A DNA stretch of 64,000 nucleotides from a virus. Below the pieces are notes generated by a model that saw nothing but the letters and a program-made list of their open reading frames with translations, did no database searches and was not told the origin of the DNA. Made by a program: the position numbers and the translations under genes. Below, piece by piece: positions 1 through 64,000 of this stretch. Location of the stretch: positions 1-64,000 of the IMG/VR virus record IMGVR_UViG_3300013126_000016; one strand, 5' to 3'. How positions within the stretch are numbered: position 1 is the first letter of the stretch; every line of letters begins with the position of its first letter.

Positions 1-3000
1 ATATCCTTTAACTGTAAAGCAACCTAGTAAACTATTATATCGATTACCTATAGAAAAAATAGGTTTTAATACATCACTATTTTTATATGGAACAGCACTA
101 TAATAAATATTTAAGTTTTCTTGGTACCCTACATACTCGAGAATGTTATAAAACATAGCAACTCTAGCACTACGAGTAAAAGGAATTACTTGAGTATCAT
201 AATAATTGTATTTTCTACCTTCTTGATACGCTAAACACTTCATAGCATCGCTAATAAATTCTGTTCCTTTATAATAATTCAAGTTTTTATTAGTTGCTTC
301 AGCTCTAGATGCAATTACGGTATCTACTATAGCGTCATTAGATGAGTTCTCACAAGCTCTTCTAAATTGACCATAAAAATTATTAAAAGGAGAACCGCTA
401 TCTTTTACACTTTGACTATTTCTATAATTAGGTTGAGAACTTATTGAAACAGGATTAGCACCACTTAAACTTTCATTATAAGTTCTATGTAAGGTAACCG
501 TAGCATTGCCAAGATTACTTCTTAAAAAATAATCTCCAGGTTCTATCTCATCAAATATTATAGGTTTAATACTAGCCCCACCTACAGTCCCACTCACAGT
601 TATTGAATCATTTGTACTATTATTAACTAATTGAAAGTCTCCAGTACTATCATTTTTGTTAGTTACTCTATAAACAGTGTTTACATTTATTCCACTTAAA
701 CTTCCTATAGACCTAAATCTTATTTTTAAGTCGTTTCTAATAAAGGTATTAGCTGCTGTTCTAAATAAAGAAGGGGTACCTGTTACTTGTGTTATTGCTA
801 GGCTACTATACTCAGCTGATACTGCGCCTTGTCTATCTCTATATATTCCAAAAGTTACTTGTTGACCTGTTCTATACAGTTGAGAATAACTATAATTAAA
901 AAACATTTCATCTGCTTCCACACACAATGTAATGTCATTATTGTTACCTACTCCAAATATTCCAAGACTCAATCCCCTATCATAGCTACTCATTTCCTTT
1001 ATTTTTGTACTGTTGGCTTTATAGAGTATCACTCTCATTCCACCAGTTTCAGTAAAATTTTGCCAAGGGCTACTGCTATTACTATAGTTTACAGAAGTAC
1101 CATTTTGACTTGTTGCTAATTGAAACCCAGTATCAGAGATTCTTTTTACCCAATAACCTGTTATTGGATGATATCTAGTAAAGTTTACTAAATTGCATCT
1201 TTCACTATAAACTAAATAAACAAAATCAGTATTCTTTAATCCATGATTATTAGTTGTATAAAATGTAAGAGGTGAACCATTAACATTAGCAAGGTTAGAG
1301 CTTGTTAATGATATGCTTACTTCTATTTTTACTGCGTCTACAGTACCATTAAACATCCCTTTATATACTGCTCTATAAGAGTTTTGAGGTACTTCTTTAT
1401 TAACAGTTAAAATACTTCTAGGAGTTCCAGAAAATTGTATGTCAGTGTACTCAGACCTTTTAATAGTTGACCCTTCTACAACTCCTGATAAAGTCGTTAT
1501 AGGCTTATTTAACATAGCATTTTCATAAGAAGTAGCCAACTTTATACTAAAACCCCAGTTTACTTGTATGGCATAATATACTGCCCCGTTTGTTAATCCA
1601 TTTAACGCACCTTCGTAAACTACAGCATCTCCTGTTCTTAAATAATGTGATGTGTACCCAGGTAACCAGTCTAAATTTAAAGTGTCTGTTCCACTCAATC
1701 CATTTACTATTAATTTAGGATTTAATTCATCTAAAACTACTTCTGGTACTACATAAACATTACTTGTATTACTAGCTGCACTAAATTGTATGGGTATGTT
1801 ATTAACAGAGTTACTCAATGTACTAGCTAATTGAAAAGTAAAACTACTGTAATTAGGACTCATAACATAATAAGTTGTTCCACTAGTAAAATTAGTTATA
1901 GAACCACTAAAAATTAATTTTACTTTTTGTCCTACTAATAACTGATGGTCTAGTTCTGTTGTGAAAATAGCCGCGCTACTTGTACCGCTTGTTACACTTA
2001 CTACGTTTTGCACTGTTTTTGTAACAACAGGCATACAGTACCCTTTTAAACCGCTAGAATATCCGCTTATATGAATCGTTGTTATAGAGGTACCACCTTT
2101 AGTATATGAAATATTAAATCTAGTAGCATCAACAATAGAGCTAACGTAGTAAACACCTGGTGTAAGATTAGTAATCGATAGGCCAGCTGGAATTGTTACA
2201 TTATTATAGTTTATAGCTTTTCCTACTACTAAATAATGATCGGGTAAAGTACCTAAAATAGACTCAGTACCATCAGCTAAAATATTTCCTGAAGGCATAA
2301 ACAACCCAGCTTCTTCCCAAGTCAATCTATAACTCCTGTCTTGCAAACTATCACTCTGTAACATAAATACAGGACTTAATATATATTTTCTCTTCTCTAA
2401 ATCACTTAGTTTATTAAATTGACTTTTATGTAATACCCATGTAAAGAAAATGTCTTGTTTATCTCCTGTACTTAAAGGAGTTATATTCAATGCTAAAGGA
2501 GAATTACTAGAGGACACCAGAGTGTAATCTTTTGAAACATCCTCCCCTTTACAATTTCTGAATTTAACCCCATCAAAATGATCCTTCCTTACATAAAACT
2601 CTGGTATCTCTAACATAGTATCCCCATGGACACCTGTCATGTCCGCATCTACCAATCCTAACGCAGGAGTTATTGCATTATCAGCATTCTGTCTATCTAA
2701 ACACTCCCACACTAATACTGTATTTACTTGACTGATTACTACACTATGCAAAACTCTATCACCTGTGTTATACGTTAAGTTAGAGTTGTAGATTGGTAAT
2801 AAAGTATTAGTTCTAGTAGTTGTGTTATAAGGATTTCTTATATAAGTATTACCTGTGCCTCCATAAAGAGGGCTGCCCCCATTGCCATACTCTGGTCCAC
2901 CTTCTTCTACTACTATCCATCCAGATTGTCTCATAAAGTTTACAGAAGAGCCTTGTGTTACATTAACTTGCAGATTATTAAAGGCATCTTCATACGTATT

Positions 3001-3687
3001 AGCTATAGAAAAAGAGGTATTGTTTATCTTAATAGCATAATAAATTCTATTGAGAGTTAAACCAGAATTTCCTACTTGTGTACATCTTATCCTACTCCCT
3101 GTTATTAGATTGTGATTACCTCTAGTAAGTAAACTGTACGTGTAAGAATAATTTGGAGATTGATCTAAACCATTAATCTGTAGCCTTGTAATCGCTTGTT
3201 TTCTTTGATATCCAATATCTGTATTTACTGGATTAGTCGATATTGTAAAGGCATTATTACCGGAAAAATCACATATAATCCTTTCTAATGTTCCAGCTAT
3301 TTTGCCTACTGTAGGATTAGTTTGACCACTACTTGTAAATCCAGCCTCACCTCGAAACGTAGTGGGATCCAAAGTTATATAATAATAAACTGTTCTGTCT
3401 TCCCACATGTTGCATACTTTTACATAACTATTAGCTGTTAAGTCTGGCTGAAATTTATATCCACTACTACTAGTTATTTCAGTGTTAGAACCTACATATC
3501 TATAATAACCATCATTAGATTGTTCATAGTAAGTATCATTTTCTTGGTTCCATATTAAAGGACACGATAATTTGGCAGACTCGCAGGTAGTTGCTATGCT
3601 ACTAGAACTAATAGCTGCTATTATATTAGGTTTTTTTAATACTAAGTCAAAACTTTGTGAGCTAGATCCAAATCCAAATGTAGGCAT
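1..3687 (-). CDS. Large virion/tail (fibre-like) protein, 3' end runs off the window start; absent from the ORF track
   Basis: ATG at 3687 (MPTFGFGSSSQSFDLVLKKPN...). The frame was open at both ends where I read it, ending ...IFSIGNRYNSLLGCFTVKGY at position 1. Repeated beta-rich modules such as NHNLITGSRIRCTQVGNSGLTLNRIYYAIKINNTSFSIA resemble those in phage tail proteins. Confidence 0.75.
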   Translation of the reverse strand, partial: MPTFGFGSSSQSFDLVLKKPNIIAAISSSSIATTCESAKLSCPLIWNQENDTYYEQSNDGYYRYVGSNTEITSSSGYKFQPDLTANSYVKVCNMWEDRTVYYYITLDPTTFRGEAGFTSSGQTNPTVGKIAGTLERIICDFSGNNAFTISTNPVNTDIGYQRKQAITRLQINGLDQSPNYSYTYSLLTRGNHNLITGSRIRCTQVGNSGLTLNRIYYAIKINNTSFSIANTYEDAFNNLQVNVTQGSSVNFMRQSGWIVVEEGGPEYGNGGSPLYGGTGNTYIRNPYNTTTRTNTLLPIYNSNLTYNTGDRVLHSVVISQVNTVLVWECLDRQNADNAITPALGLVDADMTGVHGDTMLEIPEFYVRKDHFDGVKFRNCKGEDVSKDYTLVSSSNSPLALNITPLSTGDKQDIFFTWVLHKSQFNKLSDLEKRKYILSPVFMLQSDSLQDRSYRLTWEEAGLFMPSGNILADGTESILGTLPDHYLVVGKAINYNNVTIPAGLSITNLTPGVYYVSSIVDATRFNISYTKGGTSITTIHISGYSSGLKGYCMPVVTKTVQNVVSVTSGTSSAAIFTTELDHQLLVGQKVKLIFSGSITNFTSGTTYYVMSPNYSSFTFQLASTLSNSVNNIPIQFSAASNTSNVYVVPEVVLDELNPKLIVNGLSGTDTLNLDWLPGYTSHYLRTGDAVVYEGALNGLTNGAVYYAIQVNWGFSIKLATSYENAMLNKPITTLSGVVEGSTIKRSEYTDIQFSGTPRSILTVNKEVPQNSYRAVYKGMFNGTVDAVKIEVSISLTSSNLANVNGSPLTFYTTNNHGLKNTDFVYLVYSERCNLVNFTRYHPITGYWVKRISDTGFQLATSQNGTSVNYSNSSSPWQNFTETGGMRVILYKANSTKIKEMSSYDRGLSLGIFGVGNNNDITLCVEADEMFFNYSYSQLYRTGQQVTFGIYRDRQGAVSAEYSSLAITQVTGTPSLFRTAANTFIRNDLKIRFRSIGSLSGINVNTVYRVTNKNDSTGDFQLVNNSTNDSITVSGTVGGASIKPIIFDEIEPGDYFLRSNLGNATVTLHRTYNESLSGANPVSISSQPNYRNSQSVKDSGSPFNNFYGQFRRACENSSNDAIVDTVIASRAEATNKNLNYYKGTEFISDAMKCLAYQEGRKYNYYDTQVIPFTRSARVAMFYNILEYVGYQENLNIYYSAVPYKNSDVLKPIFSIGNRYNSLLGCFTVKGY

Positions 3688-3806
3688 ATTAATTCTCTTA
3701 CTTGTTAATTTCTTTATATACTATCAATTTACTTTTTAATAAGGTTACTTAGAAGATAGCCGCGCGGCTTAACATTTAAAGTAGTACCTCTACTACTTTT
3801 TTTGTT

Positions 3807-4070
3807 ATGCCTAATACTAACCTTAAACCTGGTTTCGTCTACTTCATCGGCGATATCTACGCTAATAAAGTCAAAATAGGCTACTCTAAAAACCCTCATG
3901 GCCGCCTCAAACAAATCTCCACCACCTATCCCGGTAAACTTACTCTCCTTAAATGCATTCCAGGCTCTATTAAGGACGAACGCCTCTATCATAAACTCTT
4001 CTGCCACTCCCGCATCTGCCGTGAATGGTTTACCCTAACCGCTGATATCTCTCACTTCATTAACCGTTAA
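3807..4070 (+). CDS. GIY-YIG family protein (T5orf172/Mug113-like)
   Basis: GFVYFI...KVKIGYSKNPHGRLKQI...E..H..F...REWF pattern. Confidence 0.8.
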   Translation: MPNTNLKPGFVYFIGDIYANKVKIGYSKNPHGRLKQISTTYPGKLTLLKCIPGSIKDERLYHKLFCHSRICREWFTLTADISHFINR

Positions 4071-5113
4071 TGAATCTTATCTCTATGAACTCCGCCACTT
4101 ACTCCGCCACTTACTCCGCCACTTACCCCGCCACTAATAACTCTAAGCCTAAGATTAACTTTCCTAGGCTAGAGGCTATTAAAAAACTAAAATCTAGTAT
4201 CTCTACTAGAAACCGCTCTACCTCAGATTTTATTAAACCTAACGGCCGCAGCGCAGACTTTTGCCTCTCTATCGCTTATGGCTGTCTTCTTGGTTGCTCT
4301 TATTGCTATGTACAACGACATAACTTAAACGGCAACCCGCTAACAACCTATTCAAACAAAGACGAACTGTTCGTCGCAATCCTTAAGCACCATAACCTCC
4401 TTTTTACTCCTAAACCTCCTACTTTTAAACCCTGTGATTCTAACTATCCCTCCGGTGAATCTGACGTAATCAACTACACCTACGATGTTGGAGAATCTTC
4501 TGATGTTTTACTTAGAGTAATCTCCCCTGACCTTAACTGGTGGCTAACTAACCTAATAAATGTACCCTACCTTAAACCTACTTTTGCAACTAAAATCTCA
4601 ACCCCCGTTGCTATCTCCCGCTTAATAGACTGTCCTATACCTCGTAAAGCACGTATCCGCGCTTCTGTAGCCCCACAGAACATCATAGACCAAACAGAAA
4701 TTATGACTGCTAAAGTAACAGACCGTATAGCTGGTCTTAACTTAGCCTACGAAAAGGGTTATGAATGTCATCTCAACTTTAGTCCTATCATAGTAACCCC
4801 TACTTGGGTTGAGGATTACTCTAATCTCATGATTCTATTAGATGAGTTATTATCTCCTAAAGTAAAAGAACAACTGCACTGTGAGGTTATATTCCTAACC
4901 CATCACACTGCCCTCTCTAACTGGAATGCCAAAAACTTCCCTTTAGATAGCGAATCCCTACTTTGGACTCCTGAAAACCAGGAATTTAAAACCAACGGGC
5001 GCGGCTACGATGTTAAACGCTATAAGTGGCAACTTAAATCCCGTTATATCTCTACTTTTAAACAACTCTTGTCTAAATATATGCCTTACTGCACCATCCG
5101 TTACATCTTTTAA
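4070..5113 (+). CDS. Spore photoproduct lyase family radical SAM protein
   Basis: CxxxCxxC motif GCLLGCSYCY preceded by KPNGRSADF; YDVGESSD, FATK, RIRAS, HLNFSPII, EVIFLTH and a terminal IRYIF match the SplB-like family. Confidence 0.85.
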   Translation: MNLISMNSATYSATYSATYPATNNSKPKINFPRLEAIKKLKSSISTRNRSTSDFIKPNGRSADFCLSIAYGCLLGCSYCYVQRHNLNGNPLTTYSNKDELFVAILKHHNLLFTPKPPTFKPCDSNYPSGESDVINYTYDVGESSDVLLRVISPDLNWWLTNLINVPYLKPTFATKISTPVAISRLIDCPIPRKARIRASVAPQNIIDQTEIMTAKVTDRIAGLNLAYEKGYECHLNFSPIIVTPTWVEDYSNLMILLDELLSPKVKEQLHCEVIFLTHHTALSNWNAKNFPLDSESLLWTPENQEFKTNGRGYDVKRYKWQLKSRYISTFKQLLSKYMPYCTIRYIF

Positions 5114-5293
5114 TGTACTTTTACCTTTAGAGTTCTATAAAAAACTCTAAAGGTATATCTGTATATCTATTAAAGTACCTGTAAAAAAGATTAAAAAAAG
5201 AAGTTAGTTTTTCTAAGTAGCGTTAAGCAATTCCCCTCTTAACGCTTTTTCTATCTTCTGTTACTTTAGTTTTAGTTTACTTCTTTTATTTTT

Positions 5294-6703
5294 ATGACTC
5301 CTTCTATAGTTAGCAGACTTGAATTCAATCCCTCTACTTTTCTTAAAAATCTTAAAAGCATTTACTTCCCTGATAAAAAAATTCCTATCGGTAACGCTCT
5401 TAAATACATATACCTTGAACAAGTTACTTCTTCTGAAGCTTTACTAGTGTGTTACATAGGACAAGGGTGGTTTTCTGTCAGATTAGATTGTGTTGGGTTT
5501 ATTGGTACTTGTTACCTATTTGATGGACAAGATGCTTTGGATAGATTATCTAAAAGTCTTTCTGCTATTAAAGATAGCCCCGCGCTTCAATTCTTCCAGA
5601 CCCCTAACTCTAAAATGTCTGTTAACTTTGTCTTCCCTAAATCTAAATCTAAAAGCAATATTGCTATCAATACCTATAACAACGATTACTCTGATTTTAC
5701 TGAACCTTGGTTAACCAACTCCTCTCTCCCACTCTCTCAACTTATTCCTATCCCTAAATCTTCCCTTAAATACTTTACCTCCGGCCTCCGTATCGCTAAC
5801 TCTTTCTCTTCTCTCTCCTCTGATACCTTCGAAAAACCTGTTTGGCTCTGGTCTATTGACTCCTCCCTTTGGCTCGTTTGCACCGAAAAGTCCGGCATCA
5901 ATGGTGTCTCCCTTCTCTGCATCAAATTATATGACTGCACTTTTAATACCTTTAACATAGGTATAATGGGTAAGCAATTAATAAAGTCTGCTTACTTATT
6001 CTTTTTGTTTAATGAAATATCGTTGTGTTTAAATAGTGAAAACCAGTTCATTATTAAATCTGAGGAGTCTATGGCTATTCTAACTACTTTTAATCCTAAT
6101 CTTTATCCTGTCTATTCTAAAGGCTTTCAGAACTTTTTTATAGACCGCTCCCCTAATAACTTTCTCTGTCATCTTACTTTCTTTTTAGAAGACTTAATAA
6201 CTGCTGTTACTCTTTCTAGTCCTAAAAGTAATGATCTCAGCAACGATATTGTTCTAGAACTCTCTGATAGTCGTTCTAGTTTTATTCTTTCTAAAAGAGC
6301 TGATGCTACTAAACTAGAAAAATCTGAAATAGAAGTAGTAGATATGTTAGGCTCTCAGCAATGGGTAAATGTTGTTTTGTGTCATACTTATCTTTTACAA
6401 GCTCTATTAGCTTTAAAGAATAATTATCTTAGAGAAGAAACCTCAGAAAGTAGCCCCGCAAACTTTGACCCCGATGATTTTGAACAATATTCCTCTGATT
6501 CCCCTGATTCCCTTGATTCCTTTGATTCCCCTGATTCTCCTGATTCCTCTAAAAAGCTAATTACCCTTACTCTTGATTCTTTTAGAGAACATTATGTCCT
6601 CTACGTTTCTTCTTCTACTTTTACTAATCCTTTAATTAATCGAGATTTTTGTGCAACAATAATTTGTAGACCTCTACAACCTGATTCTATCGATGACCAC
6701 TAA
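5294..6703 (+). CDS. Divergent DNA polymerase III beta sliding-clamp-like protein
   Basis: C-terminal third (LEDLITAVTL...DIVLEL...FILSK...KSEIEV...VVLCHTYLLQALLAL) parallels DnaN domain III; a clamp loader is encoded in the same window. Confidence 0.45.
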   Translation: MTPSIVSRLEFNPSTFLKNLKSIYFPDKKIPIGNALKYIYLEQVTSSEALLVCYIGQGWFSVRLDCVGFIGTCYLFDGQDALDRLSKSLSAIKDSPALQFFQTPNSKMSVNFVFPKSKSKSNIAINTYNNDYSDFTEPWLTNSSLPLSQLIPIPKSSLKYFTSGLRIANSFSSLSSDTFEKPVWLWSIDSSLWLVCTEKSGINGVSLLCIKLYDCTFNTFNIGIMGKQLIKSAYLFFLFNEISLCLNSENQFIIKSEESMAILTTFNPNLYPVYSKGFQNFFIDRSPNNFLCHLTFFLEDLITAVTLSSPKSNDLSNDIVLELSDSRSSFILSKRADATKLEKSEIEVVDMLGSQQWVNVVLCHTYLLQALLALKNNYLREETSESSPANFDPDDFEQYSSDSPDSLDSFDSPDSPDSSKKLITLTLDSFREHYVLYVSSSTFTNPLINRDFCATIICRPLQPDSIDDH

Positions 6704-6878
6704 TCGCTTCCGCTATCCTGAGTACTTACATTGGAATTCTCTTATTCATTATTTACAAGTAAATGATGTACTTACTTATAAAAATAGTGAGGGAGAAACC
6801 AAACGTATTAAAATTGTGCAAATAGTTCAAGGAGTTACTGATTCTTATCCAAAGCTAGTCTACAAAATCTTAGATTAA
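6693..6878 (+). CDS. Hypothetical protein
   Basis: ORF tightly packed between its neighbours. Confidence 0.55.
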   Translation: MTTNRFRYPEYLHWNSLIHYLQVNDVLTYKNSEGETKRIKIVQIVQGVTDSYPKLVYKILD

Positions 6879-6882
6879 TACT

Positions 6883-7743
6883 ATGTCTCTACCTCCTACT
6901 TACTGTAAGCAACCTCATGACGTTATTGAATTTGACCGTTATTGTAATCATTGCGAACTTGGTCAACGATTACAAAAACATAACAAACGCGTTCTAGAAC
7001 TAGAACAAAAAGAAAACAAAACAAACAATGATACTGCTTATAGAAAAAAAGAACCTTTACTTTATAGCGTAGGGGGTGCAGGCCCTAACTTTTCTGACTT
7101 CTCCTCTATCCGCCTTATTATCCTCTCTGATTTCCCTGGCTCCTACGAATCAGACTCTAAAAACCTTTTCCCTATGGTCGATGTCCTTCGCGATCAAGTA
7201 CCTCGACGTAATGGTCTTGTTAAACGCCGCAATGCAGGCTCTATGCTCCGCTTTGCACTCCATTCTATGTACAACCTTGATACTTATCATGATTGTTGGA
7301 TAACTAACACACTTAAATGCACTCCTATGGATACTACTCCACTAGAAAGTAAGCATGTAAAACCTTGTGTAACTAAGTGGTTATCTAATGAGTTTTATCT
7401 TATAGACCAATACTTACCTAACATTCCTTTACTAGTGGCTGGTAGTCTTGCTTTTAATTCTTTAAAGTTTTTCTATAAGGAAGATAGTGTTTGGTTGAAT
7501 AAATTGTCTTTTAAAGATAGCCGCCGCCGCTCTGACCTCAAAATAGGCCTCACTAAACGCCCTTTTGTCGTTACTTATAACCCCGCCGCTATCGCTCGCT
7601 CTGAACCTACTATCACCACCTCTTTTAAATCCTCCCGCAAACTCTCCCTCCCCTCCCATAATGAGTGGCTTTACCCCCCTCTCCCCGGTAGCCCCTTATC
7701 CTCTTTTATTAAAGACCTCTTTATGCTCTCTTCTTTCCTTTAA
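6883..7743 (+). CDS. Uracil-DNA glycosylase family 4-like protein
   Basis: CxxCxL Fe-S ligands, LIILSDFPG (motif A equivalent), AGSML, WITNTLKCTP, PC..WL..E, TYNPAA (motif B equivalent). Confidence 0.75.
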   Translation: MSLPPTYCKQPHDVIEFDRYCNHCELGQRLQKHNKRVLELEQKENKTNNDTAYRKKEPLLYSVGGAGPNFSDFSSIRLIILSDFPGSYESDSKNLFPMVDVLRDQVPRRNGLVKRRNAGSMLRFALHSMYNLDTYHDCWITNTLKCTPMDTTPLESKHVKPCVTKWLSNEFYLIDQYLPNIPLLVAGSLAFNSLKFFYKEDSVWLNKLSFKDSRRRSDLKIGLTKRPFVVTYNPAAIARSEPTITTSFKSSRKLSLPSHNEWLYPPLPGSPLSSFIKDLFMLSSFL

Positions 7744-7747
7744 TACT

Positions 7748-10351
7748 ATGGATGACTCTACCTTCTTAATCGAACACCCTTCTCAATTATCTTCTCACCA
7801 ATTTATTCCCCCTAATTCTATCCTCCAAGATGATTCCTATTTACAAGCTTACTTACGCACTAAACAGTCTCTCTTAAATCAACCTTTAATCGAATACCGC
7901 GACTATCAAGCTCAGGTTGCTGCTGTCCTCTCTTGTATTCCTCGCAATATTATCAACGGCAGTATGGGTATAGGTAAATCTCAACCTACTACTTGCTCTG
8001 TCTATACTCCTGATGGCCCTCAACTTATCGGTGACCTTAAACCCGGTGACTCTGTCTTTACTCCTGCTTCTACCTCTAGAGTCCTTTCTACCCATCCCCA
8101 AGGCCCTATCGATTTCTATAAGATTACTTTCTCCGATAACTCCTACACCTACTGCTCCCTCAACCATCTTTGGTCTATTATCCCTTCCCCTAGTAAACCT
8201 AGTTGTATTATGACTACTAAAGAAATAATACAACACATCTCAAACCGCAAAAATCCTCCTCTTTATATTCCTCTAACACTAGCAGTTCCTTTCCCTAATA
8301 AACCTGTTCCCATCCCTCCCTATCATCTAGGTTGTTTGTTAGATAATCCAGACTGCTTTAAAACTCTTTGCCTCACCATTGACTCTCTCTATAATTCTCT
8401 TCACTCCCTTGGTATTAACCTCTCTAGACTTTCTTCCTTTTCTATCCCTAAAATTTACCTCTTTAACTCTGTTGATGTAAGACTTAATCTCTTACAAGGT
8501 TTATTAGACTCTAATAGCTCTTTTACAATAGTTAATAAGAATATAGAGTGTATTAACTATTTTGTAAGTAGTTCTAGTAGTTTAGCAAAGGATATACAAT
8601 TTTTAGTAGAGTCATTAGGGGGAACTTGTTTAATAGAGAGGAAGGGGAGAAAAACAGTTAGTGGAGGTTCTAGCATTTATTTTCAGTTAAGTATTAACTT
8701 ACCTAGAAATATTTGTCCTTTTAAGAATCCTCTAAAGTTAGCTGATTACCCAATGAATAACTTTTATAAGGTGTATCCTTATCAAAAGAATTCAGATACT
8801 ACTATTACTTATGCTAATAGGGCTATAAAGAAAGTAGACTATGTAGGTAAAACAGAATGTGTTTGTATAAAACTGGAAAACGAAGAAGGTTTGTACCTAA
8901 CAGATAGATTTATAGTTACTCATAATACTATTATTTGTTTGTTAGCTATTCAGGATATTTTTAATAACTTTGAAGGTAGCCCCGCGCCTGGCTCTGTCCA
9001 TATCCTTGTCCCCTCCCTTCTTTCCTCCAACCGCTGGTTGGAGGATTCCTCTTTTTTCCCTTTTAAACACCTTTTTCACCTTCTTACTTCTAAATCCTTT
9101 TCCCACTCCCTCTCTTCTCCTATCCTCCTCTATACTCACGACTTTCTTAAACTCACTCATCGTCCCTCTTCTTCTACCTACAGCTCTTTACTTAAATGGC
9201 TTTACCCCCCTCAGATAACTATTATAGATGAGGTACACCACTGTCAACCTAACTCTATCAGAACCAAACATATATCTTCTCTCATAGAAAACTGCCCCCG
9301 CGTCGTCGCTATGTCTGGTACTATTACTGAAGGTCGTCTTGCTGATGTTCATCACCTTTGCTCTTTTATTTATGGCTCAGACTGGCCTTTCTCTAATCCT
9401 TCTTCCTTTTGCTCTACTTTTGGCAGCTCCTCTTCCCTTAACCTTAACTACCACGCTAACTCTGATTCCACTAAAAGTAAAATCTTTAATCACCTTAACC
9501 CTTCTAAGTCTCTTCCTTTTAAGAATCTTTGTGACCATTATATCTATCGCGTTAATCTCTCTGACCCCTTTGTGTCCTCTTCTATAACTCTCCCCTCCCC
9601 TTCCCTCTCTGTTATCGGTATTCAACCCTCTAATGTTCAGTTGTCACTACATCAAGAGTACGTAGAGGGACAGTACAATAAGATTAAAGAAGTTGTTGAA
9701 GGAATAGAAACAGAAGGGGTAGAAACTGTAAAAACAAAAGCAGAGGCTTTAAGGTTAATTTATCCTTTAATACAAGTTAGTAATCATTGTGAGGATAATA
9801 ATAATAAACTAGAAAAGGTAATAGAGTTAGTAAAAGAATCAAAAGGTAAAGTAGTTATTTTCTGTGCTTATAACAAATCAGGTAATATTGTATCAACTAG
9901 ACTAAAAGAGGAATTAGGTTCCTCTGCTGTAGTCAGGTTATACAGTAAAGATGATTCCGAACAGATTAAAAAGCTTTCTGATTCTCAGCGTATGGTTGTT
10001 GTAGACCGCTTCCTTCATGACCCTGAAGTAAAAGTTGGTGTCTTTTCTATTAAATTAGCCGGCGAGTCTATTAACTTAACCTCCGCTAACTCTATTATCT
10101 ATTACTGCCTCCCTTGGTCTATTAAAACCCTCTCCCAATCCATCTACCGCGTTATCCGCCCTGGTAATCCTCATTCCTCTGTTAGTATCTATCTGCTTTT
10201 TAATCAAGGTCTCATAGATGAATATCAAGTTGCTCTAGCTCAAACTAAACTCACATTTAAACAAACTACTGAAGAGTTTAGAGTCGCTCCCCCTGTAGAG
10301 GATACCTCCTCTTATACCCCTTCTAATGTACTTAAACAACTTTTATCATGA
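7748..10351 (+). CDS. SNF2/SF2 helicase containing an intein (probable start ATG 7748, not 7565)
   Basis: Walker A GSMGIGK|T split by the intein; IIDEVH, MSGT, KVVIFC, GESINLTSAN, QSIYRVIRPG. Confidence 0.85.
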   Translation: MDDSTFLIEHPSQLSSHQFIPPNSILQDDSYLQAYLRTKQSLLNQPLIEYRDYQAQVAAVLSCIPRNIINGSMGIGKSQPTTCSVYTPDGPQLIGDLKPGDSVFTPASTSRVLSTHPQGPIDFYKITFSDNSYTYCSLNHLWSIIPSPSKPSCIMTTKEIIQHISNRKNPPLYIPLTLAVPFPNKPVPIPPYHLGCLLDNPDCFKTLCLTIDSLYNSLHSLGINLSRLSSFSIPKIYLFNSVDVRLNLLQGLLDSNSSFTIVNKNIECINYFVSSSSSLAKDIQFLVESLGGTCLIERKGRKTVSGGSSIYFQLSINLPRNICPFKNPLKLADYPMNNFYKVYPYQKNSDTTITYANRAIKKVDYVGKTECVCIKLENEEGLYLTDRFIVTHNTIICLLAIQDIFNNFEGSPAPGSVHILVPSLLSSNRWLEDSSFFPFKHLFHLLTSKSFSHSLSSPILLYTHDFLKLTHRPSSSTYSSLLKWLYPPQITIIDEVHHCQPNSIRTKHISSLIENCPRVVAMSGTITEGRLADVHHLCSFIYGSDWPFSNPSSFCSTFGSSSSLNLNYHANSDSTKSKIFNHLNPSKSLPFKNLCDHYIYRVNLSDPFVSSSITLPSPSLSVIGIQPSNVQLSLHQEYVEGQYNKIKEVVEGIETEGVETVKTKAEALRLIYPLIQVSNHCEDNNNKLEKVIELVKESKGKVVIFCAYNKSGNIVSTRLKEELGSSAVVRLYSKDDSEQIKKLSDSQRMVVVDRFLHDPEVKVGVFSIKLAGESINLTSANSIIYYCLPWSIKTLSQSIYRVIRPGNPHSSVSIYLLFNQGLIDEYQVALAQTKLTFKQTTEEFRVAPPVEDTSSYTPSNVLKQLLS
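7979..8926 (+). mobile_element. Intein (316 aa) with degenerate LAGLIDADG homing endonuclease
   Basis: Begins SQPTTCSVYTPDG...IGDLKPGDSV, ends CVCIKL...LYLTDRFIVTHN followed by Thr. LAGLIDADG remnants PYHLGCLLDN and LLQGLLDSNS. Confidence 0.9.
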
Positions 10352-10878
10352 GTAATTTAAAATTTAGCCTTAACCCTGATGAAAATGATGATGACGATGA
10401 AGAATATCCAGAGGAGGTACCTCAATCTATGCCAATAACAGAGTTTTTAGACTGTTTATCAGCTAAAGATAGAGAAGAGTTTGTCCGTACTTATAGTAGT
10501 TCTATAGAGGCCTCTAAAAAACCCTTCAAACCTTTAGCTACAGACCTTATTAAATCTGTTCGACAAGATGTTTTTCCTATCATTCAATCTTCTATAGACT
10601 CCTTAGCTAATGGCTCTTCTCCTAAATACCTCTTTTACTCTCTTGATTTTCTTGAAGACTCTATTAATAACCTAGTAAAAACATACAACACTCTGTCTAA
10701 ACAAGCTTCTAACTTCTTAGAAACGAAAGAGGAAAAAAGAGAATTGGAAGTGTATTTTGAACAGGTAACTAAACCTTCTAGAGACTCGCCTTCTATTATT
10801 TCTGCTCCTACTATCCAAGTTAGAACTTTTAGCGTAGCTATTCCTGACATTCCTGATGGGAAGAGTTCTGAAGAGTAA
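10348..10878 (+). CDS. Hypothetical acidic protein
   Basis: ATGA overlap with the helicase stop. Confidence 0.65.
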   Translation: MSNLKFSLNPDENDDDDEEYPEEVPQSMPITEFLDCLSAKDREEFVRTYSSSIEASKKPFKPLATDLIKSVRQDVFPIIQSSIDSLANGSSPKYLFYSLDFLEDSINNLVKTYNTLSKQASNFLETKEEKRELEVYFEQVTKPSRDSPSIISAPTIQVRTFSVAIPDIPDGKSSEE

Positions 10879-10962
10879 TAATCTTAAAGGTAGCCGCGCG
10901 GTGCTTTACTATATATAAAGCACCGCGCGGCTTCTTTTGTCCCTTAATCTTATTCCTTTGTT

Positions 10963-11595
10963 ATGGCAACACAATCCCGTTTCGGCTCCCGCAACGTTAA
11001 TTTCTACAAGTACTCCTCCACACTCTCATTAGAAGAACAAGAAAGCCTTGACGCTGCACAAGAAATGGTTAAAATCATTAAATCTCGCAGCCCTAAATCT
11101 TACTTTGATGAAGCCCTAACAATCCTTAAATCCTTCCCTTCTGACCCAAAAGAAAGCTCCTTTAAACTCCCTCTTAACCTCCTTAGTAACGCTCTCTACG
11201 TTAACGATGAATACGTACCCGCTCTTAAACTTCGCTGCTCTCTTATAAAATATAATCTCAGAGACTTATATGGCTATGTTAGCTATATGCAAGACCTGTC
11301 TAAACTTTGTAACGTTACTCATCATCCTTCTTATTATTTTCTATTAGCTTGTGCTTACATAGATTATAAAGAAGAATACAACAATGCTATATCTGTCTTA
11401 GATAAAGCTATCGAATACAAAGATAAATGTAGTAAAGAGTTGTTAGCTAGTATTTATTACAATCAAGGCTTCTGCTTCCTGCAAATCGGTGACATAGATT
11501 ACGCACGAGAATGTTTTGAACTCTGTTCTTTACTTAATCCAGATAAATATAAAGGAATTATATTACCTGTAAAAAAGATTAAAGAAAGAGATTAG
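10963..11595 (+). CDS. TPR-repeat protein
   Basis: YNNAISVLDKAIEY...IYYNQGFCFLQIGDIDYARECFELCSLLNP. Confidence 0.75.
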   Translation: MATQSRFGSRNVNFYKYSSTLSLEEQESLDAAQEMVKIIKSRSPKSYFDEALTILKSFPSDPKESSFKLPLNLLSNALYVNDEYVPALKLRCSLIKYNLRDLYGYVSYMQDLSKLCNVTHHPSYYFLLACAYIDYKEEYNNAISVLDKAIEYKDKCSKELLASIYYNQGFCFLQIGDIDYARECFELCSLLNPDKYKGIILPVKKIKERD

Positions 11596-11664
11596 TATTA
11601 CTAGTTCTCCTATAGTTTTGTTTGAGTTAACTTATCAGGTAGCCGACCGGCTACCCTTTTATTT

Positions 11665-12408
11665 ATGCCTTCTCCTTCTTTTGATAACAATATAAAAGCC
11701 AGTCGCTGTTACGACGATGCTCGTTACTATATTAGTCAAGACAATTACATTACGGCTGTTTATTTTCTCAATGAAGCACTACAATATGACCCTACAGAAG
11801 GTCAATACTTTAAAGACCGCTCTTTTTGTCTCCACCAATTGGCTACTTATGAATCTATTAACCATCAATATCAGCAATATTTAGAAAAAAATGATTTAGA
11901 TAGTTATTATCTGTTATCTATCTTTCAGATTTACTTCAATCAGTGCAATATTGAGGACTACTCTTTTCAGGTCTCTTACACTAACAACTCTATACCCTGT
12001 GAGTTGGTTGACTCTATAAAACATAGTTTGTTGAGAGACGCTATAAAGGATAGTTTTATAGCTATAAACTTAGAAGAAAACGATGTTAATGCTTACGAAC
12101 AACTAGCAGACTTATATAGAGAATTGGGAGATAATGAACAATCTTTTTATTATCTACTAAAAGCAAGTAAGTACGAATTACTTAACCAGCTTAATGACGT
12201 TTTCAATCATTTAGAAAGCAGATTTACAGTGATATTTAAGGAACAAAATTACTGTAAAGAAAAACTAGAAAAAGAAATAGGCAAGCTAAAACGCCAGTCT
12301 AAAATTCTAGAAGAACAAATTTCTTATGGCGAAACAGAAATAAAAAGGTTAGAGCATAATATTAAGGCTTTAAAGAAAAAACTTTCTGAAACTAAAATAA
12401 GTTTTTAG
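11665..12408 (+). CDS. TPR-repeat protein with C-terminal coiled coil
   Basis: AVYFLNEALQYDP..YFKDRSFC; AYEQLADLYRELGD; heptad-rich tail. Confidence 0.7.
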   Translation: MPSPSFDNNIKASRCYDDARYYISQDNYITAVYFLNEALQYDPTEGQYFKDRSFCLHQLATYESINHQYQQYLEKNDLDSYYLLSIFQIYFNQCNIEDYSFQVSYTNNSIPCELVDSIKHSLLRDAIKDSFIAINLEENDVNAYEQLADLYRELGDNEQSFYYLLKASKYELLNQLNDVFNHLESRFTVIFKEQNYCKEKLEKEIGKLKRQSKILEEQISYGETEIKRLEHNIKALKKKLSETKISF

Positions 12409-12598
12409 TTTCTACTTGTTCCCAAGGATATAAATGCCTCAAAACTTTAATCATGTGCCTCATGATACTAACTCCTCTGCTTTAGATACTGCTTTGTATC
12501 TTTTTGAAACAGGTTCTATACCTTACGATGCTCTATTAAAATTAATAGAGCTTTACTATTCTACTAATAGTTCCCATACACCTAAACCTGATTAACTT

Positions 12599-13576
12599 AT
12601 GTTACTACCTCAAAGACTTTTTCCAGCTTTAAAGAAACGACTATCTATCTTAGAACCTTTAATATCCTCAAGGATAGGAGAGGAAAAGACTAATATATTC
12701 TTGAAAACCTTAGCTTATGTTACTAAACCTGAGGAACAACTAATTGAAGATAACCTAATTGACTTTTTTGTGCGAGAATATAGCACTAATTATTATGCTG
12801 GTGAGTTTACCTCTTATAGTGAGTTTCTTTACCCTCTTGAAACTCGTTTAGAATCTCGTCTTGTATTCATGGGCTCCTACTCTACTTTTGATGTGCTTTC
12901 TAAATACTTTATTAAGTATGATTCTGAAAGTTTAGCTACTTACTTAATTGGAAGAGGTATTATCTTTGGTATTCCTGATGGTGGTGATTCTAATAAAATT
13001 CACATTTTCTACAACATCTTAAATATACAAAGTTTATTAGAGTTTGGAGAAACTGAGTATGTTGTACCTCTTTGTGAAATTCTAGATGATTTACTATCTA
13101 TCAATCAATTAGAAGACTCTGAGTATACACAAGAAGAGCAGATTGTATTCAACAATTTGTGTGAATTAGTAAGCAACCTTCGTTCTAAAGCTTATTCTAT
13201 ACACAATAAGTCTACTGCTTTCCTAGAACAGTTCCCTAACAGTCCTAGGTTTAAAACAATAGTGTTAGATTACAATAAACAATCTCTTACTATTCCTGTT
13301 AACCTTTCTCTACTAGGGGATAAAACTCTTTCTATTAAAGTACAAGGAACAAAATTAATAAACTTAGTTGAGGAACTAGAAAGTATATTTTGTGCAGATA
13401 CAGATGAACTTAGAAAGCAGCAGTGCATAGAAGATATTGAAGAGTCTATAAAGGATAAAGTTAGAACACTTTATAACTTGCCTGAAGATCTTATTTTATA
13501 TAAGAACTTTGAGGAACCTTTTAGTTTCTTTACTGATAAGCTAACTTTTCCTCTAGTTTATGAACTGTTAAGGTAG
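12599..13576 (+). CDS. Hypothetical protein
   Basis: 325-aa ORF in a co-directional array. Confidence 0.65.
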   Translation: MLLPQRLFPALKKRLSILEPLISSRIGEEKTNIFLKTLAYVTKPEEQLIEDNLIDFFVREYSTNYYAGEFTSYSEFLYPLETRLESRLVFMGSYSTFDVLSKYFIKYDSESLATYLIGRGIIFGIPDGGDSNKIHIFYNILNIQSLLEFGETEYVVPLCEILDDLLSINQLEDSEYTQEEQIVFNNLCELVSNLRSKAYSIHNKSTAFLEQFPNSPRFKTIVLDYNKQSLTIPVNLSLLGDKTLSIKVQGTKLINLVEELESIFCADTDELRKQQCIEDIEESIKDKVRTLYNLPEDLILYKNFEEPFSFFTDKLTFPLVYELLR

Positions 13577-13590
13577 CCGCGCGCTTTCTT

Positions 13591-13863
13591 ATGTCTAACA
13601 ACTTTTACTACTCCTCTTTCTCTTGTCTCCTCTCTCCTTCCCCACTCTTTCTTCTGCTAGATTCTACTAGTACTGAATTAAAATATTCTACTAGCGTAGA
13701 GAATGGACTAAATTATCTTAATTGTAATGCTTTTCATGTGGAAAATTCTCTAGAAGCAGCAGAACAGCAAGCAGAAGAATTTATCTATTTCTTAGAATTA
13801 GATTGTGTTTACCTTTTTAAAATTTCTATTGATAAAATAGAATTTCTAAAATCAATCCCTTAA
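13591..13863 (+). CDS. Hypothetical protein
   Basis: ORF bounded by two palindrome copies. Confidence 0.55.
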   Translation: MSNNFYYSSFSCLLSPSPLFLLLDSTSTELKYSTSVENGLNYLNCNAFHVENSLEAAEQQAEEFIYFLELDCVYLFKISIDKIEFLKSIP

Positions 13864-13896
13864 CCATATAGGTAGCCTGCCGGCTACCTTTTTACT

Positions 13897-14964
13897 ATGC
13901 CTATTCGCACTCTGATTCCTAGAATAGTTCTAAGCTATTACAACACAGACCCAGAAATAAAGGCCCTTGATCGTAATGGGTTTAAGTGTAACTTCGTTAA
14001 TCCTAATTGCTTTGAAAGGTATGATCCTGAGATTAAAACACTTCTAATACACGAATTTAGTGATATTAGAAATCTAGAATGTTACAGAGAAATGCATGAA
14101 GAAGATATCTTAGCTGATTACTCTTCGACTCAAGAAAAAATTATTGATTTCATAGATTTTCCAGACTTAACTTTTTCTACTCCTTGTCTTCTTTGTACTT
14201 CTAAATCAAACCCTGCACTTTCTGCTGAGTCTTTAACAATAATAAAAGCTATTACTGATATAGGTTACTTTATTGAGGAATATCAGTTTCTAGGTTCTAA
14301 AATCCTTAATTGTTTTAACATTAATAATGTTCCTTGGAACCAAAAAACTAAAATAGTAGAAGAAGCTAATAAACTTCTAAAACCCTTAGGATATAGTGGC
14401 TCTCCTGAATCTATTTATCCTTGTGTTTATGCTGTAAGCCGTAAATCTCTAGAAGAAGGTAAACTCATCGGCAAGTGGATTTTTCCTCAGCAACCACAGC
14501 TATCTGGAGCAGACAAAGAAAAAACAGCTGCTATACTACAATTCGTATCTGAACTAGAAAGCGTTAAATTAAGCGAGTCAGATACTTATTGTATCATCTC
14601 TCACTCTCGCTATGGAGACTTTCTTTATTCTTCTATAGATTACGAACCCGACTACTTGTGGTTTGTAGCTTATCTTCTAGAGAAATATAGAGATGAAGAT
14701 TTAATAGCTGGTTTACTACACAGCCTTGATGATAATCCTCGAGACGTTGACTTTTATCTGTCGTCTAAACTTTATTGTGATCACTATCCATCTTTACAAA
14801 ATTTTGTTGAAGAATGGTTAAACATACCTAAACATTGTAGATCAGAATTTAGAAACTACTTTGATTACGAAGATTATGTACTGGAACTAAAGCAAGAAAA
14901 CCCTAATTGGCTATTTATTGATCTGAAAGAGAAAAATAAAGGATTTTATGTATTTAGAGATTAG
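13897..14964 (+). CDS. Antirestriction ArdA-like DNA-mimic domain with N-terminal extension
   Basis: VYAVS..SLEEGKLIGKWI and IPKHCRSEFRNYFDYEDYVLEL...GFYVFR resemble the ArdA N- and C-terminal motifs; acidic composition. Confidence 0.6.
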   Translation: MPIRTLIPRIVLSYYNTDPEIKALDRNGFKCNFVNPNCFERYDPEIKTLLIHEFSDIRNLECYREMHEEDILADYSSTQEKIIDFIDFPDLTFSTPCLLCTSKSNPALSAESLTIIKAITDIGYFIEEYQFLGSKILNCFNINNVPWNQKTKIVEEANKLLKPLGYSGSPESIYPCVYAVSRKSLEEGKLIGKWIFPQQPQLSGADKEKTAAILQFVSELESVKLSESDTYCIISHSRYGDFLYSSIDYEPDYLWFVAYLLEKYRDEDLIAGLLHSLDDNPRDVDFYLSSKLYCDHYPSLQNFVEEWLNIPKHCRSEFRNYFDYEDYVLELKQENPNWLFIDLKEKNKGFYVFRD

Positions 14965-15088
14965 ACAGCCGCGCGGCTACTTTTAACCTTGGCAGTTATG
15001 ATTCTTTTGCTTTAATATTATAAAGCTAGAAACAGACAATAGTTAATTTACCCCCCTTCTGCACCCAACTGCAGAAGGTTTTCTATTT

Positions 15089-15787
15089 ATGCAACTCAAA
15101 GATTGTTTAACTTACCTAAAGAATCAAGGTTACTCTTCTATTACCTTTGATTATTACTCTGATTTATCTGATTACTTTAACTTAGATCATGTTGTACATC
15201 TAACTAAGCAAAACCGCCAGAATACTTATAAACAAACTGACTTAAAAGGATTACAAGACTTAACTGCTTTTAAAAACTTTTTAGAACCTATTCTAAAAGA
15301 TTCAAAACGTTCTTTCGAATCCGGCTATAAAGGTAAGTTTGTTTTTAACCTCCTCGACCTCCCTTTTATTGTTACACAGCACTTAACTCTACTTAATTAC
15401 ATCTCCCCAAAAGATAAACATGATTCTACTATAGATGTTAATTCTTCTATATACTCTATAGCTCTTTCTTTAAAAGAAAAAGGTTTAGAAGAATTAACAT
15501 TTACGTATGTTTATGAATCAGAGAATTATGATTTTACAGAAACTTCTTTTACTTGGGCATCTAATGCTCTTGATAGAGGTACTTCCATTCTTTCTAGTAG
15601 TTACGAAGATAGTTTAATAGATTATGCTGTTACTAAGTTGTTTAGCCTTTCCCACGCTGTACATAATGATGATAGTCTAACTGCAGAAGGCACTGTTACT
15701 TTTAACTTTGTGAACATGATTCTTTCTTTAACTGAGGATTACTATTGTCCAGAAGAGAAATCTTTTGTGCATGTTATTCCTGTTTAA
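15089..15787 (+). CDS. Hypothetical protein with internal duplication
   Basis: LKNQGYSSITFDY...GKFVFNL and LKEKGLEELTFTY...GTVTFNF repeat each other. Confidence 0.6.
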   Translation: MQLKDCLTYLKNQGYSSITFDYYSDLSDYFNLDHVVHLTKQNRQNTYKQTDLKGLQDLTAFKNFLEPILKDSKRSFESGYKGKFVFNLLDLPFIVTQHLTLLNYISPKDKHDSTIDVNSSIYSIALSLKEKGLEELTFTYVYESENYDFTETSFTWASNALDRGTSILSSSYEDSLIDYAVTKLFSLSHAVHNDDSLTAEGTVTFNFVNMILSLTEDYYCPEEKSFVHVIPV

Positions 15788-15843
15788 TTAAGGTAGCCTA
15801 GCGCGGGGCTACCTTCTTTAACTACTTTGTTCTATTTACTTTC

Positions 15844-16899
15844 ATGAACTTTTTAACTCATTTCCATGTTATACGTTTCTTGAAAACTCTCGAACTCCCT
15901 TTCTGTATTCAAGAAACTAATGTTTGGAGCGAATCCCTAGAATTCTCTGTTGAACCACTTAACTCTGATTCCTACTCCTCTGTTTTTTCTTTTCTTAAAC
16001 AACACTTCCAAAAACTCTTTGTACAAAAGAGTAATACTATTGCTTATGTTAATTATGGTGACCCTGAAAAGAAATATAGATTAGAAGTTCTTTTACATCA
16101 ATACGAGGATTTTGACCAAGAGTACGATGATGATGACAAACCACTACCCAAAAAAATCCCTTCTCTTATACCTACTTGGAGACGCTTAGAACAAGCTGCC
16201 ACTTCTAAAAGAATTTACCAAGTAGAGCCTCTCCCTTCGATTATTCCCACTGCTTGTTTTTACTCTCTAAAAGGAAACTTATCTGCTAAAATTCTTGTTT
16301 TTGACGGCCTTTGTCAATCTTATTTACAGAAACTGTGTGGTTTAGATGACCCTAAAGTATTAATTATAGATGGTGATTTAACATCCCCTAACCTAAATTG
16401 GTTTGATGAATTCTATAAATTAAACATCAATACCTCCTTTGCTGAGTTTATAGAAATCTGGGAGTCCACTGGTTTAGTATCTGATTACTCTTGGTCTTTT
16501 GTTAAGGAAATAGCTAAGAACCCTTCAAAGTGGGGAACTCTTAATAATGTTTACTTTCTCCCAGCATTTAACCATTATTCTCAGATAATTTACCCTAACA
16601 GCTATCCTGATGCTTTTGTAGCTCACCCAGGAGAATCTTGGTCTGTTATCAATAACCTCAATATTCTAGGGCAAAAACTAGGTGTAGATTGTATTCTTAT
16701 TAGCTTGCAATCCGGTATTGGTGATAGTTGTAAATGGAATGCTCCTATACTGTTTGATCCTAGAGTGCATAAAACTATTTGTAGTACTCTTCCTCTTACA
16801 GAAGATTTAGAAATTAGCTTGGTTTTGAGCTTAATGCAAGACTTAGATTTTAAGGTTCCTTTTCTTATGCCTGATTTTGCCTATACTTCTTTAGGCTAA
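15844..16899 (+). CDS. Degenerate ParA/MinD-like (KGGVGR-type) ATPase-fold protein
   Basis: FYSLKGNLSAK (decayed deviant Walker A), KVLIIDGDLTSPNL, YFLPAF, VDCILISLQSG, LFDPRV. Confidence 0.5.
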   Translation: MNFLTHFHVIRFLKTLELPFCIQETNVWSESLEFSVEPLNSDSYSSVFSFLKQHFQKLFVQKSNTIAYVNYGDPEKKYRLEVLLHQYEDFDQEYDDDDKPLPKKIPSLIPTWRRLEQAATSKRIYQVEPLPSIIPTACFYSLKGNLSAKILVFDGLCQSYLQKLCGLDDPKVLIIDGDLTSPNLNWFDEFYKLNINTSFAEFIEIWESTGLVSDYSWSFVKEIAKNPSKWGTLNNVYFLPAFNHYSQIIYPNSYPDAFVAHPGESWSVINNLNILGQKLGVDCILISLQSGIGDSCKWNAPILFDPRVHKTICSTLPLTEDLEISLVLSLMQDLDFKVPFLMPDFAYTSLG

Positions 16900-16987
16900 T
16901 TTTTAAAGGTAGCCGCGCGGCTACCTTTTACTTTTTCTGTAAAAAAGATTAAAAAAAGAACTCAAACTTTAACAACGGTACTTATTT

Positions 16988-18007
16988 ATGTCTGACATCC
17001 TATCTCTCTCTTATATCCTATCTGGCGAGCAAGATATCTCTTCTCTTCCTACAGTAAAAGTTGAATCTTTTATTCAAACTCTAGATAAGCCTAGTTTACA
17101 GGAATTAATTGATTACCTCTCAACAAAAATCTCTTCTGACAAGGAAAATAGTTTTTATAGTTCTTTCTACTCCTATAGAGGTCTTTGTTACAGATTACTT
17201 GAATTAGCAGACAATTCCCTATCAGATTATAACGAGGCTATTTATCTTGACCCTTATATCGGTAGATACTACTATAACAGAGCAGAATTATCGTTCTTTC
17301 TACTTGGGTCTTCTAACATTGCAGAAAAAATAAGTGCTTTATATGATTGCAGTAAAGCTATAGAGTTTCGTGATAACACTAACATAGATTATTTTCTTTT
17401 TAGAGCTTCAATCTTAGCAGATTTAGCAACAAACCCTCTGATGGGTCTAAAGCTTGATGGTAATGCTAATGGTATTCTATATAGAGCTGTAGAAGATTTA
17501 AACTTTGTTATTACATTATGCCCTGATAACGTTCAAGCTTACACTTTAAGACTATCCTGCTTTTATAGTACGGGAGAGTATTATACATGTATTCCTGATT
17601 GCGAGTCGGCTTTGAAACTTTTAGATATTAATGATGATTGGTTAAAACAAATCAAAGAAAAAGATTATAATACCTCAATCCCCTACTACATTCATACCTT
17701 ATATTGGTATTGGAATGCTTTAACCCAAATCAATGACTTACCTAAAGCTAATCTTTTTAAATATATCTACATAGATACTTTAGCAAATCAACAAGTTTAC
17801 TTTGCTAATGAACATCTGTTAAATGGACGTTTTGGAGAAGGTCTTCAATGTTTTGAGCTTGCTTTAGATTATCTGAACGATTGCAGTGCTCTTTACGATT
17901 CTGAGTCTGTAGAACAGAGTACTAAACTTAATTTTCTTTTACAAAACTTTGACAATAAAAAAGAATCAGTACTGAAATCTTTTTTAGTACTAAAAGATTT
18001 TAAGTAG
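16988..18007 (+). CDS. TPR-repeat protein
   Basis: YSYRGLCY...DYNEAIYLDP..YYYNRA; DCSKAIEF; AVEDLNFVITLCP. Confidence 0.8.
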   Translation: MSDILSLSYILSGEQDISSLPTVKVESFIQTLDKPSLQELIDYLSTKISSDKENSFYSSFYSYRGLCYRLLELADNSLSDYNEAIYLDPYIGRYYYNRAELSFFLLGSSNIAEKISALYDCSKAIEFRDNTNIDYFLFRASILADLATNPLMGLKLDGNANGILYRAVEDLNFVITLCPDNVQAYTLRLSCFYSTGEYYTCIPDCESALKLLDINDDWLKQIKEKDYNTSIPYYIHTLYWYWNALTQINDLPKANLFKYIYIDTLANQQVYFANEHLLNGRFGEGLQCFELALDYLNDCSALYDSESVEQSTKLNFLLQNFDNKKESVLKSFLVLKDFK

Positions 18008-18018
18008 ATTAGTTTGGC

Positions 18019-18046
18019 TTAAGGGTAGCCGCGCGGCTACCCTTAA
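18019..18046. repeat. Longest perfect copy (28 bp) of the dispersed palindrome family
   Basis: TTAAGGGTAGCCGCGCGGCTACCCTTAA. Other full or near-full copies at 3757, 10889-10932, 11638, 13572, 13871, 14967, 15791, 16905, 19387, 23078, 25735, 29054, 32783, 55369. Confidence 0.95.
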
Positions 18047-18083
18047 ATTCTTAAAACTTTTTTTCTAATTCTCAATAAACCTC

Positions 18084-18112
18084 TTGACTTTGTCAATAGC
18101 GTGTGCTACTCT
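18084..18112 (+). promoter_or_regulatory. Sigma70-type promoter
   Basis: TTGACT-17 bp-TACTCT with an extended -10 TG; the palindrome TTGAC-TTT-GTCAA overlaps the -35 box. Confidence 0.6.
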
Positions 18113-18210
18113 CTAGGTAGGCGCGGACGGGTTACAGGCTTATAAAGCTTAGTAACAATAGCTTATTAATAGCTTTCTAATAGGCTATTAGTAGACTACA
18201 GTTGCTCCAT

Positions 18211-18398
18211 CCCAGACACTCTAGTAGGCTGTCAGAAGAGAAGGTTACTTCCTCCCAGACATTCTAGTAGGCTGTCAGAAGAGAAGGTTACTTCCTCCCA
18301 GAAGTTCTAGTAGGCTGTCAGAAGAGAAGGTTACTTCCTCCCAGAAGTTCTAGTAGGCTGTCAGAAGAGAAGGTTACTCGCTTCCAGACACTCTAGTA
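18211..18398 (+). repeat. Non-coding tandem array of 43-bp repeats (4 full plus 1 partial)
   Basis: Unit CCCAGACACTCTAGTAGGCTGTCAGAAGAGAAGGTTACTTCCT starting at 18211, 18254, 18297, 18340 and 18383. Confidence 0.95.
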
Positions 18399-18407
18399 AG
18401 TTGATTG

Positions 18408-18448
18408 CAAAAAACCTTTACCTTTCTTCCAGTGGGCGGTTTTTTGTT
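18408..18448 (+). terminator. Hairpin with T-tract closing the repeat unit
   Basis: CAAAAAACC...GGTTTTTTG inverted repeat. Confidence 0.4.
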
Positions 18449-18636
18449 AAGAAAATATAGACTTATTAATAAATTTATTAATTAAGCTATTAATAAAGGG
18501 GAATTTTTAAGCTCTTTAAAACGAATCACAGCAGTATTAACATAAAAAAAGCTGGCTTGGGAGAAAGCCAGCGTAATAATGGAAGGAGTGATACTTAAAA
18601 TATAGTTAATTATTATATAATAACAAAATATATTGC

Positions 18637-18798
18637 TTATAATCCCCACTCTTTTGCAATAATTTCTGCAAAAGAGTTTTGCATAAGCTTCATATTTTTA
18701 AGAGCATCAAGTAAAGCTTGCTTAGCTTGCACTTCTGTTAACCCACTTATTTCTTCTTTTAGTTTGTATAATTCTAACTCTTGTTCCAATGAAAGCAT
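18637..18798 (-). CDS. nblA: Phycobilisome degradation protein NblA (53 aa, below the ORF-track cut-off)
   Basis: Hand translation MLSLEQELELYKLKEEISGLTEVQAKQALLDALKNMKLMQNSFAEIIAKEWGL: LSLEQ start, QAK, and WGL end are NblA hallmarks; AGGA RBS upstream. Confidence 0.85.
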   Translation of the reverse strand: MLSLEQELELYKLKEEISGLTEVQAKQALLDALKNMKLMQNSFAEIIAKEWGL

Positions 18799-18908
18799 AG
18801 CTTAATCCTTATAGAGTTACTTACTCTCAAGATATTATATAGTTAAAGATTTTTGAATTAATAACTTAAAAGTATATCTTTTAGATAAAGCAATAAAGGT
18901 TAAAAGCT

Positions 18909-19037
18909 GTGGAAGAAGATTTAGACCTGTTACTTAAATTGAATGAGCAAAGAGAAAAGGAAGCTGTAAAAAAGATTAAAGAAGAGGAAGATCCAGCTTT
19001 ATGGTGGTTTTCCTTTAATACCAAGGATGATAGTTAA
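18909..19037 (+). CDS. Small hypothetical protein (42 aa)
   Basis: GTG start after AAAGG; abuts the next small ORF. Confidence 0.35.
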   Translation: MEEDLDLLLKLNEQREKEAVKKIKEEEDPALWWFSFNTKDDS

Positions 19038-19038
19038 A

Positions 19039-19176
19039 ATGAGAGACAAGACTTTAGATCCAGACAGAGAATTGATAGTAAGGAACGGTAAACTATATTG
19101 GCAATATTCTAATGGGAAAATAGAACCTTATGAAAATTCTGATTACCTACCTGAGGATATAGAAGATACGCTTTAA
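19039..19176 (+). CDS. Small hypothetical protein (45 aa)
   Basis: ATG 1 bp after the previous stop with AAGGA upstream; followed by a hairpin. Confidence 0.45.
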   Translation: MRDKTLDPDRELIVRNGKLYWQYSNGKIEPYENSDYLPEDIEDTL

Positions 19177-19240
19177 TATAATTAAGATAGCGGTGCGGTT
19201 AATCTTAACCGCGCCGCTATCTCTTTACTATTTTAAAACT

Positions 19241-19378
19241 ATGCAACACACAAACACTGAACAACAACTCTCAGAACAACAGTGGAAAAGAGTTTTAAAG
19301 CTTTTAAAAGAAGGTAAATTAGGTCAAGTAGAATTAGAAAAAGAAGACCTAATAGAGATTGCAGATGAGTTCGATTAA
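19241..19378 (+). CDS. Small hypothetical protein (probable start 19241)
   Basis: MQHTNTEQQLSEQQW... lies between two hairpins. Confidence 0.5.
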   Translation: MQHTNTEQQLSEQQWKRVLKLLKEGKLGQVELEKEDLIEIADEFD

Positions 19379-19430
19379 ATTTATAGGGTAGCCACAAGGC
19401 TACCTTTTATAGTTTTGAAGGAGTAAATAG

Positions 19431-20564
19431 ATGAAGAATTACCCTTATAGTAAATTACCTTTAACTTGGTCTAATTACTTACTTGGCTCTGAGAGAAACA
19501 AAATAGAAGTATCTTACATGCAAAACATCGTCAGAAAAGGTGTTAGATATCTAGATACTAGTTTTTTTATTACAGGAGTCAGCGGTACAGGTAAAACTAG
19601 TTTAGTTCTCCTTTTTATTAGGTCTATTAAATGTCTTAACAGAATAAAAGGAGAAATAGAACCTTGTGGAGTTTGTGCAAGTTGTACTAGGCAAGATGTC
19701 AGACTAGAAGGAGTAAATTCTTATTCGGGTGTAATCTGGATTCAACCAGGTCAATATACAGAAGATACTTTACATCAGTCAGTAAAAACTGCTTTAAACG
19801 AAGCATCAAAAGGTCACACAAACACAGGTAATGAAGATGATGTACTCTTTGTTGTATTAGACGAGTTCCAGGAGTTTAGTAGAGACCTTAGAAACAAGCT
19901 TTTACTAAGAACTGAACTAAACATTAAGGGCAAAAATGTTTGTTTTATCTTTCTTACTATGCGTCCTGATTTATTTAGTGAAGAGGATTTAATTGCTTTA
20001 TCTCGTAGAGGTGTAACTATTAATCTAGGTCTCTCAACCAATAAAAGCATTTACAACCATATCTTAAAAATGTACCCTAATATAGAACCTGAAGCTGCTT
20101 GGACTATAGCAAATGGTAGTAAAGGTAGACCAGGTTTAGCAATCTCTTATTTAGGTGCATGTCTAGAAAAGTTTGGTAAGATAGACTTAGATATAGCTTG
20201 CTATATAACTAACAATCTTAGAGATGATTGGAGGTGGTATTTATGGCAAGCTGTTATCTCTCGAGACTTTCAACAAATAAGAGGATTAATCACCTATTTT
20301 ACAGAAGAACTAAACTCTGTATCTGAAAGTGATGTAAATAAACTCTTACAAGACGATATAATAGAAACTGTAACAAGAACAGGATTACTAAACGACAAAC
20401 AACAATTTGCTTTAAGTTTATTAAGTCAGCAATTATTATCAGGAATTTCATTATCTACTATACTGATGCAGATAGGAGGTACAGAATTATTACTAGTAGA
20501 AGAGGAAGCTGTAAAAAAGACTAACAGAGAGGAATTACTAAAATATATTGAGGAGGATCAATGA
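19431..20564 (+). CDS. DNA polymerase III gamma/tau-like clamp loader ATPase
   Basis: FITGVSGTGKTS, C...EPCGVCASC zinc module, VVLDEFQ; GAAGGAG RBS. Confidence 0.85.
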   Translation: MKNYPYSKLPLTWSNYLLGSERNKIEVSYMQNIVRKGVRYLDTSFFITGVSGTGKTSLVLLFIRSIKCLNRIKGEIEPCGVCASCTRQDVRLEGVNSYSGVIWIQPGQYTEDTLHQSVKTALNEASKGHTNTGNEDDVLFVVLDEFQEFSRDLRNKLLLRTELNIKGKNVCFIFLTMRPDLFSEEDLIALSRRGVTINLGLSTNKSIYNHILKMYPNIEPEAAWTIANGSKGRPGLAISYLGACLEKFGKIDLDIACYITNNLRDDWRWYLWQAVISRDFQQIRGLITYFTEELNSVSESDVNKLLQDDIIETVTRTGLLNDKQQFALSLLSQQLLSGISLSTILMQIGGTELLLVEEEAVKKTNREELLKYIEEDQ

Positions 20565-21466
20565 AACACATTGAACTAGAAGATTTAAAAGGGAAGATAA
20601 CCGGCGGCTTCCTATATCTTACTTTAGGCACTGTATCCCAAATACAACGATTGACTTATTTCCTCTTTTCTAATCCTTCTATTACCCTTCTCTATCACCC
20701 TACTAGGTTTGAATTATCCCAAACAATACCTTATTGTGTAAGCTTTAATGAGTCTGATCTTATTGTTTATATAGTGTACCCTAACTTAGTAGAACTTAAA
20801 CCTATAGGATTAAAAAAAACAGACTCTAATCCATATCACTTTCCTTCTTCTCTCTTTATACCATCTAATTGCATAGTTTTTCTATCATTATGTTCTATTA
20901 CAGGAGATATAAATGAGAGAGAGAAATCTATAGCTAAAAAGTTACAGTCTTCAGCTTCTAAGTATGAGATTTTAGATTTAAGAGGGGTAAATGATTTTAG
21001 TTTGTTTAATGTAAAAGAAAAGAAGGAGCAAACCCCGCCGCTAACTCTAGAACAAGAGCTTGTATGGAGCTTAAGAACAAAAGAGGGTATTAATAGGTGG
21101 TCTAGTTTTACAGATTCAGAATTGTATAAATGGTTTATAACCCCTAACCAAACTGAACCTATTCTATTGTTAAACGCCCGGGCTGCCTATTTAATTCCTT
21201 ACATTATGCCTTTCTGTGATTTACTAAAAAAACATTGGCATAGCTCAGGTAAAAATCAAATACTTAAAACCTTTGCCTATTGGGTTTTTTTCTCCTCTAC
21301 TATCTGGAAAGACTATCCCTCTCAAGGATTAACTCTTAAACCTGATAAGAAAAATCCTAATAAGTATCAATTCTTTTTCTTTATTAGTGAAACGTCTAAA
21401 AGATACTGGTTACAGTATATTACTTTAAACGCTTACTGTAAAACCTCAGAAGTTTTGCTACAATAA
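20561..21466 (+). CDS. Hypothetical protein, possible clamp-loader delta-like subunit
   Basis: ATGA-coupled to the DnaX-like gene, about 300 aa; function inferred from context only. Confidence 0.4.
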   Translation: MKHIELEDLKGKITGGFLYLTLGTVSQIQRLTYFLFSNPSITLLYHPTRFELSQTIPYCVSFNESDLIVYIVYPNLVELKPIGLKKTDSNPYHFPSSLFIPSNCIVFLSLCSITGDINEREKSIAKKLQSSASKYEILDLRGVNDFSLFNVKEKKEQTPPLTLEQELVWSLRTKEGINRWSSFTDSELYKWFITPNQTEPILLLNARAAYLIPYIMPFCDLLKKHWHSSGKNQILKTFAYWVFFSSTIWKDYPSQGLTLKPDKKNPNKYQFFFFISETSKRYWLQYITLNAYCKTSEVLLQ

Positions 21467-21513
21467 AAAAGAGTAACAAAAGCAAAAAAACAAAAACCCA
21501 ACTTTACATTCGT

Positions 21514-22815
21514 ATGACAGCTATTACATCGTCCGATGATTCTTTTTTAGATTTGTTTGAACCTATTCAACCCCCTGTAATTACTAATGAATCTTATGAC
21601 CCTGATCTTACAACTGGTAACTTAGAGATTAGTTACATTATGAATTGCAGACAGTCGGGAGATATCACAAAAACTAAAAGTTTTACCTGGTCTCATGCAA
21701 AATCTAAAAAGTCTAATTACACAGTTAATTCGTTTATTAGACCTTCTATAGTTGCTATAAAAGGTATTCCATTTAGATTCATGTCTGGTTTAAGGTACAC
21801 TAACTTTGAAGAAAAAGATATAACTAAACGAAACATTTGCCGCACTTTTGAAACAGTTGAAACTCTTCCAGACGGTACTAAGTTTGTTAAAAAAAGTTCA
21901 TTGCCTCTTAGTCATCCTATTACTAACCCCTATAGGTCTAAACTTGAACCTACTACTCCACACTGGACTTTGACAGACCATTCTAATATAGAAATGTATG
22001 GTAGTAGAAGAGACCCAGAAACTAATGAACGCCTAAAATGCTTAGACTGCATTAAAAGAGGTTTACACATGGTAATAGGGGAAAAAGATGGCAAGCCAGC
22101 AATACTTAATAGTTGTACACCAGTAGCAACTGTAATATTCTTAGTAACTCATCTAGGATTTATAAACGCGGATTCGTTATTAGAAGGTCAAGAGAATTAC
22201 AAACTAGATTGGGTTGAACTTAAGAAAGGTTGTTATAGTTCATATCCAGATAGGATTATAACCCAAGTATTAAGAGAGAACGAAAAGCCAGAAAATTATA
22301 ATCTGGAAAATCCTTTTATCTTAAAGATTCCCTTAACTAAAGCACAAGCTAATATGAAGTTAGGTCCTGGGGAGTATAATTTTGAGCCTGTACCTCAAAA
22401 TTATCACCCTAATCATGTAGTAGGGATGCACGACCTTATTAAGGATCTACAGTCTCCTCAAAACTTTAACGTATCTTGTTTCCTAGAAAAGTCTAGTAGA
22501 AATTTTGTCTATACTACTGCTTATGAATTATATATAGCAGAGTTACCCTCTACAAAACATAATCAGGAAGTTATATTCATAGGTGCAGAAACAGACCATC
22601 AGGGAGTGTTTGCTAATATGTCTAACGCTGAAATAGCTAAAAGTCTTCTAGAAATAGAACGACAAGAACTTTCTAGCGGACATTTACCTTTGGCAGATCA
22701 TACTACTAATACTAGTAATACTCCTACTATTGTTACAAAAACAGAAGAAGATAGCAATGTTAAAAATGCGTTTGCCCTACCTGAAGCACTTCAAAAAAAA
22801 ACTTCAGTTCGATAA
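21514..22815 (+). CDS. Hypothetical replication-region protein
   Basis: 433-aa ORF with CxxC, followed by a terminator. Confidence 0.65.
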   Translation: MTAITSSDDSFLDLFEPIQPPVITNESYDPDLTTGNLEISYIMNCRQSGDITKTKSFTWSHAKSKKSNYTVNSFIRPSIVAIKGIPFRFMSGLRYTNFEEKDITKRNICRTFETVETLPDGTKFVKKSSLPLSHPITNPYRSKLEPTTPHWTLTDHSNIEMYGSRRDPETNERLKCLDCIKRGLHMVIGEKDGKPAILNSCTPVATVIFLVTHLGFINADSLLEGQENYKLDWVELKKGCYSSYPDRIITQVLRENEKPENYNLENPFILKIPLTKAQANMKLGPGEYNFEPVPQNYHPNHVVGMHDLIKDLQSPQNFNVSCFLEKSSRNFVYTTAYELYIAELPSTKHNQEVIFIGAETDHQGVFANMSNAEIAKSLLEIERQELSSGHLPLADHTTNTSNTPTIVTKTEEDSNVKNAFALPEALQKKTSVR

Positions 22816-22844
22816 AATTTGAGGACATTCCTTTTTAATTAATT

Positions 22845-22871
22845 AGCCTACTGAGTTCTCAGTAGGCTTTT
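22845..22871 (+). terminator. Intrinsic terminator
   Basis: AGCCTACTGAG-TT-CTCAGTAGGCT followed by TTT. Confidence 0.7.
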
Positions 22872-22882
22872 ACTATAAACTT

Positions 22883-23083
22883 ATGCTTCTAATAGTACAC
22901 AGAAAGATAAACTTACTTAGAACTTTACTAAAATATAGTGATGTTAATAAATCACTATTTACAGAAGAGGAATTAATAATAGCTAAGAGGGCCTGTGAAT
23001 TAGTAAAAGAGGAGGAGATAGAGGAAATAGAAGAGTTAATAAAGGAGATAGATTTCAAGAAGTTATTAAGTTTTTTGAGGTAG
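22883..23083 (+). CDS. Hypothetical protein
   Basis: Stop codon TAG lies within the palindrome at 23078. Confidence 0.5.
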   Translation: MLLIVHRKINLLRTLLKYSDVNKSLFTEEELIIAKRACELVKEEEIEEIEELIKEIDFKKLLSFLR

Positions 23084-23137
23084 CCGCGCGGCTACCTTTA
23101 TCTTATTTTTAGTTCTATACTATCCATAAAACTATTT

Positions 23138-23854
23138 ATGCCTCCTGATAACTTACTAGATTTCCTAGAATCTAAAGACAAAATCCAAACCATTCAATCC
23201 GATACCTCCAAGATTATCCGCAAGGAAAATAACATTACTACTGAAGAATATATCTCCCTCTTTATTAACCTTATTATTTTTGTTACTCTTGTTATTAAAG
23301 TTATTCAACCACTTACAGATATTCTTAAACCTTTAAAAATTAAATTAACTAAAAAATACTTTAAAGAAATAAACTTTATTGAAGACCTTTTAGAAGAATT
23401 ACTATTACTCACTAAAGCTGATAGAGTATGCGTGGGTGTATTTCATAATGGTCAAGTTTGGGGTCACTTTCATTTTATGAAAATGACTATAGCTTATGAA
23501 GCTTGTAAGTATGGTATAACTTCTATAAAAAAGTTATATGCAAACGTTCCTCTAGAAAAGATAAAAAACCAACTACAGGTAGTAGAGGAGGATAAGTTTT
23601 CAATATTTAATAGGGATGATGATTTAGAACCAGAGTGTATAAAATACCTAGACAGCCAAAACTTAAAAGGTACATTATCTAGGCTCATAACTAATAAAAA
23701 AGGGGAAGTAATCGCTATATTAGAGGCTCAAAGACTCTATGATTATTTTGGTAGCGAAGACTTGTCTGATAGCCGTTTAGAGCCTACTTTCAATAGGCTA
23801 ATACACAATCTTTCTCTAATAAATGAAGGTAAAGAGTTACCTATAGATAATTAA
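23138..23854 (+). CDS. Single-TM plus GAF-like domain protein, possible T4-T-type holin
   Basis: TM segment ISLFINLIIFVTLVIKVI, then ADRVCVGVFHNG...KMTIAYE GAF-like motif. Confidence 0.5.
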   Translation: MPPDNLLDFLESKDKIQTIQSDTSKIIRKENNITTEEYISLFINLIIFVTLVIKVIQPLTDILKPLKIKLTKKYFKEINFIEDLLEELLLLTKADRVCVGVFHNGQVWGHFHFMKMTIAYEACKYGITSIKKLYANVPLEKIKNQLQVVEEDKFSIFNRDDDLEPECIKYLDSQNLKGTLSRLITNKKGEVIAILEAQRLYDYFGSEDLSDSRLEPTFNRLIHNLSLINEGKELPIDN

Positions 23855-23887
23855 AACAGTGGCAAACTAAGAAATTTAAGATATAAT

Positions 23888-25132
23888 ATGGATAGTAGAT
23901 TTTGGATTGTAGTCTTGAACCTGTTCTCCGGTATTATCTTAGCTCAACCTGAAGCCAGCCAATTGTATTTCTTAGCACGCGCTAAAGATACTAATGGTTC
24001 TGGTTGGTTGCGTTTAAGTATTAAATACTTAATGAACTTTTTCAATAAGTCCAAGAGTACGATATTGCGTTGGGCAAGGAACATATTTTATTTTTCTGAT
24101 AATGAGGTGAGGGGAGACAGGATCTTCCTGAAATACAAAGCTATTAGGAAAGTAAAGAATGATAGTAAAGTACCGGCCCACGCAAAGTTTGCAGCTGAAA
24201 AAACTCTATTAGAAGATATAAATCAGCTAAAAGCTAAATGTTACGAAGCTGCTATTGAAAGACAACAACAGTCTTGTAAGAAAGCAGTTGACAAAGTAGT
24301 GAAATCTAGCAAGCAAACCTTTGAACCGACCCTAGAAAGCCTACAAAGCTCTAAAATTGCTAAAGGGTGTGAGTGGGTTGACGAGGCGGGGAAAAAAGCG
24401 TTTGTAAAGAGGCACGTAGTACCGATTGGAGCGAGGCAAGATACAGTAGCTGAGAAAGTAGGAAGGTCGGCGCAAACACTGAGAAAGCACACTAAAACTA
24501 TAAATAGAGTGCATGTGTGGTGGAGGGTATATTACAGAAATCCTAAAGAGGGAATTCCTGAGCAGTATTACCAGTTCAACAAGAAAAAAGTTAGGAATGG
24601 TAAGAACTCTGTTGAAAAGAGGTTGTACAGGAGAATGCCTAATTATTATTTCTGTGATGTGTATGCATGTCCAGAAAAAACAAAAGAAGTGTTTGTGCCG
24701 ATTAGTCCTACTGAACAGTTAGATGAAAAGAGAAGTTTGATAAGAATGATAGTTTCTCAAATGCCGAAGCGCAGAAAGGTAGGCGTGCGCGGGGATTTAT
24801 GTGAACCTAAAGTACAAAAGAAATTCCTGGAAAAGCTATTAGAAGTTCCTAAAGAAAGGATTGACTTATTAGCTGTAGGATTTTTCATGTACGCAAGCGG
24901 GCAACCAGATAGCAAAGAAACAAAGGAAAGAATGCTAGGGATGTTGAAGCAGGTTTCTGTAGGAGATCTGATAGACAAAATTGGCAATACTCTTACTTTG
25001 CTCAAGAGCGGGATAGATGAAAAGTTAGCTGATTATCTACTCTTGCTATTGAGAAGAGCGCTAAAGTCTGACTGGGTTATTCCACCATTATGGGAAACCT
25101 ATAGAACGACTGGTTACTCATTACAGCAATAG
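23888..25132 (+). CDS. Basic protein with two HTH-like segments, candidate replication initiator
   Basis: IKYLMNFFNKSKSTILRW and QDTVAEKVGRSAQTLRKH; codon composition looks different from its neighbours. Confidence 0.4.
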   Translation: MDSRFWIVVLNLFSGIILAQPEASQLYFLARAKDTNGSGWLRLSIKYLMNFFNKSKSTILRWARNIFYFSDNEVRGDRIFLKYKAIRKVKNDSKVPAHAKFAAEKTLLEDINQLKAKCYEAAIERQQQSCKKAVDKVVKSSKQTFEPTLESLQSSKIAKGCEWVDEAGKKAFVKRHVVPIGARQDTVAEKVGRSAQTLRKHTKTINRVHVWWRVYYRNPKEGIPEQYYQFNKKKVRNGKNSVEKRLYRRMPNYYFCDVYACPEKTKEVFVPISPTEQLDEKRSLIRMIVSQMPKRRKVGVRGDLCEPKVQKKFLEKLLEVPKERIDLLAVGFFMYASGQPDSKETKERMLGMLKQVSVGDLIDKIGNTLTLLKSGIDEKLADYLLLLLRRALKSDWVIPPLWETYRTTGYSLQQ

Positions 25133-25204
25133 GACTAACAACATTCCCGGGCTGCTAGATTAAGCAATAATATCAATAGAAATTAGATCTTTAATAAGTT
25201 CTAA

Positions 25205-25240
25205 TAGATTTTTTTTGTTTAATTAAACAAAAAAAATCTA
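25205..25240. repeat. Perfect 36-bp AT-rich palindrome
   Basis: TAGATTTTTTTTGTTTAA|TTAAACAAAAAAAATCTA. Confidence 0.9.
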
Positions 25241-25340
25241 CAAATAAATATTTATATAAGAGGCTCAAAACCGCGCTTAAAGAGTTTTTTTAGATTTTAG
25301 AGAGCAAACTATAGTTTTATATTATTTTGTTTTTTTAGTT

Positions 25341-26798
25341 ATGAAAAGAGTAAAATATAAGCCTGCTTATAAAGTTAACGAACTGTTCGTTGGAGAAGGG
25401 ACGGCAATAGTAATTACAGGGTGGACACCAAAAGACAGAATAAAAAGGGAACTAGAAAAAGAAGGAATAAAGTATGCAGCAATAGGAAACTTATACTCCC
25501 CAAATTATGGACTAACGTATTTAGCAGCTAATCTATTAGCTAATCCCTACGATTGGGATATTTGCCTATTAGGAGGTACAAGAGCCGATTTATTTAGCAA
25601 TGGTATAGAAGCTGTAAAAGGGATGCTAGAAGGCAAAATAAAGGGGGATAGAGTATTTAACACAAAGGGAGAACAAGTAGGCAGAATAGATAATATATTT
25701 GAGGAAGAACAGATAAAGTTATTACAAGAGAAGTTAGCCGCGCGGCTGACTTACCATACATCTATAAAAGATTTAATAAAATACTTAAAAGAGATTAATA
25801 AAGATAAGAGAGAATTAGAGCAATATGCAGAACCTATAATAAAAGAGATACCTATAATAAAGAGTAAAACCAGGTCAGGCAATACTAACAGTCCTAGAAT
25901 AGAAGGAAAGACTGTAGAAGAGGTGTGGATAAAGATATTACATCTTATAAGAACAAATGGTCTATTAACTAATTCTCAATATGGTCAAAGGCAAGAGATA
26001 ATAAGTTTAAGTGTTACTATAACAGAACAACCAAAACTTGATTGTCTAGAAATAAAAGAGTGGATGCCTATATCCTATGATTCTTTAAAAGAGTATATAC
26101 CAAGTTTTTGTTACAGTAAGCATAGTGAAGAGACTGAGTATACTTACAGCAATCGTATAAGAAACTTAGAAGGGGTAGACCAAATAGAAAGAATAGTAGA
26201 TAAATTAATAGCAGACCCCAATTCAACTCAATTATATATAAGTTTATGGGATACTTATAAAGACATTTACAATAGTAACCCACCTTGTTTAGTGAGTATA
26301 TGGGTAAGGTTAATAGATAATAAGTTATTACTAGAAGGGAGTTTCAGGTCACAAGATATGTTTACAGCGTACATACCAAACGTTGTAGGGTTAAGAGAGA
26401 TTCAAAGTATTCTAGTAAATAAAATAATAGACAAAGGATTATTAGTAGAAGAAGGTGTATTAATAACAAATTCAAAGTCAGCACATTTATACGAGAATGC
26501 TTTTAGAGAAGCTGACGAGATAATAAGTAAGGAATATAAATATAAGAAAGTGTTAGAACCAAAGGATAGAGTAGGAAATTTTGTGATAGAAGTAGAGGAG
26601 CGCGGGGCTACCTTACTAAAAATAAAACAACTAACGCCTACAGGAATCCCTATTTCTTTGTATGAAGGAGAAGAACCCTTTAAGTTACTAGTGGAAATAA
26701 TAAACCAAAATCCCACTATAGAAAAACAACATATAGCTTACTTAGGTACAGAACTACAAAAAGCTACTTTATTAAAAAATCAGTACAAGCAAGGTTGA
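25341..26798 (+). CDS. Thymidylate synthase (cyanobacterial type with MtrA-like N-terminus and DUF4346-like C-terminus)
   Basis: YTYSNRI, DQI, SLWD, PPCL, FRSQDMF, SAHLYE; N-terminal ITGWT...AAIGNLYSP..G...L.NP; C-terminal HIAYLGTELQKA. Confidence 0.8.
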   Translation: MKRVKYKPAYKVNELFVGEGTAIVITGWTPKDRIKRELEKEGIKYAAIGNLYSPNYGLTYLAANLLANPYDWDICLLGGTRADLFSNGIEAVKGMLEGKIKGDRVFNTKGEQVGRIDNIFEEEQIKLLQEKLAARLTYHTSIKDLIKYLKEINKDKRELEQYAEPIIKEIPIIKSKTRSGNTNSPRIEGKTVEEVWIKILHLIRTNGLLTNSQYGQRQEIISLSVTITEQPKLDCLEIKEWMPISYDSLKEYIPSFCYSKHSEETEYTYSNRIRNLEGVDQIERIVDKLIADPNSTQLYISLWDTYKDIYNSNPPCLVSIWVRLIDNKLLLEGSFRSQDMFTAYIPNVVGLREIQSILVNKIIDKGLLVEEGVLITNSKSAHLYENAFREADEIISKEYKYKKVLEPKDRVGNFVIEVEERGATLLKIKQLTPTGIPISLYEGEEPFKLLVEIINQNPTIEKQHIAYLGTELQKATLLKNQYKQG

Positions 26799-27020
26799 CA
26801 AAGCATAGAAAAAAAGTAGAGTATATAAATCTCAAGGTTAATCATCTGCCAAGTTACTCCGAGTAAACTCAACCTGCCAATTTTCATATATCAGAAAACT
26901 AAAATGTACAAGAGCTGTGCTGAAAAGCGCGGCTCTTTTCTTAATAATTTTCTTAAAGTCCATCTACTAAGGATTAAGTTTTTAAAAGCTACTATATCCA
27001 CTTCACTATAATGTACTTTT

Positions 27021-28241
27021 ATGGAAATACAACAGTTAAAAGAATGCTTAAGAATAAGTAAAGTATCAGAGATATTTGAGATAGGAATAACAAATAAGGA
27101 GACAAACCAAAGGTGTCCTTTTTGTGGAGGAAGTAATTCGTTAAAAGTATATAGTGACGTATGGTTTAAGTGTTTTAAATGTGGGAGTAGAGGAGATATA
27201 ATAAACTTATTGCAAGTGGCAGGTAAGGCTAATAGTTTCCGGGAGGCTGTGTTAAAATTAAGTAATTTAGTAGACACAACGAAAGAAACTAGAGAATACC
27301 GAATAAGATTAACAGGTATGGAAGCCACTTACAAAAGTTATAGAACTCATAAGAAGAGGAAACAAGGTGCAGAGTATTTAGAGAGTAGAGGATGGAAAAA
27401 GGCAATAGATAGAGGAGATTACGGATATTCTGACGCTCCAGATTTGTTGCAAAGTAAGGGACATACAAAAGAGGAGTTAGAAAATCTAGGGTTAATGTTG
27501 ACTAAAGAAAGGGAGCTATATGATAATCATGTAGTATTTCCGGTCAGGACTGCAAATGGAAAGTTAGTGCATGTACAGGGAAGGAATACCGACCCGGCGG
27601 CTAACTTAAGATGGTTAGCAGATAAAGGACAACCCCCTATAAACAACTACTTATACAACCTAGAAAATCTAAATAAGTCCACTAACTACGTTGTTATAGT
27701 AGAAGGTATTTCTGACGCATTAAGTCTTTTAGAACTAGACGAGCCAACAGTAGGTACTTTTGGAATTAACTTTTCTCTTCTTAGACACATTCCCTCTTTT
27801 AAGAATTTAACTCATATATTAGCTATCTTTGATAGAGACAAGTATAGTATAGGTACGCCTTTACAAGGAAGATATAAAAGCTGGACACAAGTAGTGCCCG
27901 AGTTATGTAAACTTAGTATTGAGTTAAAGATACCGATATACACTTGGATGGTACCAGACATAAGTGGAGTTAAAGATTTAAATGATTTACTGATAGAAGT
28001 AGATTATGACGAAGGGGCATACAAAGATTTATTAGTAAAAACAGTAATGCCTCTAGAAAGAATGTGCTTAGAAATTATACAAATAACAGAGGATAAAGAA
28101 CTTTATTGGTTATTGTGGGAACTTCATAGAGAACTAAAAAATACAAAAGAAGAAAAACTTTTAGAAGATCATGTTAATACAAAATATGGTTCTCTAAAAG
28201 AACACTTTAAATGGATTGTTAGTTCATCTATGGAGTTTTAA
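27021..28241 (+). CDS. DnaG-like DNA primase
   Basis: CPFC...FKCFKCGSRGDII zinc finger, VVFPV...GR, TOPRIM IVEGISDALS, IFDRD, KDLND. Confidence 0.88.
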   Translation: MEIQQLKECLRISKVSEIFEIGITNKETNQRCPFCGGSNSLKVYSDVWFKCFKCGSRGDIINLLQVAGKANSFREAVLKLSNLVDTTKETREYRIRLTGMEATYKSYRTHKKRKQGAEYLESRGWKKAIDRGDYGYSDAPDLLQSKGHTKEELENLGLMLTKERELYDNHVVFPVRTANGKLVHVQGRNTDPAANLRWLADKGQPPINNYLYNLENLNKSTNYVVIVEGISDALSLLELDEPTVGTFGINFSLLRHIPSFKNLTHILAIFDRDKYSIGTPLQGRYKSWTQVVPELCKLSIELKIPIYTWMVPDISGVKDLNDLLIEVDYDEGAYKDLLVKTVMPLERMCLEIIQITEDKELYWLLWELHRELKNTKEEKLLEDHVNTKYGSLKEHFKWIVSSSMEF

Positions 28242-28243
28242 AT

Positions 28244-29056
28244 ATGGAGTGTAATAGAGTTAGTTTTTATGTAGGTATAACTTCTAACAGAAACATAGTA
28301 TGTGGTTGTGTAGTAATAGTAGTAAAATGGATGGATGAAGAAGAGATAATTGTAGTGTTTCCAGACGAAATAAATAGTAGAGGCTGGAATAGGGTAATTC
28401 TACCTAAGATAGAGTATGTAGTAGCTAGAGAGCAAAGGAGGTTAAAATTAAAAGACAAAGAAATAGAAATAGTAATACCAAACATTTACATTTCTTATAG
28501 TTCTATTTATAGAACAAGGTATAGCAGATTTAATAGTATAACAAAGGAAGCAGATAAACTAGCAGAACAAAAACGCCTATGGTTACTAGACACAGTTTAC
28601 GCTGATTCTTACCCTATATATAAGTTAAGGGATAATCTAGGCAAACTGGATATAGATCTTGCACTGACTATCTTAGATAAAGGAATAACTAGCATATTTA
28701 TAGTTAAAAGGTTATCTAAAATAGGATTTTACTATGAAGAAGCATTAAAAAGATTAGACAAAAGGGTATTATTTACAGACTATACAGGTAGTAACACACC
28801 TGCATGGTGGTTAGAAGAATTTGAAGGAAGAAGATTTTGTAACGATACAGGAGTAATAGAAGGGGGATATTTACCAATAAGATTTAGAAGATGGGCAAGG
28901 AACATGGGAATAAAGATATTAGGAATAAAAAAGGAGAAGTATAGTAATCCAGAGTCAATAGAAGAAGAGCACTTATTAACACAAGGAGAAAGGTATGAAC
29001 AAAGAAGAAGAAAAAGAAGGAAAAGAAGAGCAGCAGAAAGAGGAAGTAGAAGATAG
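28244..29056 (+). CDS. Hypothetical protein, possibly degenerate RNase HII fold
   Basis: YPIYKLRDNLG...ILDKG resembles the RNase HII C-terminus; catalytic acidic residues not evident. Confidence 0.35.
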   Translation: MECNRVSFYVGITSNRNIVCGCVVIVVKWMDEEEIIVVFPDEINSRGWNRVILPKIEYVVAREQRRLKLKDKEIEIVIPNIYISYSSIYRTRYSRFNSITKEADKLAEQKRLWLLDTVYADSYPIYKLRDNLGKLDIDLALTILDKGITSIFIVKRLSKIGFYYEEALKRLDKRVLFTDYTGSNTPAWWLEEFEGRRFCNDTGVIEGGYLPIRFRRWARNMGIKILGIKKEKYSNPESIEEEHLLTQGERYEQRRRKRRKRRAAERGSRR

Positions 29057-29103
29057 CGGCGCGGCTACCTACTTACTATATTTTATTTCAAGCAACATTA
29101 ACT

Positions 29104-29517
29104 ATGGCACTTTCTAAATTACAAAAAAACACTTACCAATTCCAAGCTCTGTTAAATAAACACTCAGGCTCTACTCTAGAAAAACTATTAAAAGTAGATT
29201 TATATAGTTGTTTACTCTTGTCAGACCAATTAAAAGTAAACAGGAACTATTCTACAGACTGGTTTTACCAAGTTATGATGACAACATTTGACTATTATCT
29301 TATACTAGTACCGGAGTTAGAAAAAGACTTGAAAGTAGTAAAAGAGAATAGAGTAGAAAATGAGAGTGACTGGGAATTAATAATAAAAAGTCATCTTAAA
29401 AGATATAAAGCAGAAGTAATGACAAATTTAAAGTATTCTGATTATTATGAGGAGACTATAGCTTACCTCAAATTACGTCAGGAACTAAGAATATGTTTAC
29501 AGAACAGAATCAAATAA
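29104..29517 (+). CDS. Hypothetical protein
   Basis: ORF in an operon. Confidence 0.6.
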   Translation: MALSKLQKNTYQFQALLNKHSGSTLEKLLKVDLYSCLLLSDQLKVNRNYSTDWFYQVMMTTFDYYLILVPELEKDLKVVKENRVENESDWELIIKSHLKRYKAEVMTNLKYSDYYEETIAYLKLRQELRICLQNRIK

Positions 29518-30116
29518 TTAAAGCTGGAGAACTTCTACCTGGTATGAGCGCTATTAGCCAAGAGCCTGTTTGGTTAATAGCTTTAGACCAAGCCTTAGAA
29601 AACACGGGTATTGCTATACTATCTACAGGTAAAGGTATAATCTACACAAGTGTTTTAAAGACTAACAAGAATCATATAATAGAAAATAGACTAGCTTATA
29701 TTGACAGAGTAATAGAAGAATTAATAAGGGAGTTAGACCCAATAGATATAGCAATGGAGGAGGTGTATCCTGGATTAGCGGGGAGAACAGTAAGTATTTT
29801 GTCACAAGTTTACTGTACGATAACAAATATATGTCACAGAGTAGATAAGAAGTTTAAAATATACAGTTCATCTAAATTAAGAAGAGGGAGTTGGGTAAAG
29901 AAACTAGATTTAGAAGGGACAAAAGCGTATTGTAGGAAATGGTTAGTAGAAGATTTAGGAGAGGAGCAGATAAAAGACTTAGAGGATCATGAGACTGACG
30001 CAATAGGTATTTTATGGGCTATGGCACTAGACAAAGGAGCAAGAAAGGATAATATTAAATATATGAACATCCAAAAAACTCCATTTGACCAATTAAAATT
30101 ACTAAGAAAACTATGA
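29493..30116 (+). CDS. RuvC-like Holliday junction resolvase
   Basis: LIALDQALENTGIAIL, RLAYI, IAMEE, DHETDAIGI. Confidence 0.8.
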   Translation: MFTEQNQIIKAGELLPGMSAISQEPVWLIALDQALENTGIAILSTGKGIIYTSVLKTNKNHIIENRLAYIDRVIEELIRELDPIDIAMEEVYPGLAGRTVSILSQVYCTITNICHRVDKKFKIYSSSKLRRGSWVKKLDLEGTKAYCRKWLVEDLGEEQIKDLEDHETDAIGILWAMALDKGARKDNIKYMNIQKTPFDQLKLLRKL

Positions 30117-31246
30117 CCCGTAACTTTTCCTTACCCACAACATCTTATACAAGATTAAGTAGTTATCCTAAATGCCCTACAAAGTACAATAACACGTATG
30201 AAAACAAGATTACAACGAATTTAGTAGAGAGTATAGAAGAGAGTTTAATAACAGGAACTTTAACGCACTTACTACTAGAAGAGTATCTAAAAGAGGGAGT
30301 ATTAGGAGATAAAGCAAAAGATTTAGTAGTAGATCTAGTAGTAGATAAGTGGTTAAGGGAAAGTTGTAAATTGGAAGCGCAAGTAAACAATGACGAGTTT
30401 ATAGCAGCAGAGTTAGACGTAATAGGGATAAGAAAGTATATAAAAGAGATAGGGAAGATATATAGGAAATGCGCGGCTAATTATATAAAAGAAGATGCTA
30501 TAAGGAACACAGACATGTCTGTGCCAAAGGATCCAATAAAGTATCCGCCAACAGTCTTAAAAAAAGAGATTAATTCTAGTGGATTAAATAATCTAGGTTT
30601 AGGAATAAATAATAGTGCAGCAATAATAAACCCACAATTTAGGAGAATAGTTTTAACAGAAGTATTAGGAAAAGCAGGATTATACTTTTATAGTTTTGAA
30701 GTACCGCAATGGGTTAAGAAAACGTTAGCAGTGGAATTAAGGTTTGATGATTATAATTTAGAGTGGAAAAATAAAATATGGCTAGGAGGTATAGACTGGG
30801 TATTTGAAACTGTTAGTGGGGAAATAGTAATATGCGATCATAAAACAGAAAAAGAAAAGACTTCGGAATTAGATGCACAGTATCACCCTCAATTAAACTT
30901 ATATGTAAACCTTTATTATTCTATAACAAAGGTAATAGCTGACTATGTAGCTATAAATCACTTACCTAGTGGAAATATAGTGTTAGCAAAAGTAGATGCG
31001 AGTATAGTGTATAGAATAGTAAAAGGATTAGAAGATATAGAAGATGCGATACAGGAGAGTATAAGGACAGGAAAGTGGAGAAAAGCTCTAGCGCCATTAG
31101 AATATAATTCGCCGTGTTTAACAAGAGACTGGCAGACTAAAAAACTGTCAAGAGTATGTAAATATTTTAGACATTGCTGGCCTAATTACAGTGAAGAAAT
31201 AGCAATAGAAATAAAGAATTTTGAGATAGAAGGAAGAGAGGAGTAA
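30113..31246 (+). CDS. PD-(D/E)XK nuclease (RecB/AddB/Cas4-like)
   Basis: SYTRLSSYPKCP, GTLTHLLLE, GGIDW...ICDHKT, QLNLY, C...CKYFRHC. Confidence 0.85.
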   Translation: MTRNFSLPTTSYTRLSSYPKCPTKYNNTYENKITTNLVESIEESLITGTLTHLLLEEYLKEGVLGDKAKDLVVDLVVDKWLRESCKLEAQVNNDEFIAAELDVIGIRKYIKEIGKIYRKCAANYIKEDAIRNTDMSVPKDPIKYPPTVLKKEINSSGLNNLGLGINNSAAIINPQFRRIVLTEVLGKAGLYFYSFEVPQWVKKTLAVELRFDDYNLEWKNKIWLGGIDWVFETVSGEIVICDHKTEKEKTSELDAQYHPQLNLYVNLYYSITKVIADYVAINHLPSGNIVLAKVDASIVYRIVKGLEDIEDAIQESIRTGKWRKALAPLEYNSPCLTRDWQTKKLSRVCKYFRHCWPNYSEEIAIEIKNFEIEGREE

Positions 31247-31250
31247 AAGA

Positions 31251-32078
31251 ATGAGTTTACCAGAAAGGGAAGCGTCAAACAAAGCAGCAGCTTCCTACAT
31301 AAGTAAAAGGACTGGGTTTACTAGAGAAGAAATTATAAAAGTATTAGTTTTATACCAGGAATACTTAGTAGTTAGATTACTAAAACACGAAAAAGTTATA
31401 ATACCAAACGTATTAACTCTTTATACTAGATTAAGATTAGGAGAATATAGTATAGTACCCTGTGTAGCAGAAAGATTAAAAGAATGGTACAGAAAGAAAG
31501 TTAGAGGAGAAATACTGTTAATAGAATCAGAAGAGGAAAAAAAGGAGTTAATTTATAATAAAGAGAAAAGCATAAAATACAGAGAGTTAGCCAGTAAATA
31601 CATATCGAACATAAGAAATGCTGGATTTGAAAGAGAAGTATGGAGTAATTATAGTAGAGGGGACATATCCTTTTTAAGTTTCTTAAGATATTTGCAGCAA
31701 GATTTTCCTTATAGAAGAGATTGGTATGACGAATGTAGTAACGAGTCTATAAAACATATATACATCAAAAAGATACTAGAATTATATAAAAAAAAGTATC
31801 CCAAGCATTTTTTGTACTTAGAGTATTTATGGTTAGGTGTAGGGAGAAGAAAAAGTTTAATGTTAAGGAATAAGATATTAGCAGGGGAGTTGTTATTAAA
31901 CTGGGAAATAATAGTAGACATTGTAGTGTTAATAATAAGGTTTCCAGAATTTTGTCCTGAGTTTATAAGGGAGCTAGTAACAGAGTTTAAAAAGTTTAGA
32001 ATAGAAGAGCAGGAAAGAAATGGATTACTATCAAGAGCACGAATACACCCCTCCGTTATTGAACCTAGAAAAAAGTGA
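31251..32078 (+). CDS. Hypothetical protein with HU/IHF-like N-terminus
   Basis: ISKRTGFTREEIIKVL.......L...EKVIIPNVLTL. Confidence 0.45.
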   Translation: MSLPEREASNKAAASYISKRTGFTREEIIKVLVLYQEYLVVRLLKHEKVIIPNVLTLYTRLRLGEYSIVPCVAERLKEWYRKKVRGEILLIESEEEKKELIYNKEKSIKYRELASKYISNIRNAGFEREVWSNYSRGDISFLSFLRYLQQDFPYRRDWYDECSNESIKHIYIKKILELYKKKYPKHFLYLEYLWLGVGRRKSLMLRNKILAGELLLNWEIIVDIVVLIIRFPEFCPEFIRELVTEFKKFRIEEQERNGLLSRARIHPSVIEPRKK

Positions 32079-32772
32079 TGATAACAAAGTAATTAATGAG
32101 ATTAATAACGCATTAGTTTACTTTGAGCAATTACAAGACTGTGTAGAAAGGTTAGAGGTAGTAGATAGAAATCTAAAAGTAAACGAATACACAGAAGATA
32201 TAAAAGTTGTAATAGAGAAGTTAAAGACGTTGATAGCAGCATTAGACACTAATGAAGGGGAAGAGAGTGTAAAGCATTTATTTAAGGAAGGTAATTTAAA
32301 CAGATTACCAAAGACAAAAATAGAGAGATTAGGGTACGGGAGAATAATAATAGATTCATTAAATAGGGGTGAGAGTATAAAAGATATATCTAATAAACTA
32401 TCTTTATCAATTTCAATGGTGTCTAAATTCTGCAAAATGTATGAAAGTTTAAAACCTTCTCAGAAATATGAAGTAAAGAGAAGATCAGTATTTAATATAG
32501 CGGATAACTATGAGGAGTTATACGTTTTATTGTATAGGACTCTATCAAAATTAGAGAGTTTAGATCCAGAAGTTTATGTAAAGTGTGCAAGCGAGGTAAG
32601 GTTATTACTAGCAGCAGTTGATAAATTTATAGAGAAGAATACGGAGAGAAAAAAGATACAGGAGTTAGGGCAAGTAATACTAGAAATATTAATAGCAGAG
32701 TCACCGGAAAGGAGGGGGCATATAATAGAGAGATTTAGGAAGATAGGGATAGGGCACATGATAGGAGTGTAG
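32020..32772 (+). CDS. HTH DNA-binding protein
   Basis: RGESIKDISNKLSLSISMVSKF. Confidence 0.55.
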   Translation: MDYYQEHEYTPPLLNLEKSDDNKVINEINNALVYFEQLQDCVERLEVVDRNLKVNEYTEDIKVVIEKLKTLIAALDTNEGEESVKHLFKEGNLNRLPKTKIERLGYGRIIIDSLNRGESIKDISNKLSLSISMVSKFCKMYESLKPSQKYEVKRRSVFNIADNYEELYVLLYRTLSKLESLDPEVYVKCASEVRLLLAAVDKFIEKNTERKKIQELGQVILEILIAESPERRGHIIERFRKIGIGHMIGV

Positions 32773-32884
32773 GGTAGTAGAAAGCCGCGCGGCTACGTTA
32801 ATAAATAAGTTAATAAATTTTTTACTTATAGAAGATACTATAAGAGTTAAATTAAAAGAAGTCGCGCAAATAATAAGAAAAAAT

Positions 32885-33847
32885 ATGTTAACAGAGCCCA
32901 GGTTAAGGTATAAGCCTTTTGAGTATGAAACAGCCCATGAGCTAGGTAAAAAGCAATGGAACTCGTTTTGGACAGCTGATGAGTGTGCCTTAACAGAAGA
33001 TATATTAGATTGGAATACAAAATTAACAGAAAATGAAAAGAGAGTAGTAGGAGGAGTTTTAAAAGGATTTACCCAACTAGAACTACTAATAGGGGATTAT
33101 TGGTCAGGAGTAGACAAATGGTTTCCAAAACCAGAAATAAGTTATATGGCAAAGACCTTCAGTGCGTTTGAGGGTATACATGCAGAAGCATATAATAAAC
33201 TAACAGAATCATTAGGTATAGATGATTTTGAGGCTTTTCTATCAGACCCCCAAGCAAAGAAAAGATTAGAAAACCTAATAGAAATAAAAAAAGAAACTAA
33301 AGAAGAGATAGCAAGATCGCTGGCTATCTTCTCAGCATTTGCAGAAGGTGTTTCTTTATTTTCATCCTTTGCAGTCCTAATGAGATTTCCTATAATGAAC
33401 AAACTTAAAGGAGTAGGTACTATAGTCGAATACTCTAGTAGAGACGAGAATTTACACTCTAAAGCAGGTATATGGTTATTTAATCAATTAATAAGAGAAA
33501 ACCCATTTTTAAAAACTAAAGAGCTAGAAGATAGTGTACATGAGGCTGCAAGAGTATGTGTAGAGTTAGAAGAAGGATTCATAAAGTCTATATTTGAGCA
33601 AGGGGATTTATTAGGATTAAAAGCAGAGGATTTAAAAAACTACATAAGAGCAAGGGCAAACCAAAAACTAATAGATTTAGGGTATAAGCCTATAATAGAA
33701 TACAATAGAAAATCAGCTGAGTCTATATCAAGCTGGTTTGATACATTAACAGCAGCAGGGAGGAATCATGACTTTTTTGTGACTACAGAAACCAACTACA
33801 GTCAAAGTAAGAAGTTTGATCCAAAGAAACTAACGTTTAACTTTTAG
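32885..33847 (+). CDS. nrdB: Ribonucleotide reductase class Ia beta subunit
   Basis: EGIHAEAY, AEGVSLFSSF, RDENLH, HDFF...TNY. Confidence 0.93.
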   Translation: MLTEPRLRYKPFEYETAHELGKKQWNSFWTADECALTEDILDWNTKLTENEKRVVGGVLKGFTQLELLIGDYWSGVDKWFPKPEISYMAKTFSAFEGIHAEAYNKLTESLGIDDFEAFLSDPQAKKRLENLIEIKKETKEEIARSLAIFSAFAEGVSLFSSFAVLMRFPIMNKLKGVGTIVEYSSRDENLHSKAGIWLFNQLIRENPFLKTKELEDSVHEAARVCVELEEGFIKSIFEQGDLLGLKAEDLKNYIRARANQKLIDLGYKPIIEYNRKSAESISSWFDTLTAAGRNHDFFVTTETNYSQSKKFDPKKLTFNF

Positions 33848-33858
33848 GGTTTAAAGAA

Positions 33859-35736
33859 ATGCCAGAACAGATTAAAGTTGAAGGAATACAAAGTTTGTTT
33901 ATAGAGTTAGAAGAAGAGTTAAACGATTTAAAGGAGAAGGGAGAAGCACCACAATGGTTAAGTGGGGAGGGTTTAAAGCTGTTAAAAACAGGGTATTTAG
34001 GAGTAGGGGAAACGCCAAAAGGGATGTGGGAGAGAGTAGCCCAAGCAGCTGCCTCCAAATATAAATCTAGTAATGAAGACTATCTAAGAGATATAGAAAT
34101 GCTAGAGGAGGAGCAAGAAATAAATTTAGAAGAAAGATTCTTTGAGTTAATGTGGAAGGGTTGGCTAGGAGCAGCTAGTCCTATACTATCTAACTTAGGG
34201 ACACCTAAAGGGCTGCCTATTAGTTGTTATTCATCTTATATAGCTGACAACAGAGAATCTATTTTTAAGAGTTGGGAAGAAATAGGTTGGATGTCTTCTA
34301 TAGGAGGCGGTACAGCTGCTCACCTAAGTGACTTGAGACCTTTAGGTTCAAAGATAGCTAACGGCGGGGTTTCTAATGGAGTTGTACCTTGGATAAAAGT
34401 ATTAGACTCTGTTATGGTAGCAGTAAACCAAAGTGGGTTTAGACGAGGTGCATTAGCAGCCTATTTAGATATAGATCATCCAGACTTTTTATCGTTTTTA
34501 AAGATAAGGCAGCCGCACGGGGACATAAATCATCAATGTTTGAATATACATCATGGAGTTACAATCACAGATGACTTTATGAGAAGATTACGAGAAGGAG
34601 ATGAAGAGGCAGCAACCCGCTGGGCTAAATTAATAGAGACTAGATTTAATAAAGGAGAACCTTACATCATTTTCATAGACACAGTAAACAAAAACAACCC
34701 AGATTGGTACAAAGACAAGGGTCTTACTGTAAAAGGAAGTAACTTATGCTCTGAGATATGTTTACACACATCAGAAGAATATAGTTTAGTATGTTGTTTA
34801 AGTTCACTAAACCTAGCAAGATATGATGAATGGAAGCACGACAGATATATAATAAGAGACAGCATATTCTTTTTAGATGCGGTTATGGAAGAGTTTATAG
34901 AAAAAGCTGAACATATTCCTGGCATTAAAAGAGCTTATGAGTTTGCCTTAAAAAGTAGAGCCTTGGGGTTAGGAGTAATGGGCTATCATACTTTGTTGCA
35001 AAGTAGAGGATATGCATTTGAAAGTGAAGAAGCAAGATTATTAAATGAGGAAATATTTGAGAGAATACACAGAGAAGCATGGATGGCAAGTGCAGAGTTA
35101 GCATTTAGATTAGGGGAGCCGGAGTGGTGTAGAGGATATGGAGTAAGAAACACCCACTTAACAGCTGTTGCTCCCACAAAGTCAAATTCAGTAATAGCAG
35201 GGGGGTTAGAAGGAAATTCTATTTCAGAAGGAGTAGAACCTTACTACAATAATTATTATGTAAACGATACAAAAGGTGCTTACTTTAGAAAGAATCCAGT
35301 TCTAGTTAAATTACTAAAAGCTAGAAATAAAGATACAGAAGAAGTATGGAGTTCCATAAAAGATAATTCTGGTTCAGTCAGTCATTTAGACTTTCTTACA
35401 GAAGAAGAAAAAAACGTATTTAAGACAGCCCATGAAATAAACCAGATAGAACTAATAAATCAGGCTGGTACTAGACAACTATACATAGACCAAAGCCAAT
35501 CGTTAAACTTATTTTTTCTTAGTAGAGACGATGAAGAATACATAAACTTTATAAATGCTGTTCATGTACAATCGTGGAAAAAGGGAGTTAAATCATTGTA
35601 TTACCAAAAAGGAAAAGCAGAGTTAAGTAGTAAGAGCAATATATCCTTTGAAAGGATAGAAGAAGAGCAAAAGGAATCTATACCTGAGTTCTGTGGTTTA
35701 AGTAAAGAAGAAGGTTGTAATGTTTGTGAAGGATAG
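33859..35736 (+). CDS. nrdA: Ribonucleotide reductase class Ia alpha subunit
   Basis: PISCY, RRGA, SNLCSEI, CCLSSLN, LGLGVMG, APT, DQSQSLN, KSLYY, C-terminal CNVCEG. Confidence 0.95.
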   Translation: MPEQIKVEGIQSLFIELEEELNDLKEKGEAPQWLSGEGLKLLKTGYLGVGETPKGMWERVAQAAASKYKSSNEDYLRDIEMLEEEQEINLEERFFELMWKGWLGAASPILSNLGTPKGLPISCYSSYIADNRESIFKSWEEIGWMSSIGGGTAAHLSDLRPLGSKIANGGVSNGVVPWIKVLDSVMVAVNQSGFRRGALAAYLDIDHPDFLSFLKIRQPHGDINHQCLNIHHGVTITDDFMRRLREGDEEAATRWAKLIETRFNKGEPYIIFIDTVNKNNPDWYKDKGLTVKGSNLCSEICLHTSEEYSLVCCLSSLNLARYDEWKHDRYIIRDSIFFLDAVMEEFIEKAEHIPGIKRAYEFALKSRALGLGVMGYHTLLQSRGYAFESEEARLLNEEIFERIHREAWMASAELAFRLGEPEWCRGYGVRNTHLTAVAPTKSNSVIAGGLEGNSISEGVEPYYNNYYVNDTKGAYFRKNPVLVKLLKARNKDTEEVWSSIKDNSGSVSHLDFLTEEEKNVFKTAHEINQIELINQAGTRQLYIDQSQSLNLFFLSRDDEEYINFINAVHVQSWKKGVKSLYYQKGKAELSSKSNISFERIEEEQKESIPEFCGLSKEEGCNVCEG

Positions 35737-35807
35737 ATAATTACAATTAGGCTATTTATAGCCTAATTACATTTACATTTACATTTAACAGAATTAATAA
35801 ATTTATT

Positions 35808-36263
35808 ATGATAGAAGATATAAGTAAATATAAAGACTTAATAGTAGAGTTATACAAGCTGCAAGCTAATACTTTTGTGCTTTATTTAAAGAGTTGGGGA
35901 GCGCATTGGAATGTAGAAGGAATAAACTTTATAGAATTGCATGAGTTATTCAAAGAGGTGTATGAGGGGTTAGAAGAAGAAATAGATAGGATAGCCGAAG
36001 GGATAGGCTCATTAGGGTATAAAGCGCCGGCTAACTTAGAGTTATATATAAAGTTATCTCAGCTAAAAGAATTTAAAGGAAGTGAGAGTTATGATATACT
36101 ACTCAGTTCTTTATTATCAGACTTATTAGAAATAGAAAGTTTGTTATTAAACTGTAATAAAGAAGCTGTAAAAGTAGAATGTGAGGCTATACTTAATATG
36201 CTACAAGATATAATAGAGCAAAATAGGGTGTATATATACAAACTGAGAAGGACTGTTAAATGA
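35808..36263 (+). CDS. dps: Dps/ferritin-like DNA-protection protein
   Basis: AHWNVEGINFIELHELFKEVY......DRIAE. Confidence 0.85.
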   Translation: MIEDISKYKDLIVELYKLQANTFVLYLKSWGAHWNVEGINFIELHELFKEVYEGLEEEIDRIAEGIGSLGYKAPANLELYIKLSQLKEFKGSESYDILLSSLLSDLLEIESLLLNCNKEAVKVECEAILNMLQDIIEQNRVYIYKLRRTVK

Positions 36264-36751
36264 TAATAGAGTATAATAAACTGAATTATTTAAAAAGTAC
36301 AGATGAAGTTTTGTATGTAAGTAGTAGTAGGAGTAAAAAAGGAGATATAGAGAAATTAAAGAAAGCAGGGGGATGGGAGAAGTTAGGATTTAAAGCTGGG
36401 TGGTGGGAAGTAGACGAAGATATAACAGAGTATGCGAACGTAAGACATGCAAAAAAGATAGTAAACTTTTTAAAGAACAGTAAGAATACTTTAATTTATG
36501 CAGAGCAGATAGAAATAGGGATAGTATTAGAAGCGTGTAGGGGAGTAATACAAGAAAATAAACTAGAAAGGTACAGTGTAGGAGATGCGGTAAACGGAAA
36601 GAGAAAGGTAATACCAGATGTATGGTTAGCGGCGTTATTAGACAATGAAGCTAAAATGGGTGGGAGATTGGTAGGAGAAATAGAAAGTTACTTAGCAACT
36701 CGAATAGCAATTGACAGCGCGGCTACAATTATAGAAGGAGAATTTGATTAA
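36260..36751 (+). CDS. Hypothetical protein
   Basis: ATGA overlap with dps. Confidence 0.6.
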   Translation: MIIEYNKLNYLKSTDEVLYVSSSRSKKGDIEKLKKAGGWEKLGFKAGWWEVDEDITEYANVRHAKKIVNFLKNSKNTLIYAEQIEIGIVLEACRGVIQENKLERYSVGDAVNGKRKVIPDVWLAALLDNEAKMGGRLVGEIESYLATRIAIDSAATIIEGEFD

Positions 36752-36754
36752 GTT

Positions 36755-36928
36755 ATGACTATAGAAGAGTTATTAAGCATAGCTATAAGATATAAATTAG
36801 GGAGAGAGAAGCTAGGGGATAATTGGACTATAGGAAAAGCAGTAGAGTACGAAAGTACCCTACCAAGAAAACTAACAATTGAAGAGTTAACTAAATTAAC
36901 TAAAAGAGAGGAGCAATTACAGTTTTAG
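36755..36928 (+). CDS. Small hypothetical protein (57 aa), convergent with the recombinase
   Basis: MTIEELLSIAIRYKLG...LQF*; hand-translated. Confidence 0.4.
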   Translation: MTIEELLSIAIRYKLGREKLGDNWTIGKAVEYESTLPRKLTIEELTKLTKREEQLQF

Positions 36929-38395
36929 AGTAATAGATATTTCCTTATTAGAGTTAATAGTAATGAGTTCTATTAGAAGGAGATAGATATCACGTTTTTC
37001 TTGTTTAGTTCTACTTTTAAAAAAGAGGTCATCTTGAAAACAATCTAAAAGGAGTTGACGTTTATTATTAATAGAAGTAGAAAGAGATTTTTCCCTATTA
37101 TTGATGTGGTCTATTTGTGAATACAGTTTACGAATATTAGGAGTAAGTTCTGGGTCTTCTAGGGATTCCAGGACTTTTATTTTATTAAGGATAGGAGCTA
37201 TTAAGGGGTTTACAGAAGTAGATTCAAGTTTTTCTTCTTTTACTAAAAGAGATACTTGGTATGCTTTGTTTTTGAGTTCAGAGATAACTAAATCTTCAAG
37301 ATAAGTATCTCTAGTAATAGAGCGATTAGAGCATATACAACTTTTATAAGCTGCGCGGCAGCGGTAGTAAACATAAGTAATACCATTCTTACTTTTAGTA
37401 CTGCAAGTGTCCATACTGCGGTTACAGTGAGGACATTTAATTAATCCTGTTAGAGGATAGCATTTAGAAGAAGTGCCATAGCCTTTAAGAGAGGAGTTTA
37501 GTTTTGAGATACTTAATACTTGTTCATACTCATAGTCAGACATTAAAGTTTGATCAGGGTGAGTATTGTAAAAGATGATATTGTCTTTTGAGGTGTTACG
37601 TCTAAAGTAAGATGTATGGCCTCTTAAAATAGGGGAATGAAGCCAAACTGAGAGGCCTTGGTAAGTATATAAATCAAAAGATAAATGGTTTCTTTCTCTT
37701 CGGAGGTTTTTAGAAACAGGGGGGAAAAGGCCATACTTAGACATAACAGTTCTGAGAGTAAGGCGAAGGGATTTAAGAGACAGATAGAGTTCAATGAGTT
37801 CGCGGGCTAAATTATGAATACTAAACTCTTGTTTAGTTTCTAATAGACAAAGAAAGGGGGCAGTATTAAGTTTAGGGTAACCGTTCTCTAAAACATACCC
37901 AAAGACTGGCATAGAAACCTTTTTGCTTTTTCGTATATACTCCCAAGAATCAGAATAGCGTTCTTTAATTCGTTCTATTTCGTTCCTGCTAAAAGTTACT
38001 AAAAGGCGGGCATGAGTACGACCTCCTACAGTAGTAAGATCAATATTATCTTTAAGTCCTATGCAAGGGGTATTAGTGCTAATAACAAGTTCGATAAATT
38101 CCTCCATTAAAGAATGAGAATCAGTTAATCTATCTAAGCGTGTAAGGACTACTTGACTAACAGAATTAGATTTAATTTCTTCCATGAGTTGGGAAAGACC
38201 TTTTCGTTTTTTAGAAGAACGAGAGATAACGTCCCAATAAATTTCTGTACAACCATAAGATTTAAGTTCATCTATATGTCTTTCAAGAGTACCTTGTTTA
38301 GACAATCCATAGCTGCTTTCAGATCTAGACAAGCGGGTATAACCAATAATACGATTAGAGGGGGAGGAAAAGATAAGATGACCTGTTTTATCCAT
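36917..38395 (-). CDS. Large serine recombinase (XisF-like)
   Basis: IGYTRLS catalytic Ser, RKGLSQL, TRLDRL, PVFGY, ILRGH, LTGLIKCPHC zinc ribbon, YYRC. Confidence 0.9.
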   Translation of the reverse strand: MDKTGHLIFSSPSNRIIGYTRLSRSESSYGLSKQGTLERHIDELKSYGCTEIYWDVISRSSKKRKGLSQLMEEIKSNSVSQVVLTRLDRLTDSHSLMEEFIELVISTNTPCIGLKDNIDLTTVGGRTHARLLVTFSRNEIERIKERYSDSWEYIRKSKKVSMPVFGYVLENGYPKLNTAPFLCLLETKQEFSIHNLARELIELYLSLKSLRLTLRTVMSKYGLFPPVSKNLRRERNHLSFDLYTYQGLSVWLHSPILRGHTSYFRRNTSKDNIIFYNTHPDQTLMSDYEYEQVLSISKLNSSLKGYGTSSKCYPLTGLIKCPHCNRSMDTCSTKSKNGITYVYYRCRAAYKSCICSNRSITRDTYLEDLVISELKNKAYQVSLLVKEEKLESTSVNPLIAPILNKIKVLESLEDPELTPNIRKLYSQIDHINNREKSLSTSINNKRQLLLDCFQDDLFFKSRTKQEKRDIYLLLIELITINSNKEISITLKL

Positions 38396-38491
38396 AGGAG
38401 GAAGAGAGTTTTATGTGTATAGTAAATAAAACATAGGAGGAGTTTACTATAGAGATAAAACTTTAAAAAATAAAGTTTATAAAACTTTAGG

Positions 38492-41400
38492 TTATTGTTG
38501 TTTAAAGAAAGCGAGGTCTTTTAGGGATTCTTCTGTAGTGTATTTAGGATATAAAGGGTCTAAAACTAGTAAGCCAAATCCGTCTGCAGTAGTTGAGTCT
38601 GTTTTTATATCTATAGAAGATGAACTAATAGAAACATCAAGGGTATATTGAGAAGGAGGGGTATATTGAGGATATTGAGGGTCGCTCCTGTATTGAACTG
38701 TAGGTTTAAAACCAGAAGAGTCTACAGTAAGTTTTATATTAGCAGTAGGTCTTTGCTCTTCTAATTTCTTCTTAGCGCGTTTTATTTCTACTATTTGTGA
38801 ATCAAACTCTAATACTATTCTTTGTAGTTGTTGATAATTTAAGACTGCTTTAGAATTAAATATATTAGTTTGGTCTTGAGGTTTAACAACAGGATTATCC
38901 GAGGGTAATTTAGCTATAGTACTTTCAAGAGCATTTTGAATAGGGGTAGGGACATTAGAGAGGAAATCGTATCCAGTAGTATTTTCGATTTGGTCAACAG
39001 TGGTCACATACCTTTTCCAGTCGTGGTCTAATGTTTCGCTGTTAGGGATATTAACAGCAATCACAGGGGTGCTAGAGGTAATATCTGAAATGCCAGAGGG
39101 TCGATCTAAGACAACAATTATTTTCCAGGTATATTCAGGGATATTAACTAGATTATTAATTTTCCCCTTGCTTCCAGAAACACCAGCAATAACATACAAG
39201 GTTTTTCCTTCTTGTATTAGTTTTCTACTGTAATCTTCTAAACTTGCCCAGGTTTTTCTATTATTAGTTTCTGTTTGAGGGATGATATTAGTCATTAAAA
39301 AAGTAGAGGAATTATCGTCCCTACTTCCTGTTCTATCCGAAGATGGAACTAAATGTCCTCTGTCATATCCAGAACCCCTATAATCACTTGGTTTTACAGA
39401 TTCCCACTCTTCTGGGAGACTGAAATCTGGTTTAAAATCATTTTGTCTTTTAGTGCTTCCTAGCCATAATTGATTAGCTTCCCATGATACCCAATTAGCA
39501 GTTCCAGTACTTCTGTTATAGGATAAAGCGTATTGTTCCTTTATCATTAGATAATTATTGGGACTACTAGTATTAGATTTAGCTTGACTAGGGTTACCAA
39601 GTAATAAATGAGGTGTTAGATATATCTGTTTTGGTGTATTAGGTGTACTAGATGTATTAGGTGTATTAGGTATATTAGGTATATTAGATTTATATTCTTT
39701 TGTTTTACTAACGGAGTCTAGTGGAACTTTAGTGTTAAACGCGCCGCTAAATATATCTATTAACTTATTACCTAATCTGTAAAGTATAGTTTGTCCTTGA
39801 TTAGGTATAGAGTTAATAAAGAAGAGATATTCATCTTGTCTCCTTTTTACTAGACCTCCTAAAACTCTACCATGATTATCTTTATTGTAAGGTAACAACC
39901 ATTTAGCAGCACTTAGATAATCTCCTTGATTTAAAAACTTAAGTAAAGTAGAGTTTTTAAATCCACCCACACCAGCATTAAAAGCAAAAGAAGTAAGAAT
40001 AGTAAACTGAGTTCTAGTTAAAGGTACTTTAACATTGTCTCTAACAGCTGTAGCAGCTTTATCCATATCCATAATAAAGATACGTTCTCCTTCTTGTTGG
40101 GTTATCCTTTGTCCCCACTTAACATCAGGTCCTGTATGACCATAACCTATAGTAAGAACACCCGTACCGTCATCATAAGTTTGAGGACGAAATTTTTCTT
40201 TATCTTTTATGTAATTAATTATTTGTTGATCATGCTGTATATGAGTAGGTAAATATGGATTAAATAACCTATTATCTACTTTACTAGTAGAAAAAGAAGT
40301 ATTACTAATAGGAGTATTCTTAGTAGGTACTTTAATACCAGCAGGTAAGGGTCTTCTAGGTATATTAATTTTCTCAGATGCTATTAAATAGCGTTGTGGT
40401 TCTATTAAAGTATTTATAGAAGTAAAATTTCCCGCTCCTGCATAGTTAAACTGTTTAGGATTAAGTATTTTATCATTACTTTTTTGTGATGCTATTGAAT
40501 AGAGTTGTGGTTCTACTAAAGTGTTTACTTCTATAAACTCTCCTGCTCCTGCATAATTAAAGTGTTCAGGAGAAGTAGAAGATATTTGTTGTTTTTCTTG
40601 AGTATGTTGAGTAACTATTACTTGAGATGGTTTTATAGATTGTCTTCTAAACCTTTCTTTATAGAAACGAACTTTTTCTAGTAAGAGACGCATATCATGA
40701 GAACGAGGGTCTGACCTATTCTCATTACGGTCAACATCACGGTGTGTAGTTATTCTAGACTCAGGGATATTATATCTTATAGACAATTCCGCAATAGCCT
40801 GAGCCATACTATCGTATTGTTCAGGAGTATAGCCTGAGTGGCCTATAGAATAGGGGTTACTATTAGCTGGGGATTCATAGGAAAAGTGATAAGAAAAGTT
40901 ATTAACTGAAGGTTTCTGATTACGACTAACTCTAAAAGTTTCATTATTAAAATAAGAATTAGAAGCACCAAAAGCTCTTTTAGAGTAATCAACTAATTCT
41001 ATGACAGTTCCGTCTCTAGTGATTATTCTATGATAACTAACCTTAGATCTAGGATCTTTAAAATAATTAACAGCTGATCTAGCAGAACTGGCTGTCTCGT
41101 GTAAAACAATTAAAGGTTGATTAGTGGCAGGTTTGCCATAAGCATCAACAGTAAGACGTTCTCCATAGTTAGAGGGGTTAACTTGTTCTCTTATAGTTCT
41201 ATAAGTTCTATTAGTGGGTAGCTGCGCGGCGGCTGCCCTTGGAATTAAACTCTGTACTATTTGACTTCCTATAGACTGTTGTGCAGACTGTCTAGCTATT
41301 TCTAAAGTTGTACTTCTACGGTCATTACTAGAACCTGTTAAGTCTAAAGCTCTGTTAGTAGCTATTTGTATAGATGTATTATTAGCAACATTAGATGGTA

Positions 41401-44400
41401 TATTATAAGATATTATAGGAGCTGGCCCATATCTTATTTCTAACAACTCACTAATAGTTTTAAACTTATACTGTTTATTAGAAAAATATCTTATTATTCC
41501 TTCTAAAGAATTAACAGTATTTTGTCTTGAAAGATTTGTTTCCCCACTGTCAGGATCTTTTCTAAAACTATCATGAAGGAGTATTATTGAACCTTTTCCT
41601 AACCTTTGTCTACTAGTCTTTACTCCTAGAATTACGTTGTTAAGGATTTGATTACTAGAGGAAGCTCTAAAATCTTTAGGGTCTATATCTGCTCCTATTA
41701 TAGCATAGCCTAATCCTCTTACATATTCTACGATAGGAGTATTGTAATTAAAATAAGGGGCTCTAAAAGTAATATTAGTTTTATTAAAATTAATACCAGT
41801 AATACTTTTTAAAGTTTCAATATTATCAGTTATTTCTTTTTCTATTTCACCTGATGAGAGCTTTCCTAATTCATCTCCTGGAAGAGAAATCCCAGCAAAC
41901 TTTTTATGTTTTAAATGTCTTTGAGTATGTAAACCTAATTGGTGACCTTCTTCAACAATCCTTCTAACTAAATCTGGGTGTTGTTTAGCGTGTATACCCA
42001 TAAGATAAAAAGTAGCTTTTACTCCGCTTTCCTTAAGAATGTCTAAAATTCTTGGAGTAAATAAAGGGTCAGGTCCATCGTCAAAAGTGAGAGCTACTAC
42101 TTTTTCTTGGGTATTAATATAATCTATAGGTTCTCTAGGAGGGTTATTAACTAAACTAGTAGGTAAAGCTTTGTACTGCCTAATAGCTTGAGTTAAAGGT
42201 ACTCTAGTTAAAGGTGGTGTTGATGATCGTGGTGGTGGTGGTGTACTTCTATTTCCTACATATTGTGCATATCTAGTTCTAGCAAATCTCATGAACTCAG
42301 ATAATTTGCCGGTTGGTTTTGCTTGATTAGGGTATTGACTTTTTCCTTCATCTGTTTGTAGGGGAGTCCATATACCAGATATTTCAAAGAATATACTACT
42401 TTTTATGTTTCTATTTTCTGAAAAAGCACTTATAACTTCATTTAAGTATGCTCCATTTCCCCTTTCAAAAAGTAAGTATATAGCTAATAAATCTTGTACA
42501 CCTGGTTCATAAGAAGGTTTAGATCTAAATAATTTCCTTAGAGTAGAATTAGCCCTTCGCCACTCAAGGTGAGGTGGGTTATTGTACATTATTTGATATC
42601 GTCCTGAAGCAGTAAAGGCTCCAGGTAAAGGACGATTATCGTAAGGCATTTGAGACAGATCAGTTAGCTCTGCCCCGCCATATAATTTAGTATAACCGTA
42701 GTTTTTAGTTGCATTATTAGGTAAAAAATCTGTTCCTTCTGATCTGGCTATAGCATCAAAAAACGCTCTTATAGCTGGGTGGTCTAAATATTGTTGAAGT
42801 TGTGTACCTAAAGGCGTTAAGTATGAAGTATCTCTAGGATTTAAAGGGTTATTACCTCTACCGGTTAGTATAGAACTAGGAAGGGTATTACTAGAGTAAA
42901 CATCATTTGCTATTGTTTGTGATCTGCGAAGAACATTAGGATTACCGCTGTTTAAAGCTTTAATATACCTTTCATGGTCTTCAACGGAAGCGGACAAGTG
43001 GACGTGAACATCTCCTGTAACAGCTGCGGCATTACTTTGAGTGCCTAAAAACTGACCTTCAACTACAGACTGACCGCTAGTAAAAGTAAGGCCTTTCAAA
43101 TGATACATTTGACCTAATATTCCTCTTTTGGAAGAGTCTCTTATAAAGGAGTCAGAAGAAAAAGAGTTTAAATAATCTTCTCTAGTTTTATAAAAAGTGT
43201 AGCCACCTAGTGCTGGTAAAACTTTTACAAAAGCAGTAAATGGAGAAGGAACTGGGACATCAGTAGATTGTTGACCTTTTAGTCTTAATACGTAATCTAT
43301 TTTTATTAGATTAGGGTTAAAAGGTTCTATTTCATCTCTTCCTCTACCAGGAATCCCTAAATCTCTATACCTCCTCCCACTTCCTGTTGTATTTCCTCTA
43401 TTTGTTGTACTTGGATGATGTATTGAAGTATCATTAAAAGTTTTAACTTTGTAAGGGCCTGACATTACGTCATAAGGAGCATAAGATACTCCTAATCCTA
43501 AAGGGGAGCCTGTAGGAGTTGGGGTTGAGGAATTAGCAGGAGGTCTAAAAGTTGCAGCATTAGTACGACTACCACCAGGTGAATAAGTATAAGGACCTAA
43601 TATAGCGCCAATAGCACCTCCTCCAATAGCACCACCGATAATAGCAAAAGGAGCAGCAGGGGGAAACAAAGCAGCTAATATACCACCAGCTACTAAACCT
43701 ACCCCGGCACCTACAGCAGTTGATAGAGCAATATGTCTTTGAAAATCTAATAAATCTCTACTAGAAGAGATCTTTAAAGCAGACATCCTTTGTGTGTAAT
43801 AAGTGTCTAATACATCGTTTAACACAGGAGAACCAAAGATTTCTAGAGCTATAGCAGCTCCGACACCAAGTGGGCCAAAGACAGAAAGGCCTAGACTTAC
43901 GCCGCTCATAATTATGTTTGTAGTTTCGCCGGCTAACTTTCTAGAAACGTATTCTCTACTTAACTGTTTTGGTTGACTTTCAGTGTCAAACATACTATAT
44001 AAAGATAATCCAGCTCTAAAACCAGAAATATAGCTCATATAAGAGAGACCTACACCTTTTACAGTGCTCTCAAAAGAAGGTATTTTAAAGAAATTACTTA
44101 CACTAGAAAGGTTTAAAGAACTAAGTTTAAAGTTTTTAATAAAATCAACCCCTTGAGGTAAATTAGAGACCAAAGGAATCCCTACAGAAGAATATAAAAG
44201 GGTAGATCCTACAGCTTGTTTTGTTTTATCATCATCTTTAGAAAACTGATTATAAGCTAAATAACCAAAGGTTAATCCTAAACCTAATAAATTTCCTGTA
44301 TTTGCTAACTTATTATTAAAACTAGAGCTAGTCGTAGATACTGCTTTATTAATAGTAGCTGTAGTAGTAGCTGTAGTAGTAGCTGTAGTCTTACCTAAAG

Positions 44401-47400
44401 GATTATTTGCATAATACTGACTACTGTATCTAGTATAAGCAGGGTCAATAGGATTAGAAGAGGGTATGTAAGGCAGTGGTACTTGTCTAGGTAAACTAGG
44501 AGGAGGAAAGATAGGTTTAGGAACTTGAGGTATGAAATTAGTTGAAGTAGAAACAGGTGTTGGAGAGAGTAAAGTAGCCGAAATAGAAACAGGGGCTATG
44601 TTCTGGGGTATAAATTTTGTAATTATATAAGGATTTTTTAATCGTAGAATTTGTTGTTGAAAAGTTTTAGCCTGTATTTCAGAGATATCATAACTAACTA
44701 CAGCACGTACTGTTGAAGGGTTACCAGGAACTGCTTCATAGTTTTCTAAACCTATTTCTACACTTCTTCTATAAGTGTAAACTCCTCCTTCTTCTGGTAT
44801 AAAGTCTGCATTATAAGGTACAAATTCCTTTTTGCCCTGAGCTTTTACTTCTATTAAATCAGTCTTTGAAGCGGGAATAGAATCTAACTGTTGTCTAAAA
44901 GAAGGGTGACTAGAGGGGGAATCAGTGACCTGCATTTCAGGATGACGTTTACCAAAAAGTCCTCGTTTTTGGGATTCTACAGGGATTGCAGGTCCCTCTA
45001 TTAAATGAAAAGTTAATTTATTATCAATAACTTTAGGAGTTTGTTGTAATATTCCTGTTCTTCTCATTAACTGCCCGTCAGCAGAATAATCGGGATAAAC
45101 TATATCATAAGTACTTCTAAATAATTTAACATTTTTATTGTAAGTGTATGAGGTAGAAGAAGTACCTATTACTTTCTTGTTGGGGTTAGAAGGACTAGGA
45201 GCAAAATTATCTATAAACTTAATATCTACTCCTTTTAGTTTATTTAATTCAGAACTAGTAGACAGTATATGAGAAGGCAAATGAGTATGCCTCTTAATAG
45301 CAAAATCATAAGGAGATACAGCAAAACGAGGATTTAAACTAGCAGTAGTAGAACCTCCAGGAGTAGTAGAAATAGTAGCAGTAGTAGAACCTCCAGGAGT
45401 AGTAGAAATAGTAGAAGTAGTAGAACCTCCAGGAGTAGTAGGAATAGAAGGTTGAATTGTGTTAATGGAAGCCTTTTCCAGTGCAAGAGTTTGCAATCGA
45501 TTTTGTTTAATATGTTTTAGAGATGCAAAGGACTCAAAAACACTGTAAAGAGCGACGCCGCCCGCTAATGTTAATACTCCTGTTTTGACAGTATCTCTAT
45601 CTATAGTAATAGGAATAGATTTAATAGCAGCGCCGAGAGTAGTGGCGCTAGGAAGTCTAAATTTTTCAACAAAATTATGGTAATGAAAGTCTGCTACTTT
45701 ATCAGAGAAATAATTTATAAATTTAGAAACACTAAGAGAAGCTAAGAAAATAATATGGTAGTTAACAGATCTACCACTTAGCCTAGCATTTCTTAAAGCC
45801 AAGGAACCTAATCCAGCATTTATAGTAGGGCCTATTAAGTTTTCGTAAGCTGCCCTAGTTTCTTCTTTAGTAGATTTAAGGTTAAGATTTAAAACGTTTA
45901 AAGCTCCTGAACCTATAAAACCTACATCAAAGATAGAAGGTGAGTGATATTGAATATTACCAAAGAAGGAGCGTAAACCTGAACGAATAGGGTTAGTAAC
46001 AAAACGAGCAGCGCCCACACTTCTATTATAGATATTAGAAGATAATCTAGTTATAAAAGGTGGGATAGAAGGTAGTCTTATTCCTCTAGAAACTCTAGTT
46101 GCAATGTTAGAAGAACCCCCAAGAAAAGAAAATACGCTACCAGTAGCTCTAGTTAATGCGTTAAGAACAGGATTAAAACCTCTCAAGTCAGAGCTTAAAT
46201 AATCTAAAAAGGGTCTTCTAGTCAAGCCATATCTAAAAGCACCATAAGAGGAGAGGATAGTAAAACCGGTGTTTATTGAATTAGAGATATTTTGAAGATT
46301 AGGGTCATTAGGATTTTTAGAGAGAAATAAATTATTAAAAATAATTCTAGAAGTAAGAGCTACAGAACTTAGGCCTAAAGTAAAAGAATTTCTAGCTCCA
46401 AAAGGAAGGAGAAAACGAACACCAGCGCCGACACTTGCTTTAGAAGCACCTTGAAATACTTTAAAAACGCTAACTGCAGTAGCTAAAGTTAGACTGCGTA
46501 TACTAGTTGGAACTCTAAGAGATTTAAAAAAAGACTGGTGTGCTGTTTTTCCAGAGAATGCTAAATGAGCGGAATAAAGTAAACCGATACCGCTTAGAGT
46601 AGAAGCTATAGCTAAATTGTTGCGTTGTTTATCTTCTTTTGATGAGTATCTATCTAGTAGATTATAAGCACTTATTAGAGATAATAATAATCCAGTTATA
46701 GCGATGTTTTTAGAGTTGTTTCTTATAAAAGGTATGTTAAATAATTGTTGTGCTTGTGTTCTAATTCTAGTATTAAAAGGTGAAAAGAGACGAGAAAAAA
46801 CATTTCTAGTAGAATTAGCCACACCGTGAGTAATGTTAGAGTAGAGGGCACCAATAGCTCTAATAGGGCGATATAGACGACGTATATTAGGTCTAATAAC
46901 ATCTCTGTAAACAAGGTCTTTGTAACCGAGGTAAGTAGAGTTATAGGCAAAACCAAGTTTAGGGACAACAGAAAAAATAGTGCTGAGAAGAGTAGCACCT
47001 CTAAAGAACTCAGGTAATCTACGTTGATAAGAACCGACAGCTTCATGATCTGAAATCTGAATACGGCGTTGGATAGCTAATCTAAGAAGAGAACTACCCA
47101 TTGCACGAGGTCTAAAATCGTTTAGTACTCTAGAAGAATTAATTGATTCAAAATACCTATCAGCATAAATTCTATCATATTCAGCAAACCTACCAAGAAC
47201 AGAAGAGTGTACAAAATCATCTATACCTCCTCTAGTTGAGCTGGCTCTTTGTCTAGCTGTCCTCATTAAGTCTAATCTATTCTGATAGACATCTATCGAT
47301 GTATATTTAAATAGGTTTCTACCAGCAAAAGCATATTCACGAGTAAACTTAGGATAGATGATGCGGTCGAAGCGTTTTGCGGTACTAGGGAGAAGAAGGT

Positions 47401-50400
47401 TAGAGAGAAAAGTAAGTGGGACATTGCCACTGATTTGGTTATCGACTTTATCCCAGACATAATCAAGGCTAGAGTCTATATGTTTAAAGACAGAGTTGCG
47501 TGCAGCGGAGAGGACATTAGAGACACCAGGTACTCCTGAAAGGTGATATATAATGGAAGAGGTTTTGTTAAATATAGGAGTACCAATATGGCGGTCATAA
47601 GATCTAGTTAAGTTTACAATAGAGCGAGTAAAAGAGCCGCGAAGAAATTGTTGATCCAAGTAATAAGCACCGATAGCGGAGCCAACTAAAAGAGAAGCGG
47701 CTCCAAAAGCTGGAACACTAGACATTGCGGCGCTAAATGCTCCAAGGGCAAAAACAGTTGCAGGAATTTCCCCTAAGAATCCAGCAGTAGCTTGAGAAGC
47801 TTCTATTTTACGAAGCATGTCATTTTCAGACCCAGCTAAAGTAAAACTAGATACAGCACTATATAGAGGAAAGAAGTCGTTAGCAGCTCCTATTATTTTC
47901 ATAAGGCCAAACATACCTTCAGAGAGCACTCCGCTAAACCCTCTATTTAACATAATTCTATTGATTATTTGTTCTGACTCAGGAGCTGTAGAGCTTATTC
48001 TATGCTGTATATTACCTCTAGGAGGAGTAACATTAGGGATGTTTAAGTATTCAGAATCAGTTACTAATTGTGCTGTAGCAGAGTGAAATAAAGATGTGTG
48101 TATTTGTTTAAATTTATTAGCTAATACAATTTTTAATTTATTAAGACGTATTTCATCTGAAAGACTATTATCAGCAAGGATATAATTAATTTCATAAGAT
48201 AAGGAATCAAACTGGTCAAGGAAATTCTTTAATTTATCTGGTTGAGATAAACCCATTACATCTCCGAACTTTATAGACCTTTGAGATTGGGAAGCAGGGT
48301 TTACAACATCAATTACAGTTCTGTCTAATAAATCGGATTTAAACCTATCTTTTATACTATTTATATAAGTATCTACGGTTTCAGTTCCTCTTAAAACCTG
48401 TCTTAAATCAGAGTTAAACAAACTTAAATCAGAATTAGAGCTAGAGTAGTTTATCAAGCGTCCATAAAAATTATTAAACTCAGAGCTAACATTGCTGGAT
48501 AATTTTCCTAAGTTACTACGTCCATCAGGGGTATCAGAAAACAATAGTTTATTTTCATCTAAATTAAAGAAAGCTTCAGAAGTTAATAGATATACAGGTT
48601 TATTAGTGCCTTTAAATTGTATTGGGTGTAAGCTAATAACTGGACTTTTTGCATCGTTTATAAATGCGTAGGATAAAGGAGGTCTTCTTATTCTTTCCAG
48701 GTCATTAAGAATGCTTTCTAGTTTACGAACAGTAGAGTTATGGAGAGCGCCTTGATTATAAGCTGCAAAAGAAGCAATAGATTGAATAGAGAAAGTAATA
48801 ATATTACCGGTAGTAATAAGAAACAGAGGTATTTGTTGAGCTGCTAACAGAGCAGCTGTTCCTGAGGTAGTAGTATTATTAAACCCACCTAGAGCGTACT
48901 TAAAGGTATTACCAAAGTAAGAAAATAAAGAAGAACTATCATTTTTTGGTCTAGCAGAGTTTATAAAATTGTAATCTAGATCTTTAGAACCGTACTTAAT
49001 ATTATCTAAGAATTTAAATAATTTATTACCAACGTCAAATAATAAGTTACGTTTTTTGGGTAAAGAAAAGTAACCGGAATAATTAAAGTAGTCAAAAGGT
49101 GAGAAAGTGCGAGGGAGTTCTCCAAATGGTAGAATCTTACTTAGTTCTTTATTAACTAAGTCTGTTTTAAACTTTCCAGACTTAAACAAGTCAAAGAAGA
49201 GAGAATAAACTAATTCTATAGGACGTTGGTGACTTAATCTTCTAGTTTCCTGAGTACGGAACTGTAAAGCATAAAGAAGAGCTTCACTAGTATTAGAAAG
49301 CATTTCTGATTCTGTACTAGTAATAAAACCTACTAATTTAGCGGGAGACTTACGAGGTAGAGAACCCATAATTCTGTTGTAGTTACGCTCTAATAGTTGG
49401 TCTGGAGATATATTTCTGTCATCATAGCTTAGTATATTTTTAAATATTTGTGAGAAATCAGAACTACTTAATAATTGAGCAAAGCTGTATTGAGAGCCAC
49501 TAATATCCGCGAAAGTTCCTTGAGATTGAGTATATAGTCTAAAATCGTATCTACCTTCAGAGAGGCCAAAAGGTCCGCCTAGGGGTATAAAGGCGTTAGC
49601 ATTATCTTGGTAGATAAGGCTTTTAATACCGAATATAGAGGTAGCGGCGCGGAGTAGATAATCAGAGTAAGCGTAGAGAGAATCTGTAAAGTTTTTAGGT
49701 TGATAACGAGGTTTTTTATAAGACCCTGGAAGTCTGTACAGCTGCTCTTCAAAAGTTAAATTAGCTGAATCAGAATCCGAAACAACATCTGTAAAACCTA
49801 AACCTTTACCTGTTAATCCTCTGCCGAATAAACCTATAGCCGCTAACACGGCTGATACAGAGAATACTCTTCTTGCAGCTATAGATAAACGTAGAGGTAC
49901 TGTTCTTACAAACAAATTATCAATAGATTGACTAGCATCTATTGCTTGAGTATATATTCTATGTATTGCTTGCTGTTGGCGACCTATATAAGTGTTAGGT
50001 GTAGCGTTAGCAAAGGACTCAGCAGTATCAAATACACCTGCGTTTCTTAATGAATATCCATAAATAGCAGTAAGAGGAATAGTAGTGGTAGTTAGCTTCC
50101 AGGCTTCCGAGGCGAGGGCATTGGGTTCTAGGAAAGAACCTATATGGGAGAAATCAGAATCAGGAGAGTGAACAGAGGAAGCGTACAGATAAGCAAGAGC
50201 CAAAGGTAAAGCTCTTCTAAAGCGGGAGCCATAGCGAGTACCAAGAGCTCTAAGAGATTGTTCAGGAATGCCTAAAGTAGCAGCTGCGCCTCTAGCAATA
50301 GCATTAGGCAGAGCAAAAAGGGGAGTTTGACTGTATCTAGCAAGAGTTTCAAAAGAACCGGCTACAAATTTAGCTATATGATAAGGAGTTTTAAATTGTC

Positions 50401-53400
50401 TTAGCTCTCTTCTTAAAGTAGAAGTTGATGGAAGTCTTCGTAATCTATCTTCTAGTCTATCAAAACCAGTAGAAATATAAGAAGATATTCCAACAAAACT
50501 CATAACAGTAGAAAGAGAATTATCTTTAGAGAAAGAGAGAAAATGTTTAGGAAAAGATAAGAAAGAGAGTGAAAAAGCTAACTTTTCACTTTCGGATATA
50601 TCTTCTTCAGTTAGAGGAGTTTTACTACTAATATAATTTATACTGCTCCTACGAGCTTCAGGTAAATAAGAATTAAAAGGTTTAAGTCTAAATTCTAAAG
50701 GTGCAGAAGGGATAGAGCCAGTACCTAATATAGGGAAAAACTGAAAACCTGCTCCTATAGTTAATGAATTACCAGCTGGGTCTAGTTTAGATACAAAAGT
50801 TAGCTGAAAGATAGGGTTAGGTATTTGTTGAGAGAAGTTGTAATTAACTTGTTCTCTAGCGACTCTACCATAGGTTAGATTATAAGCTGCTAACATGGAG
50901 AGATTTAACATAGAATATTCTTTAATAGTAAAAGGTTTATCTTGTTGTAATCGAGATACAACACCCTTAATTAAAGATAGAGATGAGAGGTAATTTTCAG
51001 AGTTAGGGGAAGAGCCTGTAGGAGAATTACCTGAGATAAACTTATTAAGATTTAAGATATTAGCTGCGGCGTTAAATATAAACTGAGTAGCTAATAAAGT
51101 AAGGGAACCTCCTATTAGAGCTCCCAACCATCCAAATTTAGTAACAGGTCTAGAACTAGAAACATTCTTTAATCTTGTTAGAAGTTGCTGTTGTTCTGTA
51201 GTTAAATTAGTAAAAGGATTATCTAATAGGGAAGAAGTTGGGTCATTAATACCAGTAGCTTGCCTAACAATATTAAGATGTTGTAGTATTCCATGTGGAT
51301 AGAAGCGTTGTGTTCTTTCACTAAAAGACTTTTCAAAGATACTAATACCAGTACTAGTAGTATATTCAAAACTAGGGAGTAGGTGTCCACCTATAATAAA
51401 ACCAGACGCAACTAAAGGATATTTTATATAACCAGGTATGCCACCAGAATATTTTATGTTAGCAAACTTACGATCATTGCCCTCTTTAGTTTTATAGCTT
51501 GTAAGATTAAAATCAACTAATATCTGGTTAATAAGATCTCCTGAGTTACGCATTATATGAGGGTCAAACAACTTATCAGCTATAAGAAGAGGACCAACAG
51601 AAAGAAGAAAACCACGAACAGACTTAAAGATATTAGGTTTACCAGCATCTATAGAAGTAGCATAATTATAACGACTTTGAACGATAGTATCGTACTGTTC
51701 TCTGCGTTGTATATATAATTCTAATAATCGTCTAGAGCGGGGTTCTCTTAATAAGTTTTGGAGGGATCTGCTTAAAACACCTACATTATTAGGGTCACTA
51801 CCACCACCATATAATTGTTCTGTTAGCTGTCTTAATAATTCTGTATAATCAGGAGCACCAGCAGGATTTATTGGTGTAGTTAGATTTAAGCGTCTAAAGT
51901 TTGCATTTTTTAGTATTCTTTCTACTCTTGTGTATATTTGTTTTTCTATAGAAAATAAAGAATTCTCTAGAGTGTAAATTCTAAAGTTTTCAAAAGCTTC
52001 TTGATAGATATTAGAGTTAGTTGATTGTTTAAAGATAGTTTGAGCAATCCTTTTACTAAAAGCAGTAAGACCGCTAAAACCTGGAGCCAAGAGATTTTTA
52101 AGGGAATAATCTTCAATATCAGTACCTGCGCTGCGGTCAACTCTGAGGGAGCGGATGCCAATAGAATCACGATAAGGTTTAAAATAAAGTAAAGGATTAG
52201 CAGGGATAAACTCAGATATTTTATCTAATAATTCAGCGATGGATTCTAATCTTGAATAACCGTAGTTTTTTATTTCAAAATCGCTAAATCTTCTATGGAA
52301 ACTACCATCAGGAGTCTGTACTATTTTATAGACAGCTACAGGGTTTTGAGACAATAAATTTCTGAGGTTTTCTAAGTTATTATTAAAGATCCTTCTAGAT
52401 TCGTCATCAGGCACAACAGAAATAGATTCTAAGATAGGAAATACAATATGATTAAAATTAGAAAGGTCTAACTGTCTAAATCTAGAAAGTTGTCCAAACC
52501 AACCTCTATCAAAACCTAGAGTAGAAGAATTATAAGACCTAGAAAGGTCAAGTTCTGCAGTAGTAGTGTTAATACCTAAAACTTCGCGTTGAACTCGAGT
52601 TAACTCATCAGAACTAAGAGTAGTAGGAGTTGTTGAAACTGAAGGTGTAATATTTTCTGAGACATGAACAATTAATCTATTAATAGCAGAACCCTCTGGG
52701 GTTACATTATTGCTACCGTATATTACGTCTAACTGTAAACGGACATCGTTATTTATACCACTATAATCAGGAGTATAACCTTGTATTTCAGCAGCTCGTT
52801 GAGTTACGTAATTATAATAATCTTCTACAAACTTACCAGCATTAAGAGAACTTATATTTGGGTCAGTACTAATAAATGAGTTTTGTAGGTTTGTAATAAT
52901 ATCTATAGATTTAATAAATTCATTAGAAAAGAAAAAGTCTCGTATATTTCTATCACTTAAGTTAGTAATATCAGAATCAGTAAATAAAGTGCTACTAACC
53001 TTTTCAATACCAACTTCTTCAAACTGAGCTTTAGCGATAGAAAAAGTATGAGATACACCAAAGTAAAAAGCTAAAGAATAAGCTGTAGAAGAAACCGTCA
53101 TAGCAGAGGAGTAGATAGTGTTTTCAAACACTCCTCTTTCTGGATCTGCTTCGTAAAAAGATTTATGAAATTTTGATATAGAACCTTTTTCTTTTCCGGA
53201 GCGTACTCTTCTATAAAATTCGCTAGAATAGAATCCAGTAAAAGTATCTAATACACGTCCTACGCCTTTAGCCAGTACACCAGTCAGACCAGAACCTTCA
53301 GTATAGATATCAGTAAATATTCTATTTAGAATATCTCCAAAACCGGGTAAATTAAGACTGTAATCAGCCCATTTAGCTATAGTACCTTTAAAACCTGTAG

Positions 53401-54283
53401 GTTTTTCTCCTGATGCTGTAAAGTATGTGTCTTGATACATAGACACAGAAGTTTGCTTAGTGTTATTAAAGAAATCACTACCAAGGTAATTAGGTAAGAT
53501 AAGTTGTTGAAGGTCAGAGGTTTCGGATCTATTTTTATAGAGTAGGGGAATAAAGAATTTAAGAATAGGATTATCAATAGCTTCTACTTTAGCTAATTTA
53601 AACTCTGCTGAAGATTTTCTAAAACTAGAAGGTTGAAGATAATATTTATCTGACCAGATACCTTTTTTCTCTTCTTTAGCTTTGCTTTGTACACCTGATA
53701 ATCTTTCTAGACCAGGATTTTCTCTAGCGTATTTATAAAAGAACTCAGAGTATATTGAAGCGTAACCATGTTCTAGTAGGTTTTCCTGTAAAGTATAATC
53801 TTTATTAGTAGTAGTAGGTTTTAATCCTATTATAGAAACAGTTCTACCATATTCATCCCTATCTAAAGTTATTATATTTACCTTGTTGCCCTCTTTTTTT
53901 AATAAGTCTTCAACATGTTTAGTTGCTTTTTTACCCCATTTAAAGTGTTCTATATCTATTTTATTTTTAGAATTTTCTTCTTCAGGAGTATGGGGGATTT
54001 CAGGTGCATCAACTAAACCGACTCTAATAGTTACTGTTTTTTTAGACTGATCAGATTCATAATAACCACTAATAGTATCAGCGTCACTAACTTTTTGGAC
54101 AATAAAACTTTTTTGAGAAACAGGTTGACGAGGTTGAGGATTAAAATAATTGCTAAGTTGGGATGCTGCTCCTTGAAAGTTAGAGCTGATATTAGACATT
54201 GCTCCTTGAATATTAGAAGCAGTTACTGCCAAAGACCCAGGAGATAAAACAGAATTAGATATTAGATATTTTGAATAATCCAT
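38492..54283 (-). CDS. 5263-aa tape-measure-like virion protein with multiple nuclease and cell-wall enzyme domains
   Basis: SNase (about 53615-54105), long helical/TM-rich core, M23-like (about 42990-43305), lambda-type lysozyme (about 42358-42782), NodB deacetylase (about 41443-42110), Amidase_2 (about 40680-41176), GH24 lysozyme (about 39818-40225), NucA (about 38921-39610). Confidence 0.85.
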   Translation of the reverse strand: MDYSKYLISNSVLSPGSLAVTASNIQGAMSNISSNFQGAASQLSNYFNPQPRQPVSQKSFIVQKVSDADTISGYYESDQSKKTVTIRVGLVDAPEIPHTPEEENSKNKIDIEHFKWGKKATKHVEDLLKKEGNKVNIITLDRDEYGRTVSIIGLKPTTTNKDYTLQENLLEHGYASIYSEFFYKYARENPGLERLSGVQSKAKEEKKGIWSDKYYLQPSSFRKSSAEFKLAKVEAIDNPILKFFIPLLYKNRSETSDLQQLILPNYLGSDFFNNTKQTSVSMYQDTYFTASGEKPTGFKGTIAKWADYSLNLPGFGDILNRIFTDIYTEGSGLTGVLAKGVGRVLDTFTGFYSSEFYRRVRSGKEKGSISKFHKSFYEADPERGVFENTIYSSAMTVSSTAYSLAFYFGVSHTFSIAKAQFEEVGIEKVSSTLFTDSDITNLSDRNIRDFFFSNEFIKSIDIITNLQNSFISTDPNISSLNAGKFVEDYYNYVTQRAAEIQGYTPDYSGINNDVRLQLDVIYGSNNVTPEGSAINRLIVHVSENITPSVSTTPTTLSSDELTRVQREVLGINTTTAELDLSRSYNSSTLGFDRGWFGQLSRFRQLDLSNFNHIVFPILESISVVPDDESRRIFNNNLENLRNLLSQNPVAVYKIVQTPDGSFHRRFSDFEIKNYGYSRLESIAELLDKISEFIPANPLLYFKPYRDSIGIRSLRVDRSAGTDIEDYSLKNLLAPGFSGLTAFSKRIAQTIFKQSTNSNIYQEAFENFRIYTLENSLFSIEKQIYTRVERILKNANFRRLNLTTPINPAGAPDYTELLRQLTEQLYGGGSDPNNVGVLSRSLQNLLREPRSRRLLELYIQRREQYDTIVQSRYNYATSIDAGKPNIFKSVRGFLLSVGPLLIADKLFDPHIMRNSGDLINQILVDFNLTSYKTKEGNDRKFANIKYSGGIPGYIKYPLVASGFIIGGHLLPSFEYTTSTGISIFEKSFSERTQRFYPHGILQHLNIVRQATGINDPTSSLLDNPFTNLTTEQQQLLTRLKNVSSSRPVTKFGWLGALIGGSLTLLATQFIFNAAANILNLNKFISGNSPTGSSPNSENYLSSLSLIKGVVSRLQQDKPFTIKEYSMLNLSMLAAYNLTYGRVAREQVNYNFSQQIPNPIFQLTFVSKLDPAGNSLTIGAGFQFFPILGTGSIPSAPLEFRLKPFNSYLPEARRSSINYISSKTPLTEEDISESEKLAFSLSFLSFPKHFLSFSKDNSLSTVMSFVGISSYISTGFDRLEDRLRRLPSTSTLRRELRQFKTPYHIAKFVAGSFETLARYSQTPLFALPNAIARGAAATLGIPEQSLRALGTRYGSRFRRALPLALAYLYASSVHSPDSDFSHIGSFLEPNALASEAWKLTTTTIPLTAIYGYSLRNAGVFDTAESFANATPNTYIGRQQQAIHRIYTQAIDASQSIDNLFVRTVPLRLSIAARRVFSVSAVLAAIGLFGRGLTGKGLGFTDVVSDSDSANLTFEEQLYRLPGSYKKPRYQPKNFTDSLYAYSDYLLRAATSIFGIKSLIYQDNANAFIPLGGPFGLSEGRYDFRLYTQSQGTFADISGSQYSFAQLLSSSDFSQIFKNILSYDDRNISPDQLLERNYNRIMGSLPRKSPAKLVGFITSTESEMLSNTSEALLYALQFRTQETRRLSHQRPIELVYSLFFDLFKSGKFKTDLVNKELSKILPFGELPRTFSPFDYFNYSGYFSLPKKRNLLFDVGNKLFKFLDNIKYGSKDLDYNFINSARPKNDSSSLFSYFGNTFKYALGGFNNTTTSGTAALLAAQQIPLFLITTGNIITFSIQSIASFAAYNQGALHNSTVRKLESILNDLERIRRPPLSYAFINDAKSPVISLHPIQFKGTNKPVYLLTSEAFFNLDENKLLFSDTPDGRSNLGKLSSNVSSEFNNFYGRLINYSSSNSDLSLFNSDLRQVLRGTETVDTYINSIKDRFKSDLLDRTVIDVVNPASQSQRSIKFGDVMGLSQPDKLKNFLDQFDSLSYEINYILADNSLSDEIRLNKLKIVLANKFKQIHTSLFHSATAQLVTDSEYLNIPNVTPPRGNIQHRISSTAPESEQIINRIMLNRGFSGVLSEGMFGLMKIIGAANDFFPLYSAVSSFTLAGSENDMLRKIEASQATAGFLGEIPATVFALGAFSAAMSSVPAFGAASLLVGSAIGAYYLDQQFLRGSFTRSIVNLTRSYDRHIGTPIFNKTSSIIYHLSGVPGVSNVLSAARNSVFKHIDSSLDYVWDKVDNQISGNVPLTFLSNLLLPSTAKRFDRIIYPKFTREYAFAGRNLFKYTSIDVYQNRLDLMRTARQRASSTRGGIDDFVHSSVLGRFAEYDRIYADRYFESINSSRVLNDFRPRAMGSSLLRLAIQRRIQISDHEAVGSYQRRLPEFFRGATLLSTIFSVVPKLGFAYNSTYLGYKDLVYRDVIRPNIRRLYRPIRAIGALYSNITHGVANSTRNVFSRLFSPFNTRIRTQAQQLFNIPFIRNNSKNIAITGLLLSLISAYNLLDRYSSKEDKQRNNLAIASTLSGIGLLYSAHLAFSGKTAHQSFFKSLRVPTSIRSLTLATAVSVFKVFQGASKASVGAGVRFLLPFGARNSFTLGLSSVALTSRIIFNNLFLSKNPNDPNLQNISNSINTGFTILSSYGAFRYGLTRRPFLDYLSSDLRGFNPVLNALTRATGSVFSFLGGSSNIATRVSRGIRLPSIPPFITRLSSNIYNRSVGAARFVTNPIRSGLRSFFGNIQYHSPSIFDVGFIGSGALNVLNLNLKSTKEETRAAYENLIGPTINAGLGSLALRNARLSGRSVNYHIIFLASLSVSKFINYFSDKVADFHYHNFVEKFRLPSATTLGAAIKSIPITIDRDTVKTGVLTLAGGVALYSVFESFASLKHIKQNRLQTLALEKASINTIQPSIPTTPGGSTTSTISTTPGGSTTATISTTPGGSTTASLNPRFAVSPYDFAIKRHTHLPSHILSTSSELNKLKGVDIKFIDNFAPSPSNPNKKVIGTSSTSYTYNKNVKLFRSTYDIVYPDYSADGQLMRRTGILQQTPKVIDNKLTFHLIEGPAIPVESQKRGLFGKRHPEMQVTDSPSSHPSFRQQLDSIPASKTDLIEVKAQGKKEFVPYNADFIPEEGGVYTYRRSVEIGLENYEAVPGNPSTVRAVVSYDISEIQAKTFQQQILRLKNPYIITKFIPQNIAPVSISATLLSPTPVSTSTNFIPQVPKPIFPPPSLPRQVPLPYIPSSNPIDPAYTRYSSQYYANNPLGKTTATTTATTTATINKAVSTTSSSFNNKLANTGNLLGLGLTFGYLAYNQFSKDDDKTKQAVGSTLLYSSVGIPLVSNLPQGVDFIKNFKLSSLNLSSVSNFFKIPSFESTVKGVGLSYMSYISGFRAGLSLYSMFDTESQPKQLSREYVSRKLAGETTNIIMSGVSLGLSVFGPLGVGAAIALEIFGSPVLNDVLDTYYTQRMSALKISSSRDLLDFQRHIALSTAVGAGVGLVAGGILAALFPPAAPFAIIGGAIGGGAIGAILGPYTYSPGGSRTNAATFRPPANSSTPTPTGSPLGLGVSYAPYDVMSGPYKVKTFNDTSIHHPSTTNRGNTTGSGRRYRDLGIPGRGRDEIEPFNPNLIKIDYVLRLKGQQSTDVPVPSPFTAFVKVLPALGGYTFYKTREDYLNSFSSDSFIRDSSKRGILGQMYHLKGLTFTSGQSVVEGQFLGTQSNAAAVTGDVHVHLSASVEDHERYIKALNSGNPNVLRRSQTIANDVYSSNTLPSSILTGRGNNPLNPRDTSYLTPLGTQLQQYLDHPAIRAFFDAIARSEGTDFLPNNATKNYGYTKLYGGAELTDLSQMPYDNRPLPGAFTASGRYQIMYNNPPHLEWRRANSTLRKLFRSKPSYEPGVQDLLAIYLLFERGNGAYLNEVISAFSENRNIKSSIFFEISGIWTPLQTDEGKSQYPNQAKPTGKLSEFMRFARTRYAQYVGNRSTPPPPRSSTPPLTRVPLTQAIRQYKALPTSLVNNPPREPIDYINTQEKVVALTFDDGPDPLFTPRILDILKESGVKATFYLMGIHAKQHPDLVRRIVEEGHQLGLHTQRHLKHKKFAGISLPGDELGKLSSGEIEKEITDNIETLKSITGINFNKTNITFRAPYFNYNTPIVEYVRGLGYAIIGADIDPKDFRASSSNQILNNVILGVKTSRQRLGKGSIILLHDSFRKDPDSGETNLSRQNTVNSLEGIIRYFSNKQYKFKTISELLEIRYGPAPIISYNIPSNVANNTSIQIATNRALDLTGSSNDRRSTTLEIARQSAQQSIGSQIVQSLIPRAAAAQLPTNRTYRTIREQVNPSNYGERLTVDAYGKPATNQPLIVLHETASSARSAVNYFKDPRSKVSYHRIITRDGTVIELVDYSKRAFGASNSYFNNETFRVSRNQKPSVNNFSYHFSYESPANSNPYSIGHSGYTPEQYDSMAQAIAELSIRYNIPESRITTHRDVDRNENRSDPRSHDMRLLLEKVRFYKERFRRQSIKPSQVIVTQHTQEKQQISSTSPEHFNYAGAGEFIEVNTLVEPQLYSIASQKSNDKILNPKQFNYAGAGNFTSINTLIEPQRYLIASEKINIPRRPLPAGIKVPTKNTPISNTSFSTSKVDNRLFNPYLPTHIQHDQQIINYIKDKEKFRPQTYDDGTGVLTIGYGHTGPDVKWGQRITQQEGERIFIMDMDKAATAVRDNVKVPLTRTQFTILTSFAFNAGVGGFKNSTLLKFLNQGDYLSAAKWLLPYNKDNHGRVLGGLVKRRQDEYLFFINSIPNQGQTILYRLGNKLIDIFSGAFNTKVPLDSVSKTKEYKSNIPNIPNTPNTSSTPNTPKQIYLTPHLLLGNPSQAKSNTSSPNNYLMIKEQYALSYNRSTGTANWVSWEANQLWLGSTKRQNDFKPDFSLPEEWESVKPSDYRGSGYDRGHLVPSSDRTGSRDDNSSTFLMTNIIPQTETNNRKTWASLEDYSRKLIQEGKTLYVIAGVSGSKGKINNLVNIPEYTWKIIVVLDRPSGISDITSSTPVIAVNIPNSETLDHDWKRYVTTVDQIENTTGYDFLSNVPTPIQNALESTIAKLPSDNPVVKPQDQTNIFNSKAVLNYQQLQRIVLEFDSQIVEIKRAKKKLEEQRPTANIKLTVDSSGFKPTVQYRSDPQYPQYTPPSQYTLDVSISSSSIDIKTDSTTADGFGLLVLDPLYPKYTTEESLKDLAFFKQQ

Positions 54284-54303
54284 AGTTTAGCAGTAACACG
54301 CTG

Positions 54304-55302
54304 TTAGTATCTACTAGAAGTATTAATGTTATATTCTATTAATTGGTCTAAAGTAAGAGAAGGTTGATATTGAACAGACATAGTAGACTGACCTAATATA
54401 AGAGAGTTAGAAAAGATATTAAGCATGTTCTGTTCAAAGATAAAACTATCTACACCACTAACAGAATTAACTGCCCAAACAAAATAAGGTAGAGCTATTT
54501 GAGAAGAGCTATAAAGAAGAGTAAGGGACTGAAACAAGGGTTTACTTCTAACTATCCAATTTTGCATATCAAAAGGTTTAGAATTACCACGGCGGTAGTA
54601 CCTTACCTTATAGCGTCCACGAGGGATAAAAAGGTCAGAAGGAATAAGTTCAAACTTAACTAAACCGTCAACTGGTATCTCAACAATAAAAGGTTCTCTA
54701 ATATGACTAAAAACTCCTGGTCTACAAGAAGCAGGGGGAGTAATATGTAAATAATAATCTGACTTAGGAATTACAGCACTAGAAGGAGCAGAATCATCAT
54801 TAAGGATACTACAAATAACAGGAGAGATAGTAGCTATAGCGTAGCCTAAGCCTGGTTGAATAGTAATGATTACTGTTTCATTTTCTTCTTGATCAGTATC
54901 TCCTATAGGGGATATAAAAAGGATTGAAGTTGGGGTATTTTCTGTAAATACTATAGTACCAGAAGTGCTATTAAAGGTAGCCGCGCCGGACTGAGTATAA
55001 TCAGCTGGATCAGTTCCATTGGCTTCAAATCTAGCAGTCCCGCCAACTGAGAAATTAACAGTTAAAGGTAGAGTAAGGTCACCGTTGCGAGTAAAGGTAA
55101 AAGCAAACTTAGTGTTTGTGTTTTCATTTAGTCTAGTAGGGGATACAGAAAGGGAAACGCTAGGAGAGTCGTTAGGGGTTATTCGATATGGAGGAACAAA
55201 CTGAATAGCTATAGGAGAATAAACTAAAGGAAGAGATGGACTATAGAAAAGATTATTATTAGTTATAAAAGGTACATTATTGCCATCTACGAATAAAGTC
55301 AT
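54304..55302 (-). CDS. Calx-beta domain virion protein
   Basis: FTFTRNGDLTLPLTVNFSVGGTA...DYTQSGA...GTIVF...DTDQEENETV...ILNDD. Confidence 0.75.
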   Translation of the reverse strand: MTLFVDGNNVPFITNNNLFYSPSLPLVYSPIAIQFVPPYRITPNDSPSVSLSVSPTRLNENTNTKFAFTFTRNGDLTLPLTVNFSVGGTARFEANGTDPADYTQSGAATFNSTSGTIVFTENTPTSILFISPIGDTDQEENETVIITIQPGLGYAIATISPVICSILNDDSAPSSAVIPKSDYYLHITPPASCRPGVFSHIREPFIVEIPVDGLVKFELIPSDLFIPRGRYKVRYYRRGNSKPFDMQNWIVRSKPLFQSLTLLYSSSQIALPYFVWAVNSVSGVDSFIFEQNMLNIFSNSLILGQSTMSVQYQPSLTLDQLIEYNINTSSRY

Positions 55303-55387
55303 AATAGCGGGTATAAGAGGTGTAGATAAACTTAAAGTATAGGTAAGAGGGAATAAAGCAGAAAAAAGGGTAGCCGCGCGGCTACCT

Positions 55388-55425
<38 letters not shown>

Positions 55426-55427
55426 CC

Positions 55428-56243
55428 TTAAATAGGTTTAAATTCTTCCCAATCTATAGAAAAAGTATGTTGTAATTCATCAGATTCGATATTAGAGATG
55501 AAACCGTCATTTTTGAAGATTAATTCAAAAAGATTAGATTTCTTATCATCGGAGTACACAGCATAGGCTTTAAAATCTGATAACCTTAAAGATCTTTGAG
55601 CGACTCGGTGTTGGATTCTTCTAATAAAATAGTTACTTTGAGTTTCTACAATAAACTGTATGTCTTTCTGTTGATAATAATCTATAAGAGTATCAGCCAA
55701 GTAACATTGATTAGTAGGGTCTAAAGAGTTCTCTGGATTTTCTAGAATGATAGTAGTGCCTCTATCTACATACTCTAATAATAAAAACAACTGTAAAAAA
55801 GAAGTTACTGAATCCCCTAACTTATTTACTTCAACCTTAGCGTTATTCAAAGACTTAGCAATGATTTTATACTTATTAGGTTTAGTAGTAGATTGTTTTA
55901 AGTGAATAGTACGTAAGAGATTTAAATCAGAGAGTTTAGTAGAGAGAGTGGATTGAAAGAAGGGGCGGTGTTTGTCTAGTGCGATAAAAAAGGGATAAAC
56001 AAACTGACCATTAACACCAGTAGAAAAAGGAAGGGAGTTAGTTTTAAGGTAAAAGTAGCTAGGGACAGTTCTTCTGTTAGAGCTAAGCATAAGAACATGA
56101 CCCTCTGGGGAGTTATAATAAATATGTTTTAGTAAAGACGTTTTACCTGTGTTGTTATTGCCTGTAAAAACAGTAATACCTGAAAGTTCAAAAGTAAGGT
56201 CTTGAAAAGACCTGTGTTTAGAGATAGTATGGTTTGTAAGCAT
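55428..56243 (-). CDS. ABC/AAA_21-type ATPase (DUF3696-like)
   Basis: FTGNNNTGKTS, IILENPENSLDP..Q, FIVETQS. Confidence 0.75.
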   Translation of the reverse strand: MLTNHTISKHRSFQDLTFELSGITVFTGNNNTGKTSLLKHIYYNSPEGHVLMLSSNRRTVPSYFYLKTNSLPFSTGVNGQFVYPFFIALDKHRPFFQSTLSTKLSDLNLLRTIHLKQSTTKPNKYKIIAKSLNNAKVEVNKLGDSVTSFLQLFLLLEYVDRGTTIILENPENSLDPTNQCYLADTLIDYYQQKDIQFIVETQSNYFIRRIQHRVAQRSLRLSDFKAYAVYSDDKKSNLFELIFKNDGFISNIESDELQHTFSIDWEEFKPI

Positions 56244-56280
56244 AGGTAAAACTAAGAAGCATTATATATTCAAGTATAAT

Positions 56281-58071
56281 CTAATCATCTTGAGACCACA
56301 CAGGGTCTGAGAAGGAGTTATATTTCCAGCGACGGTAAGAGCGGCGGACTTGTTTAGTTAGTTCTTTAGAAGAGTTAGTAAAAGTGAGGTCAGAGTCAGA
56401 GAAATTAGTATTTACAGACCCAATAGAAGAGGATTTAGGAGTTTCGGAAGTAGAGAAATCAGACATAAGATGCCATATAACAGAGACTACAGCATCAGCA
56501 ATATCTTTAGAACCATCCTTACGATGGTCTATCTTTTTTTGATTTATAAGGCTAATACCAAATAATTCTTCTTTAAGGCGACTAGTCCAAGGAGAATCTA
56601 CAGGTAGTATTACTCTATTTTCGTGAAGCATCTTACGAAAGAAATCGTAAAGTTCTAATTGTTTTGTTTGACTAAAAGTCATAACAGAAGCGTTAAGACC
56701 AGAGTTTCTAAGATGTTGAATAGTTTCAGGATTATAATGGTCAGAAGTAATTTTGCTTAAAGGTCTAGATTTGTTTACTTCATATATACAACTGTAAACA
56801 TTGCTAATACCGACAGTTTGTTCTGGGCTATTATCCCAGACTAAAAGACCGTCTATAATACCATAGCGTTCTTTGTTTATAACTTCCCTATGACCAAAAG
56901 CAACAGCAAAACTATCAGTTACAAAAGCTGGATCTAAATGCATAGCAGAGACTAGAGAAGTAGATAGTATCTTTTTAATATTAATTCTTACAAGTTTATC
57001 AGAACCTACTTCTGTACTTAAAGAAATAGAAGAGTTACCTCTAAAAGAGCGGACTATTTCGTCATCATCAAAGAAAGAGTAGAGTCGGTTATAACGTACG
57101 CCTTCAAATTCTAGAGCTGCTTGGCGGGGATCTAAATGGTATTCTGCTTGTACTACAGGATTATCTCTAGCAGCATGAACAGGATTAAGATCCCAGGAGC
57201 GAAGTCTGAAACCCAACCAACCTGGAGAAGATTTAGAGACTTGGTATAACTTTTGTATAGCGTCACCTTCGCACCAAGCAGAAGATATAGCAATACGTTT
57301 AGCATCACAACCAAAAGTAACACCAGAGATACCAATGTTTGACCATAATTTAAGAGCGTTACTTTCAGAATCGCCGCTAGATATTTTAGATTCTTCATCA
57401 AACCTAGCAACTTCATCCATCAATAAACATATTACTGAAGACCCTACTTGAGACGCAGAATTAGAATTACCGCTATATATGTACAAGAGTTTATCAGGAT
57501 ACTTAATCTCTTCCTCTCCTATAATAATCTTTTTTTTATCTACTAAACGTTTAATATACGGAATATGTTCTAAAAGTCCTTTTATTTGAGAAAATATAGT
57601 TCTCTTAGTTTGTGTAGCACTAGTAGCTATACAGTATATAGATATAGCAGTAGATGTAGCTATATTATAATACATTTGAGGACTTTTCATAGCGCATAAC
57701 CTGTAGAATTCGTAAGCACCAATTAAAGAAGCCAAGAAGCTTTTAGAACCCCGCCGGCCAGCTTCAACACAGAGAGATTGATAAGTAGTACCTGGGATAT
57801 AAAAGGAGGGGTTAAAAGAAAGTCTATCAAGAGCAAACCAAGATTCTAATATAGCCTGTTCATCTTCATTAAGAGACAGGCCATAAAAAGTTTTTAATAA
57901 AAGAACTTGACGGGGGTTTAGTTCTTTCACACCCCAGGTTTCTTTATTTATTTCATTAGCTATAAAACTTAGAATATCAGAAGATTGAGGAACTCCAATT
58001 TCTTCATTAATAGAGTCTACAATACTTTCTATAAAACTACTAACTTCTAAAGTAAAATCCCTGGCTGCCAT
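56281..58071 (-). CDS. Terminase large subunit
   Basis: AGRRGSKS Walker A, CLLMDE Walker B, ISS coupling motif, MHLDPA nuclease motif, KIDH...SKDIADAV. Confidence 0.85.
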   Translation of the reverse strand: MAARDFTLEVSSFIESIVDSINEEIGVPQSSDILSFIANEINKETWGVKELNPRQVLLLKTFYGLSLNEDEQAILESWFALDRLSFNPSFYIPGTTYQSLCVEAGRRGSKSFLASLIGAYEFYRLCAMKSPQMYYNIATSTAISIYCIATSATQTKRTIFSQIKGLLEHIPYIKRLVDKKKIIIGEEEIKYPDKLLYIYSGNSNSASQVGSSVICLLMDEVARFDEESKISSGDSESNALKLWSNIGISGVTFGCDAKRIAISSAWCEGDAIQKLYQVSKSSPGWLGFRLRSWDLNPVHAARDNPVVQAEYHLDPRQAALEFEGVRYNRLYSFFDDDEIVRSFRGNSSISLSTEVGSDKLVRINIKKILSTSLVSAMHLDPAFVTDSFAVAFGHREVINKERYGIIDGLLVWDNSPEQTVGISNVYSCIYEVNKSRPLSKITSDHYNPETIQHLRNSGLNASVMTFSQTKQLELYDFFRKMLHENRVILPVDSPWTSRLKEELFGISLINQKKIDHRKDGSKDIADAVVSVIWHLMSDFSTSETPKSSSIGSVNTNFSDSDLTFTNSSKELTKQVRRSYRRWKYNSFSDPVWSQDD

Positions 58072-58076
58072 AACAT

Positions 58077-58499
58077 TTATAGAGAATTAAAAAAGAAGGT
58101 TATTACTAATTGATTAGGTTCAATAGTTATACTATCTCCGGAGGTTATTTCTAGAGGTTTAAGTAAAGTAGAATAACTTATCATAGTTTTAGTATTATTA
58201 TTTCCATACCAGAAAGAAGTAAAGTTAATAGTTACAGGACTTATAGTGCTAGAAGTTGTAATAGTGTTGGAGTTAGTTATAAAACTAGAATCAGAGTTTA
58301 CTAAAGGGGTGAAGGGTATATAAGATGGACTAAAAAGAAAATTAGAGTCAGAGTTATTAGTAGAAGGATTAAAAGAGTGGAAACATATAAACCTAGAATC
58401 TGAAGAGGGTATAGTTAAAGAAGTTAAGTTTGTAGGGTTAATAGAACCACCAAAAGAAAGCACACTCAATACAGAATTAGAAAGGGAACTATTAAACAT
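58077..58499 (-). CDS. Putative tail/baseplate structural protein
   Basis: NSNTIT...L.KPLEITSGDSITIEPNQLVIT; structural gene context. Confidence 0.5.
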   Translation of the reverse strand: MFNSSLSNSVLSVLSFGGSINPTNLTSLTIPSSDSRFICFHSFNPSTNNSDSNFLFSPSYIPFTPLVNSDSSFITNSNTITTSSTISPVTINFTSFWYGNNNTKTMISYSTLLKPLEITSGDSITIEPNQLVITFFFNSL

Positions 58500-58500
58500 T

Positions 58501-60783
58501 TTAGATAATTGTTATTTTACAAACAGAGTTTTTACAGACTTTTATATTAGAGCTAATATTTAAAGGACCGAGACAACATATAAACAAATCATTTAATTTA
58601 AAAGAAAGATTGTAGTTAGAATAAAGTGGAGACCAAACACCTACAGGCATAATAAGGTTAGTAATAAAAGTATAACCTGTAGGGCAATAAGTATTAGAGT
58701 GTAAAGGCATTAAAGGCAGAAATTCAGAGACAGGATAAACATATTTATCATTAGAAAAAACAGTACCAGTAGAATTAGAGTCAATTGGGAACCCAGGAGT
58801 AGTTCTTTCTGCTAGAGAGTTATATTTTTTAGTAATAGAATCAATAGTAATAGTATTTTCTTTTGGATAGAAAGCAATAGCTGTGTATTGATCTTCATAT
58901 AGAACCTTATTTCTATAGTCTAATCTATTAACTAAACCTGTATAAATAGATTTGTCAGAGTAAGTTGAAGAATTTAAATCTTTTAAAGAAAGATAATAAG
59001 GTGTAGAACTGTACTGAACAGAAAAGTTTTGTTTTAATAAGAAGTTAAGTTTGTTTAAAAGAAAATCTTGATGAGAAGAGGTAAGGGGGAATTGTATAAA
59101 CTCTTTTATAAAAGGGTCTAATAAAGTATTAATTATAGGTTTTATAATATATTCAGGTAAAAAATTAGCTATAGGAAGCCATAAATTAATTAGAATACGT
59201 AAGAGAAAGCCAGAAGAATAAAAAATAGGTAAACGAAGTAAGCTGTAAACTATAAAGAAATTAAAATAACACTGAGAATAAGTATATATAAGAGAACCTA
59301 TAGAAGTAGACTTGTCTTCCTCTTTATCAGGGTTAGACCATTCAACACCTTCTGGTAGAAAAGATATAATAAGGTCTTTAGAATAGCTACAGAAAGCTTC
59401 TGCTTCTAAAGCAAAAGTATCAAATGCAGAAGGAGTCACTAAATCTGATTTAAAATGGAAACAAGATAAAGGAACAATGTTATAAATAGGCTGTGAAGTT
59501 ACTTCATTAAATATAGACTGGTTATAGAAAGTTTCTAGCAATTGAACAGTCCAATAAGGTCTGTTATTAAAAGAATAGAGATTTATAAGACTAGCAATAA
59601 GAAAATCATCATCAGAATAAGTTGTACTGTTAAGGCGATTTTTACTGTAAAAAGAGATAAGACTTAAAGAAGTAGTAGGGGAGAACTGACAATGCCACCA
59701 GAATTTATAAGTACAGATTGTTAAACTAGACGATTCATTAAAGAGAGAATAAAATAGATTGTCTGGTAATTCAGGTAAATTATTGAAAGAAACAAAAAGT
59801 CTAGCTGCTTTTTCATGAATAGTAGAGTCATAATCTAATTGTAGATAATAGTTAAAGAGTAAAGAAGCTATAACAGAAGTTTTAAAGGAAGTAGAAAATA
59901 AATCAACTTCGCCATTAGTGTAATTTTCACAGCAAAAGCCAGTGGAGTAATCAAAGGAATTACAGGTAATATAACAAAATGCTTTGCATAAGTTTAAGCA
60001 GTCTACATAAAAGTTAGATATAAGATTACTAAAATAATTAATATTAGTAAGGTAATGAAGGGCTTTAGAAATAGAGAGACCTAAGAGAGCATTTTCATAA
60101 AAAGAGAAATCAGAAGAGGTGTTAGAAGGATCTAAACTAGAAAGACCAGAAGAGATAGGGGGGGAGAAACGGAATCTATTTTCTTGGAAAGTGATTAAAG
60201 ATTTAGTAGAAGATATCTGGAGTAGTTCTATAAGTTGAGAAACTACAAGTTCTGGTTTATTAAGAGAGCAAGCAAGGATAAGACCCCAAGAAGAGGAAAT
60301 TAAAGTTTTAGTAGAAGAATTAGAATAAGTGGAAGATAAGATACCTTTATTCTTACTAGGAATAATATGTTTAACGCTCGAGTCGTTATCTACTAAATAA
60401 CAATAAACTTCTACATTAGGATAATTAGGTAAAGAGTTATCAAAATCTCTAGTAAGAGTAGATTCTGTATTTTTAAGATATAAAGCAGGACTTAATTTAG
60501 TGAAGCGAGACTCAGAGTTATTAGTTACAGTAGAGAGGATATAATCGTAGCGAATAGGAGTTCTAAAAGAAGTTTTAGAAGAAGTTAAAGTAGAATGAGA
60601 GCATAGAAAAGGCTGAGAAAAAGAAGGAGTTTTAAAGTAAGTAGTATAGCTAGGGTTTAATAAAGACAGTGATATATTTCTAGAGCGTGAATACAGTTCT
60701 GAATAGAAAGATGAAGGGAATAATTCAAATATAGAAGTAATAGATGAACCGTTTATCTTAGTAAACCAATTATTATAAGTCAT
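58501..60783 (-). CDS. Hypothetical baseplate-region protein
   Basis: 760-aa ORF directly downstream of baseplate J. Confidence 0.55.
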   Translation of the reverse strand: MTYNNWFTKINGSSITSIFELFPSSFYSELYSRSRNISLSLLNPSYTTYFKTPSFSQPFLCSHSTLTSSKTSFRTPIRYDYILSTVTNNSESRFTKLSPALYLKNTESTLTRDFDNSLPNYPNVEVYCYLVDNDSSVKHIIPSKNKGILSSTYSNSSTKTLISSSWGLILACSLNKPELVVSQLIELLQISSTKSLITFQENRFRFSPPISSGLSSLDPSNTSSDFSFYENALLGLSISKALHYLTNINYFSNLISNFYVDCLNLCKAFCYITCNSFDYSTGFCCENYTNGEVDLFSTSFKTSVIASLLFNYYLQLDYDSTIHEKAARLFVSFNNLPELPDNLFYSLFNESSSLTICTYKFWWHCQFSPTTSLSLISFYSKNRLNSTTYSDDDFLIASLINLYSFNNRPYWTVQLLETFYNQSIFNEVTSQPIYNIVPLSCFHFKSDLVTPSAFDTFALEAEAFCSYSKDLIISFLPEGVEWSNPDKEEDKSTSIGSLIYTYSQCYFNFFIVYSLLRLPIFYSSGFLLRILINLWLPIANFLPEYIIKPIINTLLDPFIKEFIQFPLTSSHQDFLLNKLNFLLKQNFSVQYSSTPYYLSLKDLNSSTYSDKSIYTGLVNRLDYRNKVLYEDQYTAIAFYPKENTITIDSITKKYNSLAERTTPGFPIDSNSTGTVFSNDKYVYPVSEFLPLMPLHSNTYCPTGYTFITNLIMPVGVWSPLYSNYNLSFKLNDLFICCLGPLNISSNIKVCKNSVCKITII

Positions 60784-60785
60784 AA

Positions 60786-61874
60786 TTAACTAGGGTATGA
60801 TACATTAATAGAGGATAATACTATAATCTCATTAATATCTGCTGTAACATCAGAGGAAGGTTCAAGGACTGTACAATCTTGGACGAGAGGTAGAACAGAG
60901 AATTTAATAAGACTTATGGGTAAAGGTTGGTTAATATCAAGAGAGTTAACGGAGGAGTAGAGAGCTTCAGATATTTGACTATTAAGGGAGGAGATATTAT
61001 AATCAGAGCTATAAGGTGTAACTTTAATAGAGATAGAAACTGATTTAACGGTAGCGTTATTAACGGAAACAATAATACCAGCAGGAATATAAGGTTCAAG
61101 ATAGGAAGTAAGAGAATCAACTTCTATAGAAGAGTAAGAATTAAGAAAATTAACCCATACTTCTACGATACCGGGTATTCTAGTTTTAACATAACTTCTA
61201 GTTACGCCAGTATATGCTTGGAGTACACTTTTTAGAGTAGAAATAGAGTAAGGATGATTATTAGAGTATAAATAATAAAAGTAGCGGGCGCGGAGGGAAA
61301 AATCTGATTCTTCATCACTACCTCCGAAAAACCCTTCAGAGAAAGAAGTTTTAGAACTAGCTTTACCTACAAAAAAACGTATAGTAGGCTCAGTAGATAT
61401 TAACTCCGAGTTAAACAAGGGGGTTCCAGCACTAAGGTTGTAAGAAGAACCAGGTACAAATGAAGCAACGTTAACTAAAGTATTCTGCTCTGGATTAGTA
61501 GAAGTTGAAACAGCTGATAATGTATAAAATTGAGAACCTGAATTAGTATCTGTTAACACAGTACCCTGCTGTACTAAAATAGATTTAGAAGTAGGTAATA
61601 TAGTCACAACACCTTCTGAATAAGAAGGAGAAGTGCGGGTAACCAAATAAGAAGTAAGGGAATCAAGGTCGGAGCCAGAAGCTGTAAGGGGAGAATAAGA
61701 AGTAATAAGGGAAGCTAAGCGGAGTTCAAGGTTTTGGATAACAGCGGAGTTAGCTCTAGCAAGAGTATAGAGAGGGGAAGATGGATTAGGATCTAAAGAA
61801 AGGGGGCTGGAAGTAGATCTTATAGTAGAAAGATATTCATCAAGGATAGATTGAAAGTTTCTAGGAGAGAACAT
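60786..61874 (-). CDS. Baseplate J/gp47-like wedge protein
   Basis: TASGSDLD, GT.L, PGSSYNL.AGT, GGSDEESDFSLRAR, PGIVEVWV, PAGIIVSV. Confidence 0.85.
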   Translation of the reverse strand: MFSPRNFQSILDEYLSTIRSTSSPLSLDPNPSSPLYTLARANSAVIQNLELRLASLITSYSPLTASGSDLDSLTSYLVTRTSPSYSEGVVTILPTSKSILVQQGTVLTDTNSGSQFYTLSAVSTSTNPEQNTLVNVASFVPGSSYNLSAGTPLFNSELISTEPTIRFFVGKASSKTSFSEGFFGGSDEESDFSLRARYFYYLYSNNHPYSISTLKSVLQAYTGVTRSYVKTRIPGIVEVWVNFLNSYSSIEVDSLTSYLEPYIPAGIIVSVNNATVKSVSISIKVTPYSSDYNISSLNSQISEALYSSVNSLDINQPLPISLIKFSVLPLVQDCTVLEPSSDVTADINEIIVLSSINVSYPS

Positions 61875-61883
61875 AATAACTAA

Positions 61884-62297
61884 TTAAATATTAATAGATA
61901 AAGAATCTGAGCCTACTCTAAAAGAGACAGAAGTTTCGCTTATAGAATTACCATAAACTTTAACAGAGTTAATTCTAGATTCGTACTGAAGACTTTCAAT
62001 AATAGAATTATAAAAATCAGTAGAGTTTATTTCTTCCTCTGGAAGAGAAACGTAATCCTGTAAATCTGAACCATAAGTTTCGTCTATTAAAGTTAGTTTA
62101 AGTGGTACGTCTCCTAGTAAAGGATTAGAATCTTCAAACTCTGGTTCTAAAATATAACGAGAATATGCGTTTATATGAGTAGATAACCTGCATTTAACTT
62201 CTTTAGAAATAACATCTAAACTAAAGAGCCAGTTAGTAGATAAATCTCCATCAATAAATTGAAGGCCTTTAAGCTGAAAGTATTGTTGCATAATCAA
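61884..62297 (-). CDS. gp25/GPW-like baseplate protein
   Basis: DGDL, RLST, YGSDL, ESLQYESRINSV; immediately upstream of baseplate J. Confidence 0.6.
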   Translation of the reverse strand: MIMQQYFQLKGLQFIDGDLSTNWLFSLDVISKEVKCRLSTHINAYSRYILEPEFEDSNPLLGDVPLKLTLIDETYGSDLQDYVSLPEEEINSTDFYNSIIESLQYESRINSVKVYGNSISETSVSFRVGSDSLSINI

Positions 62298-62902
62298 AGA
62301 GAAATAGGTAAAGAGGAATCTTGTTCAAAACCAAAACGAAATGTACTAATAGATTTATCAATAGACCAAGATCTATCAGTTACGTTAACTAAGCCTTTAT
62401 TAAAAGGTTCATAGAGACCTAATACTAACCTATAATTTCCCTTGTCCCACAATCCTGAAGAATTAAATGATATAGTAGAGTAGTTAAATAGGTCATTACC
62501 AACTAATAAGAGAACTGAATCTTTTATGAGTGACCAACCTAAAAAACCTTGTTTATGGTATTTAGGGAGAGAGAGGTTAACAAAAAGGGAACCGAGGGGG
62601 GTGTTAGGGGAGATAATTTTATAAGAGAGAGGAGGGGGTGTAAAGAGTTTATTAACAGAAGCGTAAGAATTAACAGAAATATTAGAGAGATCCCCCGAGA
62701 TAAGAGTTGCTGTATTTTTAGAAGAAATATATAAAGAGCAAGTAGAAGCTGTAATTATTTGACCAACGATGGGGATTGATTCTGTGAGGGGTTGTAAAGT
62801 AATTGTTTGTTGCGTAAAGTCTATAGATTCTATTACAAAATCAACTTCTGTATTTTTTACAGATTGAGAGTAATAAGAAGATGCTGGTTTAAGATTTAGC
62901 AT
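62294..62902 (-). CDS. Hypothetical structural-module protein
   Basis: ORF overlapping the next gene by 4 bp. Confidence 0.6.
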   Translation of the reverse strand: MLNLKPASSYYSQSVKNTEVDFVIESIDFTQQTITLQPLTESIPIVGQIITASTCSLYISSKNTATLISGDLSNISVNSYASVNKLFTPPPLSYKIISPNTPLGSLFVNLSLPKYHKQGFLGWSLIKDSVLLLVGNDLFNYSTISFNSSGLWDKGNYRLVLGLYEPFNKGLVNVTDRSWSIDKSISTFRFGFEQDSSLPISL

Positions 62903-62911
62903 ATTAGTAAA

Positions 62912-63283
62912 TTAATAGACAGTACGTTGAGTTTGGGGATTAGGGCTAGTAGTAGAGGGGTATGTAGGAAGAGTAGGGGAAGGGGGAGCAGTTTCTTTAG
63001 TAGGGGGTGGGTCTACTTTAGGTTTCTTTTTAGAACTGCCTTTAAACATTTCCCCTAATTTTTTTAGAGCCCATTTCTGGGCATTATTAGCTATTCTCAA
63101 TCCTTCTTTTTTTAGTTCTTCTTCTACTATAGCTTGTACCTGTTCTTGACTTAGAAGGTCAACATCATCTTCTAGTAATCTGTTTTCTATTTTTTTTAAT
63201 AGAGGACTTTCAGCTGTTTTAGAGTTACTAGCTACTGAGCCAGTAGGAGTAGGACTATTAGTATTAATATTATAAGAACTCAT
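62912..63283 (-). CDS. Hypothetical protein with Pro/Thr-rich tail
   Basis: ORF in an operon. Confidence 0.55.
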   Translation of the reverse strand: MSSYNINTNSPTPTGSVASNSKTAESPLLKKIENRLLEDDVDLLSQEQVQAIVEEELKKEGLRIANNAQKWALKKLGEMFKGSSKKKPKVDPPPTKETAPPSPTLPTYPSTTSPNPQTQRTVY

Positions 63284-63293
63284 AGGATTAAAA

Positions 63294-64000
63294 TTAAGAA
63301 TTAGCGGCAGATTGAACTTGATTAGAGGAAGAAGTAGTAGGAATACCAGCGGCTTTTACAGGGTCTGGATTAAGAATAGTATTAGTGTCTAAGTCCATAA
63401 TAGGGCGAGCGGAACCCCCCATGCCTATTTGAACTATGCTACCTTGGATTCTAGTAATAGAACTTGAAGCTAAAGACAATTCTCCTTGAGAAGATATATA
63501 AAAACTATTTTGAGCATATAAATTAGTATCTGTTTTACTTTTTATAGATACGTCTTCTTTTGTTTGTACTTGGTAGCTATTAGCTATTAAATAAGAATCT
63601 TTATCTGCTTCATTATAGATAATACCTTTTGTTCTAAGAATACTATTAGTTGAGCACTGAGTATTAATCTGGCCTGCTAATATATCATAATTTTGGTCTA
63701 CTTGGACTTTGAGAGAGCCTGTTTGTTGAAGAGTCTTTTCTTTAGTAGAACTATAATAATTAACATTTCCTATGTAAAAAGAGCCTGAAGATTGGTTTAT
63801 ATAGTTACTATTTTGATTTACATATAAATCCGTAGAACGTTGCCAATTAAACTTAGAAGAGACCTTAAATGTATTAGTAATAGAGTTAAAACAATTACCT
63901 ACAACAGAAAAATTATCGGAGACATTAAGATTAAGAGGGGAAATAGTTTCAAAACAGTGAGAAGATATAAAGCGGAAGTTATAAGCTTGATTATGAGAAG
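63294..64000 (-). CDS. 3' part of a baseplate spike-like beta-repeat protein, probably starting beyond the window
   Basis: The frame of the listed 61-aa ORF stayed open upstream as far as I read (about 63680), e.g. ...KEDVSIKSKTDTNLYAQNSFYISSQGELSLASSSITRIQGSIVQIG. Confidence 0.55.
   Translation of the reverse strand, partial: SHNQAYNFRFISSHCFETISPLNLNVSDNFSVVGNCFNSITNTFKVSSKFNWQRSTDLYVNQNSNYINQSSGSFYIGNVNYYSSTKEKTLQQTGSLKVQVDQNYDILAGQINTQCSTNSILRTKGIIYNEADKDSYLIANSYQVQTKEDVSIKSKTDTNLYAQNSFYISSQGELSLASSSITRIQGSIVQIGMGGSARPIMDLDTNTILNPDPVKAAGIPTTSSSNQVQSAANS

Follow-up and report, generated by a model that had tools for sequence, protein, structure and literature searches.

The described systems closest to the repeat analysed here are the rho-independent terminators, the DNA uptake sequences of Neisseria and Haemophilus, the promoter-early stem-loops (PeSLs) of T4-type phages and the hairpins or nicks of certain replicons. 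Inverted pairs of the DNA uptake sequences form terminators, and single copies of the same word lie inside genes. PeSLs reportedly flank small genes in T4-type phages, and we know of no flank skew described for them. The ssi hairpins of the G4 and phiX174 types, the mitochondrial OriL and the T5-type nicks are sites of DNA strand start or interruption. Skew switches are normally taken as the marks of one origin and one terminus. A literature search, at the level of search results, returned nothing on a motif such as the one described below or on a sawtooth skew in phages.

The genome is an AT-rich, 87-kb freshwater phage contig (34% GC), of which the first 64,000 nucleotides constitute the window, i.e. 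the whole stretch that was analysed; genes were called by a simple ORF rule. Joining the contig end to its start, as a circularity check, gave six extra codons followed by two stops; a + strand ORF continues past the far contig end, so the record is probably incomplete. The sequence contains neither Rfam matches nor tRNA genes, and an 18-kb megablast query had no match in the phage collection. A DnaG-type primase is encoded, for which the search returned one distant locus, left out of the comparisons, and relatives of the helicase part were absent from the viral contigs and from the relatives' records that were searched.

The stem-loop and its copies

The first-pass annotation had pointed to a GC-rich motif recurring through this genome, partly between genes and partly inside them. 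Indeed, the 14-mer has 22 matches with up to 3 mismatches against 0.25 expected, a number reached by none of 100 shuffles, and the top 8-mers of the genome, which are the most over-represented words in the contig, are sub-words of it. The word TAGCCGCGCGGCTA forms the core of a stem-loop conserved in sequence, GGTAGCC-N4-GGCTACC, mostly lying between an A-run and a T-run, in which the stem is constant and the loop varies (GCGC, the usual loop of the palindrome, but also GACC, TGCC or ACAA). All eight of the intergenic sites first listed are stem-loops. Folded in 120-nt contexts, the stems are GC-rich hairpins of 7-17 bp, with a stem probability of about 1 in 10 of 16 cores and about 0 in three, the latter probably resulting from wrongly set symmetric pairs. 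The wobble pairs, four out of four across three stems, are T-G on the sense strand.

The position of the copies (Table 1) is that of gene punctuation. Among the 12 copies with at most 2 mismatches, eight lie 5-52 nt from a called gene 3' end, the exceptions being 3757, 19206 (after an uncalled small ORF), 25735 and a further copy at genome position 82004, away from called 3' ends. Where there is a T-run, it is on the strand of the gene, the - strand copy at 55371 included, and the 12 nt past the stem of these 12 copies contain 4 to 9 T; a predicted-terminator scan requiring at least 5 T in 8 nt listed 8 motif-type stems. The TAG of the motif doubles as a stop codon at three copies (13574, 23081 and 29054). 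Given this gene-end position, the frequent sense-strand T-run and the three TAG stops, the copies look like intrinsic terminators, and the stem-loop is very probably a rho-independent terminator or 3'-end hairpin punctuating transcription units. It shares with known terminators of this type the GC-rich stem-loop at gene 3' ends and, in part of the copies, the sense-strand T-run, and the A-runs flanking some copies recall bidirectional terminators. It differs from them in that its stem keeps the same sequence in phages with hardly any similarity at the DNA level, that several copies are devoid of a good T-run, that copies are also found within ORFs and between divergent starts, and that its flanks carry a skew step which is absent at 9 annotated T5 terminators.

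Relatives hold the same palindrome at the homologous place. It is also present in a distant phage contig whose proteins are only 34-44% identical and whose DNA is almost without similarity; in this second phage, a 10-kb locus (L025) carries at least 10 full copies. That the stem sequence is so strictly conserved points to some factor reading it. A host-type repeat scan of 185,579 species genomes gave 21 loci, mostly in GC-rich bacteria and at most 2 per genome; a host uptake or REP-type repeat was therefore rejected, a many-copy bacterial genome being absent among them. The likeness to the DNA uptake sequences, an over-represented short word with terminator-forming inverted pairs and single in-gene copies, is thus limited by this maximum of 2 copies in any bacterial genome scanned, and we know of no use of uptake for a phage. 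An integron attC site was rejected as well, the stems of 18-41 nt being without GTTRRRY cores and the only recombinase seen in the genome being serine-type.

Inside ORFs, the half-site test (9-mer, at most 1 mismatch) finds 18 copies, compared with 4.25 and 5.98 in synonymous-codon shuffles, and in either design none of 200 shuffles reaches 18. This excess upholds the claim of in-gene copies as a class; of the 20 in-ORF sites initially listed, 12 pass the test, but 7518, 10056, 20598, 27593, 36023, 37801, 43927 and 61281 fail it. The objection that the in-ORF copies cannot be put down to terminators is fair, except that some may be relics of former gene ends; the partial copies would be such relics, or else sites akin to the full palindromes but weaker. 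Two of them are kept in the relative G001 within stretches about 90% or more identical throughout, and this comparison is consequently uninformative on any extra constraint. An orientation of the half-sites flipping with the large skew domains described below was rejected: left-type half-sites are found 4 times in pyrimidine-rich and 4 times in purine-rich DNA, right-type ones 1 and 7 times, and the flip is not clean.

Table 1. Stem-loops, palindromes, half-sites and skew domains of the window (- or + denotes the strand).
Feature	Position	Strand	Context
Palindrome copy, 1 mismatch	3757..3770		Between divergent gene starts 3687 (-) and 3807 (+)
Partial copy TAGCCCCGC	5575..5583		Reads Ser-Pro-Ala, frame shared with 6451 and 8977; four-fold step -0.16
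Partial copy TAGCCCCGC	6451..6459		In-ORF
Partial copy	8977..8990		Helicase gene, 51 nt past inferred intein end; four-fold step -0.35
Stem-loop, 17-bp stem with motif arms, T-rich tail	10892..10932	+	14 nt past gene 10348-10878
Stem-loop GGTAGCC-GACC-GGCTACC and T-run	11638..11655	+	Next ATG 11665
Truncated copy	13574..13587	+	Provides the TAG stop of gene 12599-13576 (by coordinates)
Stem-loop GGTAGCC-TGCC-GGCTACC and T-run	13870..13889	+	Next ATG 13897
Palindrome copy, 1 mismatch	14966..14979	+	9 nt from end of gene 13897-14964
Variant stem-loop AGGTAGCC...GGCTACCT	15792..15815	+	Directly past end of gene 15089-15787
Perfect copy AAAGGTAGCCGCGCGGCTACCTTT, then T-run	16905..16928	+	
Perfect copy	18022..18043	+	Past end of gene 16988-18007
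Related stem-loop, 17-bp stem, one T-G wobble (+ strand)	19185..19222	+	After small uncalled ORF
Stem-loop GGTAGCC-ACAA-GGCTACC and T-run	19385..19406	+	Upstream of gene 19431
Perfect copy, T-rich tail	23077..23098	+	Its TAG (23081) is the stop codon of ORF 22883-23083
Full copy, one T-G wobble, without T-run	25732..25752	+	Inside thymidylate-synthase-like gene, ORF 25341-26798
12-bp stem-loop with right arm GCGCGGCT, two T-G wobbles (+ strand), T-run	26910..26937	+	Past gene 25341-26798
Copy, 1 mismatch	29054..29067	+	Provides the TAG stop of gene 28244-29056
Copy, 1 mismatch	32782..32795	+	17 nt from end of gene 32020-32772
Perfect copy, T-run on - strand	55367..55388	-	Past end of - strand gene 55428-56243; homologous place kept in relatives
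Other half-sites (at most 1 mismatch)	1968, 4654, 4999, 26602, 30471, 39741, 41219, 45625, 49642, 54978		In-ORF, span 1968..54986
Extra half-site	36717		Final 30 nt of ORF 36260-36751; outside the 18 counted
Pyrimidine-rich + strand domain	3807..23854	+	Four-fold purine fraction 0.05-0.40 per gene; all genes +
Purine-rich + strand domain	23888..64000		Four-fold purine fraction 0.54-0.85; supported by relatives

The loose ends and joints of contigs that fall at 16900-16936 are due to further hairpin copies, not to rearrangements.

The composition step at silent sites

The purine-to-pyrimidine switch announced at the motif is small but real at silent positions. At third codon positions the + strand loses purines across the full copies (-0.128; negative at 12 of 14 sites), for a standard deviation of 0.026 in random sets of 17, and at four-fold degenerate sites the step is -0.145 for full and -0.119 for partial copies, beyond the 0.1% quantile of random sets (-0.099). 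Gene starts do not explain it, 46 same-strand hairpin-free boundaries yielding -0.001 and +0.025, and the bias fades with distance as had been described, being gone within about 400 nt. The step is mainly G-to-C and roughly two-fold symmetric: at four-fold positions C passes from 0.03-0.04 to 0.20 across the site and G from 0.17 to 0.04, the C just 3' of the sites being enriched (0.20 vs about 0.09). Over about 150-400 nt, the silent positions of the 5' side are G-rich and C-poor and those of the 3' side C-rich and G-poor, on both strands alike.

Single steps are noisy, with a single-site standard deviation of 0.11-0.14 and a value of +0.35 at site 26920. The sharpest composition switch of the window is at the copy at 3757, whose four-fold step (-0.58) is the largest of all: from gene 1-3687 to gene 3807-4070 the four-fold purine fraction falls from 0.52 to 0.05. 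The accompanying change in amino-acid use turned out to be weak (S/P/L/F +0.013 for full and +0.059 for partial copies, E/K/G/R -0.046 and -0.037, for a single-site standard deviation of 0.08); the terminus of gene 28244-29056 is a purine-rich E/K tail. As to the sawtooth, its motif-centred step holds, but the helicase gene rather displays a block pattern, with abrupt changes in both directions at 8581, 8953, 9637 and 9853, the change point at 8953 (third positions) coinciding with the partial copy at 8977.

In the relatives, the narrow-window test (150-nt windows, third positions) gave -0.219 in purines and -0.240 in G minus C for the full copies of G000, all 7 being negative, and -0.127 for the partial copies of G002 (17 of 19 negative); the partial copies of G001 are near zero (-0.008, n=10). 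In the case of the second phage, the full copies show -0.210 in G minus C with 150-nt windows. The 300-nt four-fold test of the distant phage detects no step (+0.009 over 33 sites, 29 from its contig and 4 from another metagenome contig, L022); the step of this phage appears only with narrower windows.

The local steps are superimposed on two large strand domains (Table 1), the first of which has one exception, the 13-site ORF 22883-23083 at 0.54. The second begins with + genes, which give way to - genes at 36.9 kb, and its + strand is purine-rich over both; at this scale the skew is thus tied to the DNA strand, whichever strand is coding. The domain switches at about 3.7 kb and 23.9 kb are a replication-type strand feature, separate from the local steps. 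The latter resemble the switches at replication origins and termini by an abrupt sign change of the G/C skew at a defined point, which shows at silent sites whatever the gene orientation; they differ from them by their number, more than 30 small sites, and by their fading within about 400 nt.

The proposed strand priming and the accessory array

The regular spacing attributed to the motif was not found. The 12 copies with at most 2 mismatches are distributed unevenly over 87 kb (gap CV 1.19): two of the gaps measure 22,589 and 26,633 nt, and 5 of the copies are clustered within the 8.7 kb at 10.8-19.5 kb. These gaps weigh on the explanation initially put forward, in which the motif would provide fixed lagging-strand priming sites at Okazaki-like spacing, or site-specific nicks, and an exposure decaying with distance would leave the sawtooth. 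The specificity of the step for the motif and its fading over a few hundred nt are in its favour, as are the encoded DnaG-type primase, the T5 record, which annotates a nick consensus Pu/GCGC containing the usual loop found here, and the four-fold C of the unit 3771-10890, which goes repeatedly up and down and rises near 5575, 6451, 7518, 8977 and 10056. However, 7518 and 10056 are among the sites that fail the half-site test, stretches of 22.6 and 26.6 kb are without a full copy, and the full copies follow gene ends and the direction of transcription. Furthermore, C is gained 3' of the sites, and fixed priming combined with cytosine deamination predicts, by our own derivation, a loss of C. 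We thus consider this explanation unlikely: of the strand-specific, DNA-level footprint proposed by the first-pass annotation, the motif-centred silent-site step is real and the fixed-priming cause is unsupported. The palindromes, known here from DNA contigs of lake metagenomes, have in common with the ssi hairpins, OriL and T5-type nicks that they are hairpin or GCGC-containing sites, and depart from them by their irregular spacing and by a skew sign opposite to the simple exposure-deamination expectation.

The region at 10.9-19.4 kb is an accessory array with ten stem-loops, and with few exceptions its genes lie between two of them. In a strain whose identity is 93-98% elsewhere, about 13.1-16.9 kb has no cover at 85% identity or more, and the divergence of this strain varies by segment between 2 and 9.5%. 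As with the PeSLs, small accessory genes here lie between copies of a repeated stem-loop, in a variable region whose gene content is strain-dependent; a conserved promoter beside the stem was not apparent in a scan for promoter-like sites, which gave 62 sigma-70-like sites vs 65.1 expected. Could the copies then be recombination junctions, at which cassettes are swapped through the shared stem-loop, so that the steps would be inherited from the different histories of neighbouring modules? The bracketing of nearly all genes of the array, its occurrence in the same arrangement in a distantly related phage, the uncovered region and uneven divergence of the near-identical strain and the patchiness of the helicase gene at silent sites would agree with it. 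Such junctions should nevertheless give steps of both signs, and the steps are negative in 12 of 14 full copies and in 17 of 19 partial copies of G002; moreover, the covered pieces of the strain end at 13093 and 17212, away from hairpins. Recombination is, in our opinion, a very improbable source of the step.

RNA-level and DNA-level readings

The terminator character of the copies leads to the main rival, a selection acting at the RNA level. Supposing that each hairpin closes one transcript and opens another, selection would hold the first message G-rich and poor in C at its 3' end and the following one C-rich and poor in G in its 5' part, possibly for back-up termination of the Rho type on C-rich RNA or for open 5' regions allowing ribosome loading; the apparent symmetry would be the coincidence of two separate features. 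The copies at gene ends, with their sense-strand T-runs and wobble pairs, speak for such a selection, and so do a next start codon sometimes just 10-18 nt past the stem, a silent-site exchange of C and G that fits selection on composition, and a purine rise of 0.0197 +- 0.0056 per kb along the hairpin-bounded units. On the other hand, the step is missing at the 46 hairpin-free gene boundaries and present at the in-ORF partial copies and at the copy at 3757, away from gene ends, and a metagene analysis found no general 5'-to-3' composition gradient in genes. A generic terminator effect was rejected, the T5 terminators giving +0.011 and +0.012, in a small control of 9 annotated terminators of which 6 to 8 were measurable. 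The structural variants fared no better. An extended stem is absent, folds of +-200 nt having 38.9 site-crossing pairs vs 29.8 (sd 17.3) at random places for an equal energy; the left and right flanks do not pair, cognate duplexes (-25.5) being no better than non-cognate ones (-28.7); and the flanks do not protect the folding of the hairpin, whose stem probability is 0.769 with native, 0.739 with swapped and 0.752 with mixed flanks (p=0.94). Selection on RNA is, all in all, a possible but rather doubtful origin of the step.

We tentatively prefer, with somewhat less than even confidence, to see in the local step the trace left by a process that acts on the DNA, is symmetric between the strands and has the palindrome at its centre, and not the trace of a regular lagging-strand priming. 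Forks or repair tracts would meet or start at the palindrome, and each of its flanks would be copied or exposed mainly in one direction. This DNA-level reading is favoured because the largest step, at 3757, lies between divergent starts and not at a gene end, and because partial copies without a good hairpin also show the step. Against it speak the noise of the single steps, the changes of both signs in the helicase gene, the near-zero value of the G001 partial copies and the result of the 300-nt test in the distant phage. Moreover, at silent sites it is mostly C that is exchanged for G or A, which is no classical damage signature and would suit selection as well as mutation. The palindromes might, more doubtfully, be DNA-level landmarks at which both strands are treated alike, either as two-way fork barriers or as starting points of DNA synthesis or repair, set off by a terminated transcript or by the hairpin itself.

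In conclusion, a conserved palindrome of 18-24 nt carries in this phage a repeatable local switch at silent sites, which is weaker and dependent on window size in the distant phage. Should the palindromes be such landmarks, a terminator-like element at every operon end would write dozens of small silent-site skew switches into the genome. If the step is selective, the flanks of terminators can constrain several hundred bases of coding sequence. If it is mutational, the sites mark where strands start, stop or break, and they would offer a handle, drawn from sequence only, on the replication or repair of an uncultured phage.

A conserved palindrome at gene ends and within genes

The sequence TAGCCGCGCGGCTA has 22 matches at ≤3 mismatches against 0.25 expected, and its sub-words stand at the top of the list of over-represented 8-mers. 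In the context AAAGG-TAGCC-GCGC-GGCTA-CCTTT the motif makes up a stem of 7-9 bp with a 4-nt loop, and it is the stem that is kept in the variants, in which the loop differs (GACC, TGCC, ACAA) or the stem is extended to 12-17 bp. Eight of the 12 copies found at ≤2 mismatches in the whole record lie 5-52 nt from the 3' end of a called gene, at three sites (13574, 23081 and 29054) the motif's own TAG serves as stop codon, and T-rich tails are found on the same strand as the gene; copy 55371, which lies behind a gene on the - strand, likewise bears its T-run on that strand. Three stems contain wobble pairs, four in total, and each of these reads T-G on the sense strand. Judged from the sequence, these features would fit terminator-type RNA hairpins. 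Four copies depart from this picture and are listed in the table.

The palindrome is found again, in many copies that likewise bracket small genes, in a 56-kb metagenome contig that has just two short DNA matches to the record (298 and 62 nt) and a fibre-like protein in common with it (34% identity). At the contig end of the relative G004 (loci L013-L015, positions 60-830) stand six motif-like half-site matches 123-197 nt apart, five of them the identical word, which suggests a tandem repeat.

Partial copies, noticed inside ORFs in the first-pass annotation, are enriched within genes. In-ORF half-sites (≤1 mismatch) number 18, against 4.25 (sd 1.90) after whole-gene synonymous shuffling and 5.98 (sd 2.18) after local shuffling over 100 codons, and 18 was attained by none of the 200 shuffles in either design. 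Among the 20 in-ORF sites of that annotation, 12 carry a half-site at this threshold and eight do not. Two in-ORF half-sites are also present in the relative G001, in stretches conserved throughout.

Of the 12 copies at ≤2 mismatches, 5 fall in 10.8-19.5 kb against 1.2 expected, and the ~1-kb spacing in this array is that of gene length, since a stem-loop brackets almost every accessory gene. A strain of run X4, 93-98% identical elsewhere, has zero cover at ≥85% identity over 13100-16900, which suggests accessory cassette turnover between strains. The 43-nt repeat region (18084-18448) could be a repeat RNA or an iteron set; Rfam gave zero matches to it.

Palindrome copies departing from the terminator picture, repeats, and genes of the record
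Feature	Position	Remark
Palindrome copy	3757	between divergent gene starts
Palindrome copy	25735	within ORF
Palindrome copy	19206	only a small uncalled ORF precedes
Palindrome copy	82004 (genome position, beyond window)	within 5' part of ORF
ATG CCT (Met-Pro) starts	3807, 11665, 13897, 23138	four genes after palindrome copies
9-nt repeat ATTCCCCTG × 6.6	6489-6550, in ORF 5294-6703	directly past partial copy 6451; encodes Ser/Pro/Asp-rich repeat
Repeat region	18084-18448	promoter-like site, then 43-nt unit × 4.4 (18210-18398, 93% matches), then hairpin and T-run; in 1.4-kb stretch without long ORFs
Microsatellite (TAAC) × 9.5	55388-55425	perfect; adjoins palindrome copy 55371
Helicase	7748-10351	apparent intein
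Thymidylate-synthase-like fusion	25341-26798	
Single ORF, 5263 aa	38492-54283	- strand; homologue of 5171 aa in relative G004, 30% identity
Spore-photoproduct-lyase-like protein		
UDG-family protein		
DnaG primase		
Ribonucleotide reductase		both subunits
RuvC-like protein		weak match, under Pfam cut-off
PD-(D/E)XK nuclease		
Serine recombinase		

A motif-specific, symmetric step at silent sites

To measure the step, the purine fraction of the + strand over the 300 nt preceding a site was subtracted from that over the 300 nt following it. At full copies the step amounts to -0.128 at third positions (12 of the 14 measurable copies being negative) and -0.145 at four-fold sites, and at partial copies to -0.050 (n=17) and -0.119; random sets of 17 have an sd of 0.026 at third positions and of 0.035 at four-fold sites, where their 0.1% quantile is -0.099. 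The purine-to-pyrimidine switch noticed in the first pass is thus upheld, and gene boundaries alone do not account for it, since 46 same-strand boundaries without a hairpin give -0.001 at third positions and +0.025 at four-fold sites. The step is mostly one of G versus C: four-fold C, at 0.03-0.04 immediately before the site, stands at 0.20-0.21 beyond it, four-fold G falls from 0.17 to 0.04, and the G/C step decays over ~400 nt. The pattern is strand-symmetric, either strand being G-rich 5' and C-rich 3' of the palindrome, and within hairpin-bounded units purines increase by 0.0197 ± 0.0056 per kb. The amino-acid shift claimed across the sites is weak, at about two standard errors.

In the relatives, four-fold sites in 300-nt windows (random sd 0.033-0.042) give steps of -0.068 in G001 (n=8), -0.092 in G002 (n=16) and -0.098 in G004 (n=17), which is nearly the same phage as G002. 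The same test found no step in the 56-kb contig taken together with a further metagenome contig, L022 (+0.009; n=33, 29 from the 56-kb contig); the cassettes of the 56-kb contig are only 300-600 nt in length. When the windows are narrowed to 150 nt and third positions are used, the purine step at the full copies of the 56-kb contig is -0.088 and the G-minus-C step -0.210 (n=7); for the full copies of G000 the corresponding values are -0.219 and -0.240 (7/7 negative). Partial copies, in the same windows, give -0.127 in G002 (17/19 negative) and -0.008 in G001. At nine annotated terminators of T5 the step is about zero.

Possible causes of the step

We tentatively place first a strand-symmetric DNA-level process at the palindrome, which may write the step. 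By the usual rule of G-rich leading strands, the step has the polarity expected where forks converge at the palindrome. Selection at the RNA level, acting at transcript ends, ranks second and is somewhat less likely. The exchange of C for G or A would be as suitable for selection as for mutation. The priming sites at Okazaki-fragment spacing, or nicking sites, put forward in the first-pass annotation are improbable and rank third: the spacing is irregular rather than regular (gap CV 1.19, with two gaps >22 kb, for the 12 copies at ≤2 mismatches), and fixed Okazaki-type priming fails on this point and, by our own derivation, on the sign too if deamination of exposed DNA is assumed to drive the step. 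That the step reflects recombination history seems more improbable still. An extended stem across the flanks and an "insulation" of the hairpin by its flanks were tested and rejected. The T5 nick consensus was taken from the annotation of the T5 record. The motif may be compared with PeSLs, uptake sequences, ssi hairpins and OriL; a full-text literature search returned nothing relevant on such a motif or on sawtooth skew in phages.

Strand domains and gene content

The + strand is pyrimidine-rich over 3.8-23.85 kb (four-fold purine fraction 0.05-0.40, except for one 13-site ORF at 0.54) and purine-rich from 23.9 kb on (0.54-0.85), over + and - genes alike. A conserved gene that is oriented opposite to the genes around it shares their strand composition in G002 and G004; its G000 homologue is intermediate (0.42 vs 0.73-0.79). 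Since the skew is shared by + and - genes and the opposed gene matches its neighbours, we read these domains as a replication-type strand feature, separate from the local steps. The sharp domain boundary at 3.7 kb coincides with palindrome copy 3757. Furthermore, third-position segmentation yields 22 segments, where controls yield 8-12, and the strongest within-gene changes, abrupt and of both directions, lie in the helicase gene (8581, 8953, 9637, 9853). This heterogeneity does not fit the sawtooth claimed earlier.

The helicase gene is patchy at silent sites: successive segments differ in third-position purine fraction (0.48, 0.14 and 0.69). It appears to have a 311-codon intein (7994-8926), because of a Cys...His-Asn/Thr pattern and phage-family matches: the putative intein starts with Cys, ends with His-Asn followed by Thr, and has LAGLIDADG-like blocks. 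Pfam reported Helicase_C alone for this gene.

The virus record (87,014 bp, 34% GC, the window being its initial 64 kb) is probably an incomplete fragment, since completeness is rated at 28-50% for relatives of 36-71 kb and ORFs facing each other are cut at both ends (- strand, 1-3687; + strand, 85,431 to the end at 87014). At the place corresponding to the end gene, G002 has a gene of 4483 aa, and the end genes are near-neutral in silent-site skew (0.52 here, 0.49 in G002). The terminase has 36% identity to that of Microcystis phage Ma-LMM01, and the sequence occurs in DNA runs of lake and freshwater metagenomes. Finally, the thymidylate-synthase-like domain is joined in its gene to a pterin-binding DUF4346 domain; such a fusion could be a hint that the DNA has a modified pyrimidine. 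If so, this would bear on the mutational spectra.

Follow-up and report, generated by a model that had tools for sequence, protein, structure and literature searches.

Why should a palindromic repeat of a freshwater cyanophage survive inside genes as a single arm, and why should the surviving arm change sides along the genome? We addressed this in a window of 64,000 nucleotides (positions 1 to 64,000 of IMG/VR record IMGVR_UViG_3300013126_000016), together with sites of the same contig up to 87 kb and related contigs. In its full form the motif, a 22-bp palindrome (aaGGTAGCCGCGCGGCTACCtt), is located in intergenic gaps and can fold into a hairpin. One-arm copies (TAAArrTAGCC plus a GC run) lie within genes, cannot fold into hairpins, have no extended inverted repeat around them and are about 10 times as frequent as in codon or synonymous shuffles. 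TAGCCSSS occurs 26 times within genes, versus 2.2 in codon shuffles (maximum 8 in 500) and 2.7 in synonymous shuffles that keep the proteins (maximum 9 in 500); TAGCCGCG has 20 matches versus 0.18 expected (20 reached in 0/100 shuffles), and the 14-mer with up to three mismatches has 22 versus 0.25. Conservation of the flank (A at −4 in 54/65 sites, A at −5 in 39/65, T at −6 in 36/65) shows that the whole arm is kept, rather than a chance GC word. Intragenic single copies use few reading phases (AA[TNI], SPA and LAG peptides), and sites are spaced by ~0.9–1.8 kb within 3.7–11 kb and by ~1–3 kb within 25–38 kb. The same 18-mer is present without mismatch in contigs of related phages from other samples, and the motif outnumbers a reversed-word control in four related contigs (31 vs. 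4, 26 vs. 3, 18 vs. 2 and 11 vs. 0).

These counts bear on whether the copies are chance partial matches in a skewed genome, a reading that we find scarcely credible. Degenerate copies were first selected by eye, and composition favors C-rich variants such as TAGCCCCG on C-rich strands (p8 up to 0.78), but the conserved flanks speak against chance, which is refuted statistically by the intragenic enrichment (maximum 9 in 1000 shuffles overall), by the related-contig control and by skew steps: across non-palindromic sites in three genomes, GC skew is lower downstream than upstream in 61/65. All 14 positions at which the earlier note had reported a left or right half bear that half, at offsets of 0–4 nt, and the variant at 26599 is, as proposed, a near-exact reverse complement of left-side copies (26599–26612 reverse-complemented, GGTAGCCCCGCGCT, vs. 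GGTAGCCCCGCGCC at 8975 and GATAGCCCCGCGCT at 5573).

The polarity of each half-site is a new observation. At four-fold sites, the purine fraction of the motif strand falls from 0.28 in the 250 nt upstream to 0.05 at 17–150 nt downstream of the six + sites of 4–11 kb, and from 0.46 to 0.12 across the seven − sites of 26–37 kb, which bears out the suggestion of a polar unit directed into a pyrimidine tract. At silent sites of the left-arm group, C rises from 0.06 to 0.48 past the half-site. The half-site coincides exactly with the 5′ edge of the tract, rather than falling just anywhere in C-rich sequence, and purine depletion fades with distance 3′ of it, recovering over 300–800 nt in both arms. 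An unbiased k-mer scan for words that mark skew steps puts motif words first (GCGCGG t = −9.7, TAGCCG t = −7.7). The local purine drop is similar whether orientation is concordant with the skew (−0.09, n = 43) or discordant (−0.07, n = 22).

Orientation is likewise non-random below 45 kb when half-sites are scored against cumulative GC skew. Strict half-sites, in which the second arm is absent, number 7 + and 1 − left of 17.8 kb versus 0 + and 7 − in 17.8–45 kb (Fisher P = 0.0014), and a PWM-defined list has + in 8/9 sites up to 10,891 and in 1/14 between that position and 44 kb (a change-point permutation test gives P = 0.0004 below 45 kb and 0.0098 across the entire contig). From composition alone, 62–68% of sites should fall on the C-rich strand, and the excess over this null is modest (P ~0.01–0.04): 14/15 strict half-sites below 45 kb lie on that strand versus an expected fraction of ~0.65 (binomial P = 0.014), as do 23/31 sites of this genome versus 17.8 expected under an 8-mer null (P = 0.038). 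The claim that half-site orientation flips with the skew, the unit being borne by the C-rich strand, thus holds for 2–44 kb, where the flip falls near the skew minimum, and breaks down beyond 45 kb, where strict sites are mixed (3 + and 5 − in 45–87 kb); in relatives, placement on the C-rich strand does not exceed that expected from composition. The caveat already attached to left-half copies at 49–61 kb was well placed, as the four PWM sites at 49.6–65.9 kb are all + despite positive skew there. A replichore-wide KOPS-like rule is not supported, given the mixture at 45–87 kb, mixed orientation in the related contig G001 and the lack of excess in metagenome relatives. The flip lies between 10.9 and 26.6 kb, an interval that contains the skew minimum, the 43-nt × 4.4 repeats and an AT-rich stretch; because almost every copy there is a full palindrome, the flip can be matched only loosely to the skew minimum. 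Orientation does not track transcription direction, since both opposed groups lie within + strand genes. The facing of the two orientations across the central repeat array hints at a directional DNA signal (Table 1).

Table 1. Motif copies, central repeat array and compositional domains, with positions in the window
Feature	Position	Strand	Context
Half-site TAGCCGCGCTACTT	1968–1981	+	Within minus-strand gene 1–3687
Near-palindrome, 1 mismatch	3757–3770		Gap ahead of plus-strand gene block; start of pyrimidine-rich domain
Strongly pyrimidine-rich domain at four-fold sites	3807–11595	+	Per-gene purine 0.05–0.25
Half-site, then pyrimidine tract	5575–5588	+	Gene 5294–6703, peptide KDSPAL
Half-site, then pyrimidine tract	6451–6464	+	Gene 5294–6703, peptide SESSPAN
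Half-site, then ~1 kb tract	7518–7531	+	UDG-family gene 6883–7743, peptide KDSRRR
Half-site	8977–8990	+	Helicase gene 7565–10351, EGSPAP; GC skew upstream +0.17, downstream −0.73
Half-site, then pyrimidine tract	10056–10069	+	Helicase gene 7565–10351, peptide KLAGES
Long hairpin form of motif, 17 pairs, 7-nt loop	10891–10932		3′ of gene 10348–10878; terminator-like
Palindrome variant TAGCCGACCGGCTA	11640–11653		Intergenic gap; terminator-like
Left-arm copy	13574–13587	+	Its TAG serves as stop codon for gene 12599–13576
Palindrome variant TAGCCTGCCGGCTA	13873–13886		Ahead of gene 13897; terminator-like
Near-palindrome, 1 mismatch	14966–14979		Directly past stop of gene 13897–14964
Perfect palindrome AAAGGTAGCCGCGCGGCTACCTTT	16905–16928		Past gene 15844–16899; terminator-like
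Perfect 14-mer palindrome	18026–18039		Past gene 16988–18007
43-nt repeat × 4.4 copies, then AT-rich stretch	18210–18398		Candidate origin (iteron-like)
Palindrome variant, loop altered (AGGGTAGCCACAAGGCTACCTT)	19385–19406		Ahead of clamp-loader-like gene; terminator-like
Perfect palindrome	23077–23098		GC skew left +0.44, right −0.47
Purine-rich domain at four-fold sites	23888–38395	+	Per-gene purine 0.54–0.85; genes to 36751 on +
Near-palindrome, 1 mismatch	25735–25748		In thymidylate-synthase-like gene (EKLAARL); sole "left-arm" copy of right side
Half-site, + strand AGCGCGGGGCTACC from 26599	26603–26610	−	Gene 25341–26798; + strand purine tract to left
Half-site	27596–27603	−	DnaG-type primase gene 27021–28241
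Near-palindrome, 1 mismatch, right arm intact	29054–29067		At stop of gene 28244–29056
Half-site	30472–30479	−	PD-(D/E)XK nuclease gene 30113–31246
Near-palindrome, 1 mismatch, right arm intact	32782–32795		Past gene 32020–32772; relative L043 has a site at the matching place (position 320)
Half-site	36026–36033	−	Ferritin-like gene 35808–36263
Half-site	36718–36725	−	Gene 36260–36751
Half-site	37802–37809	−	Minus-strand serine-recombinase gene 36917–38395
Half-site	43928–43935	−	Giant minus-strand gene 38492–54283
Half-site, orientation "wrong" for skew	54978–54985	+	Without tract: four-fold purine 0.75 upstream, 0.78 downstream
Perfect palindrome	55371–55384		Between minus-strand genes; kept at matching place in relatives G004 and G001

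The skew itself changes sign over the same interval. GC skew of the + strand ranges from −0.18 to −0.30 at 1–11 kb, is ~0 at 17–23 kb and ranges from +0.17 to +0.39 at 23–38 kb, and every long ORF between 4070 and 36751 is + (the − strand there has only short nested ORFs, and the standard code fits), confirming a shift from C-rich to G-rich with genes still on +. Cumulative GC skew reaches its minimum at 17,816 and AT skew at 18,448, where the 43-nt repeat array is located. Only at 3.8–11.6 kb and 23.9–38.4 kb does per-gene four-fold composition differ strongly from the codon-end usage typical of this genome. Because these are the domains dense in like-oriented, tract-bearing half-sites, the tracts may create much of the skew, reversing the causal arrow, and the large-scale skew at 4–11 and 24–38 kb may be largely the summed tracts of half-sites. 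The tract would itself be a product of selection or a mutational footprint.

One possibility, which we consider doubtful, is that the motif is transcription punctuation followed by compositional decay. Palindromes would be bidirectional intrinsic terminators, perhaps PeSL-like terminator–promoter cassettes separating gene cassettes; intragenic one-arm copies would either be by-products or act weakly as pause or roadblock elements, and local purine/pyrimidine pressure would decide which arm survives, such that the flip only mirrors the skew. Several features of full copies fit this reading: they lie 5–20 nt past stop codons or provide the stop codon (13574, 23081), have 7–10 bp GC-rich stems, 4-nt loops and T tails, and preserve pairing in loop and stem variants (11640, 13873, 19389), while stem-loops bracket nearly every gene at 10.9–23.1 kb. 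Six full copies were called terminator-like (3.7–23.6 kb: 21 found vs. 9.0 expected), TTTACTAT, resembling a −10 box, lies 3′ of several hairpins, and orientation in relatives is no higher than composition predicts. Terminator–promoter cassettes of this type (PeSLs) are reported in T4-type phages, where one conserved stem-loop is also repeated in accessory-region gaps (PMC2839356, PMC4122927); unlike here, the available excerpts of those papers report no intragenic half copies, strand-polar tracts or orientation flip, and the PeSL-like promoter part is putative in this genome. Conversely, a one-arm copy is unable to terminate, yet such copies are ~10-fold enriched over a null that keeps protein and codon usage, retain the outer TAAA flank and mark the exact 5′ edge of the tract. 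Orientation exceeds composition in this genome (P between 0.014 and 0.0006 across nulls) and is opposite in two gene blocks of the same transcription direction. The phage carries NblA and its host is therefore probably a cyanobacterium, and we know of no cyanobacterium with Rho. The pyrimidine-tract logic of Rho termination (PMC13323073) would thus not apply to such a host.

Alternatively, though we judge it unlikely, the motif could be a genome-wide recognition mark for a phage or host DNA-binding or -processing protein: it might label the DNA as self, counter nucleases in a Chi-like way, be a place of nicking, or act as a polar roadblock in the manner of stoperators or Ter. It would be bound by a monomer on one arm and a dimer on the palindrome, with facing groups set by genome ends or a central terminus and not by an origin. 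A conserved 16-nt arm in many copies, with intergenic inverted pairs and intragenic singles in few reading phases, fits such a mark, as does recurrence of the 18-mer across samples. This many-copy, phase-favoring layout resembles uptake sequences and Chi. Uptake sequences (DUS/USS) and HIP1 share the over-represented word, the inverted terminator pairs between genes and the singles in favored intragenic phases; however, USS flanks span ~20 nt and HIP1 is a cyanobacterial 8-bp highly iterated palindrome without polarity, whereas the unit here has another sequence, is phage-borne and polar, and is flanked by tracts of hundreds of nucleotides. Two opposed site groups around a center are the geometry of Tus–Ter fork traps and, if virion ends lie at 18–19 kb, of Chi facing DNA ends, and the central GCGC, we presume, recalls T5 nick sites. 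Cluster A mycobacteriophage stoperators also form many asymmetric sites in two opposed groups, but their orientation follows transcription direction, which half-sites ignore, and no repressor, Tus-like protein or other candidate binding protein was identified. Chi and KOPS are 5–8 nt long, not 16, and to our knowledge no marking system has a 150–800 nt compositional tract beside its site. Moreover, half of the contig, which is incomplete, has mixed orientation.

Far less probable still is that left and right arms pair as RNA or single strands, antiparallel and seeded at their GC cores, with UAGCCSCGCG plus a pyrimidine tract on the left and a purine tract plus CGCGSGGCUA on the right. The tracts have the geometry that this demands (pyrimidines follow left sites on the 3′ side, and purines precede right sites on the 5′ side), site 26599 nearly matches the reverse complement of both 5575 and 8975, and sites are roughly mirror-symmetric about 18,302, with six pairs in a 120-nt window of sums (P = 0.0135 with the center restricted to 17.5–19 kb, 0.0025 with shuffled gaps). 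However, the symmetry is not significant without a prior on the center (P = 0.22, uniform null), core variants are unmatched between mirror partners, the arms lack sequence homology, and relatives of mixed orientation carry the same tracts. We know of no precedent for arm–arm pairing of this kind.

We tentatively favor, at rather less than even likelihood, a replication-linked single-strand signal, for example a priming site, with an origin near the 18.3 kb array. The repeated element would be one palindrome arm (~16 nt: T-A-A-A-r-r-TAGCC plus GC run), a strand-specific directional unit. In intergenic gaps arms would be paired back to back, giving a hairpin that also resembles an intrinsic terminator; genes would leave room for one arm only, with 150–800 nt of its own strand nearly purine-free even at silent positions. 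The unit would act on single-stranded DNA in replication starting near the 43-nt array, and in both arms the strand left single behind outgoing forks would be the purine-rich one, 5′-[purine tract]-CGCGSGGCTAyyTTTA-3′. Each site could then be a set point at which the DnaG-type primase of the phage (encoded with CHC2 zinc finger and DnaG catalytic core) begins the complementary (lagging) strand, with a purine-only, hence unfoldable, template directly in front of it. Template triplets 5′-CTA-3′ are start points for some DnaG primases; a CTA start at the half-site would yield the GC-rich primer AGCCGCG, and the predicted preferred template is 5′-CGCGCGGCTACCTTTAA-3′.

Several observations sit uneasily with priming and with an origin. 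The rule is confined to 2–44 kb, and general lagging-strand priming should require sites everywhere; orientation in relatives is not above composition and its excess here is modest; the purine drop is alike at concordant and discordant sites; and half-sites form no hairpins. The skew arms are highly unequal (~20–27 kb vs. 67–81 kb, on an incomplete contig), and a purine/pyrimidine bias this large requires transversions, a class of change not easily explained by ordinary replication asymmetry.

Among known systems, two further groups resemble the motif in part. Single-strand initiation signals, primosome assembly sites, G4-type complementary-strand origins and the mitochondrial OriL hairpin are orientation-specific, lie on the strand left single and are active as hairpins; the foldable full palindromes and encoded DnaG-type primase are similar. 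Signals of this group number one or few per replicon and are not known to occur as intragenic half-sites, whereas dozens of copies are present here, those in genes being half-sites unable to form the hairpin, and priming is putative. KOPS and other architecture-imparting skewed oligomers (FtsK-orienting), and Chi, are likewise short words that switch strand at a skew inflection, and CGCGSGGCTA reads on the G-rich strand, pointing away from the skew minimum in 2–44 kb. KOPS and Chi, however, are biased along whole replichores, whereas the bias of the ~16-nt unit extends over only ~40 kb, orientation is mixed outside that range and in relatives, and a long compositional tract accompanies the unit.

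Relatives show the same direction of orientation without excess beyond composition: 17/23 sites of metagenome relatives lie on the C-rich strand versus 13.8 expected (P = 0.12), and 13/25 in G001 versus 15.7 expected, with mixed orientation also around its own skew inflection at 9.1 kb. Purine content drops past sites in G001 (0.55 to 0.33, 25 sites), L043 (0.55 to 0.35, 8 sites) and G004 (0.43 to 0.34, 9 sites), a drop comparable to that of this genome in two relatives and weaker in the third.

Single arms of the 22-bp GC-rich palindrome (half-sites) recur within genes as a feature of the DNA itself. All 14 half-motif coordinates in the earlier note carry the sequence it described, and genes contain 26 copies of the single-arm word TAGCCSSS, against 2.2 expected when codons are shuffled within genes and 2.7 when only synonymous codons are shuffled and proteins stay unchanged (maximum at most 9 among 500 shuffles in either null). 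An excess over a shuffle that preserves the proteins means that half copies belong to the DNA level and are encoded by the choice of codons. The conserved unit is about 16 nt long and includes the outer flank of the arm, with A at position −4 in 54/65 non-palindromic copies aligned across this contig and two related ones. Half-sites use only a few reading phases, and the peptides they specify are bland (Ala-Ala-Thr/Asn/Ile, Ser-Pro-Ala, and Leu-Ala-Gly). Full palindromes fold, whereas half-sites have no partner arm: Extended inverted repeats around them are generally absent, the 6/31 with z ≥ 3 being degenerate palindromes. RNA folding of ±130 nt gave no evidence of a structure centered on the half-site (mean z of −1.3 relative to mononucleotide shuffles; the strongest fold, at 8977, consists of unrelated local hairpins). 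Three observations rule out chance or composition alone as the origin: how enriched the copies are, their conserved flank, and their location at the 5′ edge of tracts. REP/RAYT elements have GTAG beside a GC-rich palindrome together with a Y1 transposase. Here GTAG forms part of the arm; no Y1 transposase was found among 28 proteins, a subset of the genes, scanned against Pfam.

Half-sites are polar and open onto tracts poor in purines. A first hint came from G-poor sequence 3′ of TAGCC in alignment columns. Across 65 sites, mean GC skew on the motif strand (the strand reading TAGCC) goes from +0.09 in the 200 nt upstream to −0.22 downstream, with a downward step at 61/65 sites and in all three genomes, and 150-nt maps show a sawtooth within intact genes such as the helicase. 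In a scan of all 5- and 6-mers, motif words come first as skew-step markers, and GC runs containing CGCG have a step of −0.23 vs. −0.05 for other GC runs. Since a skew step is symmetric under reverse complementation, we examined four-fold degenerate sites. Upstream of six '+' sites (4–11 kb) these have the usual genome composition (T 0.67, A 0.22, C 0.06, G 0.06); immediately downstream, C rises to 0.48 and purines drop to 0.05, with recovery over 300–800 nt. At seven '−' sites (26–37 kb), the four-fold purine fraction of the motif strand falls from 0.46 to 0.12. The drop is one-sided, 3′ of the arm, as expected of the polar unit pointing into a pyrimidine tract that the earlier note proposed, and it is strongest where protein constraint is absent; half-sites are positioned at the tracts' 5′ edge. 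Around full palindromes the drop is weaker and two-sided (0.60 to 0.45). Sites in the minority orientation have a mean drop of similar absolute size (−0.07 vs. −0.09), and several of them in this contig lack it (54978, 76516, and 76567). The purine drop recurs in related contigs (0.55 to 0.33 in G001, 0.43 to 0.34 in G004, and 0.55 to 0.35 in L043) and is absent in a palindrome-rich 56-kb metagenome contig. Proteins encoded at 4070–11595 (SPL-like radical SAM, UDG family, and helicase) have visibly more Ser, Pro, Leu, and Phe downstream of every half-site, so the DNA bias extends into amino-acid composition.

Orientation flips with the large-scale skew in the first 45 kb of the contig. Genes stay on + from 4070 to 36751 while the + strand turns from C-rich to G-rich, both as the earlier note described: Its skew is about −0.25 at 4–11 kb, 0 at 17–23 kb, and about +0.3 at 24–38 kb, and the cumulative GC-skew minimum is at 17,816. 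Strict half-sites (second arm absent, near-palindromes left out) are 7+/1− left of this minimum and 0+/7− from there to 45 kb (Fisher P = 0.0014), which upholds the proposed flip around the minimum. Likewise, 14/15 strict sites in 2–45 kb lie on the C-rich strand, where the unit had been placed. Both proposals fail at 45–87 kb, where orientations are mixed (3+/5−). A list built with a weight matrix of the motif has '+' at 8/9 sites up to 10,891 and at 1/14 between that point and 44 kb (P = 0.0004 by permutation), followed by four '+' sites at 49.6–65.9 kb and a mixed run at 74–83 kb. The orientation excess over composition in this genome is real but modest: Composition alone would place 62–68% of chance sites on the C-rich strand (14/15 strict sites vs. 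0.65 expected, P = 0.014), and 23/31 sites compare with 17.8 expected under a far-flank null (P = 0.038) and 13.9 under a 16-mer null (P = 0.0006).

Strand-oriented genomic words are already known as a kind, and Chi, KOPS, Ter, and stoperators belong to a small set of sequence features from which the replication, segregation, or reading of a genome can be deduced. KOPS are short G-rich octamers, read by FtsK and converging on dif, with a strong bias that spans entire replichores and switches only at origin and terminus; the motif here is about 16 nt long, and the replichore-wide rule of this type put forward earlier is not supported, given the mixed 45–87 kb region and relative G001, where sites of both orientations surround that contig's own inflection of the skew at 9.1 kb. 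Chi is a word of 5–8 nt recognized from its 3′ side by a host nuclease (RecBCD/AddAB), shorter than the conserved unit here. Stoperator orientation is tied to transcription, whereas both half-site groups lie within + strand genes; because these genes are read the same way, the orientation cannot be set by transcription, which leaves a directional unit at the level of DNA. One main rival to the reading we favor sees this unit as a mark recognized by a protein (of the Chi, nick, Ter, or uptake type) and oriented to genome ends or a terminus; the mixed orientation beyond 45 kb counts against it. The silent-site tract is an unusual companion feature: A 16-nt polar unit is coupled to very strong local silent-site asymmetry inside conserved genes (helicase, primase, and nucleases), and we know of no described system that pairs a polar word with a silent-site purine/pyrimidine tract. 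Nor did we find sawtooth skew anchored on a motif, or half-palindromes with a set orientation, reported for phages in literature largely outside subscription journals.

Tracts anchored on the motif add up to a good part of the large-scale skew. Across most of the contig, genes on either strand have the usual four-fold pattern, with T-ending codons at about 0.55–0.7. Two domains are exceptional, one at 3.8–11.6 kb with C excess and almost no purine at four-fold sites, the other at 23.9–38.4 kb with inverted usage, A and G endings. Both coincide with dense, like-oriented half-sites and thus point to the tracts as a source of the skew. The few + genes in the right part (82114–82713 and 85449–87014) are only mildly shifted (0.42), so any uniform bias from replication along the contig is weak. 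By sequence alone, orientation that follows skew and oriented units that make skew are inseparable. Large-scale GC skew in a phage can arise from local motif-anchored tracts rather than uniform replication bias, which is a caution for skew-based origin prediction.

Relatives share the word and show little of the orientation. Related viral contigs were reached via the terminase and an exact 18-mer, and cover mainly the structural-gene half. Counts of TAGCCSSS against a reversed-word control are 31/4 in G001, 26/3 in G002, 18/2 in G003, and 11/0 in G004; G002 and G003 are near-copies of G001 and were left out of counts. Orientation beyond composition was not seen in G001 (13/25 vs. 15.7 expected) or G004 (6/9 vs. 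5.0). A metagenome scan with the 18-mer added two more low-GC relatives. In L043, a diverged homologue of the right arm (25–62% protein identity), 5/8 sites lie on the C-rich strand, equal to the expectation from composition; the palindrome-rich 56-kb contig has 12/15 vs. 8.8 expected (P = 0.07), and the two pooled have 17/23 vs. 13.8 (P = 0.12). That lake contig carries about ten full palindrome copies in 22 kb (L041+L059, Ga0172367_10000578: 33884–56425), a stretch that looks like a hyper-variable cassette region and whose genes have no detectable homologues in this contig. No relatives of the left arm and center (helicase and clamp-loader-like protein) were found in the viral or metagenome contigs searched; four homologous proteins were found. 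We rejected as unrelated G005 (GC 0.60) and metagenome loci with GC ≥0.44, all carrying the 18-mer, and did not accept G006 (216 kb, primase 37% identical) as the same system, given its GC of 0.49, lack of skew, and mixed orientation.

The phage is represented by a single contig of 87,014 bp with about 34% G+C, of which the window makes up the first 64 kb. Family searches identified a clamp-loader-like ATPase, thymidylate synthase, DnaG-type primase, PD-(D/E)XK nuclease, RuvC-like protein, both ribonucleotide reductase subunits, large serine recombinase, terminase, baseplate protein, and helicase. A match to NblA points to a host with phycobilisomes, probably a cyanobacterium. The nearest isolated phages are the Microcystis Ma-LMM01 group (terminase 36%), and lake and freshwater metagenomes contain near-identical DNA; together with the NblA match, this identifies an uncultured freshwater cyanophage. 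One giant gene (38492–54283, −) encodes 5,263 aa and a second (85431–87014, +) is cut at the contig end. The latter ORF matches the start of a 4,484-aa ORF in G001, so at least about 12 kb is missing and the contig is incomplete. The helicase (7565–10351; Pfam Helicase_C) has an apparent intein behind Walker A, GIGKSQPTT/C...VTHN/T in a translation read by eye, and part of this insert has an ordinary, not pyrimidine-rich, composition. Reading TAG, TGA, or TAA as sense uncovered no minus-strand genes under the pyrimidine-rich block, and the standard code fits. Megablast of 19–37 kb against phage records gave no match.

Coordinates of principal features in the phage contig
Feature	Position	Strand	Description
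DnaG-type primase	27021–28241		Family search
NblA match	18637–18798	−	53-aa ORF; Pfam, 25.8 bits (cut-off 25)
43-nt repeat	18210–18398		4.4 copies, 93% identity; then AT-rich stretch (also 18455–18500)
Perfect palindrome copies	16910, 18026, 23081, 55371, 82004		All five outside genes or at gene edge
Terminator-like hairpins with T tails	10892, 11638, 13870, 16905, 19385, 23077		Six full-palindrome copies
Mirror pairs of motif sites (examples)	8977/27596, 7518/29060, 10891/25735

Between the two half-site groups lie full palindromes, the GC-skew minimum, an AT-skew minimum at 18,448, and the 43-nt repeat, whose location coincides exactly with the two minima. Contigs of variants sampled in other lakes have a different number of its copies (run X3 skips 82 and 87 nt here; in this run 14.2–15.5 kb had no cover, which was not counted as evidence). 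Rfam gave two matches at 17.9–19.5 kb, both far below gathering scores. Skew minimum and repeats together make this region look like an iteron-type origin. Motif sites at 3757–32788 are roughly mirror-symmetric about 18,302, with six pairs summing to 36,545–36,659 (P = 0.0135, or 0.0025 with shuffled gaps, if the center is fixed beforehand; P = 0.22 without). Pairing between the two arms would suit such symmetry and is a less likely reading; no sequence homology between the arms was found.

The reading we favor, if only tentatively, is that the unit is a signal recognized on the single strand that forks leave behind as they move out from the center. In both arms this would be the purine-rich strand, on which the site would read 5′-purine tract-CGCGSGGCTAyyTTTA-3′. 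The putative primase template would be single-stranded 5′-CGCGCGGCTACCTTTAA-3′; a primer begun at the site would be GC-rich, the first few hundred template bases would be unable to fold, and the phage's own DnaG-type primase, whose gene is present, may make the primer. A lagging-strand-template orientation fits around the putative origin but fails beyond 45 kb. Against a single-strand signal, the rule fails across half of the contig and in relatives, half-sites are unable to fold, and a bias composed of transversions is difficult to derive from errors of replication. A primosome-like role for half-sites is possible. We consider it improbable that they are fixed lagging-strand start points, with the silent-site sawtooth as the footprint of repeated synthesis starts there; such a footprint would reflect either selection, for an unfoldable purine-only template in front of the primer, or mutation. 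If true, a map of a virus genome's own Okazaki-type initiation sites would be readable from its sequence, with fork directions encoded by the orientation of a 16-nt word, and a unit marking replication starts would make both readable in uncultured phages. Cyanobacteria are not known to have Rho. A Rho-type reading of the tracts, after the pyrimidine-tract logic of Rho termination (PMC13323073), was set aside for a phage whose NblA match makes a cyanobacterial host probable.

Full palindromes behave differently from half-sites. TAGCCGCG occurs 20 times against 0.18 expected, and the full form of the motif is the palindrome aaGGTAGCCGCGCGGCTACCtt. Variants at 11640, 13873, and 19389 have an altered loop or stem and keep the pairing. 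Almost all genes within 10.9–23.1 kb have a palindrome copy after them. A GC-rich stem-loop followed by a T run behind a gene, as in intrinsic (Rho-independent) terminators, is found for full palindromes only and not for half-sites. The layout of full palindromes is similar to PeSL cassettes of T4-type phages (PMC2839356 and PMC4122927): Stem-loops bracket genes at 10.9–23.1 kb, as PeSL stem-loops, which are coupled to a promoter, flank variable genes. TTTACTAT comes after several intergenic hairpins, motif and non-motif (12551, 13889, 19222, 22868, and others), and could act as a −10-like promoter element in cassettes that join terminator and promoter; sigma-70-like matches were not above shuffles (59 vs. 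61.6). The other main rival to a single-strand signal is terminator or promoter punctuation, in which local composition sets which arm survives. The hairpins and the compositional share of strand placement suit it; half-sites without a hairpin, orientation that transcription cannot set, and the modest excess over composition do not. Assembled contigs that break or join at palindromes (sides of 20–26 letters) were read as assembly repeat artefacts. A perfect (TAAC) × 9.5 microsatellite (55388–55425) directly adjoins the palindrome at 55371. Near the start of the purine-rich domain, the gap after gene 23888–25132 holds a perfect 36-bp AT-rich palindrome without spacer, TAGATTTTTTTTGTTTAA/TTAAACAAAAAAAATCTA (25205–25240).
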